Shown here one piece after another: positions 1 to 64,000 of a stretch of 64,000 nucleotides of DNA; position 1 is the stretch's first letter; each line of letters starts with the position of its first letter. Location: the IMG/VR virus record IMGVR_UViG_3300023049_000387, positions 1 to 64,000 of that record. The stretch is one strand, 5' to 3'. The notes beneath the pieces were generated by a model, which saw only the letters and a program-made list of their open reading frames with translations, made no database searches and had not been told where the DNA came from. Source of the stretch: an uncultured virus (IMG/VR IMGVR_UViG_3300023049_000387). Taxonomy: Duplodnaviria; Heunggongvirae; Uroviricota; Caudoviricetes. Made by a program: the position numbers and the translations under genes.

Positions 1-40
1 ATTCCGAAAGGTATTGTGGGTTCGAGTCCCACTACGCCCA
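1..40 (+). tRNA. 3' part of a class II tRNA (long variable arm), truncated by window edge
   Basis: variable-arm hairpin, T-arm GTGGG-TTCGAGT-CCCAC, 3' acceptor strand; anticodon outside window. Confidence 0.8.
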
Positions 41-50
41 CTTAGTACAT

Positions 51-123
51 GCTCCGTTCGTCTAGTGGACTAGGACCCCAGGCTTTCAACTTGGTAACGG
101 GAGTTCAATTCTCCCACGGAGTA
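51..123 (+). tRNA. tRNA-Glu(TTC)
   Basis: acceptor GCTCCGT/ACGGAGT, anticodon arm CCAGG-CTTTCAA-CTTGG, T-loop TTCAATT. Confidence 0.92.
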
Positions 124-205
124 CTAGTTTTAATATTGTTTAAAATAGGATTATAATAATATAATGCTTATATTTGCCTATTATTTAATTTTAAAAAGCT
201 TTTAA

Positions 206-370
206 ATGGAAAAAAACACAATACAAGATTTTAAGTGTGTATATGTTTATAGAACTGGTAAAAAAATACATGAATGTGTATTTAAAGCCTACAATGTTGA
301 GCAAGCTAAGACACATTTTTCGTTTTTTTATCCGAAAAGGATATTGAAAGAAATTGAATTACAAAAATAA
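206..370 (+). CDS. small hypothetical protein (54 aa, MEKNTIQDF...)
   Basis: ORF read from sequence; TATATTTG motif upstream (~169-176); abuts next ORF. Confidence 0.5.
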   Translation: MEKNTIQDFKCVYVYRTGKKIHECVFKAYNVEQAKTHFSFFYPKRILKEIELQK

Positions 371-376
371 ATTATT

Positions 377-595
377 ATGGTTTTAAAAATAGAGATAGAA
401 GGAATTGGCGAATTCGACATAAAACATGATTTGTTACATCGAGGTAATCGACCAAGACTGAAAACTTACCATAAAGGGATATTTAGAGAAGTATCTTTTA
501 ATAGCTTTGAAGACTATCTGAATCCTACCTATCAGAGAGGATTTGATTATGAAGGAACTGAGATACAGATTAAAATTTTAGAAAATACAGATTAA
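377..595 (+). CDS. hypothetical protein
   Basis: ORF track; N-terminus (IEIEGIG) resembles that of ORF 21794. Confidence 0.6.
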   Translation: MVLKIEIEGIGEFDIKHDLLHRGNRPRLKTYHKGIFREVSFNSFEDYLNPTYQRGFDYEGTEIQIKILENTD

Positions 596-642
596 TTTAA
601 GAGGGAGAGTAAACTTTTAATATATAGTGTAATATAACAATT

Positions 643-717
643 ATGAGAACAATTAATAACATAGCAATAATAGCGATAGGCAAAGGGAAAACTCATTGGC
701 TGGGAATTGTTATGTAA
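643..717 (+). CDS. attenuator leader peptide 1 (24 aa, MRTINNIAIIAIGKGKTHWLGIVM)
   Basis: short ORF between a TAATATATA motif (618-626) and a terminator; ATA/GCN/GGN-rich, matching downstream tRNA-Ile(TAT), Ala, Gly. Confidence 0.75.
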   Translation: MRTINNIAIIAIGKGKTHWLGIVM

Positions 718-740
718 TTAATTTAATTATAAATTATCAT

Positions 741-774
741 AAACCCAGTCAGAAATGACTGGGTTTTTTATTTT
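741..774 (+). terminator. attenuator terminator upstream of tRNA cluster
   Basis: AAACCCAGTCA-GAAA-TGACTGGGTTT + T tract; 5' arm can alternatively pair with TGGCTGGG (697-704). Confidence 0.85.
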
Positions 775-783
775 ATTATAAAT

Positions 784-857
784 TGGTATGTAGCTTAGAT
801 GGTAAAAGCACATGGCTTATATCCATGAGATAGTGGGTTCGATACCCATCATACCAA
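784..857 (+). tRNA. tRNA-Ile(TAT)
   Basis: acceptor TGGTATG/CATACCA, anticodon arm CATGG-CTTATAT-CCATG. Confidence 0.88.
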
Positions 858-865
858 CAAAATAA

Positions 866-939
866 GCAGGTAACGCATAAGTGATGGTGCACTAGCCTTC
901 CAAGCTAGAATAGAATCGGTTTGATCCCGATTACCTGCT
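866..939 (+). tRNA. tRNA-Gly(TCC)
   Basis: acceptor GCAGGTA/TACCTGC, anticodon arm CTAGC-CTTCCAA-GCTAG. Confidence 0.85.
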
Positions 940-950
940 CGATATAAAAT

Positions 951-1024
951 GCAAATGTAGCTCAATTGGCTAGAGTGTCTGATTTCCATTCAGAAAGTTG
1001 TAGGTTCGAATCCTATCATTTGCT
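951..1024 (+). tRNA. tRNA-Gly(TCC)
   Basis: acceptor GCAAATG/CATTTGC, anticodon arm TCTGA-TTTCCAT-TCAGA. Confidence 0.88.
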
Positions 1025-1031
1025 CATTAAT

Positions 1032-1109
1032 GGGGGATTAGCTCAGTCTGGTCGTAAGCGATAGCTTTGCAAGCTGTGTCATACATCGGTTCAAATCCGA
1101 TATCCTCCA
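1032..1109 (+). tRNA. tRNA-Ala(TGC)
   Basis: acceptor GGGGGAT/ATCCTCC with G3:U70, anticodon loop TTTGCAA. Confidence 0.88.
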
Positions 1110-1401
1110 CAGGTTAATTAAAAAAAACAATAATTATAGAAGATTTGAGTGCGAGATAGATAGAGAGAGGAGTAATTACTAAATTTGCATCAGATGAATT
1201 GGAGAAGTTGTCTAAAAATCATCAGGCTAGAAAATATCAAAGCTTCACTATAGATAGGTGAGTTGTTGATATTGTGGACATGTCACCGATTTCTAAGCTA
1301 ACAAATTCAGTAGATGTGATAGTTTATGGTGGTGATTCATTAATGGAGATTTCTTAGAAACATATTAATAATATATATATAGAGAAAATGTACATATTAT
1401 T

Positions 1402-2157
1402 ATGATTATAAGATTTAGAAGTAGAGGAGAAAAAGTTAAGGATTTGCAAAACTTGTTAGGACTAAAACCTGATGGTATATTTGGTCCTAACACTTTGAAA
1501 GCTTTGAAGAATTTTCAAAGAGATAATGGATTAAGCGTAGATGGTATAGTTGGTCCTAATACTTGGTCTGTTTTAGTAAAAAACGATAAGAATAGAATAA
1601 GACCAATTTACGATGTTGATCTAAACGAAGAAGATTCTGTATCTGATCCAGAGTGTATGTTCTGTGTAGAAGATATTGAGGAAACACAACCTTTGTCCCC
1701 TAGTACAAGGGAACTTATAAACCTAATAGAATCTAGTGATATTACTAGGAATATAAAAAGGCTTGTTTTCCATTGTACTGCAACATCTCAAAAAGCTACT
1801 GTATCTGCCATTGTGAATTATTGGAAGAATACACTTGGGTGGCGTTCACCAGGTTATCATATAATTGTTAGGCCAGATGGAACTTGGAATCAACTACTAG
1901 ACTTTAACAGAGTCTCTAATGGTGTTCGTGGTATCAATTCTACTACTATAAATATATCATATATTGGTGGTGTTGACCGAAATGGTAGAGCATTGGATAA
2001 TAGAACTAAAAAGCAAAAGGATGTCTATGAAACCATTTATAGAGCTTTTAAGCATAAATTACCTAGAATAACATTTCATGGACATAATGAATTTTCATCA
2101 AAAGCATGTCCATCTTTTAATGTTAAAAATTGGATAAAGTCTTTAAGAGTAATTTAA
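1402..2157 (+). CDS. endolysin: peptidoglycan-binding domain + N-acetylmuramoyl-L-alanine amidase (Amidase_2)
   Basis: PG_binding_1 motifs (DGIFGPNT, DGIVGPNTW); T7-lysozyme-like HCTA, GYH, GHNEF..KACPSF. Confidence 0.9.
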   Translation: MIIRFRSRGEKVKDLQNLLGLKPDGIFGPNTLKALKNFQRDNGLSVDGIVGPNTWSVLVKNDKNRIRPIYDVDLNEEDSVSDPECMFCVEDIEETQPLSPSTRELINLIESSDITRNIKRLVFHCTATSQKATVSAIVNYWKNTLGWRSPGYHIIVRPDGTWNQLLDFNRVSNGVRGINSTTINISYIGGVDRNGRALDNRTKKQKDVYETIYRAFKHKLPRITFHGHNEFSSKACPSFNVKNWIKSLRVI

Positions 2158-2285
2158 TTAGTATATATTTGCATAGTAAGAATTCTAAAAGAAAGAAAAA
2201 TTATAATATTATTTTACTATATATCATGATGTTGCATGTTTTTAGATGAATTAACAACACTAATCACTTAATAATACAAATCTAT

Positions 2286-2714
2286 ATGACCACAATTCAA
2301 ACAAATAATATAATTAACTTTTATTTCAATATTAGCACTGAATGTGGTATTGATATATTACATCTATCACCAAGCTATCTTAGAGAAAAGTGGATACTCC
2401 ATATAGGAACTGATATTGAAAATAATAATATAACCAAAAGTGTTAAGTTGGATACTTGGACTAAAATATGGGGTGTTACTGATAAAAATACAACATCAAT
2501 ATATTATATAATTCTAGAATTAAATTCAGTTCCACTAAGGGAAGCTAATATAACGTCTGTAGTTAATAAAATTATTCCTTATATTGATGAAAATAAGATA
2601 AACAAAGAAGAATATAATGGTTTACACCCATCAATAAATAGTTGTAAGGATCAATGGATGATGAAGAAAGAAAACAAAAGATACTTAAATATTCAAATGT
2701 TATTGAATGACTGA
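2286..2714 (+). CDS. hypothetical protein
   Basis: ORF track. Confidence 0.6.
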   Translation: MTTIQTNNIINFYFNISTECGIDILHLSPSYLREKWILHIGTDIENNNITKSVKLDTWTKIWGVTDKNTTSIYYIILELNSVPLREANITSVVNKIIPYIDENKINKEEYNGLHPSINSCKDQWMMKKENKRYLNIQMLLND

Positions 2715-2737
2715 TATTTATATATAAGAGAAAAACA

Positions 2738-3193
2738 ATGAAATTAAGAAAGACTATAGCAACCACAATGAGAGGATATCTTAATGAGAATAATAGTAAT
2801 GAAAGTCATTTTTTATCTGAAAGTGAAAAATATGGCTCTTATGAAGGTATTATTCATTCTGATATAGAAAAAGTCAAGAATTAGTTCTCAAAACGAGGTA
2901 TTGACTACAATTCATATCTTAATCAAATTGAACTACCTGTAGCATTTTTAAACAATATAAATGTAGAATTAAAATATAGAGGAAAGGGATATGGTGATGA
3001 ACTATATTTTGATTTTGAACAGAATTGTTATTATTATAACACTAAATGCATAATATTAGAAAGTGATAGTGGCGAATCACAGAAGAAAGGTTTTAATTTG
3101 GACAATTGGTATGAAATCTTAGACTATGAGATAATTGGGGAAGAAAGTGGTAATTCAATTATGAAAAAAAAATTAATTAGTTCACAACGATGA
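2738..3193 (+). pseudogene. GNAT-family acetyltransferase interrupted by an in-frame TAG (2882-2884)
   Basis: frame continues through the TAG; acetyl-CoA motif NINVELKYRGKGYG and LDNWYE..Y. Confidence 0.65.
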
Positions 3194-3254
3194 TGGTGAT
3201 AATAGTGCTTTACTTAATTCTGATTATGAAATGATAATTATTTAAAAATAAATT

Positions 3255-3476
3255 ATGGGACTATACGATACAGTAAAAGTACCTTGCCCTTCATGTGGTG
3301 AGAAGAAAGATTTTCAAAGTAAGAGTGGTGATGGTTTTTTAGAAGTAGTTGATTTAGAAAACTGCCCATATGATATACTAGTAGGCGTAAACAGACATTC
3401 ACCCCATACTTGTAAGTGTGGAGAAATATTTAAAGTGGATTTAAATACTAGAAAAAGTGTAAAAACAGAAAAATAG
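3255..3476 (+). CDS. small Zn-ribbon phage protein
   Basis: MGLYDTV..CPSCG..FQSK..CKCG. Confidence 0.7.
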   Translation: MGLYDTVKVPCPSCGEKKDFQSKSGDGFLEVVDLENCPYDILVGVNRHSPHTCKCGEIFKVDLNTRKSVKTEK

Positions 3477-3733
3477 ACTATGATAATGTCCCAAATATCT
3501 ATTAAATAAGGGACTTTAAAAATTAGGTAATTTTATACATTGTTGTGCAGAGTAGGTTATTAATTTAATTATGAGATGAGTAGTATTAATTATATAAAAA
3601 ATACAACTTATTATCTGTTTGTAAGTATAAGTGTGTAAGTGCTACTTATGATAAACTTCTAATATCACAAACAATCAATTTTAATAAAAGCATATACTAG
3701 AAAATAGAAAATAAAAAATAATAAATTAAATAT

Positions 3734-4969
3734 ATGAATAACACATCAATTATAGATTCATTTACTGAGCTTAAGTCAGACAAAATGATTAATAAAATAG
3801 AGATAATGGAAATCCTAGACTCTGTTTTTAGATTTGAGTTTAGAAAAAAATATGATACAGATGAAAACTTTGATATAATTCTAAACCCAGATAACGGAGA
3901 TTTAGAAATATGGCAAAACAAAATCGTTGTACAAGATGGCGAGGTTGAAAACCACAATACTGAAATAGAAATTTCAGAAGTTCTTAAGGTGGAGTCAGAT
4001 TTTGAAATAGGGGAAGAATATCCACAAGAATTCAAAATATCAGAATTAGGAAGAAGATCTATATTAAGTTTAAGACAGAATCTAAAGGCTAGAATAAAAG
4101 ACTACGAAAATAAATCAACAATAGAGAAGTTTGAAGATATGATTGGATATATTTTCAATGCCGAAGTCCATCACATAAAAAGAAATATGGTTATATTACT
4201 AGATGATGAGGGTATTGAAATTTGTTTACCAAAAGATAATCAGATACCTGGTGAGTTTTACAGAAAAGGTGATACAATATCATTTGTGGTAGAAGAAGCT
4301 GAAATTAGAAACAATAAGCCATACATTATTGCATCAAGAACATCAAGTAAGTTTCTAGAAAGAATAATGGAACAAGAAATACCTGAAATATTCGATGGTC
4401 TAATAAATATAAAGAACATAGTTAGAGTACCTGGTATTAAAGCTAAGGTAGCAGTGGAAACATATGATGATAGAATTGATCCTGTTGGAACTTGTGTTGG
4501 TAGTAGAGGAAGTCGAATAATGGCAGTTACTAGAGAGCTAAATGGTGAGAGTATAGATATCATAAGCTACACAAATAATATGGATTTATATATAACTAGG
4601 TCGTTAAAACCAGCCGTTGTTAAATTTATAAAGGTAGAAGATGGTAAAGCTGACGTTCATTTAAATGGTGAAGATATTGGTAAGGCTATTGGTAAGAAAG
4701 GTTCTAATATAAGATTAACTAGCTTACTTACTGGTCTAGAAATAAATCTTATAAATGATGAGCAAGCTACAGAGGAAGATATAGATCTTATGGAATTTTC
4801 TGATGAAGTTGATTTATGGGTAATAAATGAATTTAAAAAAGCTGGTATAGATACTGCTAAATCATTACTATCTTATGGTTTTAGTGAACTTGTAAATATG
4901 ACAGATTTAGAGGATGTGACTATTGAGAAGATAATAAAAATAATCAAACAAGAATTTGTTGATAGTTAA
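3734..4969 (+). CDS. nusA: transcription termination/antitermination factor NusA
   Basis: NusA N-domain, S1, KH (RIDPVGTCVGSRGSRI; GKAIGKKGSNIRL), C-terminal HhH-like tail; 411 aa. Confidence 0.95.
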   Translation: MNNTSIIDSFTELKSDKMINKIEIMEILDSVFRFEFRKKYDTDENFDIILNPDNGDLEIWQNKIVVQDGEVENHNTEIEISEVLKVESDFEIGEEYPQEFKISELGRRSILSLRQNLKARIKDYENKSTIEKFEDMIGYIFNAEVHHIKRNMVILLDDEGIEICLPKDNQIPGEFYRKGDTISFVVEEAEIRNNKPYIIASRTSSKFLERIMEQEIPEIFDGLINIKNIVRVPGIKAKVAVETYDDRIDPVGTCVGSRGSRIMAVTRELNGESIDIISYTNNMDLYITRSLKPAVVKFIKVEDGKADVHLNGEDIGKAIGKKGSNIRLTSLLTGLEINLINDEQATEEDIDLMEFSDEVDLWVINEFKKAGIDTAKSLLSYGFSELVNMTDLEDVTIEKIIKIIKQEFVDS

Positions 4970-4978
4970 AACAAAATA

Positions 4979-5206
4979 ATGTCAAATAGAAACTATAAAA
5001 TAGATAAGGAAATCGAGGTAACACTTAAAGTTAAAGTAAAGATTAATTCTTGCAATGACTATAATAGGTTGAACGAATTACAAATAGAAAATAATGTATC
5101 TGATTTTAAAAATGATATTAAAGAACATCTGCTAGATAAGCTAAGAAATAGCTATCAAGAAGAAGTTACAATAGGTATTGATTTTTGGGATTATGAAGTA
5201 GATTAA
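4979..5206 (+). CDS. hypothetical protein
   Basis: ORF directly after nusA. Confidence 0.55.
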   Translation: MSNRNYKIDKEIEVTLKVKVKINSCNDYNRLNELQIENNVSDFKNDIKEHLLDKLRNSYQEEVTIGIDFWDYEVD

Positions 5207-5265
5207 TTAAATACCATAAAATACTTGTATAATATTTTTTATTTGTATATTTGTAAAAAAATAAT

Positions 5266-5535
5266 ATGAAAACTTTTAAGAAATCATTTATTATAATAGG
5301 ACTTGGCGTACTTAACATACTACATGCTAGCCTTCATATATTTCAATTTGTTCAATCTTTTATGCTTGTAAAGGCATCTATAGAACTACAAGACACACCA
5401 ACAAATCACAGTGGTTTATTTTCAGATTTACTACACAGTCCATATTTTACAATAGTTTGGGCATTAGTAGGCATCTTGACCTTATACATCGGTATCAAGG
5501 ATTTTATTCATCATAAAAAATGTAAAAATGGGTAG
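5266..5535 (+). CDS. small membrane protein (2 TM)
   Basis: two hydrophobic segments; TATATTTG upstream. Confidence 0.65.
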   Translation: MKTFKKSFIIIGLGVLNILHASLHIFQFVQSFMLVKASIELQDTPTNHSGLFSDLLHSPYFTIVWALVGILTLYIGIKDFIHHKKCKNG

Positions 5536-6433
5536 TTTTAATATAATATGTTCAATATCTAATACAGTCATAAGTGACGGCGATAGAGCAAGTATTCAGA
5601 TATTAGTCCCTGGTGGAAGTGAAAATTTCAATTCACATAAGAACATAATTGTATCAGAAAGTGGTACACAAGAGTTCTTCTCACCATTTGGGTTTCCAAT
5701 AAATGGTCGATATGATAGCTATGGAAGATTAAGACATATAGAAAATGACATAAATGTAGAAATGTTAGAAAAATTCTTTAACATAAATATATATGAATTA
5801 CTTAATCTAATACATTCTAGTAGTAGAACTTATGATGAAGAGGTTAAAAACACAGACATAATTGACAATTTGTTCATATCTTTTTTTAGAACAGAAGTCA
5901 TTGACTACATAGACAATGGAAGCCTAGATATAAATATTGACAACCCCGAAGAATATACTAGAGGTGCTTACATAAAAAGTATTTTAGATGGTATTGATGA
6001 TTATAACATAACAAACATATCAGAAAGAATATCATATATTGAAAGTATGGCAGAAGCTGATATTACAGAAGAAATTTCGAAAGAGTTTTTTGATTTAATA
6101 AGAAAACAAACTACAAGAAAAAAGACATATATTCAATCATTATGGCAATATAATATGTTTGAATTGCTACCAATTGATTTAATATTTAAAGACTATATAA
6201 TTAAACAATATAATCTTATTTCAACGATGACAAATGAATTGAAAGTATTATTGAGACCAAGCTTATATGGATCACAAGAAGGTGATGATTTATATAGATA
6301 CAAATTTAATAAAGAAATAAATAATCTAATCATTAATGATTTAGAATCAGAATCAGAATGGTTAGATGGTGAAGAAAAATCCATTATAAAGACACATAAT
6401 CGATCTGTCAAACTAGACAAATTGTATTCATAG
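5528..6433 (+). CDS. hypothetical phage protein
   Basis: 301-aa ORF, MGSFN..CSIS..GRYDSYG. Confidence 0.75.
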   Translation: MGSFNIICSISNTVISDGDRASIQILVPGGSENFNSHKNIIVSESGTQEFFSPFGFPINGRYDSYGRLRHIENDINVEMLEKFFNINIYELLNLIHSSSRTYDEEVKNTDIIDNLFISFFRTEVIDYIDNGSLDINIDNPEEYTRGAYIKSILDGIDDYNITNISERISYIESMAEADITEEISKEFFDLIRKQTTRKKTYIQSLWQYNMFELLPIDLIFKDYIIKQYNLISTMTNELKVLLRPSLYGSQEGDDLYRYKFNKEINNLIINDLESESEWLDGEEKSIIKTHNRSVKLDKLYS

Positions 6434-6697
6434 ATGAAATTTAATAAAGAAGATAGCCTTATTGGTATGCATTTTGTATACATGTCTGGATATGATAAGA
6501 ATCCTAAATTTGATAAGATAATAAAACTCGTTGAACCAGTAGGTTTAACTATACAAGAATTTATAAATAAAGCTTATTATCCTATAGATTCATATGTAAT
6601 TTCACAAAATGGCATAAGGTACGAAATGAGAGAGATAAAGCTAACTCCAATTAGTGAAATTAGAAAAAACAGATTAAAAAAATTAGGAATTAAATAG
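6434..6697 (+). CDS. hypothetical protein
   Basis: ORF abutting upstream gene. Confidence 0.6.
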   Translation: MKFNKEDSLIGMHFVYMSGYDKNPKFDKIIKLVEPVGLTIQEFINKAYYPIDSYVISQNGIRYEMREIKLTPISEIRKNRLKKLGIK

Positions 6698-6713
6698 ATA
6701 TATGTAATTAGTT

Positions 6714-7151
6714 ATGGCAGAACTTAAAAAGAAAAGAAAACGTTATAGATTAAATACATTTTTCTACATTGAAGTATATGATATAGCAGCACTTAGGAGT
6801 AAAAAACTAAATAAAGTAATGGGATTAGATAATAACATAAGACCCACCTATTTTAGTACACTAAGTAGAAATACTTCTATAAAGAATATATATCTTTCTA
6901 GCTTTTGGAAGAAGAAACAAAGTGCTATCAACCAAAAGGCTGCTATGAAAGAAATGTGTGATAAAAAGAATCTAACTATGGAAATAATCGAAATTAATAG
7001 ATTAGAGTTTATAAAATTAATACCGCTAAAAGTACCAGAGTGTTCAAAATGGGATATGGGATTATACATAATTAATATAGGCATTGTGCGTGATGAGAAA
7101 GCATATATGGAAACATTAAAGTGTAGGGAAATAGACAACATTAATGAATAA
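6714..7151 (+). CDS. hypothetical protein (possible paralog of 7144-7560)
   Basis: shared RY..F/YYIE.Y...LR..KL pattern. Confidence 0.6.
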   Translation: MAELKKKRKRYRLNTFFYIEVYDIAALRSKKLNKVMGLDNNIRPTYFSTLSRNTSIKNIYLSSFWKKKQSAINQKAAMKEMCDKKNLTMEIIEINRLEFIKLIPLKVPECSKWDMGLYIINIGIVRDEKAYMETLKCREIDNINE

Positions 7152-7560
7152 TCAAAATAAGACACGAATTAGATATCTATATTATATAGAAATGTACACA
7201 CTTGTACAATATAGAAGATTAAGGATTGCTCAAGTGTTGTCTCATCAAACAGAAACATTAGAGACCCTTTACTATAATGGACCTAGGGGATATATCGAAC
7301 CCCAAAATAATATATACTTTGCCTTATTTTTTAGAAGTTCAGAAAGTGCAAGGAAGTGTATAAACCTAGTTAGTGAGAATAACTACAAAAATTTTCAATT
7401 TATTATTAACAAAATTAGTTCGACTGACTTTGTTAATATAATACCAACTACAAAACCATTTAGGATAAACACAAGTCTTACATCAAGATACTACTATAGA
7501 AATAACCTAGGGCTAAGAAATGTTGAACTAACTCACTTAAAAGAATTAAATTTAAAATAA
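7144..7560 (+). CDS. hypothetical protein
   Basis: ORF overlapping upstream stop. Confidence 0.6.
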   Translation: MNNQNKTRIRYLYYIEMYTLVQYRRLRIAQVLSHQTETLETLYYNGPRGYIEPQNNIYFALFFRSSESARKCINLVSENNYKNFQFIINKISSTDFVNIIPTTKPFRINTSLTSRYYYRNNLGLRNVELTHLKELNLK

Positions 7561-7570
7561 TTAATACACT

Positions 7571-7945
7571 ATGGAAAGCATGGATACAAATATTAAAGAC
7601 ATTATAAGAGGTATTAAAATTGATATAGTTAATAATAGATATAAATGTATATCAGCATACAAAATACCAAAAGACGTTGAGCATTGGTTGAATTGTCCAA
7701 TTTGTGATTTAAAGCCACTTATATGGGAATTTAATAATGGATCTTCTACTGGTTGTGGCTGTGGTGAAAACCAATACAGAAACTTTAGTATTGTGACAGA
7801 ATCTATAATGTCACATATAAGTAGAAATAATGGATCTGCACTTAATTATGACCATCGTAAATTGAAAAATAACTGGAATCATTGGGTATGTACTAGAGAA
7901 GAACTAGAAACACACAAAGGATTATTAGAAGAGGGTAAGTGGTAG
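7571..7945 (+). CDS. Cys-containing hypothetical protein
   Basis: CPIC..CGCG motifs. Confidence 0.6.
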   Translation: MESMDTNIKDIIRGIKIDIVNNRYKCISAYKIPKDVEHWLNCPICDLKPLIWEFNNGSSTGCGCGENQYRNFSIVTESIMSHISRNNGSALNYDHRKLKNNWNHWVCTREELETHKGLLEEGKW

Positions 7946-7946
7946 T

Positions 7947-8288
7947 TTATTCCACAATATCTTCTGCTGTTTCTGATAGTGCTATACAAGCCTTTGCAGT
8001 TTCTTCGTGTTTAAACTCTAAACACCTATCAGCACAATAAACAGAACTTTCAAATACCAAATCCGATATATTAGAGAGATGGTGTGATTTATTCTCAAGT
8101 GCATACACAAAAGCTTCACATATCTTAATAAACTCTCCTAGGTCTACTGAAAAGGCTTTAACTTTAGTCTTTTCCATTGACTTATTTAGTAACTCTATAC
8201 AGCTATTAACATCATCTATTAGCTGAGAGTTATCATTTACCTCCTCTGTTTCTTCATTCTGTTCTAAAAACTTTTTAAGATGTATCAT
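7947..8288 (-). CDS. hypothetical protein with MxHLKKF.E N-terminus
   Basis: ORF; TAATATATA motif upstream. Confidence 0.65.
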   Translation of the reverse strand: MIHLKKFLEQNEETEEVNDNSQLIDDVNSCIELLNKSMEKTKVKAFSVDLGEFIKICEAFVYALENKSHHLSNISDLVFESSVYCADRCLEFKHEETAKACIALSETAEDIVE

Positions 8289-8404
8289 TATAATTTATTT
8301 ATTTACTTATATATTAAATATTTACATAGTAAACAGATACAAATGTTAAAGTATCCTTTTTATATAAACTTTTCCATAGGTATGTATATATTAATAAAGA
8401 AACT

Positions 8405-9076
8405 ATGGTAGAGTTATTACATTTTGATATAGAAACCACAAGTGAGTATGAAAACTTCGAATCATTTAAGGAAAACGATGAGAGGGGATCAGCTTTATTT
8501 GAAGCCAAATGCAAAAAAATGAATTGGATAGAAAAGTGTGGGAGTATAGAGCAAGCATACATTGAAAATGGTGGGATAATATCAACATATGGTAAGATAA
8601 TATGTATATCATTTGGATTTACCGTTAACGGAGAAAAAAGAATAAAATCGTTATACTCTGATAATGAAAAGGATTTAGTCAATAAGTTCAATGAATCTCT
8701 AAAATACATAGAAAAAAAAGCTTTTCATTTATGTGGATTCAGGATAAAACATTTTGATATTCCTTGGATATTACACAAATTACATAAATATGGTATAGAG
8801 CCAGTTGATATGATATATGTATATGATAAGAAACCATGGGAGATGAGAGTAGCTGATATGTCTGATGATTGGAAAACTGGTTACTTATTATCACATACCT
8901 TTGATGAAATGTGTTATGAATTAGGTGTGGAATCCCCTAAGAATGAACTAGATGGTTCTAAAGTCCATAAAGCATACTGGTCTGGTAATTTAGATTCAGT
9001 TGTAAAATACTGCGAATCAGATGTTTCATCATCAATTGATGCTGGGATTAAACTATATAAACATTATAAACATTAG
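8405..9076 (+). CDS. 3'-5' exonuclease (DnaQ/PolB-exo-like)
   Basis: ExoI FDIET, ExoII GFRIKHFDIP, ExoIII YCESDV. Confidence 0.88.
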   Translation: MVELLHFDIETTSEYENFESFKENDERGSALFEAKCKKMNWIEKCGSIEQAYIENGGIISTYGKIICISFGFTVNGEKRIKSLYSDNEKDLVNKFNESLKYIEKKAFHLCGFRIKHFDIPWILHKLHKYGIEPVDMIYVYDKKPWEMRVADMSDDWKTGYLLSHTFDEMCYELGVESPKNELDGSKVHKAYWSGNLDSVVKYCESDVSSSIDAGIKLYKHYKH

Positions 9077-9078
9077 AT

Positions 9079-9519
9079 ATGGGAGAAAAAATCACAAAAG
9101 GAGATTTATTTTTATTTACATCACATTATGATAATGGTCGTTCAGTCCATTACTATGGTTCACTTGTAGAAATAATTGGTATTGCAAGTAATAGCATAAT
9201 GATGGTAACTGGTGAAGGAGATTTAAACACTAAAGAGAAATTGCTTATAAGAATAATAAAGGATAGTAACTTTAAAGACATTGATTCTAGTAAATTTTCT
9301 AAAACGCTTGTAAAAGATTTAAAAATTAAATTTAAATTTAATCTAGAAAATGATACCATTGAAGCAGATTCACATGATGTGCACAAGATAAATATAGACT
9401 ATGGATTAGTTGAAATTGATAAAAAAATAGATAGGCTTTTAAAAGAGAAAACTCTTTACAATGACTTTCATATCAGGACAAGAAAGCTAAGGAAATTATT
9501 AGATGATTCTAATGACTAG
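9079..9519 (+). CDS. hypothetical protein
   Basis: ORF track. Confidence 0.6.
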   Translation: MGEKITKGDLFLFTSHYDNGRSVHYYGSLVEIIGIASNSIMMVTGEGDLNTKEKLLIRIIKDSNFKDIDSSKFSKTLVKDLKIKFKFNLENDTIEADSHDVHKINIDYGLVEIDKKIDRLLKEKTLYNDFHIRTRKLRKLLDDSND

Positions 9520-10067
9520 TTATTCTCAAATGGACTTATCTTAGAATCTATCAAAGACATCAATTCATTGTGTGTTTGTGATAGATTCCTTGATACTAAA
9601 CCATCTAAAATAAATCTAGTTTCTGTCACATACTTGCTGACAAATTTATCACTACCTTGTTCTAAATCTGAGCAATTGTGTAATCTATCAGCTAACTTTA
9701 TAACAAGAGCATAACTAGTCATATTTAGCATTTTATCTAATAAATACTCTGATTTACCTACCTTCTCTATTTTGTTATTATCAGATGTAAGTTCTTCTAC
9801 TATACTACTGACCATTTTTCCAAACTCTTCTTCTATATTACTAATAGTAACATCACAATCTTCAACAGTGTCGTGAAGTAATGCCGCAATACAAATTAGC
9901 TCCTTATTTTTACTCACCTTGACCTCCCTAACTATTTTGCTTACTGCAATTGGGTGCCATGCATATTCTTTGCCAGAAAATTTTCTAAACTGTCCATCGT
10001 GTGCCTCTATCATAAATAATAGAGCCTTTCTTAGCTTTGTTTCTTTTTTAGTTTTCATAGTTGTCAT
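9516..10067 (-). CDS. HD-domain (p)ppGpp hydrolase-like protein (SpoT-HD/Mesh1, small alarmone hydrolase)
   Basis: AHDGQFRK..G.EY.WHP..V, AALLHDTVED, V.ELT, IKLADRLHN. Confidence 0.88.
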   Translation of the reverse strand: MTTMKTKKETKLRKALLFMIEAHDGQFRKFSGKEYAWHPIAVSKIVREVKVSKNKELICIAALLHDTVEDCDVTISNIEEEFGKMVSSIVEELTSDNNKIEKVGKSEYLLDKMLNMTSYALVIKLADRLHNCSDLEQGSDKFVSKYVTETRFILDGLVSRNLSQTHNELMSLIDSKISPFENN

Positions 10068-10154
10068 ATATATTAAACAAATATAACCTTTTTATTTGAT
10101 ATATACAACAGGGGAGATATATACTTTTATATATATAATAAAATATAAAAAATC

Positions 10155-10313
10155 ATGGGTACAAAGAATAAAATGTTTTCATTTAGAATACCACCAAAAT
10201 TATTAGAAGAATATCACGAAATGTGTGATGAGAACTCAATAAACATATCAAAAAGGATTAGAAAGTTCATTGAGCGTGATTTAGAAGGATGGAGAAATAA
10301 GAAAAAGGAATAA
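10155..10313 (+). CDS. ribbon-helix-helix DNA-binding protein (52 aa)
   Basis: not in track; MGTKNKMFSFRIPPKLLEEYHEMCDENSINISKRIRKFIE fits RHH strand-helix-helix pattern. Confidence 0.65.
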   Translation: MGTKNKMFSFRIPPKLLEEYHEMCDENSINISKRIRKFIERDLEGWRNKKKE

Positions 10314-10423
10314 ATTTAATAAAATATTTCATAAATACTTTAATAATTCGAAATATATTCAGTATGTTTGTATCATATAATTTACTACAGATAATAGTAT
10401 TATGAACAAACAAAGAAGTTATT

Positions 10424-10660
10424 ATGAAAAATCTTAAAAAATGGTTTAGAAATTTATCAATTACTAACCTTGCTCACTACTACTGGCTAAAAATAAGAGA
10501 AGAATCAAAAGATAGACATGGTGAAAAATTATGTTATTGTGGACACACTAATAAATGTAGTTGTGATGACCCAGATAAACAAACTTTTAAAGATTCTGTA
10601 AAAAGAGGAACTATAATTATATTTGATAAAAAGAACGGTTGGAAAACTTCCAAAAAATAA
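10424..10660 (+). CDS. hypothetical protein (CxCGHxxxCxC)
   Basis: ORF track; TATGTTTG motif upstream. Confidence 0.55.
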   Translation: MKNLKKWFRNLSITNLAHYYWLKIREESKDRHGEKLCYCGHTNKCSCDDPDKQTFKDSVKRGTIIIFDKKNGWKTSKK

Positions 10661-12001
10661 ATGTAATAAATATAAAACTATGGAATCTAATAAAAAAGAA
10701 ACTAATGGGATATTGTCAGTAGTTCTAAATGTTTTCCTAGTAGCTACAGAAAATAGGCTAATAAGCTTCGCTATCAAAAATAAAGAATTAAGCCCTGAGC
10801 AGACTAGTTATATAGAGTCTGAATACGGCAAAATAGAATCTATCGAAGATGGTAGTAGTGGGTTCACTAAAACTGTTATATACATTTAATAAAATGAACT
10901 ATGTTAATTAGAAAAATGTATACCTTGTACATAAATACAACACTTAGAACTGCATACTTTGGTAATCTAAAGTTTGGATGTAGAATAGGTGGTGCAAAGT
11001 TTGGTAAAGTAATTGATTGTAATTTATCTGATTTGAAACACAACCTAAGAATACTAGCAGAAGAAAATTATTTAATTAATAAACGCACGTATTAAAATGA
11101 AAATAACAAAAGGAACATTCAAATATACTGGTATTAACGATATAGATATTGACTTAGTCACAGACAAGTGGAATCATTTATGGATGCTTGCTGAGTGGAA
11201 AGTAGACAATTCTTGGAAAATAGTCAAATATATTAGAAAAGACTCTCAAAATACCGAGATAAAGCTAACGATATCATGTGAACAAGCAACTGAACTTATT
11301 AAAAACCTTGGCTTAATTAATATTAATACTGGGTTTCAAAGTGGTTACTCTTGGAGGACTAAAAAGGATATGGTGTATTTAGAGAACTGGAGATTGGCAA
11401 GACATAAGAAATTACAGACCAAATTAATAACAAACAACTTTTAAATTATGAAAGATACATTTAGATACTTCATCAGAAAGAACTTCTCTGAGATTGGCGA
11501 AATAAGCAATGAGGATATTGATGAAATCGGAATTGAATTTCACAAGTACTTGGATAGCAAATTAAATGATGACCAAAAGGCTAAAATACTACCAAAAAGT
11601 GCGATTGATGTAATAATGAATAGCGACCACCCACTTAAAACAAACGGATTTGAGCCAGCATATATGCTACATTTTACACAATGGACAAAGGAACAAAGTG
11701 AATCGCAAGACTAGTTAAATGTTTTTATAAATTTTTTGGCTATTAGCTTCTATATTTACACAATAATAATAATAAAACAATGAATAAAGACAATAATTCT
11801 ATTATAGATACTAATGTACCTCTTTTTAAGTATATCGAGATTAAGGATTATGACAATGATAGTGTTGTTAAGCGACTAGATGTAAGCGATAAATCCGATA
11901 GGCGTATAGATACTATCGAAAGTGGGATTGATATAAACTTAAACCATGACCAATACTATACGTTTAGTCATGATAGTGAAGTTGAATTAGAACTCATATG
12001 A
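10623..12001 (+). other. run of small hypothetical early-type ORFs (10623/10680-10889, 10901-11095, 11097-11444, 11448-11714, 11780-12001)
   Basis: tightly packed co-oriented ORFs; no recognisable domains. Confidence 0.55.
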
Positions 12002-12030
12002 AAATAAATTTAAATCTTTTTAAAAAACAC

Positions 12031-12141
12031 TTGTGAGAAACAAATATTAGTTATATATTTGCACAGAACCTAAAATAATTTAAACTTTTAGTAAAAAAAA
12101 GAATATAAATAACCAAAGGAAGAAATAAAATTTAATATATA
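12031..12141 (+). promoter_or_regulatory. compound promoter region of tRNA cluster 3: TATATTTG (12054-12061), AAACTTT..TATAAA (12082-12109), TAATATATA (12133-12141)
   Basis: three recurring motif classes; homologous to 16740-16849. Confidence 0.6.
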
Positions 12142-12147
12142 ATAGTG

Positions 12148-12267
12148 ATGAAAAATTTAAACCTAAATACAAATAGAAACTTAACGCTCAATGTGGTGAA
12201 TATTATGTTATGTAATAGACCATCTAGGGGTTCTAGTGTATTTAATAAATTTCATCTTATGACATAG
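12148..12267 (+). CDS. attenuator leader peptide 2 (39 aa, MKNLNLNTNRNLTLNVVNIMLCNRPSRGSSVFNKFHLMT)
   Basis: codons 3-24 encode only N,L,T,R,V,I,M,C, the amino acids of the downstream array; contains antiterminator TCTAGGGGTT (12223-12232). Confidence 0.78.
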   Translation: MKNLNLNTNRNLTLNVVNIMLCNRPSRGSSVFNKFHLMT

Positions 12268-12290
12268 TGAAATAAAAAATACAAATAACT

Positions 12291-12330
12291 AAAACCCCTA
12301 GAAATGAAAATTCTAGGGGTTTTTTTGTTT
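12291..12330 (+). terminator. attenuator terminator upstream of tRNA cluster
   Basis: AAAACCCCTAGAA-loop-TTCTAGGGGTTTT + T tract ending just before the first tRNA. Confidence 0.88.
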
Positions 12331-12333
12331 TAT

Positions 12334-12418
12334 GCTAGTGTGGTGGAATGGTAGACACGAGGGATTCAAAATCCTTTAATCAGAAATGATTATATGAGTT
12401 CAAATCTCATCATTAGTA
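12334..12418 (+). tRNA. tRNA-Leu(CAA)
   Basis: anticodon arm AGGGA-TTCAAAA-TCCTT, long variable arm. Confidence 0.85.
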
Positions 12419-12430
12419 CATATATTACAA

Positions 12431-12504
12431 TCCTCGTTAGCTCAGTGGTCAGAAGCTCTCGTCTGTTAAACGAAAGGTCGGTGGTTCGAATCCACCACGA
12501 GGAG
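12431..12504 (+). tRNA. tRNA-Asn(GTT)
   Basis: acceptor TCCTCGT/ACGAGGA, anticodon loop CTGTTAA. Confidence 0.9.
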
Positions 12505-12512
12505 CAAATAAT

Positions 12513-12594
12513 CGGCATATACCAGCCCAAGCTGATACCTTGGAGAACTGTAGTTGGTAAGTTGAAAACGTAGGTTCGAGTCCTACTGTGCCGA
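12513..12594 (+). tRNA. non-canonical tRNA-Ile(GAT) lacking a D-arm at the normal position
   Basis: acceptor CGGCATA/TGTGCCG, anticodon arm CCAAG-CTGATAC-CTTGG only 7 nt after the acceptor, perfect T-arm. Confidence 0.7.
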
Positions 12595-12608
12595 CTTTTA
12601 TGACACTT

Positions 12609-12693
12609 GTCGGAGTGGTGGAATGGCAGACACGCTGGGTTTAAGCTCCAGTGGGCAGTGATGTCCGTGAGGGTTCGAGTCCCTTCTCCGATA
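12609..12693 (+). tRNA. tRNA-Leu(TAA)
   Basis: anticodon arm CTGGG-TTTAAGC-TCCAG, long variable arm. Confidence 0.9.
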
Positions 12694-12702
12694 CGAATAA
12701 AT

Positions 12703-12792
12703 GCCAGTGTGGTGAAATTGGATGAAACACGCTAGTCTTAGGAACTAGTACCCAAGAGGTAAACATTGTCGGTTCGAGTCCGACCACTGGTA
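12703..12792 (+). tRNA. tRNA-Leu(TAG)
   Basis: anticodon arm CTAGT-CTTAGGA-ACTAG, long variable arm. Confidence 0.9.
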
Positions 12793-12802
12793 CAAAATAA
12801 AT

Positions 12803-12883
12803 GCCTTAGTAGTCCCGATTGTCTTCTAAACAATTAAGGGTAATTGGAAGCTGAAAATATAGGTTCGAGTCCTATCTAGGGTA
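12803..12883 (+). tRNA. non-canonical tRNA-Arg(TCT) lacking a D-arm at the normal position
   Basis: acceptor GCCTTAG/CTAGGGT, anticodon arm ATTGT-CTTCTAA-ACAAT, perfect T-arm; same layout as 12513-12594. Confidence 0.7.
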
Positions 12884-12892
12884 CAAATAAAA

Positions 12893-12966
12893 AGTTCTGT
12901 AATTCAGGGGTTCAGAATGCTTCCCTTACAAGGAAGAAGTCGTTGGTTCGAATCCAACCAGAACTA
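12893..12966 (+). tRNA. tRNA-Val(TAC)
   Basis: anticodon arm CTTCC-CTTACAA-GGAAG. Confidence 0.9.
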
Positions 12967-12972
12967 CAAAAT

Positions 12973-13044
12973 GTACCTATGACCGAGTGATTTAGGTAGG
13001 TGGCTGCAACCCATCGTACGGGGGTTTGAATCCCTCTAGGTACT
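12973..13044 (+). tRNA. tRNA-Cys(GCA)
   Basis: anticodon loop CTGCAAC, U73 discriminator. Confidence 0.85.
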
Positions 13045-13051
13045 CTAATAT

Positions 13052-13124
13052 GCTGACATAGCTCAATTGGTAGAGCATTTGATTTGTAATCAAAAGGTTG
13101 TGGGTTCGAAGCCCTCTGTCAGCT
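13052..13124 (+). tRNA. tRNA-Thr(TGT)
   Basis: anticodon arm TTTGA-TTTGTAA-TCAAA. Confidence 0.9.
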
Positions 13125-13134
13125 CTGAAAAAAT

Positions 13135-13224
13135 GCACTAGTGGCGAAGTGGATGAAACGCATCAGACTTAAAATCTGATACCCTTTGAGGTGAACAACG
13201 TGGGTTCAAATCCCACCTGGTGTA
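13135..13224 (+). tRNA. tRNA-Leu(TAA)
   Basis: anticodon arm TCAGA-CTTAAAA-TCTGA, long variable arm. Confidence 0.88.
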
Positions 13225-13228
13225 CTAA

Positions 13229-13314
13229 ATCGCTATGAACAGATGTGGTAATTGTGCTTGGCTCATATCCAAGTTAGAGAAATCTTATTGTTGGTTCAAG
13301 TCCAACTAGCGGTA
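13229..13314 (+). tRNA. tRNA with CAT anticodon (Met/Ile2) and enlarged variable arm
   Basis: anticodon arm CTTGG-CTCATAT-CCAAG; extra arm TTAGAGAAATCTTATT. Confidence 0.8.
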
Positions 13315-13316
13315 CA

Positions 13317-13357
13317 AAAAAAGAGGGGATATAATTAATTATATCCCCTCTTTTTTA
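13317..13357. terminator. bidirectional intrinsic terminator
   Basis: AAAAAAGAGGGGATATAAT/ATTATATCCCCTCTTTTTT between convergent units. Confidence 0.85.
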
Positions 13358-13368
13358 TATTATTTGTT

Positions 13369-13800
13369 TTATTTATTTTTAAGACTTTCTATATCATCCC
13401 TTATCTCATCTATATCATCTAAAGATATATCATCCAAATCTTTACCAGCATCACCAGTATTATCTGTTACTACAGGAATAACATCTTCTATCCCTTTATC
13501 TATTTCCTTAGCAATGTAATCATCCCCTGCAATACTCTCTCTTTCTATTTGTAAACAGAACTGTGCTAATACTGCTAAATCATCATTTTTCTGTGCTAAA
13601 TCGAATACTTTGCTATTAAGTTCATATTTTGACATACCTCTAAATTTCTTTCTAGTATAGTAGTCATAGAAATCTTGCTCTTCTCTAGACATAACATTAG
13701 ATGGTTTTCTATCAATACCAAATATCTCTGTCTTTTTAGCTTTTGCAGTTACTGCTTCGCTCACTTTTTTATTGTTAAAGTCTTTATATTTTTTTATCAT
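13369..13800 (-). CDS. hypothetical protein (putative virion-packaged)
   Basis: MIKKYKDFN N-terminus; TAATATATA upstream. Confidence 0.65.
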   Translation of the reverse strand: MIKKYKDFNNKKVSEAVTAKAKKTEIFGIDRKPSNVMSREEQDFYDYYTRKKFRGMSKYELNSKVFDLAQKNDDLAVLAQFCLQIERESIAGDDYIAKEIDKGIEDVIPVVTDNTGDAGKDLDDISLDDIDEIRDDIESLKNK

Positions 13801-13818
13801 ACTCTTATATATTAATTT

Positions 13819-14454
13819 TTATTTACCATTTATTTCTTCAAACTCTTTTTCTAAATAAAGATAAATGTATTTTTTATACCTTTTCTTAATATCATCACTC
13901 ACCGCCCTTGATATTCCCATCCATAGACCAATACTTTTTAATTTAGAAAATGCATCTTTTATATCATTTGGATTTCTTTCCATTATTAGGTCTGTTATAG
14001 ATTGTGAAAAAGCCATTACCTCATCTTTATTCGAAAAATAAGCCTTTTGATCTGAAATGTTTCCTAAAAATTCAAAATTTAAATCAGCTGGTCGTCTCAA
14101 ACCTTGTTTTAAATGTATATTTTCATGCTTTAATACGTGGATAGCAAAACTGATATCATTACTCTCAAGATATCTTACATTATTAGCAAGAACCAATCTA
14201 GGCTTTTTAGTAACTGGGTTTAATAAACCAAATACTTTCATACCATTTGGTGGTGCATCTTCCCTCATTTTATCAGTTGGTAATTCATCATAGAATGTTC
14301 TGTAATAAACAACCTCTATATCATTTTTTGCACCAATTCTTTGTAATTCATCAACACTAATACTCCACTCAGCCTCGACCTCTTTTATAAACTTTTCTAA
14401 ATTATCAGACTTCCAATCTATTATTGCCTCATTAAACTTTTTTAAATGTTTCAT
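13819..14454 (-). CDS. HExxH zincin-like protein with MKHLKKFNE N-terminus
   Basis: HENIH motif, downstream E (DEVMAF). Confidence 0.6.
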   Translation of the reverse strand: MKHLKKFNEAIIDWKSDNLEKFIKEVEAEWSISVDELQRIGAKNDIEVVYYRTFYDELPTDKMREDAPPNGMKVFGLLNPVTKKPRLVLANNVRYLESNDISFAIHVLKHENIHLKQGLRRPADLNFEFLGNISDQKAYFSNKDEVMAFSQSITDLIMERNPNDIKDAFSKLKSIGLWMGISRAVSDDIKKRYKKYIYLYLEKEFEEINGK

Positions 14455-14470
14455 TATTATTCTTTTTTTT

Positions 14471-16696
14471 TTAGAAATTTTCGTTTAATGGAAAATTCTT
14501 TAGATAAATTTTATCATTGGCATTATCACCAAATATTAAATATTTAGAGTCATCACCCAATATATATTGATTCAATACTTTATTATGAGCTTCCTCTGGG
14601 ATAACATCACTAAAAAGTCTTATGTTAGTAACCTTCATATCAGATGCTAATATCTTAGGATTTTTATCAATATTATACTGAATAGGTTCTATGTCTTGTT
14701 TATTATAATACTCTTTTCTCAAAATTGTACTATTAAGCATTTTTGCATCATCTTCTATATCTACATTTCTCTTATATATATAATTTTCAATATACCTTTG
14801 ACGTTGGTTTAAATTTAGCACATAACAATACCAAGTATCTTCCTCTAATGCATCACTTTCCCCATCATTTAACTCAAATATATATTCTTCTTCATTCATA
14901 GTAACTGTAATGCTATCATTCTTTAGACTAGACTTCCATCCTTTATTAATCCCATTGTCATAAACGTCCATAAATTTATAAACTTCATCTTTTATGTAGT
15001 TATTTATACTAAACCAAACTTGTAATGATATGTTGTCAGATACATCAAGTATAGAATTAAAGTTCTTGTATTGAACTGCCAAACCATTATATTCTACTGT
15101 TGATAAATCATAACAATATTTAGATATTATGGTTGTTGAGTTTTCAATAAGTTCTTTATCAACTTCAGAAAAATACTCAAGTCTAATAGGATCTCTAGAT
15201 AAAGGTTGTTGTTCCTTCTTATTAGCAATTGACTTCTTATCTTGTTCTATCTCCTTTCCAAATAGTTCATCAATAGTAGTATTCTTTGTTAACTCACTAA
15301 TGCTATTAGAAATTTCTGGAATATCTGTCTGAACATTTGATTTTTGAGAATATTTTTTGAGAATAAGTTTATAATAAACAGCCGCATTATTAAAATTTCT
15401 AAACTGTTGAGCATGGTCAACTTGATACATTCTATTAACTTGACAAAAATGTATAAAATCTTCTTTAGAAGGTCTTCTCTGGACACCAAACATTTCCTTA
15501 AATTGTTTCTTTGTTATATGTGCTTCCATTGAATCAAATAATCCTAAATCGAATATGTTCATCTTAATCTGTGAGTCTGGAAAATTATTACCATCAATAG
15601 ATATTTTTAAATCTCCCTCACACACAACATTATATAATTGATATTCATTAAGTGTGTGGTCTTGACCATTGGCATCTGGATCAGTTGCATAATAAGTTAC
15701 TTTATGTCCTAGTACTTGTTCAGAGTCTGTACTTAATTTTTCATATAGTTGAGTAGCTTGTGTTTGTTCATAAGGATTATATAACTGAGCCTTGTCTGTA
15801 TCTGTCATTGGTTTAAATGCATCATTCTCACCTTCACAGTTGTTACCTGTTGTGTTTAAATTATCATTCATTATATACTTACCTTCACTGTTTATATAGC
15901 CTATCTGGTTGGATTTACAACATTCTCTTATCCCAAATAGATTACTCTTTTTATAATCTTCCTTAACATTTTGAAAATCTCCTACTAAATTTATGTCTTG
16001 AAACCTAGACACTGATCCCGATTTGTTATCAATAAGATATTCTATTTCAAAGAAACGTATAGGGTTTATCCTTTTGGTTGTTATATTTTCTTTAGTCAAT
16101 GGTTCCCATTCAGTCCAAGTTCTAGAGTTATCTTGTGAGAATCTATACTTTATACTTATGTCATCTAAACTAGTTATATTAATGATTTGTATATCTTCTA
16201 ATTTAAAAACTTTATATATGAAAGGTGCTTTTACTATCTTAGAATCACCTGGCTCTATATAAAATGCTTGTTCACCATTGAATTGTATTTCTTGTCTATC
16301 TATAATACCTTCTAATTTATATTCTAGTATTCTTATACTACCTATTTCAGAAGTTCCCTTTCTCACCCATTTAATTTCAAGGTACATACTATCTAGTGTA
16401 TCAACAACTGGGAAGTTGGTTATATTAATATTTAAGTCTAACCACTCAGACCATGTGTTACCATCTCTGGAAACTCTATAATATTGTAAGAGAAATCTAT
16501 CTTGTTTAAGACCTAAACTATCGTATGTAAATCTTTTGAACTTTTCCACATTATCTAACTTATCAAAAGATAATATGTATTCATCATTGATAGAATTTAG
16601 ATAAGGAGTTTCATCTTCAACACCAGTTGCCATCACGTCATATTCATCTGATATAGTTATTATTCCTTTCTCAAAATCTGAGTTTATATTTACCAT
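14471..16696 (-). CDS. virion structural protein with T4 gp14-like neck domain
   Basis: central QVLGHKVTYY..PSKEDFIHF..MYQV..YYKLILKKY segment recalls gp14-like head completion proteins; late motif upstream. Confidence 0.55.
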   Translation of the reverse strand: MVNINSDFEKGIITISDEYDVMATGVEDETPYLNSINDEYILSFDKLDNVEKFKRFTYDSLGLKQDRFLLQYYRVSRDGNTWSEWLDLNINITNFPVVDTLDSMYLEIKWVRKGTSEIGSIRILEYKLEGIIDRQEIQFNGEQAFYIEPGDSKIVKAPFIYKVFKLEDIQIINITSLDDISIKYRFSQDNSRTWTEWEPLTKENITTKRINPIRFFEIEYLIDNKSGSVSRFQDINLVGDFQNVKEDYKKSNLFGIRECCKSNQIGYINSEGKYIMNDNLNTTGNNCEGENDAFKPMTDTDKAQLYNPYEQTQATQLYEKLSTDSEQVLGHKVTYYATDPDANGQDHTLNEYQLYNVVCEGDLKISIDGNNFPDSQIKMNIFDLGLFDSMEAHITKKQFKEMFGVQRRPSKEDFIHFCQVNRMYQVDHAQQFRNFNNAAVYYKLILKKYSQKSNVQTDIPEISNSISELTKNTTIDELFGKEIEQDKKSIANKKEQQPLSRDPIRLEYFSEVDKELIENSTTIISKYCYDLSTVEYNGLAVQYKNFNSILDVSDNISLQVWFSINNYIKDEVYKFMDVYDNGINKGWKSSLKNDSITVTMNEEEYIFELNDGESDALEEDTWYCYVLNLNQRQRYIENYIYKRNVDIEDDAKMLNSTILRKEYYNKQDIEPIQYNIDKNPKILASDMKVTNIRLFSDVIPEEAHNKVLNQYILGDDSKYLIFGDNANDKIYLKNFPLNENF

Positions 16697-16739
16697 AACT
16701 CTATATATTAAAAAAGATTATTTTAATTTAAAAAAAACC

Positions 16740-16849
16740 TTGTATAAACCATTTATTTATATTATATTTGCATAGAAATAATATAATTCTAAACTTTTAT
16801 AAAAAAAAGTCTATAAATAACCATAGAGAGAAATAAAAGTTAATATATA
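16740..16849 (+). promoter_or_regulatory. compound promoter region of tRNA cluster 4
   Basis: TATATTTG 16763-16770, AAACTTT..TATAAA 16791-16817, TAATATATA 16841-16849. Confidence 0.6.
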
Positions 16850-16856
16850 AAACATA

Positions 16857-16961
16857 ATGAAAAATTTAAACTTAAACATAGTAGTTAACCCTCAACCCCA
16901 AGTTGATATCGATCAGGATTCTGATACGAAAGGTGCTAACTATGTTTTAAATTTAAGTTGA
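16857..16961 (+). CDS. attenuator leader peptide 3 (34 aa, MKNLNLNIVVNPQPQVDIDQDSDTKGANYVLNLS)
   Basis: PQPQVDIDQDSD matches downstream Asp/Gln/Pro tRNAs; antiterminator GCTAACTATGTTTT (16935-16948). Confidence 0.78.
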   Translation: MKNLNLNIVVNPQPQVDIDQDSDTKGANYVLNLS

Positions 16962-16977
16962 TATTTAAATAATAAAA

Positions 16978-17023
16978 ACAAAAACTCGGTTAGTCTTTTA
17001 GATTAACCGAGTTTTTTTTGTTT
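16978..17023 (+). terminator. attenuator terminator upstream of tRNA cluster
   Basis: AAAACTCGGTTAGTCT-TTT-AGATTAACCGAGTTTT + T tract. Confidence 0.88.
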
Positions 17024-17027
17024 ATAT

Positions 17028-17100
17028 AGCTCTGAGGTCAAATGGTTAAGATGTACGTCTGTCTCACGTAACGGAGTGGGTTCGATTCCCATCAGAGCTG
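17028..17100 (+). tRNA. tRNA-Asp(GTC)
   Basis: anticodon arm TACGT-CTGTCTC-ACGTA, G73. Confidence 0.88.
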
Positions 17101-17112
17101 CTAATATTAAAT

Positions 17113-17186
17113 TGCCCCATAGTGTAATTGGCTAACACATCTGGTTTTGGTCCAGAAGATTGCAGGTTCGAACCCTGCTGGGGTAA
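17113..17186 (+). tRNA. tRNA-Gln(TTG)
   Basis: anticodon arm TCTGG-TTTTGGT-CCAGA. Confidence 0.9.
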
Positions 17187-17195
17187 CAAGTTAAT

Positions 17196-17269
17196 CGAGA
17201 AGTGACTAAGGTTATAAGCACGGGTGCATTGGAGGCATCAGTTAGCAGGTTCGATTCCTGTCTTCTCGA
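17196..17269 (+). tRNA. tRNA-Pro(TGG)
   Basis: acceptor CGAGAAG/CTTCTCG, anticodon loop ATTGGAG; atypical D-arm. Confidence 0.75.
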
Positions 17270-17281
17270 CAAATTTTTAAT

Positions 17282-17353
17282 AGTCCATTAGTGTAAAGGT
17301 TATCATTTCCGACTGTCTCTCGGAAGATAGGGGTTCGAATCCCCTATGGACTG
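17282..17353 (+). tRNA. tRNA-Asp(GTC)
   Basis: anticodon arm TCCGA-CTGTCTC-TCGGA. Confidence 0.9.
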
Positions 17354-17359
17354 CAAAAA

Positions 17360-17433
17360 TGCTCTATAGTGTAATTGGTTAACACGTCTGGCTTTGGTCC
17401 AGGAGATTGTAGGTTCGAACCCTACTGGGGCAA
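17360..17433 (+). tRNA. tRNA-Gln(TTG)
   Basis: anticodon arm TCTGG-CTTTGGT-CCAGG. Confidence 0.9.
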
Positions 17434-17442
17434 CAAGTATAG

Positions 17443-17515
17443 CGAGGGTGTAGTGTAATCTGGTAACACACGATGTTTGGGACATCGAATTGCTGTTCGA
17501 ATCGGACATCTTCGA
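17443..17515 (+). tRNA. tRNA-Pro(TGG), apparent 8-bp acceptor and short T-stem
   Basis: CGAGGGTG/CATCTTCG, anticodon arm CGATG-TTTGGGA-CATCG. Confidence 0.78.
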
Positions 17516-17652
17516 CAAAAATTATAGTTAAAACTAAATGTTGTTAATAAGCAACATTTTAGCACTTTTTGTTGTTAATAAGCAACAAAAAAAATTAACA
17601 CAAAAAACAACATATAATTCAAACTAAACTGTTATATTTGAATATATAGTAT

Positions 17653-18105
17653 ATGGATCGTATATATAAAATTAAGTTTGATGTTACTGATGAAGAGTTA
17701 GATGACCTATTTATGTATTTCTCTGATGAAGACCTAGATGATGTTGAAGAGTTAGAGGCTGAGGCATATTTCTATTTTCACGAAGAAGGTAACTATGTAT
17801 GTTATTTAATAACTACTGAGGTAGAGATGAGAACTTACGTGGGTGTTATAGATAAAAACAAAATAAATATATATGTTAAAGATTTTTCCGATAGAATATT
17901 AAATTCAACTGTTAATCTAGAAGATAACTTAAGACATAACATCGATAAGGAAAATTGTGAAGACTTTGAAGACTTCATTATTTGCCTAAATGAATGGGTT
18001 CTTGGAAAATTAGATATAGACTTTGTATTAGATAGGATATCTAGCGTAGGAATTGATAATCTAACAGAAAATGAAAAATACTTTTTAAACTCATATAAAA
18101 TATGA
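17653..18105 (+). CDS. acidic hypothetical protein
   Basis: ORF; C-terminal LD.I...GI..LT..EK.FL helical motif. Confidence 0.65.
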   Translation: MDRIYKIKFDVTDEELDDLFMYFSDEDLDDVEELEAEAYFYFHEEGNYVCYLITTEVEMRTYVGVIDKNKINIYVKDFSDRILNSTVNLEDNLRHNIDKENCEDFEDFIICLNEWVLGKLDIDFVLDRISSVGIDNLTENEKYFLNSYKI

Positions 18106-18482
18106 ATATATTCTTAGATGATATAAGAGAACCAAATATGTCACATAATAAAACTAAAGGATTAGGTAATGAATATTCTGATTCTAATAAATGGATTATA
18201 ATAAGAGATTATTTTTCTTTCATTAAATTCTTAGATGATAATATAGAAAATATAACACTTATATCATTTGATCACGACATAGCTTCATATAAAGATAGTA
18301 AAGAATACACTGGTAAAGATGCTGCCAATTATTTAATAGAGATATGTTTAGATAATAGTTTAAAAATGCCTAAATGGTATGTACATTCTGACAACACAGT
18401 TGGTGCTCATAATATAAATAGCATACTACATAACTATGTTAGGGTTGTTGAGCAGTTTAAAGGTCCAAATCACCACCTCTAG
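18102..18482 (+). CDS. cyclic-phosphate-processing receiver-domain-like protein
   Basis: IFLDDIREP, ISFDHD, TGKDAA, VHSDNTVG motifs. Confidence 0.7.
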   Translation: MNIFLDDIREPNMSHNKTKGLGNEYSDSNKWIIIRDYFSFIKFLDDNIENITLISFDHDIASYKDSKEYTGKDAANYLIEICLDNSLKMPKWYVHSDNTVGAHNINSILHNYVRVVEQFKGPNHHL

Positions 18483-19494
18483 TGTTATATCCACCACATG
18501 TGCTATCAAGTAGATAGTATCCCTCATATTCTACATTATTGTTATATAAAATTTTTCTTTCCTTATCGTAATTTCTGAAAGTATCCATAAATGGATAAGC
18601 ATTATAATCACCTTCTAACTTTATGTTCATATTAACTCTATATGTCTTATCACCATAGTTCATTAAATCCATGTTTTTAATACTATTGTGAGTTCTGTAA
18701 CCCCAACCATTATCCTTAGCATATTTAACTAACTTATCACCATCTGAATCAGTGAAATAATATCTTCTATCCATATAATATTCTACATCCCCAAGTTCAT
18801 CACTTATAGTATTAATACCATTTAGTTTAAATACTAAAGCTCTAGCTAATAACTTACCATCTTTAACTAATATTGCTAGGCTACAAACATCTTTATTATT
18901 TACAAACATTTTAAACAAATTAGAATCAACGCCTACCATACAAGACTTCCCTAGTGTACCAGTTCGTTTTTTTATAAAGTGTTTGTCCGCGTCATACCAC
19001 TCTGGTATTTCATCACCAGATACTATTTCAATGTGTGCTTCTGAATAATTTGAGTTTGATTTATATTTATTTACAAAATTTTCAACTTCTTCTTTACTAA
19101 ATCGGCTCGGGAATGCTCTATTAATAAATTTGCCTATTTTAAACTCACTTCTATTCCCTTTGTATATGCCACCAACATCATTATTGTGTATCTCATCTGC
19201 CAATTCTTCACTAAACTCATCAAATTTAGTTATGGGTACTCTGACATTATTATTAACTTTTCTAATAGCACTATTCATTGTTGTAAAACTAACATATCCT
19301 TCTTTTTTACCGTTATCAATAAAAGTTATATCTGGGTTTATATCCTCGCCTTCTAATGAAAGTAATGCATCTGATATATCACCACCAATTATTGATATAG
19401 TATTTCTAAAATTTGGTGAGTAATACACAACAGATTCTGTTATTAACTTTTCCATAATAGAATGGTTTTTAAAACTTAAATAATTTTTAATCAT
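18457..19494 (-). CDS. conserved phage protein (SCM..ARAL..MDR.Y..YPFMDTF type)
   Basis: 345-aa ORF; late motif upstream. Confidence 0.65.
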   Translation of the reverse strand: MIKNYLSFKNHSIMEKLITESVVYYSPNFRNTISIIGGDISDALLSLEGEDINPDITFIDNGKKEGYVSFTTMNSAIRKVNNNVRVPITKFDEFSEELADEIHNNDVGGIYKGNRSEFKIGKFINRAFPSRFSKEEVENFVNKYKSNSNYSEAHIEIVSGDEIPEWYDADKHFIKKRTGTLGKSCMVGVDSNLFKMFVNNKDVCSLAILVKDGKLLARALVFKLNGINTISDELGDVEYYMDRRYYFTDSDGDKLVKYAKDNGWGYRTHNSIKNMDLMNYGDKTYRVNMNIKLEGDYNAYPFMDTFRNYDKERKILYNNNVEYEGYYLLDSTCGGYNTRGGDLDL

Positions 19495-19532
19495 ATAAGG
19501 TATATATTAAATATAATTACTACATTTGCAAA

Positions 19533-20051
19533 ATGAAGCCAGCCTTAAACATATCCGAATTAAAGACACCATTTATCATAATGTTGATTGGATTACCACT
19601 ATCTGGCAAAACCACTTGGATTAAAGAGAATATACTAAATATGAAAGGTTATGAAAATATTGATATTATATCTAGAGATGATATAATTATGGAGTTATCA
19701 AGTAGTGATGATTATAATAAGTCTTATTCAGAAGTTGATGAGAAAGAAGTAAATACACTATTAAGAGAAAGGCTCATAGAATCTAACAAAAATAGAAGAT
19801 GTGCTATTGTTGATATGACTAATATGTCTAAAAAAAGAAAAAACACTCTTAACTATTTTAAAAAAGATTATACTAGAGTAGCTATTTTATTCCCTTTGTT
19901 AGATGATGAAAAGTATACTATTAGAAATGATAAAAGAAAACGAGAAGAAAAAAAGCATATCTCCTTAACAGTATTAAAGGATATGTTAGAAAAATACGCA
20001 ATTATTAATGAGGAAGATAAATTTGATATAGTAGTTACCGTTGAAAAATAA
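19533..20051 (+). CDS. P-loop kinase (AAA_33 / polynucleotide-kinase-like)
   Basis: GLPLSGKTT, ISRDD, IVDMTN, RNDKR. Confidence 0.8.
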   Translation: MKPALNISELKTPFIIMLIGLPLSGKTTWIKENILNMKGYENIDIISRDDIIMELSSSDDYNKSYSEVDEKEVNTLLRERLIESNKNRRCAIVDMTNMSKKRKNTLNYFKKDYTRVAILFPLLDDEKYTIRNDKRKREEKKHISLTVLKDMLEKYAIINEEDKFDIVVTVEK

Positions 20052-20063
20052 ATAAAAATATAA

Positions 20064-20765
20064 ATGAAGTATTTAGGGAGTAAGAATAGAATATCTAAGT
20101 ACATATTGCCAATTATACTAGAAGGTAGAACTAATGGACAATATTATGTCGAGCCTTTTGTGGGTGGTGGGAACACAATTGATAAAGTTGGTGGCAATAG
20201 AATTGGTTCTGATAGTAATAAATATATGATAGCACTACACAAAGCTTTACAAAAAGGCTGGATACCACCAAAGAATGTGTCTAAGGAAGAATATCTACAT
20301 TTGAAGGATAACAGAGATGATTATCCACTTGAAATGGTTGGTTACTTTGCTACACAACTAGTATTCGGTAGTGTGTGGTTCGGCTCTTATAGAAGAGATA
20401 ACAAAGGAAATAGAGACTATGATATTGAAGCATATAATAATGTTATGAAACAACAACCAAATCTAACAGATGTTGAATTTGTTTGTTGTAGCTATGAGTG
20501 TCTAGATATACCACCAAACAGTCTTATTTATTGCGATCCACCTTATAGAGGTGCTAGACCTTATATTGGTGATAATAAAATTAATCATAATATGTTTTGG
20601 GACTGGTGTAGAAAGGCATCAAATGAAGGTCATCAAGTATTTATAAGTGAATATAATGCTCCTGATGATTTTGAATGTGTGTGGGAAAAAGAAATATCAT
20701 CAAGTGGGAATGGGATAACAGATAAAAAGTTAAGAGCCACAGAAAAACTATTCACAATAAAATAA
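20064..20765 (+). CDS. DNA adenine methyltransferase (D12 class)
   Basis: KYLGSK, YVEPFVGGG, YCDPPY. Confidence 0.9.
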   Translation: MKYLGSKNRISKYILPIILEGRTNGQYYVEPFVGGGNTIDKVGGNRIGSDSNKYMIALHKALQKGWIPPKNVSKEEYLHLKDNRDDYPLEMVGYFATQLVFGSVWFGSYRRDNKGNRDYDIEAYNNVMKQQPNLTDVEFVCCSYECLDIPPNSLIYCDPPYRGARPYIGDNKINHNMFWDWCRKASNEGHQVFISEYNAPDDFECVWEKEISSSGNGITDKKLRATEKLFTIK

Positions 20766-20834
20766 AAAATATATACAAATCAATTATTTATTCGTATATT
20801 TGTTTAAACAAAACCATAAACTAAAACTATAACC

Positions 20835-21074
20835 ATGGTAGACACATTTAAAAATCATAGATTTGAAAGAAATTTATTAGAGAAAAAAATGGTAGATGAG
20901 TTCTCAGAGGAAGTAAACTTAGCAGAAATAGAATCAAGAGTTTTTGGTGATTTTAATTCTAAGTATGAAATACTAACAAAAAGAGAATTAAAAATTGTAA
21001 ATTCTACTGTACAATGGTTAGGTACAGAAGTTGGACAAGACTATCTTAAAAGATGTGGATTTGAAAAAGTATAG
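20835..21074 (+). CDS. hypothetical protein
   Basis: ORF; TATATTTG upstream. Confidence 0.6.
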   Translation: MVDTFKNHRFERNLLEKKMVDEFSEEVNLAEIESRVFGDFNSKYEILTKRELKIVNSTVQWLGTEVGQDYLKRCGFEKV

Positions 21075-21079
21075 AATAT

Positions 21080-21167
21080 GAGAGAGTTCCAGAGTGGTCA
21101 AATGGGCTTATATAAAGTAATATGAGTGTCTTAACAGACTTCGGGGTTCGAATCCTATCCTCTCTCA
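21080..21167 (+). pseudogene. degenerate tRNA-Tyr-like gene
   Basis: acceptor GAGAGAG/CTCTCTC, Tyr-like D-arm and variable arm, GTA in an irregular loop, distorted T-stem. Confidence 0.55.
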
Positions 21168-21249
21168 CTAATTGGGTGCTAGTATAATAGGCAAAGCTTA
21201 ATTGTGATAAGCCCTTCCCATCTCGAAGGATAAAATCATAGCCCTTTGT

Positions 21250-21281
21250 AAAAAAGTTTATCTTTTAAAGATAAACTTTTT
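21250..21281 (+). terminator. hairpin / putative terminator
   Basis: AAAAAGTTTATCTTT/AAAGATAAACTTTTT. Confidence 0.55.
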
Positions 21282-21299
21282 AAATTTAATTAAAAAATT

Positions 21300-21797
21300 A
21301 TGAAAAAAGAAGAAAATCTAGAATTAAGAATGTATGGACTAGTCCCTTATAATATATCGGACATACAAAAGGGAATACAGTTTGGACACTCCGTAGTTAG
21401 ATATGGAAGAAATGTTACTAAACTCAATTCCTTTAATAAATATCATAAACAGTATATAGATTGGGCAGATAATCACGAAACTTTTGTTATATTAAATGGT
21501 GGTACTACTAACATCAGAAAAGGTATTGATGGTAATTGTCTAGGTAGTCTCAATAATTATCACAAGATGTTAACTGATAGAGGTATCCTAACAAGTGATT
21601 TTTACGAACCAGATCTCGGAGATCAATTAACTGCCTTTTGTCTAATAATAGACGAGAGAGTTTTTAATAGGAAAAAATATCCTGAATATGACACTGACAT
21701 TCTTGGTGGTCAATCTTATGAAGAATGGGTTGATACAATAGGTGGTGAGGAAAATGTATTTATAAGAAATTTACTATATCCACTTAGACTAGCATGA
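21300..21797 (+). CDS. peptidyl-tRNA hydrolase type 2-like phage protein
   Basis: MY.LV..IS.IQKGIQFGH, T.VILNGG, FYEPDLGDQLTA, C-terminal LRLA. Confidence 0.65.
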   Translation: MKKEENLELRMYGLVPYNISDIQKGIQFGHSVVRYGRNVTKLNSFNKYHKQYIDWADNHETFVILNGGTTNIRKGIDGNCLGSLNNYHKMLTDRGILTSDFYEPDLGDQLTAFCLIIDERVFNRKKYPEYDTDILGGQSYEEWVDTIGGEENVFIRNLLYPLRLA

Positions 21798-22150
21798 TAA
21801 CTGAAATTAATATAGAGGGGATAGGAATAATAGAAGTTACTGAAATAATAGAAGTTACTGATTTTAACACTCTATCAAATTCATATACAACATACACTGA
21901 TGTAATACCTTCTATAGATTGGTCAATTATTACAAATTTGGATTTGGATCTATTGAATAAACTAAAAAATATGTACAAATTTAATGTTAATAGCAATGTG
22001 TTTAATTTTTATAACACATTTGTTAAAAATGTTACGTATGGATATAATCCCAATTCTAAATCAATGCATATTACTTTTTGCAGTGATCACTTTGTAAGAT
22101 TAAGCAAACAAGAAATAAGAAGCTACAAATTAAAAAAAATACTTCATTAA
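21794..22150 (+). CDS. hypothetical protein
   Basis: ORF overlapping upstream stop. Confidence 0.55.
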   Translation: MITEINIEGIGIIEVTEIIEVTDFNTLSNSYTTYTDVIPSIDWSIITNLDLDLLNKLKNMYKFNVNSNVFNFYNTFVKNVTYGYNPNSKSMHITFCSDHFVRLSKQEIRSYKLKKILH

Positions 22151-22279
22151 AACACAATGAATCAGTTGGTTATAAAAACTAAAAAAATTATTGAGCAAAT
22201 TATAACAATTTAATTAAAACTATTTTGTATATTTGTCCATATTTAAGAAACAAAATACTTATCAATCACTATAAACATT

Positions 22280-24421
22280 ATGAATAAAAATCAAATTATG
22301 CAAAAAGACAAAGAAGGGAAAGATTACTTAAGAAAAACTATCGATGTGAAAAACTCTATTGCAGATGATGGACCACCAGATGAAGATTTTAAAGTCCCTG
22401 ACAAGAAGAATGGTAAATCTAAGACTCCTGTCCTTGATACATATAGTAGAGATCTTACTAATATGGCAGAAGATGGTAAGCTAGATCTTATTGTTGGTAG
22501 AGATAAAGAAATAGAACGTGTTTCTCAAATTTTATCTAGGAGAAAAAAGAACAATCCTATTCTCATTGGTGAAGCTGGTGTTGGTAAATCTTCTATTGCA
22601 GAAGGTCTAGCACTTAGAATTGTACAGAGAAAGGTAAGTAGAGTTCTTTTTGATAAAAGAATTGTTATGTTAGACTTAGCATCTATGGTAGCTGGTACTA
22701 AATATAGGGGTCAATTTGAAGAAAGAGTTAAGGCTCTTATGAGTGAAATAGAAGATGAACCAAATGTTATTCTTTTTATCGATGAAATTCATACTATGGT
22801 TGGTGCTGGTGGAGCATCTGGTAGCCTAGATGCCTCCAATATGTTCAAACCAGCATTAGCACGTGGTGAAATTCAGATAATTGGTGCAACAACATTAGAC
22901 GAATACAGAAAGCATGTTGAGAAAGATGCTGCTTTGGAAAGAAGATTTCAAAAAGTAATCGTAGAACCTGCCACACCAGAGGAAACTTTACAAATCATAG
23001 GAAACATCAAAGATAAATATGAGAAGCATCATAATGTGGTTTACTCACAAGAGGCAATTGAATCTTGTGTTGATCTTACAGTCAGATATATGAGTGATAG
23101 ATTCTTACCAGACAAAGCAATTGATGCATTAGATGAGGCAGGATCAAGAGTTCATATCTCAAATATAGTTGTTCCTAAAAGGATAACTGAAATCGAGAAA
23201 AAGATTGAGGATATTAAAGAAGAAAAGAAAAAAGTAATTAGGTCTCAAAAATATGAACAAGCTGCTAGACTTAGAGATGTTGAGAAAGAACTTGATGCCG
23301 AATTAGAATTGGCTAGAGATAAGTGGGAAGAAGATACTAAAAATAACCCACAAGTTGTGTCACAAGAAGATGTTGCACAAGTAGTATCTATGATAACTGG
23401 AGTTCCTGTTAGTAAGGTTGGGCAAAAAGAAAATTCTAAATTAGCCAAAATGTTTGATGTTATTTCAAATAACGTTGTTGGTCAAGACAAAGCAGTTAAA
23501 AAAGTAGTACAAGCTATACAGAGAGGTAGAGTTGGTATGAAAGATCCTAACAAGCCAATTTTCTCAGGAATACTAATTGGTAATAGTGGAGTTGGTAAAA
23601 CTGAATTGGCTAAACAAATTGCTAAGTATATGTTTGACTCAGAGGATTCTATTATTCGTTTAGATATGTCTGAATACATGGAGAAAGTCTCCCTTACTAG
23701 AATCCAAGGTTCTGCACCTGGATATGTTGGATATGAAGATAGTAATGTATTGGATAAGGTAAGGAGAAAGCCTTACTCTGTTATTCTTTTTGATGAAATT
23801 GAGAAAGCCCACCCTGATGTTGTCAATCTATTTTTACAAATGTTAGATGATGGAGTTGTAACAGATTCACATGGAAGAAAAGTATCTTTTAAGAATTGTG
23901 TTATTCTGATGACATCAAACGTTGGTACTAGAAAGGTTAAGAGTTTTGGAACTGGACTAGGCTTCTCAACAAAAACATCAGTTGAGAAAGAACACAATAA
24001 AGTTAAAGCTATTTTACAAAAGGAATTAAGTGTGGCTTTTCCACCAGAGTTTATCAATAGATTAGATGATATTATCTACTTCAAAGATTTGGACAGAGAT
24101 GACATTATGAAGATTGTTGAACTTGAAATTACTAAGACACTTAAAAGAGGTTCTGATATTGGATATAATCTAATTGTAACAGATGAATTGAAGGAACACC
24201 TTCTAGATGTTGGTTATAACTTAGATAGTGGTGCTAGACCTCTTAAAAGAGCTTTACAGACTTGGATTGATGATTATGTAACAGAGTTTATCATCCAAGA
24301 AAGTCCTAAAGAGGGTTCTACACTAACAATTAGCTATGATAAAGATTTGGATGAGTCAGTAGTTAGTCTTGGTAAGAAAAGAAAGAAGAGAGTTTCTAAG
24401 CCCAGGGACGAAGAAATTTAG
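22280..24421 (+). CDS. clpC: ClpC-like AAA+ ATPase lacking the N-terminal Clp-repeat domain
   Basis: Walker A GEAGVGKS and GNSGVGKT, Walker B FIDE/LFDE, GTKYRG and GYVG pore loops, UVR-like M domain, LGF loop. Confidence 0.9.
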   Translation: MNKNQIMQKDKEGKDYLRKTIDVKNSIADDGPPDEDFKVPDKKNGKSKTPVLDTYSRDLTNMAEDGKLDLIVGRDKEIERVSQILSRRKKNNPILIGEAGVGKSSIAEGLALRIVQRKVSRVLFDKRIVMLDLASMVAGTKYRGQFEERVKALMSEIEDEPNVILFIDEIHTMVGAGGASGSLDASNMFKPALARGEIQIIGATTLDEYRKHVEKDAALERRFQKVIVEPATPEETLQIIGNIKDKYEKHHNVVYSQEAIESCVDLTVRYMSDRFLPDKAIDALDEAGSRVHISNIVVPKRITEIEKKIEDIKEEKKKVIRSQKYEQAARLRDVEKELDAELELARDKWEEDTKNNPQVVSQEDVAQVVSMITGVPVSKVGQKENSKLAKMFDVISNNVVGQDKAVKKVVQAIQRGRVGMKDPNKPIFSGILIGNSGVGKTELAKQIAKYMFDSEDSIIRLDMSEYMEKVSLTRIQGSAPGYVGYEDSNVLDKVRRKPYSVILFDEIEKAHPDVVNLFLQMLDDGVVTDSHGRKVSFKNCVILMTSNVGTRKVKSFGTGLGFSTKTSVEKEHNKVKAILQKELSVAFPPEFINRLDDIIYFKDLDRDDIMKIVELEITKTLKRGSDIGYNLIVTDELKEHLLDVGYNLDSGARPLKRALQTWIDDYVTEFIIQESPKEGSTLTISYDKDLDESVVSLGKKRKKRVSKPRDEEI

Positions 24422-24696
24422 GCTTCGAAAGAATGCCCCCCTATATTCTGTAGAATAGGCACATATTCAAGCGAGTTAGATTTCTGACTCGCTTTTCTTA
24501 TGTTATCATTGCTTATAGAATGTACCATTTCATTTGGATACTTAGTAAAGTACTCAATCATAGAATCTACATTTTCATCCTCAGACAAACTCTTGTTCCA
24601 TAAATCTGGTAGGTTGTACTTATTCATACTCACATACTCCTTTACTTTTAAATCTAATACAGGATTGAACTCTTTCCATTCTTTTAAATATTCCAT
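24418..24696 (-). CDS. hypothetical protein
   Basis: MEYLKEWKEF N-terminus. Confidence 0.6.
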   Translation of the reverse strand: MEYLKEWKEFNPVLDLKVKEYVSMNKYNLPDLWNKSLSEDENVDSMIEYFTKYPNEMVHSISNDNIRKASQKSNSLEYVPILQNIGGHSFEA

Positions 24697-24700
24697 ATAA

Positions 24701-25300
24701 TTATATTTTTTGTATTATAGTAGTAATATTCTTTGTCTCTAATACCTTACTCTTATCTAATAAAAATTCTATGTCATAGAAGTTGAAACTAAACGTTAGT
24801 GTAAATTCTTTACCAGTAACTCTTTGTTGGGAGTAATTGAAATTGACATCTGATAAACTCCTAAGAATTATCTCACCAAATTTAATTATGTATATAGCAT
24901 CTCTATGTATGTCCAATGATGTTATAGTAAATGGATCCAGAAAAGAATTCTCAACATCTATATAATGCTTGTTTATAATATCAAATAATAGCCAATAATT
25001 AAGATAAGCATCAACTGATCTAAAAGTTATTTGAAGTTCTCTAGTAGATACTATATCTTGTGGATTCTTAGAAGGTTTGAAATTTCTTTTCTTACCCCTC
25101 ATTCTTATCTGCTCTGGCATATCAAAAGATATACCTGGAAAATTCACTGACAAGATTGTAGAATTTATATAGTCTATGACGTTTTCATACTGAACCCAGT
25201 TTTTTTCCAATATAGGTTGATAACTCTCTATCAATTCATTTGGAAGAAATGATTGTGGTAGGTTAAAGATGAACTGTGATGATTGCGAACTAAGTCTCAT
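24701..25300 (-). CDS. tail tube / tail completion-like protein (T4 gp3/gp19-like)
   Basis: SVNFPGISF..LQITF..NYW..F..FTLTFSF pattern; late motif upstream. Confidence 0.5.
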   Translation of the reverse strand: MRLSSQSSQFIFNLPQSFLPNELIESYQPILEKNWVQYENVIDYINSTILSVNFPGISFDMPEQIRMRGKKRNFKPSKNPQDIVSTRELQITFRSVDAYLNYWLLFDIINKHYIDVENSFLDPFTITSLDIHRDAIYIIKFGEIILRSLSDVNFNYSQQRVTGKEFTLTFSFNFYDIEFLLDKSKVLETKNITTIIQKI

Positions 25301-25344
25301 TCAATTATATGTATTTATAGTATATATTAACTTATGAAAATCTC

Positions 25345-27294
25345 TTATTCATTGAATATATCATCACCAGAATCCCTAAATCTAACATCATTTGGTCTGC
25401 TATTAGTATTGGGTGTATTAGCAGAACTAGACTTTTTAATTGGTCTGTTGTCATCACTAATAACTCTTCTAGTTACTATTGCAGTTTCCTTCTCTGGTTC
25501 AGTTACAACATCTTGTTCTACCCCACCATTTTCTATGTCATCATTTAATTCTCCAACATTGTTCATATCATCATATATTTTAAATAACCCAGTATAGACA
25601 ACTGAAGTAGTTGATGAATTAGTACCAGTTATATAAAAAACGTTTATACCACTAGTAAATATTTGTTTTATTTGACTGAATTTACCTTGTGTTATTTTAA
25701 ATACAACTATACCATTTGCTAGGTCTACTTCACCAGATTCTATAAAAGGAGAGAATGATATTGATGTTTTGTCGTTCTTTATGGTAAATAGAATTTCAGA
25801 ATAACCTGTTAAATCTAGGTATTTTGGTTTTTCATTAGTACCAGAAGCTATTGTGAATGATATTACATTATCAAACGGATATAAAAGTATTTGTATTTTA
25901 CCAAATCCATAGAACCTACTTTCGTCCAATACTGAACTTTCTGATTTAGCCATTATATTAAACCTATCTACCAAAACAGGGAATGGTACTTTAACTTGTT
26001 CTACAATAACGCCACCATTGCCACCATTATTACTATTGTTATTATTTGAATTTAATTCATCTAGTGTTATTCTAGGTCTAATAGGTGATTTAGGAGTGTT
26101 GTTTATTGGTATAACACCAAAAGAGTTAGCAACTCCAACTAAATCTGGATTTATTGAAGATTTTATATTATACACCTTTGGCTTGGATGCATTAGCTATA
26201 TTTATTTTAGTCATTCTAAGAGAATACTTAGATACCTCATCTTGTAACATACCATATGATGCCCTTCTTATTATATAAGACTGGTCAACAGAGTCTATAA
26301 GTCTAAGTTCTACATCTATAATAGCAGTTGTAGTTGAGTACTTTATAATAGGTCTATATTCAACAGTCTCATTGAAGTTATTAGTAAGTGTTATAGTAGT
26401 TGTTTTACCCCTTATATTTTGCTCATATATCGTTATATTGTATTGTACATAGTATCTGTTACCCAATGGTATTGCATCATCTATAAACCTTTTAAATTCA
26501 GCTATATTACCATTGTATGTTCCATAAATCTCAAAAAAGTCACCATTAGGCGAGTTTTCTATTTTAAGACCTAGTTTTTCAAATTCTGGTGTCTGTGGAA
26601 TTGTTGTAGTAATTGCACTTTCTAATAAATATGTCTTTATTTGATTTATTCTCTGAGTTTTATTTATAAAATGAAAATCTATAAATACTGGGGAATTTAT
26701 ATTTAGACCAAGACCATTAGTAAGAACAGAGTTAAGACTATTTTCAGTTGGTTCTTGATTTGTTAATTGTGTAGAAACCTCACTTAAAGCTGGTATATCT
26801 AATACAATATTCTTACCCCAAAGTTTCTCTTGGAATAGAAGTGGTGGTGATGAAAAATTAAGTAAATACTGTTGTTCAACATCTGTCATATCAAAATAGA
26901 AATTTGATAAATCATGTTGTGTTTGATTTAACCTATCAAATGCATATATTCTAACATAAAATCCTAAGTATTGTCCAAATGTCCAATTTATAGGTAAATG
27001 TATTTTAACTGTATCATGTCTTAGTGGTGAGGATGCAGTATAGTTTTTTTCTTGTAAAAATGTATAATTACTTTCATCTACCTTACCCCATTTAGATTCT
27101 ATTGGATCTAGTCTAAATAATTGATTTGTTTTTGTATTGCTAGTGGATGATGTACTTGTTGAAAAATATCCAGTTGTCCTATCTTTTGAGTTAACCAATA
27201 TGTTATATGGTTCACTCAGTAGGTTAGCATCATTATAAATATATTCTAATAATATATCTTTATTTAATTTTACAAATTTAGAGATTTTAGCCAT
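25345..27294 (-). CDS. putative virion structural protein
   Basis: 649 aa, beta-rich composition, TAATATATA upstream. Confidence 0.6.
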   Translation of the reverse strand: MAKISKFVKLNKDILLEYIYNDANLLSEPYNILVNSKDRTTGYFSTSTSSTSNTKTNQLFRLDPIESKWGKVDESNYTFLQEKNYTASSPLRHDTVKIHLPINWTFGQYLGFYVRIYAFDRLNQTQHDLSNFYFDMTDVEQQYLLNFSSPPLLFQEKLWGKNIVLDIPALSEVSTQLTNQEPTENSLNSVLTNGLGLNINSPVFIDFHFINKTQRINQIKTYLLESAITTTIPQTPEFEKLGLKIENSPNGDFFEIYGTYNGNIAEFKRFIDDAIPLGNRYYVQYNITIYEQNIRGKTTTITLTNNFNETVEYRPIIKYSTTTAIIDVELRLIDSVDQSYIIRRASYGMLQDEVSKYSLRMTKINIANASKPKVYNIKSSINPDLVGVANSFGVIPINNTPKSPIRPRITLDELNSNNNNSNNGGNGGVIVEQVKVPFPVLVDRFNIMAKSESSVLDESRFYGFGKIQILLYPFDNVISFTIASGTNEKPKYLDLTGYSEILFTIKNDKTSISFSPFIESGEVDLANGIVVFKITQGKFSQIKQIFTSGINVFYITGTNSSTTSVVYTGLFKIYDDMNNVGELNDDIENGGVEQDVVTEPEKETAIVTRRVISDDNRPIKKSSSANTPNTNSRPNDVRFRDSGDDIFNE

Positions 27295-27411
27295 TAATGT
27301 AATTGTTTTACATATATATTAAATGGTAGTTGCTCTAATTAAGTTGTTTTAAAGTGTTCATTATTTTAAAGTGTTCAGTGTCACTGAACAGGATAAAATA
27401 ATGAACACTTA

Positions 27412-29661
27412 TTAAATAATCTTTTTAATTATCCCTAGCCTATAGTCGTAAGAGAAATTAATAGCTATATAGGGTGATTTATCTAACCTAGCTTTTCTTC
27501 TAAGATCGTCTATTTTAATATTTTTATAATGTTTATTACTATTTATACCATAATTATATTTATACCCAGAAGTAGGTGATGATATATTTTTTATTATTTT
27601 TATCATCTTACCTACCGAAATGGCGGTACCACCTTCATTAAAATCTTTATCAAAACTATCGTACATGCTCTTGGTGAATGGACCAACCCATTTGCCTTTA
27701 ACGTCCTGTACTATAAAAAATACTTCTGAACCGTTGCTTCTAAGTGGGTTAGAATTTGCCGACATATAACTTGGTGGTGTTGTGTTATAATGCTTGACTG
27801 GGTATATATTGTTACTCGAACTTTCATTACTTTGATGAAGACTGTCATCTATGTAATCTACTATTTCAGTATTATTTGTAATATTAAAATCATTATAATG
27901 TACATATATCTCGTCAAGTGTTAAGGAACTACCACTCAATAATTTTAAATGATCAACCCAAAGTTTTCTTAAACTCTCATTATATTTTATATCAACGACA
28001 TAGCCATTTGATGTGGTGGGACAAGTGTCTATAATATTTATAGTAGCAGTTTTATTCCGACCCCATCTGTTACATCTTCCTATCCGTTGTAATGTGGATT
28101 CTGGGGATAATGGTATCTCATATAGATTATTAAAAGATATATCAAGAGCCGCTTGTAAAATAAGTGTTGATATGTAAGGCTTTCTGTTAGTTGTTTTAGA
28201 ATCCTTACCATAATCCTTTAATAATTTATCAAACATCTTTAATTTATCACCTTCTATGAAATTAGAGTGTATTAATATAGCATCTGTTAACTCCTTTGCA
28301 ATTTCTTGAGATTCTTTTATTGAGTTAACAAATAATATCTCATCGTTTGATATTGTACTAGGTATCTTATTTATAATATTAACTTTATATTCTTTCTTAT
28401 GTATAGAAGGTAAGTGGTTTTTTCCATTAGGTATAATCTTAGTTTTGTTTGAATTAGTAGTCCACAAATGGCTTATATCGATGGGTGTAGCACTTAATAA
28501 CAAAGTTCTAGAATCTGTCTTTATGTTTCTAACTCTCATAAGGTTTATAAAGAGGCTAAATATAGGTAAATCAGTTACATTTTCATGATACTCATCAAAT
28601 ATAACATCACTATGTATTATAAAATACATAAGAGACATGTCTTTACCAGCATTACTATATGGTCTTAGATAATAATCAATGTTTGTAATAATGATATCTG
28701 CTTCTTTTCCTTCTCCATTAAAGCTTGACTTTTGAACCTTCCCAGCATACCTTAGTTCTATATTTACTTTCTTTTCAGAGTCTTCTAATTCTTTTACAAT
28801 AGAATAGTATGTTGATATTGCTATATTATTTCTAGGACATACCCACAATAACTTTTTATCTGACTTCTCACTCCACATAAGACCTAACATAGTTTTACCA
28901 AATCCTGTAGGTGCTTTAATTATTGTAGTTTTATCCTCATCCTTAATATCATTTATAATCTTTTTTTGCTCTTTGAATCTTTTGTCGTCAGGGAAGTGAC
29001 AAACTTCAAATAAGAACTTGTTTGCTTTTTTAAGATTTATATCATCAGCACCAGATATAGTTCTATCAGAATAAACTAATATCATTCTAATTAATGTTAT
29101 ATCTCGGTTGAGGTTGTCTGTTTTTTCTTTCCTATCTTTGTTAAATAAAAAGTAATCAGGTCTAGTATTGTTATTTTTTTTAGGATTATTAATGATATAC
29201 TTACTGTCAATTAGTTTACCAAGCTCTTTCTTCATGGTATCTATATCACTAGATGGTATACTACCTAAAACATCTTTGGCACAAATCCCCTCATTGTCCA
29301 AGATACCATGATGCCAATATATTAGATTGGGTATTATGTTTTTACCAACACAATTCTTTATTTCGTTGTCTTTGAAATAATTTACATAATCGAAATAAGT
29401 ATCTACAAAAGCCCATGAAACTTGTTGATGTAAGTACTTGTTTTTATGTTTCTTATCTACTTTCTCTCCATTTATATGTTTTTGGAAAGAGTCTGTTGAC
29501 TTCCCAATATCGTGTAATAGAGAAGCTACCTTTATGTTTACCATTAAGTGTTCTTTCACATTTGGTAATTTTTTTAATTCTTTCACAGCCTTATCACTGA
29601 CTTCCTTTGAATGTTCCTCTAATGATATATTATTACCATTATTCGACTTTGCTACTATCAT
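27412..29661 (-). CDS. cas3: CRISPR-associated helicase-nuclease Cas3 (HD + SF2 helicase)
   Basis: LEEHS, LHDIGK..FQ, HQQ, WHHG, SDR; APTGFGKT, DEYH, SAT, QRIGRCNR. Confidence 0.92.
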   Translation of the reverse strand: MIVAKSNNGNNISLEEHSKEVSDKAVKELKKLPNVKEHLMVNIKVASLLHDIGKSTDSFQKHINGEKVDKKHKNKYLHQQVSWAFVDTYFDYVNYFKDNEIKNCVGKNIIPNLIYWHHGILDNEGICAKDVLGSIPSSDIDTMKKELGKLIDSKYIINNPKKNNNTRPDYFLFNKDRKEKTDNLNRDITLIRMILVYSDRTISGADDINLKKANKFLFEVCHFPDDKRFKEQKKIINDIKDEDKTTIIKAPTGFGKTMLGLMWSEKSDKKLLWVCPRNNIAISTYYSIVKELEDSEKKVNIELRYAGKVQKSSFNGEGKEADIIITNIDYYLRPYSNAGKDMSLMYFIIHSDVIFDEYHENVTDLPIFSLFINLMRVRNIKTDSRTLLLSATPIDISHLWTTNSNKTKIIPNGKNHLPSIHKKEYKVNIINKIPSTISNDEILFVNSIKESQEIAKELTDAILIHSNFIEGDKLKMFDKLLKDYGKDSKTTNRKPYISTLILQAALDISFNNLYEIPLSPESTLQRIGRCNRWGRNKTATINIIDTCPTTSNGYVVDIKYNESLRKLWVDHLKLLSGSSLTLDEIYVHYNDFNITNNTEIVDYIDDSLHQSNESSSNNIYPVKHYNTTPPSYMSANSNPLRSNGSEVFFIVQDVKGKWVGPFTKSMYDSFDKDFNEGGTAISVGKMIKIIKNISSPTSGYKYNYGINSNKHYKNIKIDDLRRKARLDKSPYIAINFSYDYRLGIIKKII

Positions 29662-29714
29662 ATTAATATTTTAGACTGCGAATATACTAATAAAAAAAAC
29701 AATTGCTATATATA

Positions 29715-31254
29715 TTTATGATTACCTTATGTATTAATATGATTACTACTAATAATTAGCTTCGATTGTTGCGAAGGTCGGTTTTGATTACCTTATGTAT
29801 TAATATGGTTACTATCTCCAAAAAGGGGTGTTAAGTCTACTTCGTAGTTGTGATTACCTTACGTATTAATATGATTACTATCTACATAACTTTTACTCCT
29901 GGGAGAAGAGTAGTTGTGATTACCTTGCGTATTAATATGATTACTATCATCACGTTTACAATGATTAAAGGGGTGATGGTTGTGATTACCTTGCGTATTA
30001 ATACGATTAGTACAAACCGCTAGCATTCATGTTGTGATTACCTTGTGTATTAATATGATTATTATCTCCTTTAACTGAAAATTAGACCATTTCATGTTGT
30101 GATTACCTTGCGTATTAATATGATTAATATTTCATATTCAGACAGTTTAAACGTGTATTTAGTTGTGATTACCTTATGTATTAATATGATTACTATCTAA
30201 AGTAGGAGGCAGAACATCATCTATATTGTTGTGATTACCTTACGTGTTAATATGATTACTATCATGCTACCATGCTTTATAAAATAATTACCAGTTGAGA
30301 TTACCTTACGTATTAATATGATTACTATCTTAAAATCAAAACAGCCAATATAGACGAGTGTTGTGATTACCCTATGTATTAATATGATTACTATTTTTTG
30401 TATAATCCTAGCCATAATGGCGTTGTTGTGATTACCTTATGTATTAATATGATTATTATCACTTTTCAAAAAGAGTCCTATTAAGTATTTGTTGTGATTA
30501 CCTTGCGTATTAATATGATTACTATCAAAAATAACACTAAGATATTCAGGTTCTATGTTATGATTACCTTACGTATTAATATGATCACTATCTAAGCCTT
30601 TTGGTAGATATTTGTGTTAAGGTTGTGATTACCCTATGTATTAATATGATTTCTATATAGTGCTATTAAAGCATATGTCAATAAAGTGTTGTAATTACTA
30701 CATTTAATTATTTAGTGGTTTGTTTTAAAATGTCAAAGAACTATTTTTATCTATGTAGATAATTACCTTACGTATTAATATGATTACTATCAAAGAATGA
30801 TGAAGCTACTTATTAAGCTACCGTTGTGATTACCTTACGTATTAATATGATTACTATCTAGGAGGTCTTTTGCTACAAATTTTTATGGGTTGTGATTACC
30901 TTGCGTATTAATATGATTACTATCATAATCGAGTTGTTGGAACTTTGATTTGTGGTTGTGATTACCTTGTGTATTAATATGATTACTATCTTGCAAGATT
31001 TTCTAGCTTGCGTTGTAAGTGTTGTGATTACCTTGCGTATTAATATGATTACTATCATGCTGTAATTAAGATGATGGTAGGTCCATGTTGTGATTACCTT
31101 GCGTATTAATATGATTACTATCTATCACGTACCAATTCATTTTTACCCTTATGTTGTGATTACCTTGCGTATTAATATGATTACTATCAGAAAATTTATC
31201 CAAAGGAATACTTATCCCGTTGTGATTACCTTGCGTATTAATATGATTACTATC
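29715..31254 (-). CRISPR. CRISPR array: 23 repeat units (36 nt, one split) and 22 spacers (mostly 30 nt)
   Basis: + strand consensus GTTGTGATTACCTTGCGTATTAATATGATTACTATC, ~66-nt period; repeats perfect at the cas6 end and degenerate toward cas3; strand inferred from cas operon and degeneration gradient. Confidence 0.97.
30730..30743 (-). promoter_or_regulatory. boxA-like antitermination element inside the array
   Basis: minus strand TAGTTCTTTGACAT resembles boxA (GYTCTTTAACA-type). Confidence 0.55.
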
Positions 31255-31305
31255 CTAACTTATATATCTAGCTGAAAGCTAGATATATAAGTGTCATTTA
31301 GGATA
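31251..31305. repeat. CRISPR leader hairpin
   Basis: perfect 16-bp inverted repeat ACTTATATATCTAGCT/AGCTAGATATATAAGT (31258-31292) plus outer TATCCTAA/TTAGGATA. Confidence 0.8.
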
Positions 31306-31314
31306 TAAAAACTA

Positions 31315-32019
31315 CTAAAATAGCTCTTCTTTTGGATGGTATTTGCTAATATTATCAGTTCTAATTAGAGTCCCAAACCCCGAACCAGTGCTATTACCCA
31401 ATCCATAATTATATATATGTTCAATAAGACTTCTATCACCATATATAGTGAGTGGACAATAGCTAGATTTGTTTCTGATGTTATTTACATAAACATTTAT
31501 AGTTCTGTTTGATTTGTTATTATGACCAATTTCAATTTTGAAGTCTTTGAAACTTAATCCTTTATTTATCTTAGAAAACTTGGATCTAGTTTGTTCTTCT
31601 AAAGCTTTTTCAAATCCACTATCTTTTAATGTTAAAAATCCTAATTTTGTCTTTAGAAGAATACCATTCCTAAGTGTTTTAAAATGATTATATCCACTAT
31701 AAAAATTTCCAGATATGTAATCAATACCATTTACTTTCATACCCTTTCCTAGATTACCATCTAAATGTAATCCATTTATGACTTTACCGATAAAATCTTC
31801 TTTCAACGAACTCACAACAATAAAGCCACCATTTGGAAAATTTACATCTCGTCCACCATTTATAAACACACCACCTTCTAGGTTTGATATTGTATAATCT
31901 GATACAGAGTTATGATATTTGTTGTTCTTGCCTAGACATTTATGTATAAATCCATTTACTATTTTCTGATTATTAATTAATGGTTCAGTGTTTGGAGTAA
32001 AACTAATTTTAATTCTCAT
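31315..32019 (-). CDS. cas6: CRISPR endoribonuclease Cas6
   Basis: C-terminal G-loop YNYGLGNSTGSGFG; N-terminal YH..S.YTIS. Confidence 0.9.
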   Translation of the reverse strand: MRIKISFTPNTEPLINNQKIVNGFIHKCLGKNNKYHNSVSDYTISNLEGGVFINGGRDVNFPNGGFIVVSSLKEDFIGKVINGLHLDGNLGKGMKVNGIDYISGNFYSGYNHFKTLRNGILLKTKLGFLTLKDSGFEKALEEQTRSKFSKINKGLSFKDFKIEIGHNNKSNRTINVYVNNIRNKSSYCPLTIYGDRSLIEHIYNYGLGNSTGSGFGTLIRTDNISKYHPKEELF

Positions 32020-32029
32020 GTTTTATGTT

Positions 32030-32899
32030 TTAATGGTTAATAATTTGATTTGATATATCAGATACTTTTTTGTATTTATCAAACTCTCTGCTACTTATAT
32101 CTTCTTCATCAATGATGCCATCAATAAATACAATACCACCATCTAATATAGTTGAAAATGGCTTCATCACACTCTCCCTTTCTCGTAAAAAGTCATTTAC
32201 TGGTATTAATATTTCACCATTGTATATTTCAAACTTCTCAATACCACTATTTACCAATATAGGACTTCCGTCTTGTATTGATGAAGTTACAGTATTTTTA
32301 CCAGTCTGGATAGTTCTAACCAATGCTGTTTTACCAAGTCTAGAAATAGCTACAAAAACAGCTTTGACTTTTGTGTCATCTTTTATATTTCTTATCTCTG
32401 ACTCTATGTCTTTGTAGTTATATTCTAGAATGTTCTTTTTAAGTATTTTTGAAAACTCCTTTACAAAATACCCCCAGGCTAGACCTTTATTATAAGTCAT
32501 ATATTTTCTAACTAGTTCCCAATTCAATTTAATTGATGGATTAAATGAATTGTAGAAAGCTTTCTTAGTTGATATAGTCTCTAGATACTTATTGACCTTA
32601 TTGTTTTTAAAAACAGGTTTAAACACAGTTTCTACACGAATAAGTGAATTTGACACCAAGTCATCAATTTCACTTATTCTCTTATAAAAGACTTTTCTAT
32701 GAAGAGGAACAGGTCTCTCACCTAGAAGTACATGAATTGAATTAGACAATTGATGATGTGTTATTGGCTCTACATAAGAAAATAAGTTATTTCTATTAAC
32801 TCTATGAACTTTAGGCCCAGAATATATAGACTTGTCTTTAGTGCCTTTATTATACCTAAATAATTTGGCATCTTTGAATATTAGTTTAAGATATTCCAT
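32030..32899 (-). CDS. cas5: Cas5 (Cas5fv/I-F2-like)
   Basis: position between cas7 and cas6; ITHHQLSNSIHVLLGE and C-terminal GEILIPV..STILDGGIVFI resemble Cas5fv as recalled. Confidence 0.65.
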   Translation of the reverse strand: MEYLKLIFKDAKLFRYNKGTKDKSIYSGPKVHRVNRNNLFSYVEPITHHQLSNSIHVLLGERPVPLHRKVFYKRISEIDDLVSNSLIRVETVFKPVFKNNKVNKYLETISTKKAFYNSFNPSIKLNWELVRKYMTYNKGLAWGYFVKEFSKILKKNILEYNYKDIESEIRNIKDDTKVKAVFVAISRLGKTALVRTIQTGKNTVTSSIQDGSPILVNSGIEKFEIYNGEILIPVNDFLRERESVMKPFSTILDGGIVFIDGIIDEEDISSREFDKYKKVSDISNQIINH

Positions 32900-32908
32900 A
32901 AATTATTT

Positions 32909-33994
32909 TTATTTCTTTTTAGACTTTAATGCTTTCTCTTCAGCCGCCTCTTTGATTATAGCCTTTTCTTTTTCGATACCTTTATTAATTCTTTCTTCTG
33001 TTTTTTCAACTATATGACCACTAACTTCCTCATAAAAATCAAAGGGTTTAAACGAGATATTTTTAATATCTTTCATATTTTTTATATCATCCCAACCTTC
33101 TGGATTTCTCATAGTATCTACATAAGGATCTCTTACTAGCTTTATTCTAACGCTAATTACATCAGCACTAGCATTACTTCTTTTTATTTGTGTTTTTAAC
33201 AAACGGTATATATATTCTTTTACCAAATATACAACATTATCATCATTCAGCTTAATACCATATTCTGCAAGATCTAGACATGATGTTGATAATTTGTAAT
33301 ATGCCAACTTTGTATCAGTGCTATTAAGATTCATATTCAAAGACTTTATCAATATCTCAGCATTATCTGGATTAAATCCATATCTATCGAAAGCTGCATC
33401 ACAAGATAAAAATTGTAATTGTCCAATGTCTATAAAGGAAGTACCACTATATTTTATATCTCCTAAAGACTCATATTGAAACAAGCTTGTACTACCCTTT
33501 CCAGAGATTGGAGACTTTTTACTACCTGCTTTAACTGCTTGTGGTAAAGTAGGTAGTGCAGTACATGTCTGTTGGATATTGCCTGTGGTTATTGGACCTT
33601 TTCTTTTTAAACTTTCACCCTTTGTTGCTTTCAAATAACCCTTTAGGATTGCATGTGTAGATCCTAGGTAGTTATAAAGAGTATTCTTATCATATAAAGC
33701 TCTTGGGTTATCTTCTACGTAATCTTCTTTAAACAGTGCCTTGTTAAAACATTCTGCTGATATCTTAACCTTAAAATCTAACTGACCTTTCTCGTTATAG
33801 AAGAAATTCTTTTTAGAATAGTTACAATTATCGTTAATCTGTGCCAATGCTTTTACTTTTGGCATTCTATCATCATCTTTTTTATTAGCATCTTTGAAGA
33901 ACATGAACTTCTGATCTGTTGAATCAAAGTTTACAATACCACTTCCTTCTAATTTAAAGTCTACTAGAATACCACTTACTGGTGAATTACTCAT
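32909..33994 (-). CDS. cas7: Cas7 (Cas7fv/I-F2-like)
   Basis: VDFKLEGSGIVN, ISAEC...LF, STSLFQYESLGDIKY..IGQLQFLSCDAAFDR, EYGIKLNDD match blocks of Shewanella Cas7fv as recalled. Confidence 0.8.
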   Translation of the reverse strand: MSNSPVSGILVDFKLEGSGIVNFDSTDQKFMFFKDANKKDDDRMPKVKALAQINDNCNYSKKNFFYNEKGQLDFKVKISAECFNKALFKEDYVEDNPRALYDKNTLYNYLGSTHAILKGYLKATKGESLKRKGPITTGNIQQTCTALPTLPQAVKAGSKKSPISGKGSTSLFQYESLGDIKYSGTSFIDIGQLQFLSCDAAFDRYGFNPDNAEILIKSLNMNLNSTDTKLAYYKLSTSCLDLAEYGIKLNDDNVVYLVKEYIYRLLKTQIKRSNASADVISVRIKLVRDPYVDTMRNPEGWDDIKNMKDIKNISFKPFDFYEEVSGHIVEKTEERINKGIEKEKAIIKEAAEEKALKSKKK

Positions 33995-34024
33995 AATTTA
34001 TGTTTTAAGTTTATATTATTTTGA

Positions 34025-34032
34025 CAAATATA
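34025..34032 (-). promoter_or_regulatory. Bacteroidota-type -7 promoter element (TATATTTG) for the cas operon
   Basis: TAnnTTTG 31 nt upstream of cas7 start. Confidence 0.6.
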
Positions 34033-34113
34033 CAAAACATATTCTATTAAAATGTAGTTTTTTACTTTTATTATGAGATAATACAGTAATCGATTATTTT
34101 ACATAGTCAGAAT

Positions 34114-34509
34114 TTATAAATTTTCTTGTCTAAGCCTATCCCCAACCTCTTTAATTATCTGATCATCAGATAATTCTGGGTTTTTTTCTTTTAATGTTCT
34201 AAATAACTCATTTTCTTCCTTTTGTAGTTTCTCAATCTCTTTATTCATGGGTGCCATAAGTGTTTCTAGCTTATTTCCCTCTACCTCTACCTCTTTAATA
34301 ACCTCCATTAGCTTAGATATTGACTTCTCTGGATCAGTTACCTTCTTACTCTTGATGTCTTTTTGTAGCTTATCTAGACTCTCTATATTCTTATCTAGAA
34401 TAGATACTATTTCTTTTGATCTTTTGTGATATAGTTCTATATTAGATGAAACCTTTAAATACTCTTGTCTTATAGTTACTGCTGATTGTAATAAATTTTC
34501 TTGAATCAT
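34114..34509 (-). CDS. coiled-coil hypothetical protein
   Basis: ORF track. Confidence 0.65.
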   Translation of the reverse strand: MIQENLLQSAVTIRQEYLKVSSNIELYHKRSKEIVSILDKNIESLDKLQKDIKSKKVTDPEKSISKLMEVIKEVEVEGNKLETLMAPMNKEIEKLQKEENELFRTLKEKNPELSDDQIIKEVGDRLRQENL

Positions 34510-34516
34510 ATTATAT

Positions 34517-35491
34517 CTATTTTTTTAGTTCACTAATTCTTTTCTTACCCGCTTCTTTTACAGTCTTAGCAGTCTCGCCTTTTAAAGCTACATCAATTTC
34601 TTCTACTGTTTCTAACTTAGATATCGATTTAACCCTATCACTTGCACTAGGCTTTTTACTAGATTTAGCTTTAGGTTTAGATTCTTTCTTATCAGATTCA
34701 GATTCACCATAGACTTTTATCTCAATTTCTCTCTTAATTCTATCTTTTACTAAGGATGGATTATGTAATAACTCTCTAGTGAATTCCTCAGCTAAAAAAT
34801 CAATAATAGATACATTATATGAATCCTCCATCATCTCTATAAAATCTAGACGAGGTATTTTCCTATCTATCTCTAAATCAAAAGTAAACGGTACATTCTT
34901 CTTGACATTTTTAAACATTGCTATAATCGGATCTTCATCTATCCTCTGTGTTTGTTGTATAGGTTCTGCATTAGATTGTCTTGTTGTAGTTTCCCTAGTT
35001 TCGCTAGTTTGTTTAGTATCATAAGATATATCTTGTGATTTTCTAGCATTACTAGGATTTTCACTAGGGGTATCATCACCGTTTATGATTCTATTCATAG
35101 CTTCATTCTGCTTATTCACACTATCAGAAACATCAACCTCAGCACCATACTTTTTAGCTAATGCTGCTCTTTCTTCCTCTTCGCTAGATTGTATGATTGC
35201 ACTCTCATTACTAGAAGGTTTAAAAGAGTCATCTCTATCAAAACTAACATTTTCATCAATCATATCATCTGTTTTTAGATTTTTGATGTCATTAAGCACA
35301 CTAGAAAAGGCACTAGATGTATCTAAAAAAGAACTAGGATCTATTTGTTCCGAGTATTTAGATGTATCTAATAATACACTCTTATCAATCTTAGTCTTGT
35401 TTTCTAAAACTACAGTATCCCCAAAATTATCTAAAACTCTTATAGTTTCTCCTGTCTTATTGTTTCTAAAAGTTTTGTTAGCTAAAGTCAT
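34517..35491 (-). CDS. hypothetical protein (likely start MTLANK)
   Basis: long ORF; upstream extension in the track is AT-rich intergenic-like. Confidence 0.65.
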   Translation of the reverse strand: MTLANKTFRNNKTGETIRVLDNFGDTVVLENKTKIDKSVLLDTSKYSEQIDPSSFLDTSSAFSSVLNDIKNLKTDDMIDENVSFDRDDSFKPSSNESAIIQSSEEEERAALAKKYGAEVDVSDSVNKQNEAMNRIINGDDTPSENPSNARKSQDISYDTKQTSETRETTTRQSNAEPIQQTQRIDEDPIIAMFKNVKKNVPFTFDLEIDRKIPRLDFIEMMEDSYNVSIIDFLAEEFTRELLHNPSLVKDRIKREIEIKVYGESESDKKESKPKAKSSKKPSASDRVKSISKLETVEEIDVALKGETAKTVKEAGKKRISELKK

Positions 35492-35602
35492 GTTATTTAT
35501 TTTATTTTTTATTGTTTTAATAATTTTGTTTAAATATTCTATCAAAACACTTTTATTATTTATTATTATATACTTAAATATTAATTTGTTTAATAATACA
35601 AC

Positions 35603-35636
35603 AAAAAAAAGCACACATTGTATAATGTGTGCTTTC
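35603..35636 (-). terminator. terminator after SSB gene
   Basis: AAAGCACACATT/AATGTGTGCTTT with A tract on + strand. Confidence 0.7.
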
Positions 35637-35653
35637 TTAATATTAACTATCTA

Positions 35654-36628
35654 CTAGAGGTCGTCAAAAAAGTCATCTTCGTCAGTACTAACTGCTTCTT
35701 CTTTACCTTCCGTGAAGTTATTCTCGAAATCGAAGTCGCTTGATTCGGGCTTTTGTTCAGAAGCACTAGTTGAATTAGCACTATTAAAGCTATTAGACGA
35801 CTTACCAAGTAATATATTCGTAATTTCTGAAATTTTCGAATGTTGTTCGTCAGTAAGTGGCTTAGGACCGAAGTCTTCTACATTATGATCTCTATCTAAT
35901 AAAAATCCTTTAATCTTTCCTTGTGCCTTTTGACTTACTTTGTTATTTTCATCTAAAGGTACATTCTTAAACTCTTTAGTTTCTTTAAAGTAGATTGGTA
36001 GAGATGTAGTTTGTTGCTTAAACATACTCATTTTGTAATCAGGGTAAGTTGCATCTCCTGTAGAGATTTCTTTTACGATTAATACAAAGTCCTTACCATC
36101 TGCTAGTTCAAACACATTACAAGGTTCACCAGAGATTTCTCCATTCTTTTCTGCCGAAATCTTGTCCTTAATTGTCTTACCATACTGCATAACCATAATC
36201 TTACCAACTAACTCTGGTTGTTGCTCATCTTCAAGTACTAATACATAAGAGTAGTACTTTCTAGAGTAGTTAAGAACGTTCGCCTTCTCAACAAGAACTG
36301 CATTCTTAGAGTTCTTCATCTGGTAAAAAAGATTTGTAAGTGGACATGGTTCTCCAAAGTTTTTAGGAGAGTCATAATAACCACCTAATTCTCTTGGTTC
36401 TTTAATTTCTACATAGTGTGAAATCTTTTCAAGTGCTACTTGTCCTAATTTACCTTCCTCTGTTAGGTTAGGTAAAAACCTAACAACTGAACGATATCCT
36501 CTTTTAGTGTCCTTAACCTTTGTCAAGTCAACACGATAAATTCCATCGTTGTTTGAGGTCTTTTTTTCCTCTAAGAAGTCCATTTTCGTGTCTAGACTTC
36601 CGTCAAATAATTGATCTAATTCTTCCAT
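35654..36628 (-). CDS. single-stranded DNA-binding protein (T4 gp32-like)
   Basis: VVRFLP, PCP, RKYYSYVLV.ED, GKIM..YGK.I, GKDF.L, PDY..S.F, acidic tail DDFFDDL. Confidence 0.88.
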   Translation of the reverse strand: MEELDQLFDGSLDTKMDFLEEKKTSNNDGIYRVDLTKVKDTKRGYRSVVRFLPNLTEEGKLGQVALEKISHYVEIKEPRELGGYYDSPKNFGEPCPLTNLFYQMKNSKNAVLVEKANVLNYSRKYYSYVLVLEDEQQPELVGKIMVMQYGKTIKDKISAEKNGEISGEPCNVFELADGKDFVLIVKEISTGDATYPDYKMSMFKQQTTSLPIYFKETKEFKNVPLDENNKVSQKAQGKIKGFLLDRDHNVEDFGPKPLTDEQHSKISEITNILLGKSSNSFNSANSTSASEQKPESSDFDFENNFTEGKEEAVSTDEDDFFDDL

Positions 36629-36830
36629 AATATTGCTTTTTATTTATTTTTATATTCAACTTAATTGTTGATATATGTTATATTAAAAAGGTCTGAAAAG
36701 TTTAGATTTATTTTTATTTATTTTTCTTTATTTCTCGACACTTTATAATACTGAATCTTTATATAAGCAATATTACTGTTTGTTTATTTTTTAGTATTTA
36801 TTTAACATATTCACTCTATCTATCTAAGGT

Positions 36831-37034
36831 TTACTGGGTCCAAATAATAGATAGTTCAATTAAAGGAACTTCTAATTTTGGTATATCAAAGTCTTTGAAA
36901 GATATTGTTGCAGTATCTGTTTCTTTATTATATACTCTAAGATATACCATTTCCTCATATTTCCAAAACACTAAACAACCTTCAAATAGCTTGGAATCTG
37001 GTCTTGTTGTTTTATCTGTTGTATCTAATTTCAT
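36831..37034 (-). CDS. hypothetical protein
   Basis: ORF overlapping upstream stop. Confidence 0.5.
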   Translation of the reverse strand: MKLDTTDKTTRPDSKLFEGCLVFWKYEEMVYLRVYNKETDTATISFKDFDIPKLEVPLIELSIIWTQ

Positions 37035-37771
37035 TGTTTCTTAGTCTTTATAACATTCACTCTATCTAGCTGATACTTCTCTATGTCTAAAGAATGGTTA
37101 TCTTTCATAGTTCTAAATATACTTATACACATCTCACCCATTAATACACAATCTGTAAGTGCATCATGGTATCCTTTCATATCTATATCTAGTGCTGGAC
37201 CGATTTTGGACAAAGAAGATGATATAAGACCATTGTCTCTATCAGATGTTCCAATTTTATTTAGGAGTTCTTTATAATGGTTATCAGTTTCAGATAATTT
37301 TTGGAAAATAGGTATTAAATATAACCTAATAAGCATTTTAGTATCAAAAACTTCTTCAACTATTTTATGATTATACCTACCAGTTAACATATCAACATCA
37401 AACGGTGCGTTTTGTGCAACTAATAGACTAGGAGTATTTTGTTTTATAAATTCAAAAAAACTATCTAGTACAATATTTTCATTTTTATACACATAATCAC
37501 CATCATCATAATGATTAAACTCTAATATAGGCTTAACTATATCATAACGCCTAATTGTTTCAGCGGTTAATAATATTTTTTCATCAAATTCTGCCTTGTA
37601 TAAGAATTTATTTTCTAAATAATCATATTTAACTAACTTAGCAGACACTTGAGTTAGTTGCTCTATTTTAGAACCTTTGAGTCCTGTGGTTTCAGTGTCC
37701 AGTAAAATCCAATTTATTTCAGATTTATTTTCTAACCAACTAAGCATTTCTGGTATTGACTTGTAATTCAT
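37031..37771 (-). CDS. DEDDh 3'-5' exonuclease
   Basis: LDTETTG, AQNAPFD, FDT, HDALTD. Confidence 0.88.
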   Translation of the reverse strand: MNYKSIPEMLSWLENKSEINWILLDTETTGLKGSKIEQLTQVSAKLVKYDYLENKFLYKAEFDEKILLTAETIRRYDIVKPILEFNHYDDGDYVYKNENIVLDSFFEFIKQNTPSLLVAQNAPFDVDMLTGRYNHKIVEEVFDTKMLIRLYLIPIFQKLSETDNHYKELLNKIGTSDRDNGLISSSLSKIGPALDIDMKGYHDALTDCVLMGEMCISIFRTMKDNHSLDIEKYQLDRVNVIKTKKQ

Positions 37772-37787
37772 TTTATTTATTTTAAGG

Positions 37788-38321
37788 TTATTCTTCTAGT
37801 TTAAACATAGTCTTTTCATCTGCCGAGTACATAACTTTTTTAGATGATAGAGTAGCATTGTAATTATCAACAACATACTTTTTACCCTTACCTTTCTTCA
37901 CATAAGCTATTGTGATATGTGGATTATAATCAGGGAAGTCTGTAGTATGTGGCAATATAGATAATTTTTCATTAATATCTAACAATTCTTTAGTTTTTTT
38001 AACTTTGAATTTAACAACATCAAACTTATCATTCTCAAATAAATCAACTGACTCTAATTCTATATCAATAGAAGTATAACCTTCAAATGCCTTTTTCACG
38101 TCATCTATGCTAACTTCATCTTTATGAAGTCCAAATAGAAGTGTTAAGTGAGGCTCATCTTCCAAACCATCTTCACCTATATCCTCTTTGTCTATAAAGC
38201 TAGTTATTTCTTCCCAGTTCTTAACATTGAAGTATAACATAGCACATCCATATTCATATATTTTTTCTTCTTTGGTTTCGTTTTTCTCATTGATGAACAA
38301 TGAATAGCTTGTAATTATCAT
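37788..38321 (-). CDS. 2H phosphoesterase (T4 57B/Acb1-like)
   Basis: two HxT motifs: EPHLTLLFG and YNPHITIAY. Confidence 0.8.
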   Translation of the reverse strand: MIITSYSLFINEKNETKEEKIYEYGCAMLYFNVKNWEEITSFIDKEDIGEDGLEDEPHLTLLFGLHKDEVSIDDVKKAFEGYTSIDIELESVDLFENDKFDVVKFKVKKTKELLDINEKLSILPHTTDFPDYNPHITIAYVKKGKGKKYVVDNYNATLSSKKVMYSADEKTMFKLEE

Positions 38322-38554
38322 ATTTTTACTTATTTTTAATTTATATATATATTAAAATATTATATTTGTAAAAAAAAACAACTGCTATGGAAAAATTTTC
38401 AATGAAAGAACTTCTTAAAAATAAGTATGGAGAACCAGAAAAGAATAAAAAAACCGCTTCGTCTACTAAAAAGTCAACTAAGAAAAAAGTAAATGATGGT
38501 AGTAAGTATGAAACTAAAATAGTTAATGGTATTAAGTATATGGTTCTTAGGTAA

Positions 38555-39103
38555 TTACTTAATCTTAATATCTAAGTAGCTTTCATCTTCATCTGCACCT
38601 AAATCTTGTTCCATATCAAGGTCGAATCCTTTATCAACAACATGGTGCATTACTGAGTCAAATTTACTTTTGTGTATATCTAGCTTATCTAACATCTTAT
38701 CCAATACTCTTACTGTTACAGATTCACCATCACTTCTCATTTTTTCTAAACGAGGAAGTATTTCAGTTGCTATTTTTTCTGTCTCGGTGTGATCTGTATT
38801 ACCTCTAGAATCTTTATCATACTCAAAGCTTTCGTTAAAAGGAGACATTAAGTGTTTTAAGTTCCATGATGGTATAAACTTTTTATTCTTTTTTTCAAAA
38901 TCTTCATATGACTCTAATCCATTCTCAATAGGATTTCTAATATACACAATATTAGCACCTTCCTTACTCATATCTGATATTCTATTCCCTATATCTGTCT
39001 TAGAAGATAACTTCATAACTCTTTCCAGCTGGTCTACACTTTTTTGCCTAGGTAAAGATTCATTTATTACTTCTACTTCACTGAATTTGCTTAAATATTT
39101 CAT
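38555..39103 (-). CDS. hypothetical protein (MKYLSKFSE N-terminus)
   Basis: ORF; late motif upstream. Confidence 0.65.
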   Translation of the reverse strand: MKYLSKFSEVEVINESLPRQKSVDQLERVMKLSSKTDIGNRISDMSKEGANIVYIRNPIENGLESYEDFEKKNKKFIPSWNLKHLMSPFNESFEYDKDSRGNTDHTETEKIATEILPRLEKMRSDGESVTVRVLDKMLDKLDIHKSKFDSVMHHVVDKGFDLDMEQDLGADEDESYLDIKIK

Positions 39104-39151
39104 AGTTTATTTTACTCATTTTAAGTTTATCACTTACGTTATATATTAAAT

Positions 39152-39181
39152 AAAAAAACCCATAATATAATTATGGGTTTT
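39152..39181 (-). terminator. terminator after nrdB
   Basis: AAAACCCATAAT/ATTATGGGTTTT. Confidence 0.7.
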
Positions 39182-39203
39182 CATTAAAATAAAATATAAA
39201 TCT

Positions 39204-40172
39204 CTAGAAATCTTCATCAAGGTCATCATAATCAATAGCTTTATCAGATACTTTTTGATATTCACCCACTCTTTTTTCGAAAAAGTTGGTTTTGTTTTGT
39301 AAAGAAAGCATGTCCATAAAATCAAATGGATTTTCAGAATTATAAACTTTTTCACAACCTAGTTCTAATAACCAGAAGTCTGCAACAAACTCTATATACT
39401 GCTTCATAAGGTCTGAGTTCATACCAATAAGTGCAACTGGTAAAGATTCTGATACGAATTCTTTCTCAATTTCAACAGCATCACATAATATAGCCTTAAT
39501 TCTTTCTTTTGGAACTTGGTCTATAACATGATCGTTATGTATCATAGTTGCAAATTGACAATGTAAGCCTTCATCTCTTGATATAAGTTCATTTGAAAAT
39601 GTAAGACCTGGCATTAAACCTCTTTTCTTCAACCAGAAGATAGAACAAAATGATCCAGAGAAAAATATACCCTCAACTGCTGCAAAAGCAATTAAACGCT
39701 CAGCAAATGAATCTGATTCAATCCATTGTAAAGCCCAATCTGCTTTCTTTTTCACAGAAGGCACAGTCTCTAGTGCATTAAACAAGCGGTCTTTCTCCTC
39801 ATTATCTTTGATGTAAGTATCAATTAATAGAGAGTAAGTCTCCGAGTGAATATTTTCTACCATGATTTGGAAGCCATAAAAGAATTTAGCCTCTGCATAC
39901 TGAACTTCAGTTAAGAAATTTTCAGCTAAATTCTCGTTAACTATCCCGTCACTTGCTGCAAAGAAAGCCAAGACATTCTTAACATAAAATCTTTCATCAT
40001 CATTTAACTTATTTTCCCAATCGTCCATATCTTGTGATAGGTCAATTTCTTCGGCAGTCCAAAATGAATGTTCTGCTGTTTTATACATTTGCCAAATATC
40101 GTTATGTTGTAATGGAAATATTACAAATCTATTTGGATTTTCCTTTAAAATTGGTTCTTCTTGTTTGCTCAT
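39204..40172 (-). CDS. nrdB: ribonucleotide reductase class Ia beta subunit
   Basis: [47 protein letters not shown]. Confidence 0.96.
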
Positions 40173-40288
40173 ATAATTAAATTTTGTTTACTATATATAT
40201 CATTATAACTCTACTATGTTTAGTTATTTCTAGATATTTTTTAATATCTTTTGATATGTTTAACTTATATTAATACAGGACCTGTTTA

Positions 40289-42025
40289 TCAATATATTTT
40301 TTCAAACTTTATCTGTCCACAATCAAATATTTTATAAGAACCAAGGTTATCTTCCATTATTTTGGATTCTGATAAATTTTTATCATAACCCATCTTAATA
40401 AGCTTTTTCTTAGTCCACTTTTGTTTATTTGATCTATTTTTATTAACTATATATGAATAATTGGGATATGTGATATTTTTAATATAAAATCCTAGATTAG
40501 TATACAAATTACCAGTTGACCATGATTTATCTGCAAATGATATGACACGAGTTGGTTTATATGTTTTATTAAAATATGATATTAATTTACTAGCACCTCC
40601 TATAACACTAGTATTTATTTTATTACAAAACCTTGACAAATTCCATTCAGAGTCTAACATCTTCTTACGTCCTTCAAAATGGTCAAATGTCATCAAGGAC
40701 ACCAATTCATCATTGTAATATAGTCCTATTTTTAAAGACGCAGATACATATCCCTGTATATGGTTATTATTTAAGAAGTTTCTATATTCACTAACATCAT
40801 CTATTTCTTTTATAACACATTTTCTACCATATATTTTATTATCCGTTAATCCAATCCAATTTTTTATCTGACTTTCTAAGATATCCCTTCTATCTGACCA
40901 ATCATCTTCCCAAATATGTATAATTCTTATATCCCTTTTGTTAAAATGCTTGGTTTTGTCTAGGTGATAGTTTTTATCTTTGAATAATTCACTATGCCAG
41001 TATAATCCATTAAACTCAAATCCAATTTTTAATTCAGGTAAATATATGTCTATTTCTAGACCATCTCTATAGGATTGTATAATTTGTCCATTATATATGC
41101 TCTTTATAAAGTTATACAATTCTAATTCCTTAAACGAAGTACTCATAACTGGGAAACATGTAGTGCATTGCTTATTATTTAGTCTATTCCTAGAATGGTA
41201 TAAACTAGAATTGGTAATAAATGTGTGGTTTTCTTTGTTATCACAATACATCTCATGTTTTCCCAAACCTAAGTAATTCATATAATTCGTACTAGTATTT
41301 AAGTTAGTTCTAATATCACAACCTCTATATTTCTCAAACATTAATTCTTTATACATTTTAGTTTTTGTATAATTATTAACACCCCATCTATTTATATTGT
41401 CTTTTTTAAGTTTATCAATCACTTTTCCCAACTTCATATGATGTGTGACACCATATTTTACCATATTTTGCTTCTTTATTATATTTTTAATTTCCTCTGA
41501 CTCAAAAGGATTATCAACACCAAAGTTATGTTTAGTTGTTATTTTTTTCTTTGCCTTTATTTCATCTATTTGTGATACGTTATCAACTCCATATCTTTCA
41601 TTATTTGTCTTTTTCACTTTTTCATTCACTTTATCGTAATCTATCATAGATTTACTTTTTTTGATTTTATCTCTGACCACTTCACTTTTAGATGGATTAT
41701 CAACACCCCATTTATCTATGCTATTTTTTTTAAAAGATAATATTTTAGTACTAATTAAGGCTAAATTATTATTAGAACATTTATAAGAACAAAATTCCCT
41801 ATATCCCCTTTTTATTGATAAAAATTTTACATTACCATCACATGATTTACACTTAGCTTTTTCATTTTCTATTAAGTATACCTTTTCTGTAAATGATATT
41901 CCAATTAAATTATTTGTAAATTCATAAAAATTGGGCAAATTCTTTTTAACCCAAGACTCTTTTACTGAGTGTTGACTTACCTTTTCTATAAATGTATTAT
42001 ATTCTTCTCTTGTTTTATTATCCAT
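40289..42025 (-). CDS. Hef-like homing endonuclease with YGVDN repeats
   Basis: repeated K(W/Y)GVDN; EIDIYLPELKIGFEFNGLYWHS, IHIWEDDW; C-terminal RFC..IFDCG. Confidence 0.8.
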   Translation of the reverse strand: MDNKTREEYNTFIEKVSQHSVKESWVKKNLPNFYEFTNNLIGISFTEKVYLIENEKAKCKSCDGNVKFLSIKRGYREFCSYKCSNNNLALISTKILSFKKNSIDKWGVDNPSKSEVVRDKIKKSKSMIDYDKVNEKVKKTNNERYGVDNVSQIDEIKAKKKITTKHNFGVDNPFESEEIKNIIKKQNMVKYGVTHHMKLGKVIDKLKKDNINRWGVNNYTKTKMYKELMFEKYRGCDIRTNLNTSTNYMNYLGLGKHEMYCDNKENHTFITNSSLYHSRNRLNNKQCTTCFPVMSTSFKELELYNFIKSIYNGQIIQSYRDGLEIDIYLPELKIGFEFNGLYWHSELFKDKNYHLDKTKHFNKRDIRIIHIWEDDWSDRRDILESQIKNWIGLTDNKIYGRKCVIKEIDDVSEYRNFLNNNHIQGYVSASLKIGLYYNDELVSLMTFDHFEGRKKMLDSEWNLSRFCNKINTSVIGGASKLISYFNKTYKPTRVISFADKSWSTGNLYTNLGFYIKNITYPNYSYIVNKNRSNKQKWTKKKLIKMGYDKNLSESKIMEDNLGSYKIFDCGQIKFEKIY

Positions 42026-42148
42026 TTTCTATATATAATCTAAACCATCGCTCCTTGCAAAAAACACTAAAAATATATTTTTTATAATGATTATGTTGTC
42101 AATATATAATTATTTAGTATATTTGTTTTAAATTAATAAATAAATAAA

Positions 42149-42499
42149 ATGAAATTCATATACAATAGTGTATTTTACATTTGTAATAAGATTGTTAGTA
42201 ACATAAGACCTAATAGCTGGCAAAGTTGGGAATCAGTCAGAATGACATGCACCATTCCAAAAAAAGTGTATTTAGATATTAAAGGAACTAGTGGCGATAT
42301 TGAATTTATAATATATGATGATAATAGTCCTAAAGTGTCTTATGTATTATACAATTCTACTATAGAAAGAATGACAATTTCATCGGCTTTCAAAAACGGT
42401 GATGTTAGAGTTACATTTATATTGTCAGTTACTGATTCACAAGCTATAGAAAATAAATCATTTATAAGAAATTTAAAGTTAAAGCAAGTATATCTTTAA
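42149..42499 (+). CDS. hypothetical protein
   Basis: ORF; TATATTTG upstream. Confidence 0.6.
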   Translation: MKFIYNSVFYICNKIVSNIRPNSWQSWESVRMTCTIPKKVYLDIKGTSGDIEFIIYDDNSPKVSYVLYNSTIERMTISSAFKNGDVRVTFILSVTDSQAIENKSFIRNLKLKQVYL

Positions 42500-42502
42500 A
42501 AA

Positions 42503-42592
42503 TAAAAGCCAGAAGTAGCGAATTTCTGGCTTTTTATAGTTGTTATAACTACACCGATCCTAAAGTAAGGGCATTCGCCCCTCGGTGTTAAA
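42503..42592 (-). ncRNA. candidate small structured RNA
   Basis: three hairpins directly downstream of a minus-strand TAATATATA motif; ends in a terminator-like hairpin. Confidence 0.35.
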
Positions 42593-42683
42593 AGTATATA
42601 TTATTATTCAAAGCCTCCTTTTATTAAACTTTTTAGAACATTGAGCATAAAACAATAAATAATAAATAATAAAAATCATTAAA

Positions 42684-42992
42684 ATGACAAAACACGAAGT
42701 AAAAGTAGAAATCACAGAGAAAGACTCTATCTTGAGTATGATTAACAAAGCCTATCCCAAAAGTATGAAGGGTAGGATAAATGGTAATGAGAACTTTATG
42801 GAAATATATAGCACTAGTGATAGTTTTTCTGTATTCAAAGGTCTTAATGGCTCAACTGCTAAGATAAGTAATCAAGAGATTATAGATGGAACTATTAGAG
42901 TTATGGTAAAGGAAGAGAAAGGAATTGTCAAACTATACCCCATTTCTATTTATTGTATAGATGATGAACAAGGTAGATATATCTTTTACTAA
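42684..42992 (+). CDS. hypothetical protein
   Basis: ORF track. Confidence 0.65.
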   Translation: MTKHEVKVEITEKDSILSMINKAYPKSMKGRINGNENFMEIYSTSDSFSVFKGLNGSTAKISNQEIIDGTIRVMVKEEKGIVKLYPISIYCIDDEQGRYIFY

Positions 42993-42993
42993 T

Positions 42994-44022
42994 ATGAGAG
43001 ATATAAAACTAGATTGGAATGACATATCATTAGTACCACAGGGTACAAGTAGCATATCTTCAAGAAATGAAGTTACTATAAAAGACTTATATAATATGCT
43101 TCCTTTATTCACTGCACCAATGGATACAGTTATTGATGGGAATAATTCTAAAACATTTCACGATAAGGATATAAACGTTTGTCTACCCAGAAATGTTAAG
43201 TTCAAGAAAGGCAGTGAACAGAAGTATTTCTATTCATATGGACTTGATGATATTATAGAGAAAGTAAATAATGATTTGTTATTACCAAATAGGATACTAA
43301 TAGATGTTGCTAATGGTCATATGGAAAAACTTATAAATATATCAAAAAAGATAAAAGATAAGTATGGCAATGATAAGGAACTTATGGTTGGTAATATAGC
43401 CAACCCAGAAACATATAAAACTTATTGTGCTATTGGTGTTGATTATATAAGAGTTGGTATAGGTGGTGGAAGTTCTTGTACAACATCTGCCAATGTATCT
43501 ATCCATTACCCAATGGCATCGCTTATATCAGAGTGTTATGATATAGGATTGTTGTATGCTAAGCCAACAAAAATAATAGCAGACGGTGGCTTTAGAAGCT
43601 TTTCAGATGTTATAAAAGCCATTGCAGTTGGTGCTGATTATGTTATGCTTGGTGGTATTTTTAATAAATGTATGGAAAGTTGTAGCACTAGTTATACTAA
43701 GCTTAGTGATAATACTTATGTAGAAAAGGATTATATGACTGCTAGGACATTATTTGAAAGTGGTGATAATGTATATAAATACTATAGAGGTATGTCAACA
43801 AAAGAAGTACAGAAAGCCTGGAATAAAAAAGATTTAAAAACAGGTGAAGGTATAACCAAATATAACTTGGTCGAATATACTTTGGACGGATGGGTAGAAA
43901 ACTTTAGCGATTATTTAAAATCCGCTATGTCATATACTGGATGTAGAACACTAGAAGATTTTATAGGCGGACCAGAGATTATTCAAATATCACAAATGTC
44001 TTTTAATAGATTCCATAAATAA
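42994..44022 (+). CDS. IMP dehydrogenase / GMP reductase family protein (no CBS domains)
   Basis: APMDTV, IDVANGH, RVGIGGGSSCTT, IIADGG, YRGMS, SAMSY.G; likely start MRDIK. Confidence 0.9.
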   Translation: MRDIKLDWNDISLVPQGTSSISSRNEVTIKDLYNMLPLFTAPMDTVIDGNNSKTFHDKDINVCLPRNVKFKKGSEQKYFYSYGLDDIIEKVNNDLLLPNRILIDVANGHMEKLINISKKIKDKYGNDKELMVGNIANPETYKTYCAIGVDYIRVGIGGGSSCTTSANVSIHYPMASLISECYDIGLLYAKPTKIIADGGFRSFSDVIKAIAVGADYVMLGGIFNKCMESCSTSYTKLSDNTYVEKDYMTARTLFESGDNVYKYYRGMSTKEVQKAWNKKDLKTGEGITKYNLVEYTLDGWVENFSDYLKSAMSYTGCRTLEDFIGGPEIIQISQMSFNRFHK

Positions 44023-45176
44023 AGAGCAAGAAATCTTGTTGTCTAAACATTTTGGGTGTTCAAGATTCATATATAACCATTTTCTTAATGAGCGTAAAGA
44101 ACAATATCAAAAAGATAAGAAATCAGATAACTATTATGTTCAAGCAAAATCTTTAACAGAATTAAAGAAAGATGAAGATTATAAATGGTTAAAAGAAGTT
44201 AATAGCCAGACTATACAATTTGCTTTAAGGTGTTTAGATACTTCTTATGTTAATTTTTTTCGTGGTAATGCTCAGTTTCCTAATTTTAAATCAAGAAAAA
44301 ACAAAAACACATTCACTATTCCTCAGTTTGGTAGATTAGAAGAAAATAAAATAATTATACCTAAATTTAAAGGTGGTATTAAAGTTAAATTAGATAGGAG
44401 AAAAATTAAAGGCAAAATTGGTAAAATGAGCATTACTAAAACACCAACAGGTAAATATTATGTTTCTATTTTCACCGAACAAGAAATCGAACAATTACCT
44501 AAAACTGGTAAAAAAGTGGGTATTGATTTAGGTATCAAAGATTTTGTGATTACCTCAGATAATAAAAAATATAAAAATAATAAATATACTAAAAAGTATG
44601 CTAGAGAATTAAAGAAAGTACAACAGCATTTATCTCGTAAACAAAAAGGTAGTAATGGGTTTGAAAAACAAAGACTCAAAGTTGCTAAAATTCACGAAAA
44701 GATAGCAAGTTGTAGATTGGATACCTTACACAAAGTTAGTAGAGAACTTGTCGAATCTTATGATTTAATAAGTGTTGAAGATTTGAATGTAAAGGGTATG
44801 ATTAAAAATCATAAGTTATCTAAACATATTGCTGATGTAAGTTGGGGTAATTTTGTTACATTACTTCAATATAAGTGTAATTGGTATGGAAAAGAACTTG
44901 TTAAAATAGGTAGATTTTTTCCATCATCAAAAACTTGTAATAGTTGTGGTTGGATAAATCAAGGATTAAAACTTTCAGACAGAGAATGGACTTGCTCACC
45001 TTGTGGTGAAACTCATGATAGGGACATAAATGCAAGTAAAAACATTCTAAAAGAAGGTTTAAAAATATTTGGGCAGGGACTGTCCAATACAAAGGTGGAG
45101 AGTAAATCAGACTTCTGTGAAGAAGCACACTCTGTGAAACCCGAAACACATTAGTCTTTAGCTAATGGGTAGTTCA
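44018..45176 (+). mobile_element. IS605/IS1341-type remnant with right end, no left end or tnpA
   Basis: right-end hairpin CATTAG-TCTTTAG-CTAATG followed by GGTAGTTCA. Confidence 0.7.
44036..45154 (+). CDS. tnpB: IS200/IS605-family RNA-guided nuclease TnpB, N-terminally truncated
   Basis: HFGCSRFIYN, RuvC GIDLG / VEDL / DRDINA, CxxC..CxxC Zn finger. Confidence 0.92.
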   Translation: MLSKHFGCSRFIYNHFLNERKEQYQKDKKSDNYYVQAKSLTELKKDEDYKWLKEVNSQTIQFALRCLDTSYVNFFRGNAQFPNFKSRKNKNTFTIPQFGRLEENKIIIPKFKGGIKVKLDRRKIKGKIGKMSITKTPTGKYYVSIFTEQEIEQLPKTGKKVGIDLGIKDFVITSDNKKYKNNKYTKKYARELKKVQQHLSRKQKGSNGFEKQRLKVAKIHEKIASCRLDTLHKVSRELVESYDLISVEDLNVKGMIKNHKLSKHIADVSWGNFVTLLQYKCNWYGKELVKIGRFFPSSKTCNSCGWINQGLKLSDREWTCSPCGETHDRDINASKNILKEGLKIFGQGLSNTKVESKSDFCEEAHSVKPETH

Positions 45177-45516
45177 TTTTATACATTATGAAAGTTTTAA
45201 AACCAGCCTTAGTAGTTTTGTCTGTTTTAGACAAACAATCTATTTTATCAGCTATTCTTTCTTCATCACCACCTTTCTCTATCCACACAGCATCTATTAA
45301 CATGTTATCAGATAATATCTTACTTATATCAATGTAAGATTCTCCTTCCAATGTATTAGCATAAAACTGTGTTTTTAATGGACTATCCGCAATTTTGTGT
45401 ATAGTTAATGTTTCATCATCAAATTCAATTGTCTCTATATAAGTTTCGTCCACTTCAGCACTTTCTTTTATAAACATTGCCATTGTTTTTATAAATCTTT
45501 TGTTTCTTTTTCCCAT
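45151..45516 (-). CDS. hypothetical protein whose last codons lie in the IS right end
   Basis: ORF overlaps 45151-45176. Confidence 0.6.
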   Translation of the reverse strand: MGKRNKRFIKTMAMFIKESAEVDETYIETIEFDDETLTIHKIADSPLKTQFYANTLEGESYIDISKILSDNMLIDAVWIEKGGDEERIADKIDCLSKTDKTTKAGFKTFIMYKMNYPLAKD

Positions 45517-45518
45517 AA

Positions 45519-45959
45519 TTATATTGAGTATTTTTTGAGTATTTTTTTTATATCACTAAATGATTTTGTAGTTAGTTTAGCTCTTTTGACATCCATGTAA
45601 TCAATTTCACCATCCTCATAATCAAATTCTAACCAAGTAAGTGTCCCAGCTTCAATCTTCACAAAGCATTTAGTTTTCTCTTTCTTATCAGTCATATCAT
45701 ATGTGACCGAAAAATTAAATCTAACTTGCTCTGGTATACTTCCTTCGTAACTATTATCCCTATTAGGATCTTTACTATCTAAACGATAGTCCATAAATAC
45801 CTTATTAGATCCTGGTACAAATGCAACTCTTTTATATGTTGCTTTAGGATTACTAAAAGTTAGAGTTTTGGGAAAATCCGACTCTTTGAATTTTTTATAA
45901 TATTCTAATGAATAGTTTAATTCAGGCGTATAATTTTCGAATTTTTTAATATGATTCAT
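45519..45959 (-). CDS. hypothetical protein (MNHIKKFE N-terminus)
   Basis: ORF; late motif upstream. Confidence 0.65.
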   Translation of the reverse strand: MNHIKKFENYTPELNYSLEYYKKFKESDFPKTLTFSNPKATYKRVAFVPGSNKVFMDYRLDSKDPNRDNSYEGSIPEQVRFNFSVTYDMTDKKEKTKCFVKIEAGTLTWLEFDYEDGEIDYMDVKRAKLTTKSFSDIKKILKKYSI

Positions 45960-45987
45960 AAAGTATATATTAAGTTACAAATATTGC

Positions 45988-46812
45988 TTATCTTATCAAA
46001 TCTAAATCAATCTTAATGAACTCATCTTTATATCTCCATATGAATCCCATTGCTGTCTTTGACAAACCCCTACACACATTTGCTATATTGCCTTTATTAT
46101 AACCTAGTTCTCTATTTACTTGAGCTGGGGAATCCCATTCTTTTAAAAAGTTACCATCTAAACTATATTGATACACAATTTTCTTTGAGTTACTAAGTTG
46201 TTTTTTCCAAACTTCTTTTTCTTTTTTAATATTATGGTCTTGTAAAGACTGCCATATTTTCTTTCCACTAAAACCTAATTCCTTAGAAATACTTGGTATA
46301 GATAGATTATCCGTTATATATAATTTGTATAGTAAGTCTTTATCAATTACTTTTTTAATATTATTACCACTCCTATTATAGTTTGGCCTATCTATGTATA
46401 TGTCTTTCACAGACTTTGAAATTTCTTCTTTATGTGAATTTGTCAAAGTACATCCTAGTTTGGATTTTCTCATTTTTAGCTTACTATCTTTATTATGTTT
46501 ATAACCATTGAGTCCTATGCCACCACTAGTTAAGTTTGTTAGGTTAAATCCCCAGCATCTTAGTTGTGTTATCCAGTAAGTTTCCCAAAACTCCCAATCC
46601 TCACTAGAAACCTCATCAATAACTTCTATAGTAGGTTTTTTATCTTTTTCAAGTAGAGATCTAATCCAATTAGCTTTGTGAGATTTTGATCCTAGCTTAG
46701 AAGTTGTTATATGTGCATTTAGCCTTTTATTTACCTTTAATTGGGTTTTGCCAACATACCTTATCTGATTAGTTATTGGATCTACTAGTGTATATATGCA
46801 TATTGTTTTCAT
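45988..46812 (-). CDS. GIY-YIG homing endonuclease with NUMOD3/NUMOD1-like domains
   Basis: CIYTL..RYVGKT..RL..H, E..WI, GFNLTN; VYQYSLDG..CRG..KTAMGFIWRY. Confidence 0.85.
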   Translation of the reverse strand: MKTICIYTLVDPITNQIRYVGKTQLKVNKRLNAHITTSKLGSKSHKANWIRSLLEKDKKPTIEVIDEVSSEDWEFWETYWITQLRCWGFNLTNLTSGGIGLNGYKHNKDSKLKMRKSKLGCTLTNSHKEEISKSVKDIYIDRPNYNRSGNNIKKVIDKDLLYKLYITDNLSIPSISKELGFSGKKIWQSLQDHNIKKEKEVWKKQLSNSKKIVYQYSLDGNFLKEWDSPAQVNRELGYNKGNIANVCRGLSKTAMGFIWRYKDEFIKIDLDLIR

Positions 46813-46861
46813 ATATTATATATGAGAAAAATATGGATACCATAGATGGTGAACAAAGATT

Positions 46862-47647
46862 TTATTTTTTAACCATGAAGAAGAATGATGAATTAGACAT
46901 TTCGCCTATATAATCCGTAACCTCCTTAGTTTCCTCCTTTCCCTGTGATACCAAGTCAGCTCCATTTATCTTAACAGCACCAGGCAATGAGAAGTCATAC
47001 CTACCAACCATGTTGCCTAGTTGTTGTTTAGCATACCCTGCTACATATTTAAAGAAAAGGTCATCGTTAAATAAATTCTCTTTAGGAATATCGGCATAGG
47101 CTTCCATAATCACGTTGTGCTTAATATTAGTCAATATGTGTAATCTGTGGTTTAATTGGTTGTATTGGTGCTTTAATGTATACTTATTCATCTGGTTAAG
47201 CATATCAGACATACTATCTAGTACTGTTTTATACACCCCAAGCTCACCGATTGTGGTTACGTAGGAAGATAGGTAGGGTTGATTTGTAACACCTAAATTA
47301 ACCGACATATTAGGAGTATTAATACCCAACTGAAACAATGAATCCCCTCTAACTTCATATAAGTAAGTTACAGACTGTATTTCACAAGGAACTGTCACAT
47401 AGTTATACTTAGTAAATTCATCTGTCTGAAAGGCTTCCTTTCTTATTAAAAAGTACATTTTCTGAACTGCATACATATAAGACCTATAGAAATATGGCAA
47501 TGCTCTTTTTTCTATTGTAAGCCTTATTGCCTCATCTGGTAATGTCTTAGGTAAAGAACATGCTATTGTTAATTCTGTTTGTATAGAATCTATAAACTCT
47601 TCTATTGTTTGACCACCTTGAAATGGTTTGTAATCTTCTCCTTCCAT
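46862..47647 (-). CDS. neck / head completion protein (T4 gp13-like)
   Basis: FKYV...AKQQLG...RY...LPGAVKING..L...GKEE. Confidence 0.75.
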   Translation of the reverse strand: MEGEDYKPFQGGQTIEEFIDSIQTELTIACSLPKTLPDEAIRLTIEKRALPYFYRSYMYAVQKMYFLIRKEAFQTDEFTKYNYVTVPCEIQSVTYLYEVRGDSLFQLGINTPNMSVNLGVTNQPYLSSYVTTIGELGVYKTVLDSMSDMLNQMNKYTLKHQYNQLNHRLHILTNIKHNVIMEAYADIPKENLFNDDLFFKYVAGYAKQQLGNMVGRYDFSLPGAVKINGADLVSQGKEETKEVTDYIGEMSNSSFFFMVKK

Positions 47648-47734
47648 AAATAAATAGTATTTTACTTATATATTATTTTCTGATATTAAGAAAGTGGCTA
47701 TATTTGATATATACTAAAACATATATGCTTACTC

Positions 47735-49543
47735 ATGCGAGAACTAATAGAAAAAAAGACATGCAATATAGGATCATTGTGTAGCTTTTTGAATAAAAGT
47801 GAGAATTTTTTGTATTTAAAACACATAAATGACTCACTTGGTAAATCATTTATGGATATTCCCTTAACAACATCAGAAAAAATATATTATTATATAAATA
47901 GAATTAATATACCGAATCTATGTTTTTGTGGACAAAGAACTAAGTTCATAGGCTTTAAAAATGGACATAGAAAAACATGTGGTTCTAAAGAATGTGTAGT
48001 TATATCAAGAAAAAATACTTGTATAGATAAATATGGTGTAGACAATCCCAAGAAGTCAAAAGAGATAAAAGATAAAGAACAATATAAGATTAAAGAGAAA
48101 TGGGATGGTAAGCATTATATGCACAATAATGATGTTAAGGCTAAATTTAACTCCACTATGGATGATAGGTATGGTGTTAAATGGGCTCAGCAATCAAATC
48201 TAATATCTAAGAAAAGCATAAGTACCTTTTCACACAACACAGATAGAGAGGATATAATTAGAACAAGGGCAAATTCTAATAAGGACAAATCATTAGATGA
48301 AAAGAAGTTAATAGATGAAAAGAAGAAGAAAACACTAGAAGAAAATTGGGGTAGTATATCATTATTTAATGACTATAGGAATGAGAAGATAAAAGAATCA
48401 TCAATGAAAAAATGGGGAGTTGACCATCACTTTAAGGCAAATACAATAGCTAAAAAAAGAATTGATTCTTATAATAATACACAAATGAAAAGCCTTATAG
48501 ATTCTTTACCAAAAGAAGTATCCTTTATATCAAAGAAGCAAAATAATAACAATACTGATACTGTGTTTAAGCTAGTGTGTGAAACATGTGATAAGCATTT
48601 TAGTATAAATAGACAACTTATGTGGTTTCGTATTAATTCAAATAGTGGAGTATGTGTATATTGTAATCCTATATCTAGTGGTAAATCTAATAAAGAGCTA
48701 GAAGTATTAGACTTTATAAAAAGCATATACAAGGAAAAGATTGTTTCAAATGCTAGGAATATTATATCAAAGGAGTTAGACATATATATACCTTCTTTAA
48801 AAATAGCATTTGAGTTTAATGGACTTTACTGGCATAGTGATTTGTTTAAGACCAAGAGTTACCATTTAGACAAAAGTAAAGAGTGTGAAGATGTTGATAT
48901 TCAATTAATACACATTTGGGAAGATGATTGGGATTATAAGAAAGATATTGTAAAATCTATTATATCTTATAAGTTAAATAAATCAGATAGGATATTTGCT
49001 AGAAAGTGTGTTATTAAAGAGATAAAAGATAACTCTATAGTTAAGAAGTTTTTATTAGACAATCATATACAGGGATTTGTTGGTTCTAGAGTTAAAATAG
49101 GCTTATTTTTTGAGAAAGAACTAGTTAGTTTAATAAGTTTTGGTAGCCTTAGAAAATCTTTAGGTCATAAATCCTCTGCAAATAGATGGGAGTTATTAAG
49201 GTTCTGTAATAAGATAAATACATCTGTTATAGGTGGTGCATCTAAGTTATTTAATTTCTTCATAAAGAATTATAATCCAGAATATGTAATGAGTTATAGT
49301 GATTCGTCTAGGGGAAAGGGAAATCTGTATGATGTATTAAAATTTAAGAGAAATCATCAAACTGTACCTAATTATTACTGGGTTATTGATGGTATAAAAA
49401 CACATAGGTTTAACTGGAGGAAGGACAAGCTTGTTAAAATGGGGTATAGTTCAGATAAAACAGAAATAGAAATAATGAATGAAATTGGATATTATAGAAT
49501 TTTTGATTGTGGATCTTGTAGATGGGACTGGTTGGGTAAATAA
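47735..49543 (+). CDS. Hef-like homing endonuclease (paralog of 40289-42025)
   Basis: KYGVDN repeats, ELDIYIP..FEFNGLYWHS, IHIWEDDW, RIFDCG. Confidence 0.8.
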   Translation: MRELIEKKTCNIGSLCSFLNKSENFLYLKHINDSLGKSFMDIPLTTSEKIYYYINRINIPNLCFCGQRTKFIGFKNGHRKTCGSKECVVISRKNTCIDKYGVDNPKKSKEIKDKEQYKIKEKWDGKHYMHNNDVKAKFNSTMDDRYGVKWAQQSNLISKKSISTFSHNTDREDIIRTRANSNKDKSLDEKKLIDEKKKKTLEENWGSISLFNDYRNEKIKESSMKKWGVDHHFKANTIAKKRIDSYNNTQMKSLIDSLPKEVSFISKKQNNNNTDTVFKLVCETCDKHFSINRQLMWFRINSNSGVCVYCNPISSGKSNKELEVLDFIKSIYKEKIVSNARNIISKELDIYIPSLKIAFEFNGLYWHSDLFKTKSYHLDKSKECEDVDIQLIHIWEDDWDYKKDIVKSIISYKLNKSDRIFARKCVIKEIKDNSIVKKFLLDNHIQGFVGSRVKIGLFFEKELVSLISFGSLRKSLGHKSSANRWELLRFCNKINTSVIGGASKLFNFFIKNYNPEYVMSYSDSSRGKGNLYDVLKFKRNHQTVPNYYWVIDGIKTHRFNWRKDKLVKMGYSSDKTEIEIMNEIGYYRIFDCGSCRWDWLGK

Positions 49544-49547
49544 AGCA

Positions 49548-50231
49548 TTATCTTAACTTCATTTTAATAAATGTCATAACAATATTTTCTTTTGTTTTAT
49601 TATCCTCTGTATTAAACCATTTCCAGGTAAAGGTAGATTCCAAAAATACTGTTTTATCTCGATAAGAATCTATTACTCCTAACATGTTATCCTTATCACT
49701 TTCATCTAGGCTATAATTTATATCTAACCCATCACATATTCTATACATAGCTATTCTATCCTTATCTTTATATGCAACAGTAGCATTTATATACGTATTA
49801 TTTTTTTTCTTATCTTTAACTTTATCTGGATGTGTTATTTTAGCAATAGACCTATATAATTGTTTTAACTTTATATCACCATCCACTTTTCCAACAGACT
49901 CTTCAATGCTTTCCTTCTCTTCCTTATTATCATCATTCTTTTCACTTTCTTGTGATATTTCATTTTTAAGTTCTTTTATTTTATTTTCTAAGTCTTTATT
50001 TAGAGCTTGTTCTAATTTATTGTTATATGCTTTTTTAAGACTAGGATTATCTTCTAGAACATCATCAATAGCTTTTGTGAATAAATCATCAGAATTTGAG
50101 ACTATTTCGGATACATAATTATAGTTTTCTTCTATATAATCTAACTCTTTTATAAGTTTTTTCAATTCTAACTCTTTAATTCTATCCATTGGGTGGTGGT
50201 TACCTTTATATTTATATATTATAAGAAACAT
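49548..50231 (-). CDS. J-domain-like protein
   Basis: LYRSIAKITHPDK (HPD motif); start probably MDRIKE. Confidence 0.7.
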   Translation of the reverse strand: MFLIIYKYKGNHHPMDRIKELELKKLIKELDYIEENYNYVSEIVSNSDDLFTKAIDDVLEDNPSLKKAYNNKLEQALNKDLENKIKELKNEISQESEKNDDNKEEKESIEESVGKVDGDIKLKQLYRSIAKITHPDKVKDKKKNNTYINATVAYKDKDRIAMYRICDGLDINYSLDESDKDNMLGVIDSYRDKTVFLESTFTWKWFNTEDNKTKENIVMTFIKMKLR

Positions 50232-50278
50232 GTTTTGTTTATATTTTAATACATAATATACAAATTAATATATACTCT

Positions 50279-50890
50279 ATGAAACATATAAAACCTTATA
50301 AGATATTCGAGAGTGCTAGTACTAACTTCCCAACTACAAAAGAGGAAGTTATAGAAGTGTGTGAAAAGTATGATATAAGAAAATACACTATTAATGATGA
50401 TTTAAGTATTGATGTTAATGGTGGTGTTTTTTTGCGTAATAAAAAATTAGAATACTTACCACTTAGATTTAATTATGTGAGTGGTAGTTTTAATTGTTCT
50501 TATAATCGTAAATTAAGATCATTAAAAGGTAGTCCACAAACAGTATCTGGTGATTTTTATTGTAACAGTAGTGGATTAAAAACATTAGAAGGTTGTCCGC
50601 AAACAGTAGGTGGGGATTTTAATTGTTATAGTAATGAATTAAAATCATTAGAAGGTAGTCCACAAACAGTAGGTGATGGTATAAATATAGAGGAAAACAC
50701 AGTAAATTTATTAGTGTATACCTTTATTGAAAATGCTGATAGCTTTATGATAGAAGATTTTAACGACTATGAAATAGTTAGAAATAGAGATACTGTTATG
50801 TTAGATAGACTACAAACTTTCATTAGAGATAATGATTTAGAAATGCCTGATTTGGAAAAAATTAAAAAACACTATAAAATAATAGAATAA
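50279..50890 (+). CDS. LRR-like 22-aa repeat protein, paralog 1
   Basis: L.SLEGSPQTV.GDF.C..N repeats; shared N- and C-termini. Confidence 0.85.
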   Translation: MKHIKPYKIFESASTNFPTTKEEVIEVCEKYDIRKYTINDDLSIDVNGGVFLRNKKLEYLPLRFNYVSGSFNCSYNRKLRSLKGSPQTVSGDFYCNSSGLKTLEGCPQTVGGDFNCYSNELKSLEGSPQTVGDGINIEENTVNLLVYTFIENADSFMIEDFNDYEIVRNRDTVMLDRLQTFIRDNDLEMPDLEKIKKHYKIIE

Positions 50891-50892
50891 AA

Positions 50893-51687
50893 ATGAAACA
50901 TATAAAACCCTATAAGATATTCGAGAGTACGAGTCCTAACTTCCCAACTACTAGAGAGGGAGTTATACAAGTGTGTAAAAGGTATGAAATAAAGAACTAT
51001 ACCATTAATGATGATTTAAGTATTGATGTTAATGGTGGTGTTGAATTATATGGCGAAGGCTTAGAATATCTACCGCTTAAATTTAACTACGTAAGTGGTG
51101 TATTTTACTGTTCATATAATAAATTAAAATCGTTAGAAGGTAGTCCAAAAACATTAAATGGTCGTTTTAGTTGTTCTAATAATAATTTAGAATCATTAGA
51201 AGGTAGTCCGCAAACAGTAGGTGGGGATTTTAAATGTTCTTCTAATGGATTAAAATCATTAGAAGGTAGCCCACGAACAATAAATGGTCGTTTTAGTTGT
51301 TCTAATAATGAATTAAAAACATTAAAGGGTAGTCCACAAACAGTAAATGGTGATTTTAATTGCTTTAACAATAAACTAGAATCATTAGAAGGTAGTCCAC
51401 AAACAGTAAATGGGAATTTTCTTTGTTTTAATAATGAATTAAAAGACTTAGAATACTTCCCAGAGGTAAATGGGATTATATATATAAAGAAAAACACAGT
51501 AAATTTATTAGTGTATACCTTTATTGAAAATGCTGATAGCTTTATGATAGAAGATTTTGTAGATTATGAAATAGTTAGAAATAGAGATACTGTTATGTTA
51601 GATAGACTCCAAACTTTCATTAGAGATAATGATTTAGAAATGCCTGATTTGGAAAAAATTAAAAAACACTATAAAATAATAGAATAG
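50893..51687 (+). CDS. LRR-like 22-aa repeat protein, paralog 2
   Basis: as above, more repeats. Confidence 0.85.
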   Translation: MKHIKPYKIFESTSPNFPTTREGVIQVCKRYEIKNYTINDDLSIDVNGGVELYGEGLEYLPLKFNYVSGVFYCSYNKLKSLEGSPKTLNGRFSCSNNNLESLEGSPQTVGGDFKCSSNGLKSLEGSPRTINGRFSCSNNELKTLKGSPQTVNGDFNCFNNKLESLEGSPQTVNGNFLCFNNELKDLEYFPEVNGIIYIKKNTVNLLVYTFIENADSFMIEDFVDYEIVRNRDTVMLDRLQTFIRDNDLEMPDLEKIKKHYKIIE

Positions 51688-51689
51688 AA

Positions 51690-52358
51690 ATGAAACATAT
51701 AAAACCCTATAAAATATTCGAGAATAAAAGTCCTAACTTCCCAACTACAAGAGAAGAAGTTATACAAGTGTGTAATAGGTATGGAATAGGAAACTATACT
51801 ATTAATGATGATTTAAGTATCGATGTTGATGGTGATGTTCATTTATATAGTAAAAATTTAGAATACTTACCACTTAGATTTAGTTATGTGAGTGGTGCAT
51901 TTCTATGTTTTGATAATGAATTAAAAACATTAGAAGGTTGTCCACTAACAGTAGGTGGTAATTTTGGCTGTGGTTATAATGAATTAAAGACATTAGAAGG
52001 TAGTCCACAAACGGTAAATGGGGATTTTAATTGTTATAATAATGAATTAAAAACACTAGAGGGTGGTCCACAGACAGTAGGTGGTAATTTTAGTTGTTAT
52101 AGAAATGAATTAAAAGACCTAGAACACTTCCCAGAAGTAAATGGAATTATAGATATAGAGGAAAACACAGTAAATTTATTAGTATATACTTTCATTGATA
52201 ATGCTGATATATTTATGATAGAAGACTTTGTAGACTATGAGATTGTTAGAAATGGTGATACTGTTATGTTAGATAGACTCCAAACTTTTATTAAAGATAA
52301 TGATTTAGAAATGCCTGACTTAGATAAAATTAAGGAACACTATAAAATAATAGAATAA
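51690..52358 (+). CDS. LRR-like 22-aa repeat protein, paralog 3
   Basis: as above. Confidence 0.85.
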   Translation: MKHIKPYKIFENKSPNFPTTREEVIQVCNRYGIGNYTINDDLSIDVDGDVHLYSKNLEYLPLRFSYVSGAFLCFDNELKTLEGCPLTVGGNFGCGYNELKTLEGSPQTVNGDFNCYNNELKTLEGGPQTVGGNFSCYRNELKDLEHFPEVNGIIDIEENTVNLLVYTFIDNADIFMIEDFVDYEIVRNGDTVMLDRLQTFIKDNDLEMPDLDKIKEHYKIIE

Positions 52359-52407
52359 CTAATACATTATCTTATTTTTATATATACTTTAAATGCTTTA
52401 AAAGAAT

Positions 52408-52920
52408 ATGAAAAATCTTAATTTAGAACAACTTTATAATTTAAAGAGCAAATTAATAAGTAATAGAGAGCTTAGTAGTTTGAAAATGTATAACGTTTTA
52501 GATGCTATAAAAATAGAAGAATCTAAACTAACTGAAAACACTTCGGCTACTGGCGGACCATCAGCAGGTGGTGGTGCAGGAGCTATCGTCTCATCACAAC
52601 CATCAGGTCTTGGTGGTCAGACTATAGGAACTAGCTGGGCAAGCAATGGTGGAACATCTGGATCTGGTGATGTGGCAGCACCTTATAATCCAAGTGGTAA
52701 TAATAGGGTTTTCCAAATGGTACCGATGGGTAGAAATCATGGTGCTATGACTGGTAAGAAGTCAAGAGAGAAGAAAATAGATTTAAAAGCTCTTAGAAAT
52801 TCATTCAATCAGAAGAAAAAAGATGATAAGAATGGTGTTAAAGATGATAGCAAGAAGGGCAAATCTGTTATGAATTTCAATAACTTCTTAAAAAAAGAGT
52901 TTACCACAATTAAAAAGTAA
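52408..52920 (+). CDS. Gly/Ser-rich basic hypothetical protein
   Basis: ORF; TAATATATA upstream. Confidence 0.65.
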   Translation: MKNLNLEQLYNLKSKLISNRELSSLKMYNVLDAIKIEESKLTENTSATGGPSAGGGAGAIVSSQPSGLGGQTIGTSWASNGGTSGSGDVAAPYNPSGNNRVFQMVPMGRNHGAMTGKKSREKKIDLKALRNSFNQKKKDDKNGVKDDSKKGKSVMNFNNFLKKEFTTIKK

Positions 52921-52921
52921 A

Positions 52922-53590
52922 ATGAAACACATAAAACGTTACAAGATATTCGAAAGCAATAGTCCTAACTTACCAACTACTAGAGATGGTGTTATAAAAG
53001 TGTGTAAAAGGTATAGAATAGAAAACTATACTATTAATGATGATTTAAGTATTGATGTTGATGGTGATGTTTCCTTAACTAGTAATGGCTTAGAATATCT
53101 ACCAGTTAGATTCAATTATGTGAGTGGGAGTTTTTATTGTTATAAAAATGAATTAAAATCATTAAAAGGTAGTCCACAAACAGTAGGTGGTCATTTTTAT
53201 TGCCATAGTAATAAATTAAAAACATTAGAAGGTTGTCCACAAACAGTAGATGGTTTTTTTGATTGTTCTCATAATGAATTAAAGACATTAGAAGGTAGCC
53301 CACAAACAGTAGGTGGTAATTTTTATTGTAGCTTTAATGAATTAAGAGACTTAGAACATTTCCCAGAAGTAAGTGGTAGTATAAATATAGAGGAAAACAC
53401 AGTATATTTACTAGTGTATACTTTTATTGAAAATGCTGATAGCTTTATGATAGAAGATTTTAACGACTATGAAATAGTCAGAAACCGAGATACTGTTATG
53501 TTAGATAGGCTTCAAACATTTATAAGGGATAATGATTTAGAAATACCTGACTTAGAAGATATTAAAAAACACTATAAAATAATAGAATAA
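52922..53590 (+). CDS. LRR-like 22-aa repeat protein, paralog 4
   Basis: as above. Confidence 0.85.
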   Translation: MKHIKRYKIFESNSPNLPTTRDGVIKVCKRYRIENYTINDDLSIDVDGDVSLTSNGLEYLPVRFNYVSGSFYCYKNELKSLKGSPQTVGGHFYCHSNKLKTLEGCPQTVDGFFDCSHNELKTLEGSPQTVGGNFYCSFNELRDLEHFPEVSGSINIEENTVYLLVYTFIENADSFMIEDFNDYEIVRNRDTVMLDRLQTFIRDNDLEIPDLEDIKKHYKIIE

Positions 53591-53637
53591 TAATATAAAC
53601 TTAAAATGTTTATGGTATATAATTAAAAAAGTTATTT

Positions 53638-54195
53638 GTGTTTAATAAGAAAATAATAATAGTTGGGAAAAGTGGATCTGGTAAAGATTACTTAATGGAT
53701 AGTTTAGATAAAGAAAATATGGTAAAGTGTTTAAAATATACAACACGTCCAATTCGGAAGAATGAGAAACATAATATAACTTACCATTATACTAATAATA
53801 AAAAATTCGAACACTATATAAAAAATAATGAGATGGTAATATATCAAAAAATAGAGATAACATCTAGTTTAGATAAACCAATCTGGTATTATGGTATAAC
53901 TCTAGATAATTTTAATACCTCTGATTTTATGGTAATGACACCACATGAAATCAATTCATACTTAAAAAACAACCAAAGAGATAGCATATTTGTAATATAT
54001 CTAGATATAGATAAAGATGTTAGAAAAAAAAGAGTTATTAATAGAAATGACCACAGTGATAGTGTATCTCGAAGATTCATTGGGGATGATATAGACTTTA
54101 AAGATTTTAATATTTATGATTTACAAATCACTGATACTTTTTTTGATACATCCAATATAATTGACATAATAAAAAATTCCATTAAAAGACTTTAA
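53638..54195 (+). CDS. gmk: guanylate kinase-like protein
   Basis: GKSGSGKD, YTTRPIRKNE, YHY, WYYG. Confidence 0.82.
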   Translation: MFNKKIIIVGKSGSGKDYLMDSLDKENMVKCLKYTTRPIRKNEKHNITYHYTNNKKFEHYIKNNEMVIYQKIEITSSLDKPIWYYGITLDNFNTSDFMVMTPHEINSYLKNNQRDSIFVIYLDIDKDVRKKRVINRNDHSDSVSRRFIGDDIDFKDFNIYDLQITDTFFDTSNIIDIIKNSIKRL

Positions 54196-54202
54196 TTTAA
54201 TA

Positions 54203-54919
54203 TTATGGTTCTATCTTACCCTCAAATGTATTTCCACTTAGCTTACCATTTATAGAGTCACAAACAGCCCCTGATCCTGATATAGTACTTTCTAGTATAG
54301 ATAGAATAATATTTAATATTGAATATATTTTCAATAAATTTTTAGTAGACTCATAAAATTGTGAACTACAAATCCCCTCTATCAAATCTATAGTTAATGA
54401 TATATTAGAGTTGTTCTTAACTCTCATTTTATCTATAACTATTTGTGGAATACCAACATCATTAGCCTCTTTTTCATAATCATAAATTATGATATTCAAC
54501 AGATTCAGTAAAGAAGTTGATAGTTCTGCTTGATCCATATCTTGATAATTTTTACAATCAATATAATTATAAATGTTTTTTTTATAAGAAGCTAAGAATA
54601 TTGTCAAATATTTTCTAAATACAACAGTCCTATATGCAGTCGAAAGTTGTAATGCAGGAAGTTTAGATATAGTCCAGTAATCAACATAATTAAATATGTC
54701 ATGATTAAGTACATCTGATTCAGTAGCATCCTTAATTGGCTTTGATGTCTTTGTTTTACTTCTCATAAATCTTTTTATAATACTTGTATAGAAGTTGCTA
54801 AGAATATCACCAAACCACCTACTTTTAACAATAGATACTATTGAAAATATGGCAACAATAGACAAAATGCCTAACACACCATACTCATCTATTAATTGTC
54901 TTATGTCTGAGAAACCCAT
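54203..54919 (-). CDS. membrane-anchored protein (one N-terminal TM)
   Basis: YGVLGILSIVAIFSIVSIV hydrophobic segment. Confidence 0.6.
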   Translation of the reverse strand: MGFSDIRQLIDEYGVLGILSIVAIFSIVSIVKSRWFGDILSNFYTSIIKRFMRSKTKTSKPIKDATESDVLNHDIFNYVDYWTISKLPALQLSTAYRTVVFRKYLTIFLASYKKNIYNYIDCKNYQDMDQAELSTSLLNLLNIIIYDYEKEANDVGIPQIVIDKMRVKNNSNISLTIDLIEGICSSQFYESTKNLLKIYSILNIILSILESTISGSGAVCDSINGKLSGNTFEGKIEP

Positions 54920-55013
54920 TCGTTTTTAAATTATTTTTTAACCTTTAAGTGTATTATATATTTAATTTCTCAAATGGAAATGCAACTAATGTCTTAAATA
55001 CATTAATGAATAG

Positions 55014-55382
55014 GTGGGATTGATAAATTTAATATATAAAAGAAAAATAAAGATGGGGTTAAAGAAAAATATAAATAAAATACACTCTGACTTATCAGAT
55101 AAGTTTTCTTCAGTAGTAATAGTAGAAAAATATAACAAAAAACATAGCAATTATATAGAAATAGTTGTTAATGAGGAAAATAGGACTATGTTTTCTATAA
55201 TTAAGAAAGAAGATCTAGAGAGAGAAGAATTTAAATGGTCGTATAAGTCAAATCCTATGCTAGAGGACTCTTACCTCGTAGAAAGAAATTCTAGTATTGA
55301 TAAATTTACAAGTGATGTTAAAGATATTTTTGAAAAGGATAGATTTGATTATGATTACATAAGAGATATTGAGAAAAAATAA
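55014..55382 (+). CDS. hypothetical protein
   Basis: ORF; start possibly 55053. Confidence 0.6.
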   Translation: MGLINLIYKRKIKMGLKKNINKIHSDLSDKFSSVVIVEKYNKKHSNYIEIVVNEENRTMFSIIKKEDLEREEFKWSYKSNPMLEDSYLVERNSSIDKFTSDVKDIFEKDRFDYDYIRDIEKK

Positions 55383-55396
55383 AACAATAAAATAAT

Positions 55397-57124
55397 ATGT
55401 CAGTTACTAAATTTTCAGAAATAACCTTTAGTGGTATAAAGGAAGAAATCGAGAGGTATCTAAGAGAGACTTATAATAAAGCTGGTGTGTTGTTCTCCCC
55501 CGCCTCTCCTTATGGTCAGATATTATATGTTGTGCAAAACTTACACCAAATGTCACTATTGTATCTAAAAAACTCAATAAGTCAATTTGACTTAACCAAT
55601 CCAGGGTCTAACAATCCTAGAATAATAAGAAACGAAGCAATAGCAGCTGGTCATATACCAGGTAGAGCAATTAGTTCATCTGGTACAATAAGAATGACAC
55701 TTAAAACAGACTCTGATATATCAAGTAGCATACCTGGTGGTAGAATTACATTTACAAATAGAACTCTAATTAGAAACAATACTAATTCATTAGATTATTC
55801 TATTAACCTAGGCGTTGATACTATCACACATAAGATAACACCAAATTATAGCTTATTCTTACCAATAATTCAAGGTAGGTGGGAAGTAAGGCGATATACA
55901 GGTGATGGATCTCAATTACAAACCTATTCAGTTAGAAATCCTGGACAAAGAGACATAGAAAATTTTAATGTTGAAGTTACTGTTAATGGAGATGTTTGGG
56001 AATCCAAAAAACACATATGGGAAATGATACCAGAAGAAGAGGCATGTGTTATAAGAACTGGGTTTAATGGTGGTGTTGATATAATATTCGGGAACTCTGG
56101 ATTTGGTGCTATTCCAAAGATAGGATCTATTATAACTGTTAATTATTTATTAACAGATGGTTCTAATGGTAATATGTTCAGAAGAACTAGAAATGACTGG
56201 AGATTCGTTGGGGATGTAATAGATGGAAATGGTGAGGTTATTGATCCTACTGATGTATTTAATATAGACATATATACTGATGTAAACTTTGGTGCTGATG
56301 CAGAAAGCATAGAGTTTACCAAAAATATATTACCAATATCTAGTAATAATTTTGTATTAGCATTACCTCAACAGTATGCATATCAAATTAAAAAATTAGG
56401 TGTTTTCTCACATGTTAATGCATATGAAAGGACTGGTACTATATTTATAGTTGCAACACCAAATGTAAGACTATTCAAAAACCAAAATGCTGATTATTTT
56501 ACAATAGATAAAAGAGCCTTTGAGTTAGATAGATATGAAAAATCTAAAATAGATAAATATCTCAAATCTAGTGGAACAATACAACTTACTAGAAAATATA
56601 GAATAGACTCACCAAAATTATCATATTATGTTATGAATGTTTTTGTAATACCATATTCTGACACAACCGATGATTCTGTAAATGCACAAATATTAGATAA
56701 AATATCCGAGTATTTCTTAGATTTGAGAAGAATAGACAGAATACCTAAGTTAGACCTAATACGTGAATTGTCAACTATAACAGATATACATTCGGTTGAT
56801 GTTAAATTCATAAGTAAAAAAAATGAAGACTATCATAGAGAGAATATAAATAGGCAAAAAAATAGCCTAGCTAAATTTGACTCCAAGTACAACAATGATA
56901 TATCCATAAAGAAGTCAGTATCTTATAACCCAAATGAAGTCATTGGATTAGATCCAGTGTTAGGTGATATTATATTTGAACCAGAAGAATTGCCTATAAT
57001 AAGAGGTGGGTTTTATGATCGTAATGATATATACTATTCTACAGATATAGATGTTAATCAAATGAAGTCTGTGAATATAATTAAAAAGGGAACTGTTGAT
57101 TCTAAAAATAAACCAAATTCATAA
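55397..57124 (+). CDS. baseplate wedge protein (T4 gp6 / baseplate J-like)
   Basis: F..IK..I..YL N-terminus, IIFGNSGFGAIP..GS.I.V.YL.TDG..GN, GADAESIE. Confidence 0.8.
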   Translation: MSVTKFSEITFSGIKEEIERYLRETYNKAGVLFSPASPYGQILYVVQNLHQMSLLYLKNSISQFDLTNPGSNNPRIIRNEAIAAGHIPGRAISSSGTIRMTLKTDSDISSSIPGGRITFTNRTLIRNNTNSLDYSINLGVDTITHKITPNYSLFLPIIQGRWEVRRYTGDGSQLQTYSVRNPGQRDIENFNVEVTVNGDVWESKKHIWEMIPEEEACVIRTGFNGGVDIIFGNSGFGAIPKIGSIITVNYLLTDGSNGNMFRRTRNDWRFVGDVIDGNGEVIDPTDVFNIDIYTDVNFGADAESIEFTKNILPISSNNFVLALPQQYAYQIKKLGVFSHVNAYERTGTIFIVATPNVRLFKNQNADYFTIDKRAFELDRYEKSKIDKYLKSSGTIQLTRKYRIDSPKLSYYVMNVFVIPYSDTTDDSVNAQILDKISEYFLDLRRIDRIPKLDLIRELSTITDIHSVDVKFISKKNEDYHRENINRQKNSLAKFDSKYNNDISIKKSVSYNPNEVIGLDPVLGDIIFEPEELPIIRGGFYDRNDIYYSTDIDVNQMKSVNIIKKGTVDSKNKPNS

Positions 57125-57372
57125 TGCTATACGAGAAGAAACAAAATTCTGAATTATTGTTTATGAAAAGCAGACATAATGATAATACTTCCTTTGTCAA
57201 ATATGATGAATCGGTACTAGATAATAGCCTAAGCCCACATATATATAAGAATGATACAATGAATACATTTTTAAAATTACTACAACCTCTTGTATCTATA
57301 ATCCTAGACCACATGAATGTTGTTAAAAACTTCAAAAACTATATCGTTGATAAATACGATTATAAGCAGTAG
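57124..57372 (+). CDS. small protein coupled to the baseplate gene
   Basis: TAATG stop/start overlap. Confidence 0.6.
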   Translation: MLYEKKQNSELLFMKSRHNDNTSFVKYDESVLDNSLSPHIYKNDTMNTFLKLLQPLVSIILDHMNVVKNFKNYIVDKYDYKQ

Positions 57373-57422
57373 AGAAAAACATTTTAGATATTTAATATAT
57401 AACAATAAATATAAACAAACAA

Positions 57423-58109
57423 ATGGCAGATAGTAAAAGAAAGGTAGTTGGATTTAAAAAATTTTCCGACATTAAAAGATCTAAAGTAGAAGAAGTCGAT
57501 TTATCAACTGGTATAAAACCAGATGATGGTTCTGACATACCTATGAATCCTAACTTATCTAGAAAATCTACTAAGATAGAAAAACCAGGTTCTAGTAAGA
57601 ATTTAAAGCCATTTAAGCAAGATGTTAGCTTACCTAATGATAAAGATTTAAAAACAGTTAAGGATTCTGTGAGTAAAACTATTGGTAAGACTGCTAGCCA
57701 AGAAGAAAAGGAAGAGAAAGTATCTAATGAACAAGTAGAAACTATTGGAAGAGTAGCCAAATTTCCTAAGAATGCAGAAGCATCAAAGGCATATAGCTTC
57801 TTAGAGAGCGTTAAAGTGTCTAAAAAGTCAATATGGTATATAATGATAGAGAAGCAAAATAACGAGCTACAGATGGTTAAATACAATTATAAAGAAGGTG
57901 TTAACCTAAACAAGTTTGTGAATGAATTAAAGACATACTATGTGAGTAAGTATAGTGGTAATAAAGAAGCTTGTAGAGTAATAGAAAAAATAGAAGTGGG
58001 TGGAAATGATAAGTTTTCAATGGTCAAGAATATACCTCTTATAGATGTAGATGGGAAGAAAATGATTACGGTTATAACAGAGGACTTGATAAGTCTTTTG
58101 AGCAAATAA
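57423..58109 (+). CDS. hypothetical protein
   Basis: ORF; TAATATATA upstream. Confidence 0.7.
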   Translation: MADSKRKVVGFKKFSDIKRSKVEEVDLSTGIKPDDGSDIPMNPNLSRKSTKIEKPGSSKNLKPFKQDVSLPNDKDLKTVKDSVSKTIGKTASQEEKEEKVSNEQVETIGRVAKFPKNAEASKAYSFLESVKVSKKSIWYIMIEKQNNELQMVKYNYKEGVNLNKFVNELKTYYVSKYSGNKEACRVIEKIEVGGNDKFSMVKNIPLIDVDGKKMITVITEDLISLLSK

Positions 58110-58125
58110 GTAAAATATTTATTAA

Positions 58126-58154
58126 CAAAAAACCACTCATTTGAGTGGTTTTTT
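58126..58154. terminator. bidirectional terminator
   Basis: AAAAAACCACTCA-TT-TGAGTGGTTTTT between convergent genes. Confidence 0.8.
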
Positions 58155-58722
58155 ATATTCTATCCGTGATGTATTTAACTCTTTTCGAAATATCAATATC
58201 AGTTAAATCATAATGATCAATATTTTCTAGTTCTAAGTAAGACTTTATCCATTTCTCTATATTACTTATTTCATTCTCATTATGAAACCTTATTCCGTCA
58301 TTTATATCATTATTAACCATAGATGGTATGTAGAATATGCTATCTATCTTATTTATATGTTTTAATATTTCTTTTTGTAAATGATTTATTGATGCTATAT
58401 CTTTATTTGACAGTTCTTTATCAAATAGTTGCCTAAAGTAAAAATAATTTAGAATAGAGGAGGAATCACAAACAATATAGTCTTTTGTTTTCATAAACAT
58501 TTTCTCCTTGTTAAGTTGTTTATAAAATATAACCATTTGGTCTATTGGTGTATCTGGTGTCCCATATTCAGCTATATAGTCAGTTGCTACCTCTGATACA
58601 AATATAGAATTTATATTATTTTTCTTTAGTGCTGTATGCACCTCAGTTGCTAGTGTAGACTTCCCACTATTAGGTGGCCCAACTACCATTATTATTTTAC
58701 CTTTAGAATTTATATCTTTCAT
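58153..58722 (-). CDS. NadR/AAA_28-like P-loop kinase
   Basis: GPPNSGKST, VSEVA, IVCDSS, DGIR. Confidence 0.75.
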   Translation of the reverse strand: MKDINSKGKIIMVVGPPNSGKSTLATEVHTALKKNNINSIFVSEVATDYIAEYGTPDTPIDQMVIFYKQLNKEKMFMKTKDYIVCDSSSILNYFYFRQLFDKELSNKDIASINHLQKEILKHINKIDSIFYIPSMVNNDINDGIRFHNENEISNIEKWIKSYLELENIDHYDLTDIDISKRVKYITDRI

Positions 58723-59182
58723 AGTTTACAAATGTATAATCATATTCATTTTTATAATCTTTATTATTACTTTCGCTTAGTACTTCAGTCCAGTTTTCAT
58801 CTAGTTCAGGAAATGTGGTATCGCCGTCAAAAGTGTTATGAACGATAGTTAGGTATAACTTATTTGCAATTGGTAGTGCTTGTCTATATATCTCACCACC
58901 GCCAATCACAAAACAATCATTGTTAGTTAACATAAGAGCCTCTGGTAATGAGTTACACATCACACAACCTTCTACTTCATAATCTTCATTTCTAGTAATT
59001 ATTATATTCCTTCTATTTGGAAGAGGTCTACCAATTGATTCATATGTTTTCCTACCCATAACTACTGCACTTCCACTAGTTATGCTTTTAAACCTCTTCA
59101 AGTCATTGGGTAGCTTCCATATTAAAGAATTGTTATTACCAATAACTCTATTTTCTGACATTGCCACTATTATAGATATCAT
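58703..59182 (-). CDS. folA: dihydrofolate reductase
   Basis: IG.NN.L.W.LP.DL..FK, MGRKTYESIGRPLPNRRN, IGGGEIY, GDT.FP. Confidence 0.95.
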   Translation of the reverse strand: MISIIVAMSENRVIGNNNSLIWKLPNDLKRFKSITSGSAVVMGRKTYESIGRPLPNRRNIIITRNEDYEVEGCVMCNSLPEALMLTNNDCFVIGGGEIYRQALPIANKLYLTIVHNTFDGDTTFPELDENWTEVLSESNNKDYKNEYDYTFVNYERYKF

Positions 59183-60360
59183 TATTTGTTAAAAATTTTT
59201 TCGTTATGATTTATCTTAGATATATCATCTTCACTAAACAGTGAAGGATTGATTGATATTAGATTTTTTAGAATTTTAAAATCAGACTTAGCTTCCTCTT
59301 TCCTACCAGTATAATAACTAGCTACCACATTTGCCTCCACAAACTTCCATTCATATAAAGAGTTATCTAAAAATAATATTCTTTGGGGATATGGATTTTT
59401 ACCACAGAAGGTTGACTTTGAAAACTTAGTATAAATATATGCCTTATCCCAATCCCCCATTTGTAAATAATAATCTATAATTGCTTTTATGGATTCGCCC
59501 CTAAGTGGATCTAATGAGTAAGCTTTTAGTAGTTCTTGATGTGTTAAATACCAAGGTTCTTCAAGGCGTTTCATAATAGTACCTATTCTAAACTGTGAGA
59601 AGAATATTTCTTCTTTAAAACCATCTTTTCTTTCAACTCTTTCTTTATAGTAATGCATAGATCTTCTTAGCCTTTCATCATTATCACTTTTTGACTCAGT
59701 TGAAGCTGAGTCATAATAGGACTGTGCGGTGTAGAATATCCATCTTGGATCTGTTCTATCATTATCTATATAATTCTCTAGAATAGATGCATGTGATCTA
59801 TATTTGTCTGAAATATTACCTTGCCACGATGCTCCCTCCATCTTAACATCAACATACAATCCTTTGATTACACCACCTAGACTATATTCTTTTTGTGTTG
59901 GCCTTATAAATTCGTGTACTGGTCCATACCATTCAAATTTTTTTGACAATTTAAAAAAAGTATTTCTAGTATATTTCATCTTACCAATATGTGCACTTAG
60001 CATATAGATATCCTTTAATAAGTTTTTTCTATTAAAGTCTTTGGATATAACTAATGTCTCGTCACAATCTATCCAAAACCCATAAGATTTATCAAGATCC
60101 CATTTAAGTAATTTTGAAGTTTCTATCAACTTCTGCATAGAATGATTTCTACTATTTTCAAAGTTGTCAAATGGTCTATCAAATACATAAGTAGGTATGT
60201 TATTGTCTTTACCAAACTTTTTTATAATATCTTGTGTACCATCCGAAGAACCAGTATCAGTTGCTACTATTAAGTCAACTATTGGCTTAGTTGAATAAAG
60301 CATTTTCTCTATAATATGAGATTCGTTTTTACAAATAAAATTAAGTGCAAGTTTAACCAT
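59182..60360 (-). CDS. GT2 glycosyltransferase with TPR-like C-terminus
   Basis: ICKNES, DTGSSDGT, IDCDE, GPVHE, FY.AQSY.D. Confidence 0.85.
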   Translation of the reverse strand: MVKLALNFICKNESHIIEKMLYSTKPIVDLIVATDTGSSDGTQDIIKKFGKDNNIPTYVFDRPFDNFENSRNHSMQKLIETSKLLKWDLDKSYGFWIDCDETLVISKDFNRKNLLKDIYMLSAHIGKMKYTRNTFFKLSKKFEWYGPVHEFIRPTQKEYSLGGVIKGLYVDVKMEGASWQGNISDKYRSHASILENYIDNDRTDPRWIFYTAQSYYDSASTESKSDNDERLRRSMHYYKERVERKDGFKEEIFFSQFRIGTIMKRLEEPWYLTHQELLKAYSLDPLRGESIKAIIDYYLQMGDWDKAYIYTKFSKSTFCGKNPYPQRILFLDNSLYEWKFVEANVVASYYTGRKEEAKSDFKILKNLISINPSLFSEDDISKINHNEKIFNK

Positions 60361-60450
60361 TAAATTTCTTATTTACTTTTATATAATTAAATATTGGTTA
60401 AGTTTGGTATTTTAATATATAAATTTAAAGAAGCTAAATCTGTATAAAAC

Positions 60451-61466
60451 TCATATATTTAGCTTCTTTAAATTTATAACACGCTTCTCTTCCTTTTGAA
60501 GATTTTCATCAATATAGATATTATAGGATTCTTCATAATTATCTATTACAAAATCTAGTACACGACCACTTGATACTATATTAGTAGAACACCTTGTCCT
60601 ATAAACAGTTGATAAGAATTTAAAATTATCACCAATAGTCAAATTTGTGTTTACCGATTGCAGTGTTATTTCTTTTGTGGTGTTCATATCATGTTCTTGT
60701 CTTATCTCAACAAGCAAATAATAATTAGAAATCCCATATCTAGAAACACCCACGGTTATTATCTTCGAATGTACTGGTATTGTTAAAGTAATTGGAGTGT
60801 TACTACCATCCATCATAAAATCATATTCTAGTATTGTTTTCATTTAATTATTTTTAAAATTTAAAAAATATACATTTAACAAATCATCATTATAACTAAC
60901 TAAACACATCATAGTTGTCACCGTCATCATAACTTTCTTCTTCATTTAAATATAGTGTAGTTATATAAAAATCTGTTGTTACTTGAAAACTTCTACTTTC
61001 TAAAACATATGACATATCTCCTAGTTTCATAAACTCACCAATATTGGGCATTATTATATGTTTAATATCACTTATTTCACTTGGTATGTTATTTTTTAAA
61101 ATGTTCAAGTTAAAAGTTCTTTTATTGGCTTTACACATCTCCACACTAGGCTTTATTTTTAACAAATGCTTCATATTATTCTAATATATGTTTTAATACA
61201 GATTTTCGATATGCTTTTTTGGTAGGTATATAGTAATCCATTTTTTTAACACCAATTATAAAATGTTTAAATTTAGGTGGATATATCTTAACCTTTTCCC
61301 TTTCACTACTATACGAATCAGCATAAACTTTCCGATATATAACAAGTGGTCTTTCTAGATTGTTCCTAAATTTAAAATTTTTCCACATAAATAGTATGTC
61401 ATATCTTTTTGAACTCACTAGTGAACTGAACCATATTTTATCGCTATTGTTCATTTTATTCACCAT
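60451..61466 (-). other. three small hypothetical ORFs (60451-60843, 60896-61174, 61176-61466)
   Basis: co-oriented ORFs behind TATATTTG (~61536-61543, minus strand). Confidence 0.55.
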
Positions 61467-61554
61467 TGACTTTAACTCTTTTTTATGCTTTCTAATATTT
61501 CTATATTATCCATTTATACATTTAATTAACTTATGCAAATATAGGTTAAATAAT

Positions 61555-62028
61555 TTACTCCTCAATCAATATAGACTTCAAATTTGCAGGTGAATAATTG
61601 ATTGATTTCAAAACCTTATTGTCTAGTGTTCTGTATACTAAATACTTTTTACCCTTTTTAACCCAATATGACACCGTGCCATCTTTATCCAAGTAATGCT
61701 TAATAGTTTTATCAGCTTCTTCAATAGAACCACAAGCTTTACTCATATTACTTCTGTGGACTTCGTTGAATATTTCTTCATACTTATCACCTATTCCAAA
61801 TTCTAATATGGCTCCTGATAGCACGTAATTCAAATCTGCAAAAGCATCTGCTATTTCTACCAAATCTTTTTCTCTTATTGCACCAATAAACTCATTTAAT
61901 TCCTCCTTTAGAAGTTCAGCTCTCAAATCACACCTATCTTTAGATGGTATTTGTGGATTATCTAATACTGGTAAGTCAAATAATTTGTGGAACTCTTCTA
62001 CTTTTTTTTCTGCATCTGTGTTTTTCAT
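61555..62028 (-). CDS. MazG-like NTP pyrophosphohydrolase (PRA-PH family)
   Basis: LLKEELNE, EIADAFADLNYV, EVHRSNMSK. Confidence 0.85.
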   Translation of the reverse strand: MKNTDAEKKVEEFHKLFDLPVLDNPQIPSKDRCDLRAELLKEELNEFIGAIREKDLVEIADAFADLNYVLSGAILEFGIGDKYEEIFNEVHRSNMSKACGSIEEADKTIKHYLDKDGTVSYWVKKGKKYLVYRTLDNKVLKSINYSPANLKSILIEE

Positions 62029-62111
62029 TTTGATATCTTTTCTTGTTATATGAAAAATATCTATATGGTTTAATTATTTTAATATATAAGCTATAAAAAT
62101 AAATTATAAAG

Positions 62112-62990
62112 ATGAAAAAAAGATATATCCACACCTTCTCTAATTTCAGAACAGATAAGAATATAAAGCCTGTGATGACTGTAAATGAAGAATTTATAGG
62201 TAAACTATTTAAAGGTTTGAAGAATAAAATATCTATTGGATTTTCTAAAATGTTTGGATCTGCAAAGAAGGTTGAAAAGCTAATGGATGAGTATAAATCT
62301 GAAATACTTTCTTCACAAGAACAAAAGAGAGAAGCCATAAAAAAATACGGTGAATATATAAACTCAGAGAAAGATTCTAAGGATGATATAGATGTAGATG
62401 CACTTAAAAATAATATAAAAAAAGCAACAAAAAACTTTGAAGATGAGGTGAGAATAATAAAAAAGAAATTTGACATTAGATTTGATGAGATTGTGAGAGA
62501 AGAGTCTAATAAGAAGATTAAAAGTTACATAAGTCTTAAGAAGTTAGAAATGCAACAAGATGTACTTAGAAAAGAAACATCTAGTATACTAAATGATACT
62601 GGTCTTACAGAAGATATGGCTAAAGATGATGAATTTTTTAAGAGTATGATTGATGGTATAGAAGAAAAGATATCAAAAAATAAGGAATCTCAAAGTAATA
62701 GAAAGAAAGAGTTAGAGGAAATATCCAAAGATGAAGCTTTTGACTTAAAGAAAGCTAAAGAACTTGCAGAAAATGGCGAGGAATATGAATGGAATGGTTC
62801 TCCTTATCTAGAAAAGGGTTTTAGTAAGGGGGATAAAATAGCCTATTTTTCTAAGGGAAATAAGGATAAGACTAACGCAATAGTAATATCTAATAAAGAT
62901 GGTTTTGTTGAAATAGAAACAGAAGAATCAAAACAAGATAGTAAAACATTTGATATCAAAAAAAGTTCTATTATTGAACTAGTTGAATAA
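62112..62990 (+). CDS. coiled-coil hypothetical protein
   Basis: ORF; late motif upstream. Confidence 0.7.
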   Translation: MKKRYIHTFSNFRTDKNIKPVMTVNEEFIGKLFKGLKNKISIGFSKMFGSAKKVEKLMDEYKSEILSSQEQKREAIKKYGEYINSEKDSKDDIDVDALKNNIKKATKNFEDEVRIIKKKFDIRFDEIVREESNKKIKSYISLKKLEMQQDVLRKETSSILNDTGLTEDMAKDDEFFKSMIDGIEEKISKNKESQSNRKKELEEISKDEAFDLKKAKELAENGEEYEWNGSPYLEKGFSKGDKIAYFSKGNKDKTNAIVISNKDGFVEIETEESKQDSKTFDIKKSSIIELVE

Positions 62991-63675
62991 TATGAGAAAT
63001 AGCAAAAATTTATATAGGAAAAAATTAGAAAAGATTTTTAAAAAGATTGACCTATTGGCTTCAAGAGGAAGGGATAGTGAATTAAAATTTTTCAAATATA
63101 TTAATGAATTACTTGACAAGGGAGACTATACAACACTTGTAGAGGCTCTATACATATATTATAACATAGATGTATCAAAAGAGTCAGATGTTAAATCACA
63201 TAGGCTTAAAACGTGGTACAGAGTATGTGAACAGACCAATTCAAAATTTTCTAAACGCTTAAACACATTACTAAAAAGGTTAGCAAAAGAATGGAGTACA
63301 GAACTAAGTAGTGATGGGATCAAATACCTAGAAGTATACCAAGTGGGACTTGGGGTATTTGTTAAGAAAGAGGACAATGCATCTGTTGTGTCGGACATTT
63401 TAATAGGATATATAAGAGAGGTTGATGATTTTTTAGATGAATCTAAATACCATATTAAAAATAAACACTATGCAAAACTTATTGGTGATAGGAAAACTCT
63501 TGTAGAAATAGAATATAATAAAGTCACAGAGGAAGGTATAGTTATAAATGGATTAATAGAGTTAATTGACACACCACCAGATTCTACACTAAGCGAAGAT
63601 CATAAGCTTATAGAAAGATACGAGATTGCATTAAATATGCTAATTGATGAATATGAAAATCCTACTGATATTTAG
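62983..63675 (+). CDS. hypothetical protein
   Basis: ORF track. Confidence 0.65.
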   Translation: MNNMRNSKNLYRKKLEKIFKKIDLLASRGRDSELKFFKYINELLDKGDYTTLVEALYIYYNIDVSKESDVKSHRLKTWYRVCEQTNSKFSKRLNTLLKRLAKEWSTELSSDGIKYLEVYQVGLGVFVKKEDNASVVSDILIGYIREVDDFLDESKYHIKNKHYAKLIGDRKTLVEIEYNKVTEEGIVINGLIELIDTPPDSTLSEDHKLIERYEIALNMLIDEYENPTDI

Positions 63676-63740
63676 ATTGGTAGTAAATGATATCCTAAAC
63701 TTTTGTACTCATTGATACTATAATAAATAAAAGTTTAAAC

Positions 63741-64000
63741 ATGGCAACAAATATAAAAGCAGTAGATTTTCAAATATTGACTAAACACTACAAGACATAC
63801 AGATTAGGTGTTGGTAAGATAGAAGAAAAGAAGAAAGAATTTTTAAATGAATTAGAGCCTTATAAAAAGGAAATAAACAAACTTTTAAAAGATTCTTCAA
63901 GCAATGGCAAGAGAGATGAAAAAACTGATATGCAAATACAGACAGTATCAGAGAAAGCATTAGATTTGGAAAAGGGATTTAAAGAAGAATTGAAAAAGAT
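63741..64000 (+). CDS. partial ORF, weakly Skp/OmpH-like (MATNIKAVDFQIL + coiled coil)
   Basis: open to window end. Confidence 0.45.
   Translation, partial: MATNIKAVDFQILTKHYKTYRLGVGKIEEKKKEFLNELEPYKKEINKLLKDSSSNGKRDEKTDMQIQTVSEKALDLEKGFKEELKK

Follow-up and report, generated by a model that had tools for sequence, protein, structure and literature searches.

The window analysed here is a 64,000-nucleotide stretch of DNA from an uncultured virus of the Caudoviricetes (IMG/VR record IMGVR_UViG_3300023049_000387). Near its start lie three tRNA arrays with visible upstream DNA, and all three show the same order of elements: a shared motif, a short ATG ORF, an antiterminator segment that is the complement of the terminator's 5′ arm, an intrinsic terminator, and the first tRNA. 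The features are as follows.

1..124, + strand: 3′ end of a preceding gated array, with the 3′ part of tRNA-Tyr(GTA) at 1-41 and tRNA-Glu(TTC) at 51-124 (ARAGORN for Glu)
601..626, + strand: shared upstream motif GAGGGAGAG..TTAATATATA, with TTAATATATA at 617-626, 16 nt before the leader 1 ATG
643..717, + strand: leader ORF 1, MRTINNIAIIAIGKGKTHWLGIVM, 24 codons with 4 ATA, 2 Ala and 3 Gly codons
651..723, + strand: predicted anti-antiterminator hairpin (regions 1:2), from in silico MFE folds
696..705, + strand: antiterminator strand 1, TTGGCTGGGA, pairing with the terminator 5′ arm at 742-751
742..773, + strand: intrinsic terminator 1, a 10-bp stem (742-765) followed by a T tract; scan 741-766
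784..1110, + strand: tRNA array 1, Ile(TAT) 784-858, tRNA-like 866-939, Gly(TCC) 951-1025, Ala(TGC) 1032-1110 (ARAGORN and Rfam)
12031..12061, + strand: promoter-like boxes TTG-N20-TATATTTG upstream of leader 2
12132..12141, + strand: TTAATATATA motif, 6 nt before the leader 2 ATG
12148..12267, + strand: leader ORF 2, MKNLNLNTNRNLTLNVVNIMLCNRPSRGSSVFNKFHLMT, 39 codons, rich in Leu/Asn/Thr/Arg/Val/Ile/Met/Cys
12222..12233, + strand: antiterminator strand 2, ATCTAGGGGTTC, pairing with the terminator 5′ arm at 12293-12305
12293..12331, + strand: intrinsic terminator 2, stem 12293-12321 followed by a T tract; scan 12291-12323
12334..13315, + strand: tRNA array 2, Leu-CAA, Asn, an Ile-GAT-like element (12513-12594), Leu-TAA, Leu-TAG, an Arg-TCT-like element (12803-12883), Val, Cys, Thr, Leu-TAA, Met (ARAGORN and Rfam)
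13317..13356, two-way: strong terminator closing array 2 (terminator scan)
16740..16770, + strand: second promoter-like TTG-N20-TATATTTG site, upstream of leader 3
16840..16849, + strand: TTAATATATA motif, 7 nt before the leader 3 ATG
16857..16961, + strand: leader ORF 3, MKNLNLNIVVNPQPQVDIDQDSDTKGANYVLNLS, 34 codons, with codons 12-23 being PQPQVDIDQDSD
16863..16959, + strand: conserved long hairpin (regions 1:2), region 1 being AGTTAACC, just before the Pro/Gln/Asp codons
16934-16947, + strand: antiterminator strand 3, TGCTAACTATGTTT, inside the region of this hairpin
16983..17023, + strand: intrinsic terminator 3, a 14-bp stem (16983-17013) followed by a T tract; scan 16980-17016
17028..17516, + strand: tRNA array 3, Asp, Gln, tRNA-like 17196-17269, Asp, Gln, Pro (ARAGORN and Rfam)

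An independent scan of positions 1-18000 found strong + strand terminators only at 741-766, 12291-12323, 16980-17016 and 13317-13356; the first three each stand ahead of one array, and the last stands behind array 2. A uniform layout had been proposed from the sequence-only reading, and we do find motif, ORF, antiterminator segment and terminator at all three arrays. The T tract lies 2-15 nt from the first tRNA. The proposed spacing of within about 10 nt holds if a second short T run is counted (10, 2 and 4 nt for arrays 1, 2 and 3); measured from the end of the main T run, the distances are 15, 7 and 8 nt. Short ORFs are plentiful in this AT-rich phage DNA, where 18.5 kb contain 201 ORFs of 20 aa or more.

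A promoter motif had been claimed for each leader. TTAATATATA sits 6-16 nt ahead of all three ATGs; TTG-N20-TATATTTG boxes occur at leaders 2 and 3 only, with none directly ahead of leader 1. By their consensus, these boxes are putative Bacteroidota-type promoter-like elements. The same arrangement precedes homologous leaders in relatives. The shared upstream motif is also found ahead of many phage ORFs and, in relatives, ahead of an initiator-type tRNA-Met that has no leader. The missing leader fits attenuation, because elongation stalling cannot sense the initiator tRNA. The leader and terminator of the Tyr/Glu array fall just beyond the window edge; in the near-identical contig G003 (L010), this array stands behind the leader MNTFTNIEYYYEESERKRSASLLMSIM (L010 9573-9656) and a terminator at 9678-9705.

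Taking amino-acid usage in the 60 long ORFs of the phage as background, we find that the leaders are loaded with the amino acids of their own arrays, as had been proposed. Cognate codons make up 11/23 in leader 1 (binomial P 6.6e-4), 24/38 in leader 2 (P 1.9e-5) and 9/33 in leader 3 (P 1.6e-2). The main codon sensed by leader 1, ATA, is the commonest Ile codon of the phage (962/1598 Ile codons in the long ORFs). The tRNA-like element 866-939 in array 1 scores 44 bits in Rfam.

In leader 2, 22 of the 23 codons from 2 to 24 specify Leu, Asn, Thr, Arg, Val, Ile, Met or Cys, and the array's anticodons can read 26 of all 38. The match had been said to include Arg and Ile. It stands for the amino acids of the standard tRNAs, while Arg and Ile correspond to two tRNA-like elements that are aberrant, having a truncated D arm, and are not standard calls. 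The element 12803-12883 scores 39.1 bits and has the anticodon loop CUUCUAA (UCU/Arg), and the element 12513-12594, with the loop CUGAUAC (GAU/Ile), is sub-threshold (27.3 bits against the Rfam cut-off of 29). With Ile and Arg counted, 28/38 codons are cognate (P 8.5e-5).

The translations confirm that, among the three leaders, Gln and Asp are confined to leader 3, whose Pro/Gln/Asp block is kept by five homologues. Leader 3 opens with Asn, Leu and Val codons, which belong to array 2, and cross-talk is therefore predicted. The tRNA-like element 17196-17269 in array 3 scores 30.4 bits in Rfam. Candidate RNA-repair genes adjoin this array (cREC_REC at 18102-18482 and an AAA_33 kinase at 19533-20051).

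Performing a mechanical scan, we collected 31 leader/array units from six genomes, namely this phage and five related huge Bacteroidota-type phages. Leader codons were then set against array anticodons in shuffled pairings, the comparison that the sequence-only reading had called for. The true pairings gave 288 cognate codons of 852, against 120.9 ± 19.9 under within-genome re-pairing, and 0/100,000 shuffles reached 288. At the codon level with strict wobble, the count was 246 against 97.1 ± 18.1 (0/100,000). The match belongs to the leader reading frame only: no concordance was seen among the 31 units in frame +1 (107 vs 104.3), in frame +2 (80 vs 95.9) or on the reverse complement (104 vs 100.2). 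In six of six genomes, the true pairing was the single best of all n! permutations (1/24, 1/5040, 1/720, 1/6, 1/24, 1/5040); units that are homologous among the three closest genomes do not count as independent samples, although every within-genome test stands alone. Each leader matches its own array and no other, and this extends to synonymous choice, since synonymous codons favour the array's own anticodons (232/276 vs 211.2 expected, z 4.2; for example, Ile 20/26 vs 14.3 and Arg 11/12 vs 5.5).

The design recurs outside this group. Nine IMG/VR loci share it (121 cognate codons vs 80.4 ± 11.6; 59/100,000 shuffles reach 121), as does the cultured Cellulophaga phage phi4:1, whose 3 units give 47 cognate codons against 13-28 for the other 5 pairings. 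In these distant phages the leader sequences are unrelated. The design was absent from Lak-B2 and crAss001, which we also examined, and it is not universal where it does occur. Of the 248 tRNAs that ARAGORN calls in the fetched regions, only 139 have a called leader and terminator ahead of them (20/59, 7/26 and 19/38 in the three distant genomes), and several tRNA runs simply come after ordinary genes.

Could the short ORFs be incidental, or encode small functional peptides, with the hairpins acting as leaky terminators or insulators before constitutively read-through arrays? The abundance of ORFs in this DNA and a common N-terminal pattern (MKNLN.., MKTIN..), which could suggest a peptide family, speak for it. 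Such a reading leaves unexplained the frame-specific concordance with the following array, the synonymous-codon bias, the recurrence in distant phages with unrelated leaders, and the way homologous leaders conserve composition while peptide order drifts. Nor does it account for the near-obligate ORF: a 10-50-codon ATG ORF ends 15-50 nt before 29/30 tRNA-proximal terminators, but before only 20/93 other terminators at the same loci. This explanation is already disfavoured, and we give it very little credence.

The leaders also carry mutually exclusive pairings, and these are conserved. In the 31 units, the antiterminator strand always lies in the ORF or at its end, and cognate codons are concentrated upstream of it (density 0.39-0.44, against 0.17 within or after it). 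The best duplex between leader and terminator 5′ arm had a mean z of -2.4 against shuffles (30/31 negative, 14/31 below -2). Each strand fits the terminator of its own unit: in the true pairings the energies total -305 kcal/mol, against -204.8 ± 10.5 kcal/mol for re-paired leaders, with 0/100,000 as good.

For leader 1, the duplex reaches -13.6 kcal/mol (z -4.9; 0/200 shuffles as good) beside a terminator hairpin of -15.7 kcal/mol, and TGGCTG of the strand is kept in 4 homologues. In its 651..723 hairpin, as predicted by the MFE fold, the regulatory codons form the 5′ half and the antiterminator strand is enclosed. The leader 2 duplex is stronger (-16.7 kcal/mol, z -6.3), and on its own terminator arm leader 2 ranks best against 30 foreign leaders. 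The strand co-varies with the terminator in the LR745206.1 homologue (CTGAGGG in both). LR756502.1 departs from the layout, with an ORF of about 67 codons between the array-2 terminator and the tRNAs. By simple duplex energy, leader 3 is weak (-8.5 kcal/mol, z -0.5; rank 14 of 30 foreign leaders). Its long hairpin is a consensus of 5 sequences with 8 pairs changed on both sides yet kept, and terminator 3 has two compensatory pairs relative to homologues. Poor antiterminator scores were found in 3/31 units, namely this leader, the phage's own Glu/Tyr leader (z +0.8) and one Gln-only leader.

We folded the leaders in silico with a parked ribosome. Placing its A site on codons 1-14 of leader 1, 1-24 of leader 2 or 3-17 of leader 3 leaves 8-12 bases of the 5′ arm paired with upstream sequence. 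With the ribosome over the antiterminator strand, 0 bases are so paired. In leaders 1 and 3, the predicted 1:2 hairpin gives termination without translation. A ribosome that has reached the stop codon of leader 2 leaves the strand unmasked, and in this model termination would need kinetic ordering or 1:2 re-pairing.

The leader might sense decoding but act on the processing or stability of the tRNA precursor, or on Rho access, rather than on intrinsic termination. The unmasked strand in leader 2, the 3/31 poorly scoring units and the need to excise tRNAs from a precursor in any case would suit such an output. It sits badly with a canonical G+C-rich stem and T tract 2-15 nt before the first tRNA in 3/3 window units, with stem-and-T-tract signals at 30 tRNA-proximal sites overall, and with an upstream strand that specifically complements the stem's 5′ arm (0/100,000 re-pairings as good). 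We consider it unlikely.

Every sequence-level prediction of the attenuator reading that could be tested held, in the window and in independent relatives. Each tRNA array is very probably the regulated "gene" of a ribosome-mediated transcription attenuator and would be turned on when its own codons are decoded slowly. From sequence features, we infer leader translation, stall-dependent read-through and the physiological trigger. No RNA run contains the locus. Transcription would start in the shared upstream promoter region and enter a short ORF made of the codons that the downstream tRNAs decode. On fast reading, the ribosome would pass over or occupy the antiterminator strand, which lies towards the 3′ end of the ORF, or the strand would re-pair with region 1. 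With the strand blocked, the terminator hairpin would form and RNA polymerase would stop a few bases ahead of the first tRNA. If any cognate aminoacyl-tRNA were scarce, the ribosome would stall early or midway in the ORF, keeping region 1 open; the antiterminator strand would then pair with the terminator 5′ arm, and the polymerase would continue past the terminator to transcribe the whole array. From this transcript the tRNAs would be excised by RNase P and other tRNA-processing enzymes. Since any scarce cognate aminoacyl-tRNA would trigger read-through, each array would be an OR-gated negative-feedback loop on its own tRNA supply.

The attenuator may respond to the loss of host tRNAs to tRNA-cleaving defences. 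T5 tRNAs reportedly replace host tRNAs lost to PARIS or retron effector defence. The rationale, that a phage supplies tRNAs when the host ones fail, is alike, but those reports concern tRNA function and not the control of tRNA genes, and we know of no sensing element described in them. The signal may instead be amino-acid or charging shortage, or late phage translation demand, which we hold to be a serious possibility though somewhat short of an even chance. On that view, the system would balance tRNA supply against demand as a housekeeping governor, and countering host defences would not be its role. As in trp and his attenuation, a missing tRNA and an uncharged one look alike to a stalled ribosome; all amino-acid classes are covered by some array, beyond the known nuclease targets; and the prevalence of ATA fits a need for tRNA-Ile(UAU). 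Against this, extra tRNA gives no relief from amino-acid shortage, the tight codon-anticodon matching is easier to understand if tRNA amount is the variable, and the candidate RNA-repair genes beside array 3 hint at a theme of RNA damage.

The proposed attenuator has relatives among known systems. The trp, his, leu and pheA leaders have a short ORF rich in the sensed codons and exclusive 1:2, 2:3 and 3:4 hairpins among which the ribosome chooses; the enterobacterial thr and ilvGMEDA/ilvBN leaders are multivalent, sensing several amino acids at once. The phage units share the codon-rich ORF, the mutually exclusive hairpins ending in an intrinsic terminator, and multivalent sensing. They differ in that they regulate tRNAs and not enzymes, sense up to 8-9 amino acids per leader, hold the antiterminator strand inside the ORF, and are carried by phages, with several units in parallel in a genome. 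No Rfam leader family matched at E <= 1. At pheST (pheM leader), leader-peptide attenuation controls a decoding component, and slow decoding likewise raises decoding capacity, but the product is phenylalanyl-tRNA synthetase, one amino acid is sensed and the locus is chromosomal. T-box riboswitches are also terminator/antiterminator switches that read the status of a specific tRNA and control translation-related genes. Unlike the phage units, they bind uncharged tRNA directly through a specifier codon, with no ORF; they are typical of Firmicutes and not of Bacteroidota, are not known to us to control tRNA genes, and gave no Rfam match at the phage locus. Bacteroid-trp RNA (RF01692) is listed in PMC2864571 as a candidate cis-regulatory leader in Bacteroidetes. 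It had no Rfam match in the window and, unlike the phage units, controls trp biosynthesis genes and concerns a single amino acid. It is presumably a Trp-codon leader-peptide attenuator; if so, such control exists in the presumed host phylum.

We found no description, in the literature or in Rfam, of leader-peptide attenuation controlling tRNA genes, in agreement with the claim that it is undescribed. In summary, the phage probably switches on a tRNA set only at times when ribosomes have too little of it.

The contig, of which the window covers the first 64 kb, is 78.8 kb long and AT-rich (~29% G+C), and it starts inside a tRNA. Using ARAGORN, we found 18 tRNAs in the window, comprising arrays 1, 2 and 3 (784-1110, 12334-13315 and 17028-17516) and the tail of a fourth array (1-124). 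Directly upstream of each of arrays 1-3 lies a leader ORF starting with ATG (L1-L3), and an independent consensus scan placed an intrinsic terminator between that ORF and the tRNAs.

Leader ORFs and intrinsic terminators of the three window units
643-717, + strand, leader 1 ATG ORF, directly upstream of array 1
741-766, + strand, intrinsic terminator 1, between leader 1 and the tRNAs
12148-12267, + strand, leader 2 ATG ORF, directly upstream of array 2
12291-12323, + strand, intrinsic terminator 2, between leader 2 and the tRNAs
16857-16961, + strand, leader 3 ATG ORF, directly upstream of array 3
16980-17016, + strand, intrinsic terminator 3, between leader 3 and the tRNAs

After each leader ORF comes a G+C-rich hairpin (-15.6 to -17.8 kcal/mol in the three units) and then a T tract. 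When positions 1-18000 were scanned, strong + strand terminators appeared only at the three leader/array junctions and at the end of array 2. The main T runs of units 1, 2 and 3 end at distances of 15, 7 and 8 nt from the first tRNA, too short for a separate promoter to fit. Judging from the sequence, the tRNA arrays are very probably the regulated genes of classical ribosome-mediated attenuation, and we consider this the best reading. An alternative, in which the output would be post-transcriptional and not termination, fits the data poorly.

As background for the leaders, we used the amino-acid composition of the 60 contig ORFs that are 150 aa or longer. Cognate residues, matching the amino acid of a tRNA in the downstream array, make up 11/23 of leader 1 (P 6.6e-4), 24/38 of leader 2 (P 1.9e-5) and 9/33 of leader 3 (P 1.6e-2). 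After the start codon and up to codon 24 of leader 2, 22 of the 23 codons specify the array's eight amino acids. The sequence-only reading had described leader peptides loaded with the amino acids of their own arrays, and we find them as it described, with Gln and Asp confined to leader 3 among the three window leaders. Its residue list for array 2 needs a qualification, as Ile and Arg rest on two D-arm-truncated tRNA-like elements (12513-12594 and 12803-12883); counting these two amino acids, the cognate residues of leader 2 amount to 28/38 (P 8.5e-5).

Searching with Rfam, we found extra tRNA-like elements at 866-939, 12803-12883 and 17196-17269, and a sub-threshold match at 12513-12594. The anticodon loop of 12513-12594 is GAU (Ile) and that of 12803-12883 is UCU (Arg). 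Both elements show normal acceptor, anticodon and T arms, a D arm of only 3-4 nt, and a 21-23-nt insertion 3′ of the anticodon stem that carries a D-loop-like GTAGTTGGTAAG (12513-12594) or GGGTAATTGGAAG (12803-12883). Leader 2 holds codons of both (ATT, AGA and AGG), which suggests that the Ile-GAU-like and Arg-UCU-like elements are in use.

The 741-aa protein encoded at 14471-16696 on the - strand of the window links its phage to uncultured huge phages. It is 61.5% identical to a protein of LR745206.1 (635 kb) and 55.6% identical to one of LR756502.1 (642 kb), and its identity to proteins of LR756501.1/LR756503.1 (735 kb) and LR756504.1 (636 kb) is 32-33%. In IMG/VR, it has 2 identical copies and 3 loci at 54% identity, and the latter three have no tRNAs within 10 kb. 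Genomes above 634 kb are placed in the 'Mahaphage' clade, with predicted replication in Bacteroidetes (PMC7162821), and the main text of that paper does not contain the words attenuat-, leader or terminator. The locus was matched in 23 DNA sequencing runs from lake and salt-lake metagenomes and in 0 RNA runs.

With RF00005, we located the tRNAs along the full length of the related records and then analysed every tRNA-bearing region. A unit required an ARAGORN tRNA with a hairpin and T run at most 200 nt upstream of it. The longest ATG ORF with its stop 15-50 nt before the hairpin was taken as the leader, and all tRNAs until the next terminator or a gap of more than 600 nt as the array. Duplicate calls of one terminator were merged, and copies of the window units in G003, a contig near-identical to the window phage, were left out. 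This gave 31 units, namely 3 from the window, 1 from G003, and 7, 6, 3, 7 and 4 from five GenBank genomes; weak units were retained, for example MQIII at 0/4 cognate and a 38-codon ORF at 1/37.

Examples of leaders and the tRNAs that follow them
MTTSFQQQQQQQINRTD, other genome, before four tRNA-Gln
MRTILIIKKKKRDAIPIKIE, other genome, before three tRNA-Lys
MKTIAMIIRMRIIRPKMLG, other genome, before Arg, Ile, Met
MNNILHINLLNSLCLLGIKLIG, other genome, before five tRNA-Leu
MKTINNTSKSSSRSSSMSEIRLYS, other genome, before Arg, Ser
MKAISVHIIHIWEHLLEEVNINIM, other genome, before His, Glu, Val, Trp
MNTFTNIEYYYEESERKRSASLLMSIM, Tyr/Glu unit of the window's own phage, before the array whose tail is window 1-124

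The concordance expected in related huge phages was borne out when we re-dealt the arrays among the leaders inside each genome 100,000 times. The 31 units of six genomes hold 288 cognate residues out of 852, compared with 120.9 ± 19.9 for shuffled pairings, and 0/100,000 shuffles reached 288 (maximum 226). Codons readable by the array anticodons under strict wobble numbered 246 against 97.1 ± 18.1, again with 0/100,000 shuffles reaching that value. In 6/6 genomes, no other of the n! possible leader-array pairings scores as high as the true one. We rejected base composition and tRNA-derived leader sequence as explanations of the concordance, since control readings of the same stretches gave no signal in the other two frames (frame +1, 107 vs 104.3; frame +2, 80 vs 95.9) or on the reverse strand (104 vs 100.2). 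Synonymous choice points the same way: own-array anticodons can read 232 of the 276 cognate codons, while phage codon usage predicts 211.2 (z 4.2), and the excess is contributed by Ile, Arg, Ala, Val and Ser. At the same loci of the six genomes, a 10-50-codon ORF ends 15-50 nt upstream of 29/30 tRNA-proximal terminators vs 20/93 other terminators. That the leader is merely an incidental short ORF fits the data poorly.

We checked whether the leaders can compete for the terminators. Here, region 2 is the antiterminator strand, which would pair either with region 1 or with the terminator 5′ arm. The best duplex between leader and terminator 5′ arm beats shuffled leaders in 30/31 units (mean z -2.4; below -2 in 14/31). 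In the window, its energy is -13.6 kcal/mol for L1 (z -4.9), -16.7 for L2 (z -6.3) and -8.5 for L3 (z -0.5). In all 31 units, the partner strand maps to the 3′ part of the ORF or to its stop. The summed duplex energy on the own terminator is -305 vs -204.8 ± 10.5 when leaders and terminators are re-paired (0/100,000). Window leader 3, the Glu/Tyr leader of the window's own phage and one Gln-only leader did no better than foreign leaders on their own terminators. L3 is weak by duplex energy, yet the antiterminator strand and its partner are kept across the 5 sequences of the array-3 family. In unit 2, the strand and both terminator arms change in step between homologues (CTAGGGG in the window, CTGAGGG in LR745206.1). 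Cognate codons are also placed unevenly, with 0.39 and 0.44 per codon upstream of the antiterminator strand vs 0.17 within or after it.

We folded the nascent RNA while stepping a 29-nt ribosome footprint along the ORF. The terminator 5′ arm is then predicted to be paired upstream when the A site is on codons 1-14 (L1), 1-24 (L2) or 3-17 (L3), and to be free once the ribosome covers the antiterminator strand. For L1 and L3, the folds include a long 1:2 hairpin with the regulatory codons as its 5′ half, so the untranslated RNA is predicted to terminate. For L2 without a ribosome, the minimum-free-energy fold of the nascent RNA is the antiterminator. The 1:2 hairpin is kept in five sequences of the array-3 family, where 8 pairs changed on both sides with pairing retained. 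Regions 1 (AGTTAAC), 2 (GGCTAACT) and 3 (AGTTAGTC) of this family have the sequence make-up of a classical three-way competition. Covariation is limited in the array-1 and array-3 leader families, the antiterminator and the arm being conserved and not co-varying inside a family; the informative antiterminator comparison is between families rather than within one. In the modelled folds, the antiterminator vies for the terminator 5′ arm and is sited so that the ribosome position would decide the fold.

Upstream of each window leader ATG, at 6-16 nt, we find TTAATATATA. We tentatively read this motif as a promoter element and not as a translation signal, because it also precedes the leaderless initiator-type tRNA-Met. 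This tRNA (acceptor CGCGGGG..) stands ~20 nt after the motif, in the form GGGAGA..TTTTTAATATATA, without a leader ORF or terminator, and in the window's phage the Glu/Tyr leader comes immediately after it.

Leaderless initiator-type tRNA-Met
L010 (a stretch of G003), 9480-9553
L008 (LR745206.1), 29871-29943

Written as T[TA]AATATATA, this leader-upstream motif occurs in 25 copies in 78.8 kb, and 19/25 sit 0-25 nt before the next ATG, large genes included. It probably serves the phage as a promoter or start-site element.

Examples of T[TA]AATATATA in the window
16711, - strand
13815, - strand
10076, - strand
50265, + strand

Leaders 2 and 3 and their homologues carry TTG-N20-TATATTTG upstream, which we take to resemble the Bacteroidetes -33/-7 consensus. 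Leader 1 is preceded by two small ORFs, with no such box directly upstream.

The design extends beyond the six genomes. Scanning IMG/VR with a terminator pattern gave at least 118 stretches, and we analysed 80 of them. A tRNA lay at most 250 nt downstream in 10 of the 80, and a cognate-rich leader was present in 10/10.

Leader example from IMG/VR
MKTQTTYQTQYQPKGGKP.., before Pro, Lys, Lys, Pro, Gly, Gln, Tyr, Thr

With one duplicate removed, nine of these loci hold 121 cognate residues vs 80.4 ± 11.6, and 59/100,000 shuffles reach 121. In the cultured Cellulophaga phage phi4:1 (NC_021788.1), three units lie at ~87.0-90.0 kb, and their leaders hold 11/21, 22/26 and 14/31 cognate residues, although the middle leader has an ambiguous start codon; the true pairing scores 47 and the other five pairings 13-28. 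In this genome (L168 5990-6109 and 8118-8219), a small CDS annotated as gp075 shares its frame with a predicted leader that it overlaps, while gp076, annotated inside the third array, is unlikely to be a leader. The tRNA regions of Prevotella phage Lak-B2 lack the design; the tRNAs there are widely spaced, and one terminator plus ORF, before tRNA-Trp, shows no clear match. The design is likewise absent from Bacteroides phage crAss001, whose 6.2-kb tRNA region yielded 0 such terminators. The four tRNAs of Tenacibaculum phage pT24 offer no convincing case, and PTm1 and MaF61 gave no tRNA match. Thus, the design is not general to Bacteroidota phages.

Overall, 139/248 tRNAs stand behind a leader and terminator. 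By genome, coverage is 17/19 in the window's phage, 50/60 in the closest relative, and 20/59, 19/38 and 7/26 in three distant huge phages. In LR756502.1 (L002 ~21290-21556), a ~67-codon ORF (~21346-21548) lies between the array-2 terminator and the first tRNA, and the switch there would govern a protein gene plus tRNAs. Mini-leaders also occur within arrays, with MTTTQQIQQQQINQTD and MTTSFQQQQQQQINRTD before Gln-only sub-arrays (L001 37639-37751; L002 42938-43046). At 8138-8200 of L008, the 8-codon MKTKLKYKR is followed by a hairpin and four tRNA-Lys, an arrangement missed by the terminator rule.

We also looked at the neighbouring genes. Between arrays 1 and 2, the window encodes a 411-aa protein homologous to NusA, a transcription pausing/termination factor (3734-4969, +; NusA_N 5e-23, KH_5 4e-24, KH_NusA_C 4e-8). 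Besides the window phage, NusA_N is found in only 1/5 related huge-phage records (LR756504.1 304698-305066, ~3.5 kb upstream of a leader-gated His/Phe array), and we therefore rejected phage NusA as a required partner of the switches. A 183-aa protein with a RelA/SpoT-type HD domain (HD_4, 1.7e-16; 9516-10067, -) may be a (p)ppGpp hydrolase, relevant to uncharged-tRNA signalling. Right after array 3 lies a protein with a cREC_REC 'cyclic-phosphate processing' receiver domain (18102-18482, +; 1.8e-18); an AAA_33/KTI12-like kinase (19533-20051, +; 2.5e-15) and a 2′-5′ RNA ligase/LigT/Acb1-like protein (37788-38321, -; 1.9e-9) are also encoded. Together, these three may serve RNA-repair or anti-signalling functions. 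The window further holds a Cas3-like HD-helicase (27412-29661, -), Cas6 (31315-32019, -) and an OrfB_IS605/Cas12f-like TnpB (44426-45154, +).

The phage units follow the same logic as the trp, his, leu and thr/ilv leaders and pheST, and in function they recall T-boxes. To our knowledge, the described leader-peptide attenuators all regulate amino-acid biosynthesis, transport or synthetase genes. Here, in contrast, the regulated genes are tRNAs, which sets the phage units apart from the described attenuator families. Performing cmscan on positions 1-18000 (E <= 1), we obtained only tRNA matches and chance ones far below the gathering score; the three window leaders matched no Rfam leader-family or T-box covariance model. 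In the main texts of openly accessible articles, we came across no account of leader-peptide attenuation acting on tRNA genes, and in the main text of a genome-wide survey of attenuators (PMC2965389) there is no mention of tRNA genes, Bacteroid- or phage.

The analysis shows the anatomy, the concordance, the competing pairings and their conservation, and we infer that the leaders are translated, that termination is regulated and that the read-through RNA is processed. In the proposed mechanism, slow decoding of any codon served by an array would open that array, and the newly made tRNAs would close it again. The trigger could be the loss of host tRNAs to defence nucleases, as the sequence-only reading proposed, host tRNAs becoming diluted once the host is shut off, or simply demand; the commonest Ile codon of the phage is ATA. 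A broader joint reading is tentative and, in our estimate, rather unlikely as a whole. It holds that the leaders are parallel array-specific feedback sensors that would gauge how fast each codon is decoded and re-supply precisely the failed tRNA set, being dedicated to countering either host defences that target tRNAs (anticodon nucleases) or the host shut-off by the phage itself. Each leader would double as a 'table of contents' certifying odd tRNAs (Ile-GAU-like, Arg-UCU-like) as functional, the phage NusA homologue would tune pausing and termination at the switches, and the whole would be the first ribosome-mediated attenuation of non-coding RNA genes.

tRNA genes are the textbook case of promoter-level control by growth rate, and leader-peptide attenuation of enzyme genes has been known for ~50 years. 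Here, translation itself seems to control tRNA genes, separately for each group of amino acids. As phi4:1 on C. baltica is a cultured system with the design, this is testable now. If confirmed, leader-peptide attenuation would extend from enzymes to non-coding RNA genes, and the units would provide a natural modular sensor of individual tRNA availability, reusable as a reporter. An annotation rule would follow, in which leader codons predict the intended tRNAs of an array, aberrant ones included. Confirmation would also open a direct way to ask whether phage tRNAs are a response to host defences that cleave tRNAs, and tRNA supply would be a limiting, actively monitored quantity in large-phage infection.

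Follow-up and report, generated by a model that had tools for sequence, protein, structure and literature searches.

A putative codon-matched leader-peptide attenuator ahead of a tRNA array in an uncultured megaphage

Control of tRNA genes is usually placed at their promoters, and attenuation by a translated leader peptide is textbook knowledge for the genes of amino-acid biosynthesis. The DNA analyzed here (the window, 64,000 nucleotides of an uncultured phage) raises the question of whether the two can be combined, since close to its left end a short open reading frame and an intrinsic terminator directly precede an array of four tRNA genes, for which we use the name unit 1. We consider it very likely that unit 1 acts as a leader-peptide attenuator of the ribosome-mediated type and controls read-through into the tRNA array, so that the synthesis of these tRNAs would be driven by demand.

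The window has a G+C content of 29% and belongs to a 78.8-kb fragment of an AT-rich megaphage that has LR745206 and LR756502 among its relatives. The leader ORF of unit 1 (643-717, plus strand) comprises 24 codons and was read directly as MRTINNIAIIAIGKGKTHWLGIVM, with its ATG at 643 and its TAA at 715-717; both start and stop are present, and the ORF lies upstream of the tRNAs on the same strand. As listed in the preliminary description, codons 7-15 (661-687, plus strand) read ATA GCA ATA ATA GCG ATA GGC AAA GGG, and eight of these nine regulatory-run codons specify Ile, Ala or Gly (P = 6e-6 for a window chosen post hoc), in agreement with the downstream tRNAs Ile(UAU), Ala(UGC) and Gly(UCC). 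Over the entire leader these three amino acids account for 11 of 23 residues, compared with a background fraction of 0.172 (P = 7e-4; z = 3.9). A conserved 5' box, GAGGGAGAGTAAACTTTTAATATATA (601-626, plus strand), ends 16 nt before the leader ATG and is a putative promoter or 5' element of unit 1. Most leaders of the family described below have such an upstream box, composed of a purine-rich stretch, AAACTTTT and TAATATATA; the sequence TTAATATATA occurs in 21 copies in the 78.8-kb contig, most of them immediately 5' of an ATG.

Downstream of the leader, the terminator scan identified an intrinsic terminator, AAACCCAGTCA-GAAA-TGACTGGGTTT followed by a T-run (741-769, plus strand), with a folding energy of -18.0 kcal/mol. 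When positions 1-1400 were scanned, two terminator-like sites were obtained versus 0.4 expected, one of them being the hairpin at 741-766 with 11 pairs. Its 5' arm is CCCAGTCA (744-751), its 3' arm is TGACTGGG (756-763) and the run of six T occupies 764-769, all on the plus strand. The distance from the T-run to the first tRNA gene, which starts at 784, is 14 nt, and no sigma-70-like site was found in 767-783 by a scan whose reach stops short of Bacteroidota-type and phage promoters. Near the end of the leader lies the candidate antiterminator strand TGGCTGGG (697-704, plus strand). The proposal that it pairs with the terminator arm at 744-751 held up: the duplex has eight pairs, including one G-U, and an energy of -14.4 kcal/mol (z = -3.9), which was reached by one of 300 shuffled sequences. 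Its position 11-18 nt before the stop codon of the leader was likewise confirmed by the coordinates.

The array behind the terminator consists of tRNA-Ile(UAU) (784-858; ARAGORN, and 67.3 bits in Rfam), two copies of tRNA-Gly(UCC) (866-939 and 951-1025) and tRNA-Ala(UGC) (1032-1110), all on the plus strand. The second Gly and the Ala genes were found by both ARAGORN and Rfam, whereas the first Gly gene is a weaker prediction, with 44 bits in Rfam and an ARAGORN match (863-938) only at -ps80. With this reservation the expected set of one Ile, two Gly and one Ala tRNA was recovered. In the whole window ARAGORN predicted 18 tRNAs, arranged in blocks, and Rfam added four. The ARAGORN setting -ps70 yielded 215 predictions, which we regard as noise, and -ps80 was used within arrays only and as a cross-check only.

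Relatives of the locus were sought by blastn of positions 1-8000 against a phage collection, in which the best matches were LR745206.1, LR756504.1 and LR756502.1, which are 634-642 kb long and stem from uncultured phages. According to PMC9723777, these phages are among the largest megaphages; their sources are a freshwater lake and a subsurface sample, and LR745206 is reported to have a SusC-like gene. A near-identical IMG/VR contig of 141.5 kb is estimated to be 20% complete. In both LR745206 (L001/L124) and LR756502 (L002/L132) the box is followed by a 27-codon ORF (MKNLNNISIAVIGNGAGAIREWLSYGI and MKNLHNISVGVIAIGAGSVCLWLNYVS, respectively), by CCCAGTCA..TGACTGGG with its T-run, and by tRNA-Ile(UAU) and Gly tRNAs; Gly(GCC) and Ala(UGC) are located further downstream on the same strand. 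The homologous array of LR745206 also holds GlyRS-like and AlaRS-like catalytic fragments, which score far below the equivalog cut-offs; their presence is in keeping with a regulon for the decoding of Gly and Ala.

When IMG/VR was scanned for the terminator pattern CCCAGTCA..TGACTGGG, 31 loci were obtained, approximately two thirds of which have no tRNA behind them and are ordinary gene ends. Among the 31 loci were two copies of the window's own unit 1 (L152 and L166) and four more distinct variants of it (L146, which equals L158, L163, L151 and L172). All six other members found have retained the leader ORF, at a length of 21-27 codons, and in five of these six relatives the distance from the leader end to the hairpin is 17-28 nt. 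The exception is L172, whose leader has an early stop inside the antiterminator segment and a reading frame different from that of the other relatives. A segment complementary to the terminator arm is placed just before the stop, as GTGGCTG in five variants, as TGGCTGGG in the window and as CTGATTGG in L151, and L172 retains the nucleotides GTGGCTGAG..TATGTTATG despite its different frame. Since this segment is kept in all variants, including L172 with its different frame, it is constrained as RNA. A viral scan with the box and an MKNL pattern was mostly unspecific, and only six of 120 fetched IMG/VR loci combined a short ORF with a tRNA within 200 nt. The sequence ATGAAAAATTTA was considered as a family marker and was rejected, as the exact motif occurs just one to three times per related genome.

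The window itself contains two sibling units on the plus strand. Unit 2 (12148-12327) starts with an ATG at 12148 and encodes the leader MKNLNLNTNRNLTLNVVNIMLCNRPSRGSSVFNKFHLMT; its antiterminator is TCTAGGGGT (12223-12231) and its terminator lies at 12292-12327, ahead of Leu, Asn, Leu, Leu, Val, Cys, Thr, Leu and Met tRNAs (12334-13315). In this leader 24 of 38 residues are amino acids served by the unit's own tRNAs, and the antiterminator duplex has an energy of -17.3 kcal/mol (z = -6.3). Unit 3 (16857-17020), with an ATG at 16857, the leader MKNLNLNIVVNPQPQVDIDQDSDTKGANYVLNLS and a terminator at 16982-17020, is followed by Asp, Gln, Asp, Gln and Pro tRNAs (17028-17516). To collect further units, hairpins of -12 kcal/mol or lower with a T-run were searched up to 70 nt upstream of tRNAs in the window's contig and in 20 fetched loci, for which tRNA regions were taken from LR745206, LR756502 and three contigs of IMG/VR. 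The search yielded 22 hairpin and T-run elements. A short ORF (16-39 codons) lies ahead of 21 of them, and 20 of these 21 are distinct units; the one element lacking a short ORF is located behind a 205-codon gene. Across the units, the leader ends 17-38 nt before the hairpin (75 nt in one case), and the gap between the T-run and the first tRNA is 2-22 nt. Such gaps leave no room for a promoter, so that the tRNAs would have to be produced by read-through.

The correspondence between leaders and arrays can be recognized in the peptides themselves. The leaders MTTSFQQQQQQQINRTD, which precedes four Gln tRNAs, and MTTTQQIQQQQINQTD belong to Gln arrays; MKTINNTSKSSSRSSSMSEIRLYS and MKKLVITSSSRSSRKHH.. 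belong to arrays of Arg and Ser tRNAs, and MKKLVITSSSRSSRK.. lies ahead of one Arg and four Ser tRNAs. Similarly, MTTNSTHKNFSKSHKWFSNQ.. is found ahead of His, Phe, Trp and Lys tRNAs, MNTFTNIEYYYEESERKR.. ahead of Tyr and Glu tRNAs, and MKNLVLNITINQQWQPQPRLFGW.. ahead of Gln, Pro, Pro and Trp tRNAs. Pooled over the 20 units, which include homologous and hence non-independent samples, 202 of 533 residues match a tRNA of the array behind their own leader, compared with 85.9 expected from the phage composition. The mean z per unit is 3.87, compared with 0.12 +/- 0.43 when leaders and arrays were re-paired, and none of 20,000 permutations matched it. The composition signal is weak (z of 1.41 or less) in four of the 20 units, namely L141 (-0.34), L134:759 (0.88), L132:2157 (1.31) and L132:1449 (1.41).

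The preliminary description went further and proposed sensing at the level of individual codons, specifically of AUA. The general part of this proposal is supported by the family. Under strict wobble rules and with ARAGORN tRNAs only, 121 of 143 codons are cognate to the downstream tRNAs, versus 98.3 expected (z = 5.3). The match is most evident for Arg, with nine of nine codons cognate against 2.5 expected, CGN being used before Arg(ACG) and AGA before Arg(UCU); for Ile the count is 17 of 21 against 13.0 expected, also with strict wobble. The AUA-specific part is not shown by unit 1 alone. All four Ile codons of the run 661-687 are indeed ATA, as had been stated, but the ORF has two further Ile codons outside the run (codons 4 and 22), both of them ATT, and ATA makes up 60% of the Ile codons in the phage's own ORFs (60 ORFs, 17,932 codons). 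Four ATA codons are therefore within chance (0.6^4 = 0.13), and we rejected them as a sign of AUA-specific sensing. Seven members of the unit-1 family together have 32 Ile codons, of which 22 are ATA, a share that does not differ significantly from the background of 0.60 (P = 0.21), and the sole contrast available for Ile is one leader before Ile(GAU), in which all four Ile codons are ATT or ATC.

The truly non-random codon choice in the unit-1 family is instead that of the rare codons GCG, GGC and GGG. With a codon background taken from the window's phage only, and among family members that are related to each other, GCG represents 14 of 19 Ala codons against 0.026, and GGC and GGG together represent 20 of 27 Gly codons against 0.153, the otherwise favoured GGT being used just twice in 27. 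GCG and GGG are wobble-read by Ala(UGC) and Gly(UCC), respectively, and GGC is read by Gly(GCC). The earlier caveat that GGC is not a strict cognate of the UCC anticodon is explained by the tRNA-Gly(GCC) present further along the homologous arrays of relatives; in the 78.8-kb contig no tRNA-Gly(GCC) was found.

How the RNA might switch was analyzed by constrained folding, that is, by thermodynamic predictions at 37 C with an assumed ribosome footprint of 30 nt. Region 1 (651-668, plus strand) is predicted to pair with 706-723 in the ribosome-free nascent leader, as an anti-antiterminator (MFE, -19.0 kcal/mol), and region 2 (692-723, plus strand) is predicted to comprise the antiterminator strand and the stop codon. 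In the fold of unit 1 calculated with no ribosome, this pairing leaves the 5' arm unpaired and the terminator forms. With the ribosomal A-site at 661 or 673 the 8-bp antiterminator is predicted to form; with the A-site at 685, the last regulatory codon, it is absent, and with a ribosome on the stop codon only a weak remnant is left (-2.9 kcal/mol, six arm bases paired). The suggestion to fold the two alternative structures was followed in this way, the antiterminator being predicted only for a ribosome stalled at 661 or 673. These modelled folds behave like those of the trp attenuator, and the predicted folds of unit 3 are trp-attenuator-like as well. The antiterminator of unit 2, at a distance of 32 nt from the stop, is predicted to form in nearly all scenarios, including that of a ribosome at the stop codon, so a simple occlusion model does not account for every unit. 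Moreover, the terminator wins every full-length MFE, which means that the switch must be kinetic.

Two further lines of evidence concern the specificity of the pairing. Over 27 units, a set that includes one mis-parsed row (L170), the terminator arm pairs better with its own upstream region than with those of the other units (mean z of -1.16 versus 0 +/- 0.15); none of 20,000 permutations matched this value, and unit 1 ranks first of the 27. In addition, the leader segment, the 5' arm and the 3' arm co-vary between homologues in the sibling families. The three strands TCTAGGGGT / ACCCCTAGA / TCTAGGGGT of unit 2 change together to CTGAGGGT / ACCCTCAG / CTGAGGGT in its homologue L125, alongside a change of the encoded residues from SRG to TEG, and a compensatory change is also seen between GATTCGA/TCGAATC in L123 and GTTCGA/TCGAAC in L131.

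Every sequence-level defining feature of leader-peptide attenuators that could be tested was found in unit 1. The core of the preliminary description, a leader-peptide attenuator with codons matching its tRNAs, is thereby upheld by the conserved layout, by 20 units whose leaders track their tRNA sets, by the own-arm specificity and by the constrained folds. From these features we infer that the leader is translated, that ribosomes stall in it and that RNA polymerase reads through into the array. Transcription would begin upstream, probably at the box at 601-626, and a ribosome would translate the 24-codon leader. A shortage of charged tRNA-Ile(AUA), tRNA-Ala or tRNA-Gly would cause the ribosome to stall in codons 7-15 (661-687), where it would mask region 1 and leave TGGCTGGG (697-704) free to pair with the 5' arm (744-751). 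The resulting antiterminator would block the terminator, and RNA polymerase would continue into Ile(UAU), the two Gly(UCC) and Ala(UGC). With fast decoding, the ribosome would reach the stop at 715-717 and mask region 2, so that the hairpin 741-766 would form and transcription would end at the T-run; without translation, region 1 would pair with region 2, with the same outcome of hairpin formation and termination. The net logic would be negative feedback, in which the tRNAs are produced when the cell decodes their codons slowly.

Part of this reading could hold and the output still differ, if the leader senses decoding but acts by changing how Rho gains access, how RNases process the transcript or how stable the tRNA precursor is, and not through antitermination by 697-704. 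The geometry of unit 2, which departs from the simple occlusion model, and the terminator retained in all full-length MFEs speak for such an output, but the antiterminator segments are specific for their own arms and co-vary with them, and every unit has a strong intrinsic terminator with its T-run; we consider this variant unlikely. The logic might also be reversed, with stalling leading to termination and smooth translation to read-through, so that tRNA synthesis would follow translational capacity. It is true that a ribosome at the last regulatory codon is predicted to mask the antiterminator in units 1 and 2. Most predicted stalls at regulatory codons in units 1 and 3 nevertheless free the antiterminator, a ribosome at the stop codon is predicted to remove it, and it is hard to see what a phage would gain from positive feedback on its tRNA supply, which together make the reversed scheme extremely improbable.

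It is very improbable, too, that the leader is just a small gene of the usual kind followed by its own terminator, with tRNAs that arise by leaky read-through or from a promoter that escaped recognition and with a codon match owed to coincidence or to a shared compositional bias. The peptide would be hydrophobic enough for a small membrane peptide, and the CCCAGTCA..TGACTGGG terminator also ends ordinary genes, as noted for about two thirds of the 31 loci. An ordinary gene, however, accounts neither for 20 leaders as different as poly-Q, S/R, H/F/K/W and E/Y peptides that each fit their own array, a fit equalled in none of the 20,000 permutations, nor for the choice of Arg codons, nor for the narrow T-run-tRNA gaps of 2-22 nt. 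A translation-independent RNA switch, binding a protein or, in the manner of a T-box, a tRNA, would make the ORF incidental, and L172, where GTGGCTGAG..TATGTTATG persists in another frame, does indicate conservation partly at the RNA level. Against it, Rfam searches (E <= 1) gave no match in the leader region (598-783), only tRNAs in 1-1200, with no T-box family match, and only tRNAs and chance-level matches in 1-20000. The ATG, the frame and the spacing from the stop to the hairpin are conserved, and the tRNA set is tracked by the identity of the amino acids and not by sequence; we hold a switch of this kind to be highly unlikely.

As an attenuator, unit 1 can be compared with several known systems. 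The enterobacterial leader-peptide attenuators include trpL, hisL, leuL, thrL and the multivalent ilvGMEDA leader. Unit 1 shares with the trp, his, leu, thr and ilv systems a short ORF with regulatory codons, alternative 1:2, 2:3 and 3:4 hairpins and an intrinsic terminator before the regulated genes, with the position of the ribosome predicted to select the fold; like the ilv and thr leaders, a single leader is predicted to sense several amino acids. It differs from them in that its targets are the tRNAs that read the leader's codons, and not biosynthetic enzymes, so that the loop closes on the supply of tRNA itself, and in that it is phage-encoded and belongs to a family of repeated modules, in which each tRNA array has a leader tailored to it. 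In E. coli, the pheST attenuator with its pheM leader controls phenylalanyl-tRNA synthetase. As there, a component of the decoding machinery would be controlled through its cognate codons, and the array of LR745206 with its GlyRS-like and AlaRS-like fragments adds to the likeness; the target of pheM-pheST is, however, a synthetase and its signal a single amino acid, whereas unit 1 has tRNA genes and mixed codon sets. The T-box binds uncharged tRNA directly, without translation. Both there and, as predicted, in unit 1 the state of a specific tRNA is sensed and converted into a choice between terminator and antiterminator, but unit 1 gives no T-box match and the model requires an ORF.

Phage tRNA arrays are thought to offset codon usage or the loss of host tRNAs. 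In line with this, the present AT-rich phage encodes tRNAs for its frequent codons, such as ATA among the Ile codons. Unlike described phage tRNA arrays it has codon-matched leaders, a type of regulation for which nothing was found in the full-text literature; more generally, that search, with subscription journals outside its reach, returned no description of leader-peptide control of tRNA genes. A sensor made of test-peptide codons would be coupled directly to an output made of their own tRNAs, a homeostatic loop that recurs with different codon sets in the largest known phages. If confirmed, such loops would explain how the large tRNA complements of giant phages are dosed, would provide a natural read-out of codon-specific decoding speed and would suggest a phage answer to the loss of host tRNAs.

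A broader and more tentative interpretation, possible but in our opinion somewhat doubtful, is that the megaphages of this clade carry a modular network of decoding sensors, in which a custom test peptide for each tRNA block, some blocks with synthetase fragments, gauges decoding speed and provides an inducible replacement for depleted or cleaved host tRNAs. The rarest wobble-read codons, GCG, GGG and GGC, may in such a network have been picked for maximum sensitivity, and host tRNAs would be lost, for example, through host shut-off or anticodon-nuclease defences. Gating by leaders is in any case partial. When gaps of 250 nt are used to delimit arrays, only 16 of 44 array-first tRNAs lie directly behind a listed unit, and visual inspection adds at least three further units, at places with an inserted ORF or with a tRNA that escaped ARAGORN. 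Ungated tRNAs comprise tRNA-Met(CAU) in L142 and L124, which lies directly behind the promoter box with no leader in between, and many single tRNAs without a leader.

Some additional observations concern the phage and its host. The sequence TAnnTTTG is the -7 promoter element of Bacteroidota, and similar motifs were observed upstream of many units, which would point to a host within the Bacteroidota. Stop-codon recoding was considered and no sign of it was seen: ORFs of at least 100 aa cover 0.795 of the contig with code 11, versus 0.82 with TAG and 0.80 with TGA read as sense. NusA and ClpB read full-length, and the standard genetic code fits. The phage NusA was also considered as a constant partner of the units and was discarded, because it is present in G003 (the same phage) and was not found in LR745206, LR756502, G001 and G002. 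Finally, a tRNA-Glu at 51-124 in the window is part of a Tyr/Glu array that runs off the window's 5' end.

The conserved box TTAATATATA was found at 21 sites on the gene-sense strand of the 78.8-kb contig, as compared with the approximately five expected by chance from base composition, and one of these sites (window 601-626) lies immediately upstream of unit 1, the attenuator that heads the Ile/Gly/Ala tRNA array. The distance from the box to the downstream ATG is usually 5-35 nt in this contig. Additionally, a tRNA-Met without any ORF is located directly behind the box at two other tRNA loci, L142 and L124 (the latter in the related uncultured megaphage LR745206). Based on this pattern of sites and on the ORF-less tRNA-Met genes, TTAATATATA looks like a promoter for short-leader or leaderless transcripts rather than a ribosome-binding signal.

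Between tRNA-Glu and unit 1, two small ORFs of 54 and 72 aa (window 206-370 and 377-595, + strand) were identified, for which no Pfam match was obtained. The corresponding place is free of ORFs in LR745206 and in a second related megaphage, LR756502, where the Tyr/Glu array continues directly into the unit 1 box. The Ile/Gly/Ala tRNA array of LR745206, located behind a leader homologous to that of unit 1, contains truncated GlyRS-like and AlaRS-like catalytic cores (locus L001, 2645-3385 and 3531-4277; Pfam tRNA-synt_2b and tRNA-synt_2c), whose top NCBIfam matches are glycine- and alanine-tRNA ligase, with scores far below the cut-offs.

In unit 2, the sibling attenuator heading tRNA array 2, the antiterminator is separated from the stop codon by 32 nt (window 12223-12270), the intervening codons (V F N K F H L M T) being members of other tRNA sets; the leader stop is TAG, followed at once by TGA. 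Under the simple occlusion model, in which a ribosome at the leader stop would cover the antiterminator strand and the terminator would then form, unit 2 is unexplained. Array 2 is closed by the GC-rich palindrome GGGGATATAATTAATTATATCCCC (window 13318-13358), which is flanked by A- and T-runs, faces a convergent gene and is probably a bidirectional terminator; its Rfam matches were at chance level only.

A phage-encoded NusA homologue (window 3734-4969, + strand), which contains NusA_N and KH domains and scores 313 bits with TIGR01953 (cut-off 253), is located 2.6 kb downstream of the unit 1 attenuator. Since NusA promotes hairpin pausing and termination, the attenuator switches described here could be tuned by the phage protein. 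Among LR745206, LR756502 and the contigs G001, G002 and G003, the homologue was present in G003, which represents the same phage, and was not found in LR745206, LR756502, G001 and G002. A segment of the gene (window 4352-4861) matches the related megaphage LR756504 by blastn.

Two tRNA-like genes, detected by Rfam only (window 12803-12883, 39.1 bits; 17196-17269, 30.4 bits), may be odd or decayed tRNAs within the arrays; for the latter, ARAGORN gave no normal anticodon. The phage also encodes a ClpB/Hsp104-type double AAA+ ATPase (window 22280-24421, + strand) and a Cas3-like protein (27412-29661, - strand) with an HD domain, a DEAD/ResIII helicase and a Cas3 C-terminal domain.

Follow-up and report, generated by a model that had tools for sequence, protein, structure and literature searches.

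Results

Leader ORF and tRNA array

The window, that is, the whole analysed stretch of 64,000 nucleotides from an uncultured virus of the Caudoviricetes (IMG/VR record IMGVR_UViG_3300023049_000387), carries a tRNA array preceded by a short open reading frame (ORF) and an intrinsic terminator (Table 1). The order of the array is Leu CAA, Asn GTT, Ile GAT, Leu TAA, Leu TAG, Arg TCT, Val TAC, Cys GCA, Thr TGT, Leu TAA, and Met CAT. The first-pass annotation had counted these as eleven tRNA genes. Ten of them were called by ARAGORN with default settings (nine genes, all except Ile GAT and Arg TCT) or by Rfam, which contributed the tRNA at 12803-12883 with the anticodon UCU visible in the alignment, whereas the eleventh, Ile(GAT) at approximately 12500-12595, is non-canonical: ARAGORN called it only with a lowered threshold, and it was not recovered by Rfam at E ≤ 1. 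Between the end of the T-run of the terminator, at 12326, and the start of the first tRNA, at 12334, there are 7 nt, which leaves the array without room for a promoter of its own.

Table 1 Features of the tRNA unit and of its two sister units in the window.
Feature	Position	Strand	Description
Candidate host-type promoter	12031-12061	+	TTG at 12031-12033, 20 nt, then TATATTTG at 12054-12061
TTAATATATAA motif	12132-12142	+	5 nt upstream of the leader ATG
Leader ORF	12148-12267	+	39 codons and TAG; ATG at 12148, stop TAG at 12265-12267
Putative sensor codons 3-24	12154-12219	+	Every codon readable by the downstream tRNA array
Region 1, candidate anti-antiterminator strand	12164-12197	+	Contains AAATACAAATA (12165-12175)
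Hairpin in the sensor codons	12201-12217	+	UAUUAU-GUUAU-GUAAUA; conserved
Region 2, 5' strand of the predicted antiterminator	12223-12243	+	Outer arm 12223-12232, inner arm 12234-12243
Leader stop codon	12265-12267	+	Apical loop of the predicted antiterminator
Region 3	12277-12303	+	Inner 3' strand 12277-12291; outer strand 12293-12302 within the 5' arm of the terminator
Intrinsic terminator	12291-12326	+	13-bp stem, 7-nt loop, seven Ts
Array of 11 tRNA genes	12334-13315	+	ARAGORN and Rfam; one gene non-canonical
Operon-closing terminator	13317-13356	+	Past the last tRNA gene
Sister unit C2	643-770	+	Leader MRTINNIAIIAIGKGKTHWLGIVM; terminator 741-769
Sister unit B	16857-17019	+	Leader MKNLNLNIVVNPQPQVDIDQDSDTKGANYVLNLS, then terminator

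The leader ORF translates as MKNLNLNTNRNLTLNVVNIMLCNRPSRGSSVFNKFHLMT. Re-reading of the sequence confirmed the earlier observation that 22 consecutive codons (codons 3-24) are limited to N, L, T, R, V, I, M, and C with all eight present, and a codon check bore out that Arg is given by AGA (twice) and Ile by ATT. All 22 codons could be decoded by the array on the assumption that U34 reads whole family boxes, and under strict wobble CTC was the sole codon lost from the match. TTG is absent from the leader, though the array is headed by Leu CAA.

The eight amino acids made up 0.420 of the residues in 60 ORFs of at least 150 aa, a background taken from the window's genome only. Against it, the probability of a run of at least 22 within 38 residues was 5.4e-8 at the residue level and 2.3e-9 at the codon level. 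It had been cautioned that such runs could be frequent in AT-rich short ORFs of this genome. They are not: among 205 ATG-started ORFs of 25-60 aa in the six frames of the 78.8-kb genome, the leader had the longest run (22), followed by runs of 17, 14, and 14, all of which lie within a repeat region. AT-richness does not explain the 22-codon run, and chance is excluded. The array-specific part of the 22-codon run is nevertheless shorter, because its first five codons (NLNLN) are also found in the sister leader at 16857, whose array does not fit them. Furthermore, a start rich in T, N, I, and M, which matches the class A codons described below, is common to all leaders, so that part of the run is a feature of the cassette.

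The candidate promoter was listed at 12031-12059 by the promoter scan with a score of 9/12, and its TTG...TATATTTG element probably fits the Bacteroidota promoter consensus. The element is kept in the sister unit at 16741-16770 in the alignment, and homologous units show TTTG...TAnnTTTG upstream. The TTAATATATAA motif was present in all homologous units, lying 16-18 nt ahead of tRNA-Met in class C. The pattern T[TA]AATATATA[AG] has 13 sites in the genome, several of them directly before gene starts, and precedes all three leaders as well as the ORFs starting at 13800, 16696, and 74156 on the minus strand. The motif is a possible promoter or initiation element of the phage; if so, the 5' leader would be very short.

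Related cassettes and their codon sets

Among related contigs of huge phages, the cassette was found in LR745206.1, which has 634 kb, and in viral contigs with lengths of 25-476 kb. The cassettes stand before four classes of tRNA array (A to D), which jointly cover all 20 amino acids; the homologues share descent, and the independent evidence amounts to a handful of classes or lineages, not 40 units. Blastn against a phage collection gave tRNA-level matches only, with the exception of LR745206.1. A 14-mer scan of viral contigs yielded 114 loci but was over-permissive, and no leader units were left after at least two downstream tRNAs were required.

The frame from ATG to stop was open in 18/18 distinct class A homologues, 5/5 of class B, 8/8 of class D, and 6/6 of classes C and C2 together. 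In the well-aligned part of the class A ORFs (up to the antiterminator arm), indels were multiples of three. Among the 18 class A leaders, 401 of the 413 sensor residues fall within NLTRVIMC, and K is the only residue outside the set; their N-terminal variable parts occur in 13 versions, which use K, N, L, T, R, M, and I only. The stretch CTCAATGTGGTGAATATTAYGTTATG is kept at the nucleotide level across divergent relatives, synonymous sites included, which exceeds what coding would need. When contigs from four DNA runs were compared over 11950-12450, differences were seen at 12090, 12091, 12093, 12103, and 12146 and none was listed in 12148-12330, in a small sample consisting of contigs only. 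A search for RNA runs containing 10400-13400 found none.

Two sister units lie in the window itself. Unit C2 has the run ATA GCA ATA ATA GCG ATA GGC (P for a run of at least 7, 1.3e-5) ahead of an array at 784-1110 with Ile(TAT), Gly, Gly, and Ala, and the energy of its predicted antiterminator (693-757) was -15.0 kcal/mol (z -2.9). Unit B precedes an array at 17028-17516 with Asp, Gln, Pro, Asp, Gln, and Pro; its 1:2 helix (16863-16960; regions numbered as in Table 1) is strong at -25.1 kcal/mol (z -5.3) and its antiterminator weak (z -1.96). The contig starts inside the operon of a further array at position 51 of the window, and the leader of that array is absent from the contig end (78802); it was taken from a near-identical relative, G004.

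The leaders carry runs of codons for their own class of array, namely 22-24 residues in class A (P about 1e-8), PQPQDQDP in class B (P 1e-6), YYYEAEG or IEYYYEE in class C (P 2e-3), and HKHFSKSSKWFS in class D (P 5e-6). When leader class and codon class were cross-tabulated over the four leaders present in one genome, the chi2 was 50.3 (p 9e-8). Over whole ORFs, the enrichment was modest beyond class A, with binomial P values of 0.009-0.06 (B), 0.09-0.6 (C), and 0.007-0.04 (D).

The match extends to individual codons. In class A leaders, whose arrays have Ile GAT, Ile was ATT in 10/10 cases although ATA is commoner, and ATA is the Ile codon in the sensor runs found in classes C and C2, whose arrays have Ile TAT. 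Similarly, the Arg codons of class A are AGA or AGG with Arg TCT in the arrays, and those of class D are CGC or CGT together with five AGA (mostly at codon 2) with Arg ACG in the arrays; CGC and CGT account for 0.02% and 0.18%, respectively, of the codons in the window's genome. In the lineage of this phage, class C is split into two arrays and the leaders are split alike: Y and E codons stand ahead of the Tyr and Glu tRNAs at locus L007, and ATA, GCN, and GGN codons ahead of Ile TAT, Gly, and Ala at 643 in the window. Mismatches were also observed. L001 and L006 retain a Cys codon with no Cys tRNA called in the array, no Met was called in the arrays of L005 and L006, and L031 has a full class D leader, yet only His and Trp were called behind it.

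Alternative RNA structures

The terminator (stem 12291-12323, T-run 12320-12326) folds at -17.9 kcal/mol (z -4.25). The sequence TCTAGGGGTT at 12223-12232, within the ORF, was re-found as an exact repeat at 12312-12321 inside the terminator, as previously reported. The duplex of region 2 with the 5' arm of the terminator had an energy of -17.3 kcal/mol (z -5.8, p 0.002). For the whole antiterminator (12223-12304), the predicted energy was -25.2 kcal/mol (z -6.97), which was matched by 0/200 shuffles and is lower than that of the terminator. The earlier proposal that the in-ORF repeat serves as an antiterminator is supported by this energy, by its mutual exclusivity with the terminator, and by compensatory changes in classes A and D.

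These changes are three-way, linking region 2 with the arms of the terminator. In relatives, the in-ORF copy changes in step with the terminator, the states in class A being TCTAGGGGTT, TCTGAGGGTT, and CGTTCGGGTT. Among 18 class A sequences, 97% of the cells were paired and three pairs (five cells) had changed on both sides, a score observed in 0/500 shuffles; the inner helix is out of register for the window and L173 in the MAFFT alignment, and the class A covariation was therefore counted on the outer helix only. Among eight class D sequences, 98.2% were paired and 4/7 pairs were compensatory, which was reached by 1/500 shuffles. In 5/5 class A units, the terminator 5' arm paired better with the leader than in any of 500 shuffles, and the site was always at codons 25-30. 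In class B, the duplex energy of the antiterminator reached p<0.05 in 0/5 units. Folding of truncated transcripts yielded the antiterminator in only 3/5 class B and 2/8 class D units, because the 1:2 helix is stronger there.

With regard to region 1, AAATACAAATA (12165-12175) is an 11-nt copy of 12277-12287. In the full-length minimum free energy (MFE) structure, 12164-12171, 12174-12177, 12186-12189, and 12193-12197 were paired with 12219-12244. In the window unit, this 1:2 helix alone had an energy of -17.2 kcal/mol (z -1.6), matched by 16/200 shuffles. The full-length consensus folds of all three classes contained the 1:2 helix together with the terminator. The hairpin within the sensor codons, which reads AAUAUUAC-GUUAU-GUAAUAUU in relatives, may be a pause hairpin.

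The first-pass annotation had placed the antiterminator approximately 35 nt from the stop codon, so that kinetics or another helix would have to be involved. The inner helix (12234-12243 with 12277-12291) answers this concern, since it sets the stop codon inside the antiterminator loop. The stop codon lies in this loop in 18/18 units of classes A, B, and D, at 18-45 nt past the core of region 2 and 18-33 nt ahead of the terminator 5' arm. A ribosome on a stop codon in this position would be expected to keep the antiterminator from forming; such a steric block of the 2:3 helix is our assumption, argued from the sizes of ribosome footprints. When the ribosome was represented by a mask, the terminator was still present in the equilibrium MFE structure, which means that the switch must be kinetic.

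Discussion

Taken together, these findings suggest that the locus is a ribosome-mediated transcription attenuator of the trp/ilv type, in which a leader peptide gives feedback control over the supply of phage tRNAs; we put the probability of this reading at roughly 0.8. It builds on the ORF, its codon match with the array, the terminator, the covarying exclusive helices, their conservation, and the matched sister units, all of which come from sequence and comparison. The phage would probably make the eleven tRNAs only when ribosomes decode the leader codons slowly.

In the proposed mechanism, transcription would begin at the ATG (12148) or before it, depending on which promoter is used, and a ribosome would translate the 39-codon leader, with the outcome set by the speed of decoding over codons 3-24. 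If cognate aminoacyl-tRNAs were ample, the ribosome would pass region 2 and reach the stop codon at 12265, where it would occupy the loop between regions 2 and 3. The antiterminator could then not close, the terminator would form, and the array 7 nt downstream would not be made. If any cognate tRNA for N, L, T, R (AGA), V, I (ATT), M, or C were scarce, the ribosome would stall within approximately the first 21 codons, leaving region 2 free and keeping region 1 off it. Region 2 would then pair with the emerging region 3 in a two-part helix of -25 kcal/mol, so that the terminator would be pre-empted and stalling would control read-through into the 11 tRNA genes. The accumulating tRNAs would relieve the stall and close a negative feedback loop. 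Such a unit would behave as a multi-input OR gate and would respond to starvation, and its natural trigger would be a shortage of tRNA, arising from host shut-off, cleavage of host tRNAs, or codon demand, rather than a shortage of amino acids.

The same attenuator hardware might instead respond to amino-acid starvation or to a general slowing of translation, with the match between codons and array being secondary. Classical attenuators respond to the levels of charged tRNA, which are lowered by amino-acid starvation, and sequence cannot distinguish low tRNA from low charging; the class A-like N-terminal stretch common to all leaders also fits such a signal. However, extra tRNA would not relieve starvation and the feedback would be pointless, and both the match at the anticodon level (ATT against ATA, AGA against CGY) and the parallel split of class C arrays and leaders fit the sensing of particular tRNA species. 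We regard either of these signals as unlikely.

Still less probable is a switch made of RNA only, or a leader bound by protein, in which the helices are real and are set by a ligand, by a directly bound tRNA as in a T-box, or by a phage protein, and the ORF is incidental. The nucleotide conservation of CTCAATGTGGTGAATATTAYGTTATG beyond coding need would be expected of such an element, but the ATG-started frame is open in all leaders of classes A, B, C/C2, and D with gaps in multiples of three, substitutions remain inside the amino-acid set of the array, and a single specifier cannot account for runs of 7-24 matched codons. Neither the T-box nor any other such Rfam family gave a match at the gathering score in 11990-12340. 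We give the least credence to the absence of any regulation, namely an ordinary small phage gene and its terminator, with tRNAs arising from constitutive leak-through or an unrecognised promoter and a coincidental composition. Asn, Leu, and Ile are indeed common in AT-rich ORFs, and the 1:2 helix of the window unit is weak. Against this stand a run unequalled among the 205 short ORFs (P about 5e-8), the need for the same coincidence in four other codon sets, the covariation of region 2 with the terminator, and the mere 7 nt between the T-run and the first tRNA.

Beyond this locus, the attenuator reading can be extended to a wider picture, to which we give about even odds. In a clade of huge phages that probably infect Bacteroidota, a near-complete tRNA set would be held in four operons, each behind an exchangeable attenuator with matched codons, and an initiator-like tRNA-Met, itself ungated, would head one of them. 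Together the units would act as a distributed sensor of decoding capacity that detects failure of the host tRNA pool for each codon set, whether by shut-off, anticodon-nuclease cleavage, or mismatched codon usage, and tops up exactly the failing set, achieving tRNA homeostasis by direct product feedback. In the literature searched, we found no published account of such a unit and no description of product-feedback homeostasis for tRNA genes in any organism.

The reasons for which large phages encode tRNAs, and the ways in which they use them, are debated; proposals include compensation of codon usage, substitution for host tRNAs lost to degradation or to cleavage by defences, and effects on host range. 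If the attenuator reading is true, at least some phages gauge the decoding speed of defined codon sets and reply with the matching tRNAs, and the question becomes a testable circuit with clear predictions for depletion of single tRNAs. A textbook mechanism would also reach a new class of target, with an RNA product feeding back directly on the sensor. The cassette with its swappable codons would be a modular natural part that reports how available a chosen tRNA is, and a short ORF plus terminator ahead of a tRNA array would serve as an annotation rule for phage genomes.

Comparison with known systems

Across the whole window, the only Rfam matches at the gathering level were tRNAs. In 11990-12340, the leader families scored below their gathering thresholds (His_leader, the best of them, 26.4 bits against 49; Phe_leader, 19.1 against 55), on the terminator part only; the sub-threshold matches to His_leader, BTnc005, and SpF39 likewise align to the terminator only. 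The 27 matches that this interval gave at E ≤ 10 did not include the T-box (RF00230). T-box riboswitches work without translation, binding the uncharged tRNA itself by means of a specifier codon and the T-box motif. As in these, the state of a particular tRNA would set the choice between terminator and antiterminator upstream of translation-related genes; unlike them, the phage unit has an ORF that is conserved as an ORF and gives no T-box match.

In the pheST operon of E. coli, which encodes phenylalanyl-tRNA synthetase, leader-peptide attenuation governs a component of the translation apparatus. Here too the target would be the translation apparatus and not biosynthesis, whereas the pheST attenuator responds to a single amino acid, and what it controls is a protein-coding gene of a cell.

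Among the leader-peptide attenuators of enterobacteria, that of ilvGMEDA senses Ile, Leu, and Val and that of thr senses Thr and Ile; trp, his, leu, and pheA are further examples. The phage unit shares with them a short and presumably translated leader in which putative regulatory codons for several amino acids lie close together, an intrinsic terminator before the first regulated gene, mutually exclusive 2:3 and 3:4 helices with a candidate 1:2 helix, and a stop codon whose position would determine if a ribosome that has not stalled keeps the antiterminator from closing. It differs in having no membership by sequence in the Rfam leader families and in being a repeated cassette with exchangeable codon sets, and it would sense up to eight amino acids. 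Moreover, the phage unit would regulate tRNAs instead of biosynthetic enzymes, so that its product acts directly on the step that is sensed.

Structure of unit A

The window comprises bases 1-64000 of a single viral contig of 78.8 kb with 29% G+C. In unit A, a short leader ORF precedes an intrinsic terminator and a tRNA array, and a second terminator closes the operon. All that the first-pass annotation had stated of this locus (the ORF, its codon run, the copy of a terminator arm, and the array) was correct, with the qualification that one of the 11 tRNA genes, Ile(GAT), is non-canonical. Nine tRNAs were called by ARAGORN at default settings, and Rfam supplied an extra one at 12803-12883 with the alignment anticodon UCU; the Ile(GAT) gene (~12500-12595) was matched by ARAGORN solely at a lowered threshold and was missed by the Rfam search. 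In the GAT and TCT genes the D-arm is reduced and the extra arm is long, and relatives have similarly long genes for Ile(GAT), Asn(GTT), and Arg(TCT). Two Leu genes of 91 nt (12703-12793 and 13135-13225) and an 87-nt tRNA with the anticodon CAT (13229-13315) were also observed. The decamer TCTAGGGGTT occurs at 12223-12232 within the leader ORF and again at 12312-12321 in the terminator 3' arm.

Features of the three units and candidate promoter elements
Feature	Position	Strand	Details
Candidate promoter	12031-12061	+	TTG-N20-TATATTTG
Motif T[TA]AATATATA[AG] (13 sites on both strands)	617, 12132, 16840, 55029, 57392, 60412, 62079	+	
Same motif	74170, 54964, 39149, 16711, 13815, 8317	-	
Unit A leader ORF	12148-12267	+	39 codons, MKNLNLNTNRNLTLNVVNIMLCNRPSRGSSVFNKFHLMT
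Unit A intrinsic terminator	stem 12291-12323, Ts to 12326	+	7-nt loop, seven Ts; -17.9 kcal/mol, z -4.25
Unit A tRNA array	12334-13315	+	ARAGORN and Rfam
Operon-closing second terminator	13317-13356	+	
Antiterminator outer helix	12223-12232 with 12293-12302		
Antiterminator inner helix	12234-12243 with 12277-12291		
Unit B leader	16857-16961	+	MKNLNLNIVVNPQPQVDIDQDSDTKGANYVLNLS
Unit B terminator	16980-17019	+	
Unit B array	17028-17516	+	Asp, Gln, Pro, Asp, Gln, Pro
Unit C2 leader	643-717	+	MRTINNIAIIAIGKGKTHWLGIVM; run ATA GCA ATA ATA GCG ATA GGC
Unit C2 terminator	741-769	+	
Unit C2 array	784-1110	+	Ile(TAT), Gly, Gly, Ala

Codon run of the leader

Background usage was taken from the 60 ORFs of at least 150 aa in the genome (17,992 codons), in which the eight array amino acids account for 0.420 of the residues. 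The probability of a run of at least 22 in 38 residues, which the annotation had proposed to compute from this usage, was 5.4e-8 at the residue level, a figure weakened by the first five run codons (NLNLN), which recur in the sister leader at 16857 without matching the array behind it. For codons readable by the array anticodons (frequency 0.363), the probability was 2.3e-9, and CTC was the sole unread codon in the run under strict wobble. Frequent runs of this kind in AT-rich short ORFs had been named as grounds for rejecting the sensor. A six-frame search of the genome gave 205 ATG-ORFs of 25-60 aa, among which the unit A leader had the longest run (22), followed by runs of 17, 14, and 14, all from one repeat region. 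Because of the low probability and this rank, AT-richness does not explain the run. The repeat region (window ~29870-31200, + strand) contains short ORFs repeating the peptide VVITLRINMITI.

Sister units and array classes

Two further units in the window, B and C2, are built like unit A. Units A and B are approximately 86% identical in the upstream/promoter region and have their first seven codons in common. The unit B leader is rich in P, Q, and D with the run PQPQ (in PQPQVDIDQDSD, 9 of 12 residues are those of class B), and its array is a duplicated Asp-Gln-Pro, the third gene of which (17196-17269) was read by eye as Pro(TGG). The unit C2 leader MRTINNIAIIAIGKGKTHWLGIVM contains four ATA, two GCN, and three GGN codons, and its run of seven had a probability of 1.3e-5; the gene at 866-939 was read by eye as Gly(TCC).

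Homologous units were found in LR745206.1, an uncultured phage of 634 kb, and in viral contigs between 25 and 476 kb long; 24 metagenome loci yielded 18 distinct class A sequences. Both PMC9723777 and PMC7162821 place LR745206 among the largest megaphages; the latter predicts Bacteroidetes hosts for genomes above 634 kb, and the words 'attenuat' and 'leader' are absent from it. The tRNA arrays of these genomes fall into four conserved classes, which jointly cover all 20 amino acids, and each class is preceded by a distinct leader in which residues of that class form a run.

Array classes and the runs in their leaders
Class	Array	Leader run	P
A	N, R(TCT), L, V, I(GAT), C, T, M	22-24 residues	about 1e-8
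B	D, Q, P	PQPQDQDP	1e-6
C	E, Y, I(TAT), G, A, after leading tRNA-Met	YYYEAEG or IEYYYEE	2e-3
D	F, H, W, K, R(ACG), S	HKHFSKSSKWFS	5e-6

When the four leaders of LR745206.1 were tabulated against the four codon classes, the chi2 was 50.3 (p 9e-8, with small expected counts). Enrichment over the whole ORF fell off outside class A (class B, P 0.009-0.06; class C, P 0.09-0.6; class D, P 0.007-0.04); the signal resides in a localized group of codons rather than in the entire peptide. In class C operons of the relatives (L007, L010, L019, L022, and L026), which correspond to sequence upstream of window base 1, a tRNA-Met(CAT) beginning CGCGGGG or TTGTGGGG comes first, ahead of both leader and terminator, so that this initiator-like tRNA would escape gating. 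In two class D loci (L027 and L028), the first gene past the terminator is tRNA-like, with the anticodon loop CTGTGAA (His) and a long D-region insertion, and received no call from ARAGORN.

Agreement between leaders and anticodons

Class A leaders encode Ile as ATT in 10 of 10 cases and their arrays carry Ile GAT, in a genome where ATA (5.4%) exceeds ATT (2.9%); the sensor runs of the C and C2 leaders have ATA, matched by Ile TAT in the arrays. Likewise, Arg is AGA or AGG in class A leaders, with Arg TCT in the arrays. Class D leaders contain four CGC and three CGT codons, plus five AGA mostly at codon 2, and class D arrays carry Arg ACG; CGC and CGT make up 0.02% and 0.18% of codons in the genome of the window. 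In the lineage of the window phage, class C is divided into two operons and the leaders are divided likewise: a MNTFTNIEYYYEESE... leader precedes Tyr and Glu in the near-identical relative G004 (locus L007), and an ATA/GCN/GGN leader precedes Ile TAT, Gly, and Ala at window position 643. In the window phage, the first of these two leaders would be located immediately before window base 1.

Among the 18 class A leaders, the variable N-terminal section takes 13 forms, built solely from K, N, L, T, R, M, and I, and 401 of 413 sensor residues in these leaders lie within the array set, K being the sole exception. Against the attenuator reading, the match is imperfect in individual genomes. The window leader has no TTG codon, yet Leu(CAA) is the first gene of the array; L001 and L006 keep a Cys codon without a called array Cys tRNA, the arrays of L005 and L006 have no called Met, and L031 has a complete class D leader but His and Trp as its only called tRNAs. 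Common descent links the homologues, which leaves about five codon sets and a few lineages with covariation as independent evidence.

Alternative RNA structures

The segment 12223-12304 folds as a two-part helix (-25.2 kcal/mol, z -6.97; 0 of 200 shuffles as good). This antiterminator excludes the terminator, since it uses the terminator 5' arm. The duplex energy between that arm and the leader was compared with 500 shuffles per unit: class A surpassed the shuffles in 5 of 5 units (p 0.002), always at codons 25-30, and class D in 7 of 8 (p<0.05), with 0 of 5 class B units reaching p<0.05.

The antiterminator 5' strand (region 2) covaries with both terminator arms in classes A and D. In class A it has three states, namely TCTAGGGGTT in the window, TCTGAGGGTT in most sequences, and CGTTCGGGTT in L173; among the 18 sequences, 97% of cells were paired, three pairs (five cells) were changed on both sides, and 0 of 500 shuffles reached the score. 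In class D, L032 has ACTTGG in place of the GTTCGG of the others at all three places; across eight sequences, 98.2% of cells were paired, 4 of 7 pairs were compensatory, and 1 of 500 shuffles reached the score.

The distance of ~35 nt between antiterminator and stop codon had been raised as a difficulty. It is resolved by the position of the stop codon, which lies inside the antiterminator loop in 18 of 18 units, 18-45 nt past the region 2 core and 18-33 nt ahead of the terminator arm. A ribosome waiting at a stop codon has a footprint of ~30 nt; here it would fill the loop and hold regions 2 and 3 (the two antiterminator strands) apart.

A helix between the sensor codons (region 1) and region 2 appeared in full-length and consensus folds of all three classes; it was strong in unit B (z -5.3) and no better than shuffles in unit A (z -1.6). 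In the window, AAATACAAATA is found at both 12165-12175 and 12277-12287; region 1 therefore partly copies region 3. The terminator was still present in the equilibrium fold with the ribosome masked, and the choice must accordingly be kinetic.

Promoter candidates and neighboring genes

The candidate promoter upstream of unit A is, we presume, a match to the Bacteroidota promoter consensus. A TTAATATATAA motif lies 5 nt upstream of the unit A ATG; it has 13 genome sites, several directly ahead of gene starts, and in class C it stands 16-18 nt ahead of tRNA-Met. Several copies of T[TA]AATATATA[AG] lie 4-7 nt ahead of a start codon, and this motif may be a phage promoter yielding leaderless or near-leaderless mRNAs.

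The gene at 9516-10067 (- strand) encodes a protein of 183 aa that contains an HD_4/HD domain (Pfam E 1.7e-16); we take this to be the kind of domain present in (p)ppGpp hydrolases of the RelA/SpoT family. If so, the presence of a phage-borne stringent-response enzyme close to the tRNA operons would be noteworthy. At least five paralogous genes beginning MKHIKPYKIFE... were also seen (window 50279, 50893, and 51690, + strand; genome 77551 and 78663, - strand), with many short internal repeats after this start at the contig end.

Proposed mechanism and comparison with known systems

Taken together, the observation is confirmed and the attenuator interpretation is supported; we infer that the leader is translated, that ribosomes stall, and that read-through ensues, as well as the physiological trigger. 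Unit A would most likely act as a trp/ilv-type attenuator. With rapid decoding, the ribosome would reach the stop codon and block the antiterminator, the terminator would form, and the tRNAs would remain unmade. Stalling anywhere in the sensor codons as far as approximately codon 21 would leave region 2 free to pair with region 3 ahead of the synthesis of region 4 (the terminator 3' arm), and the array would be transcribed. Since the sensor codons are decoded by the very tRNAs that the array supplies, this would be direct negative feedback on decoding capacity. Attenuators of this type are probably a general feature of a huge-phage clade.

In the Rfam search, unit A was neither a sequence member of any leader family nor a T-box. 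A full-text search of openly accessible literature returned no paper on leader-peptide attenuation of tRNA genes. Unit A has the structural features of leader-peptide attenuators, except that its 1:2 helix, predicted in the folds, is no better than shuffles, and in its proposed working it resembles the multivalent leader-peptide attenuators of amino-acid operons.
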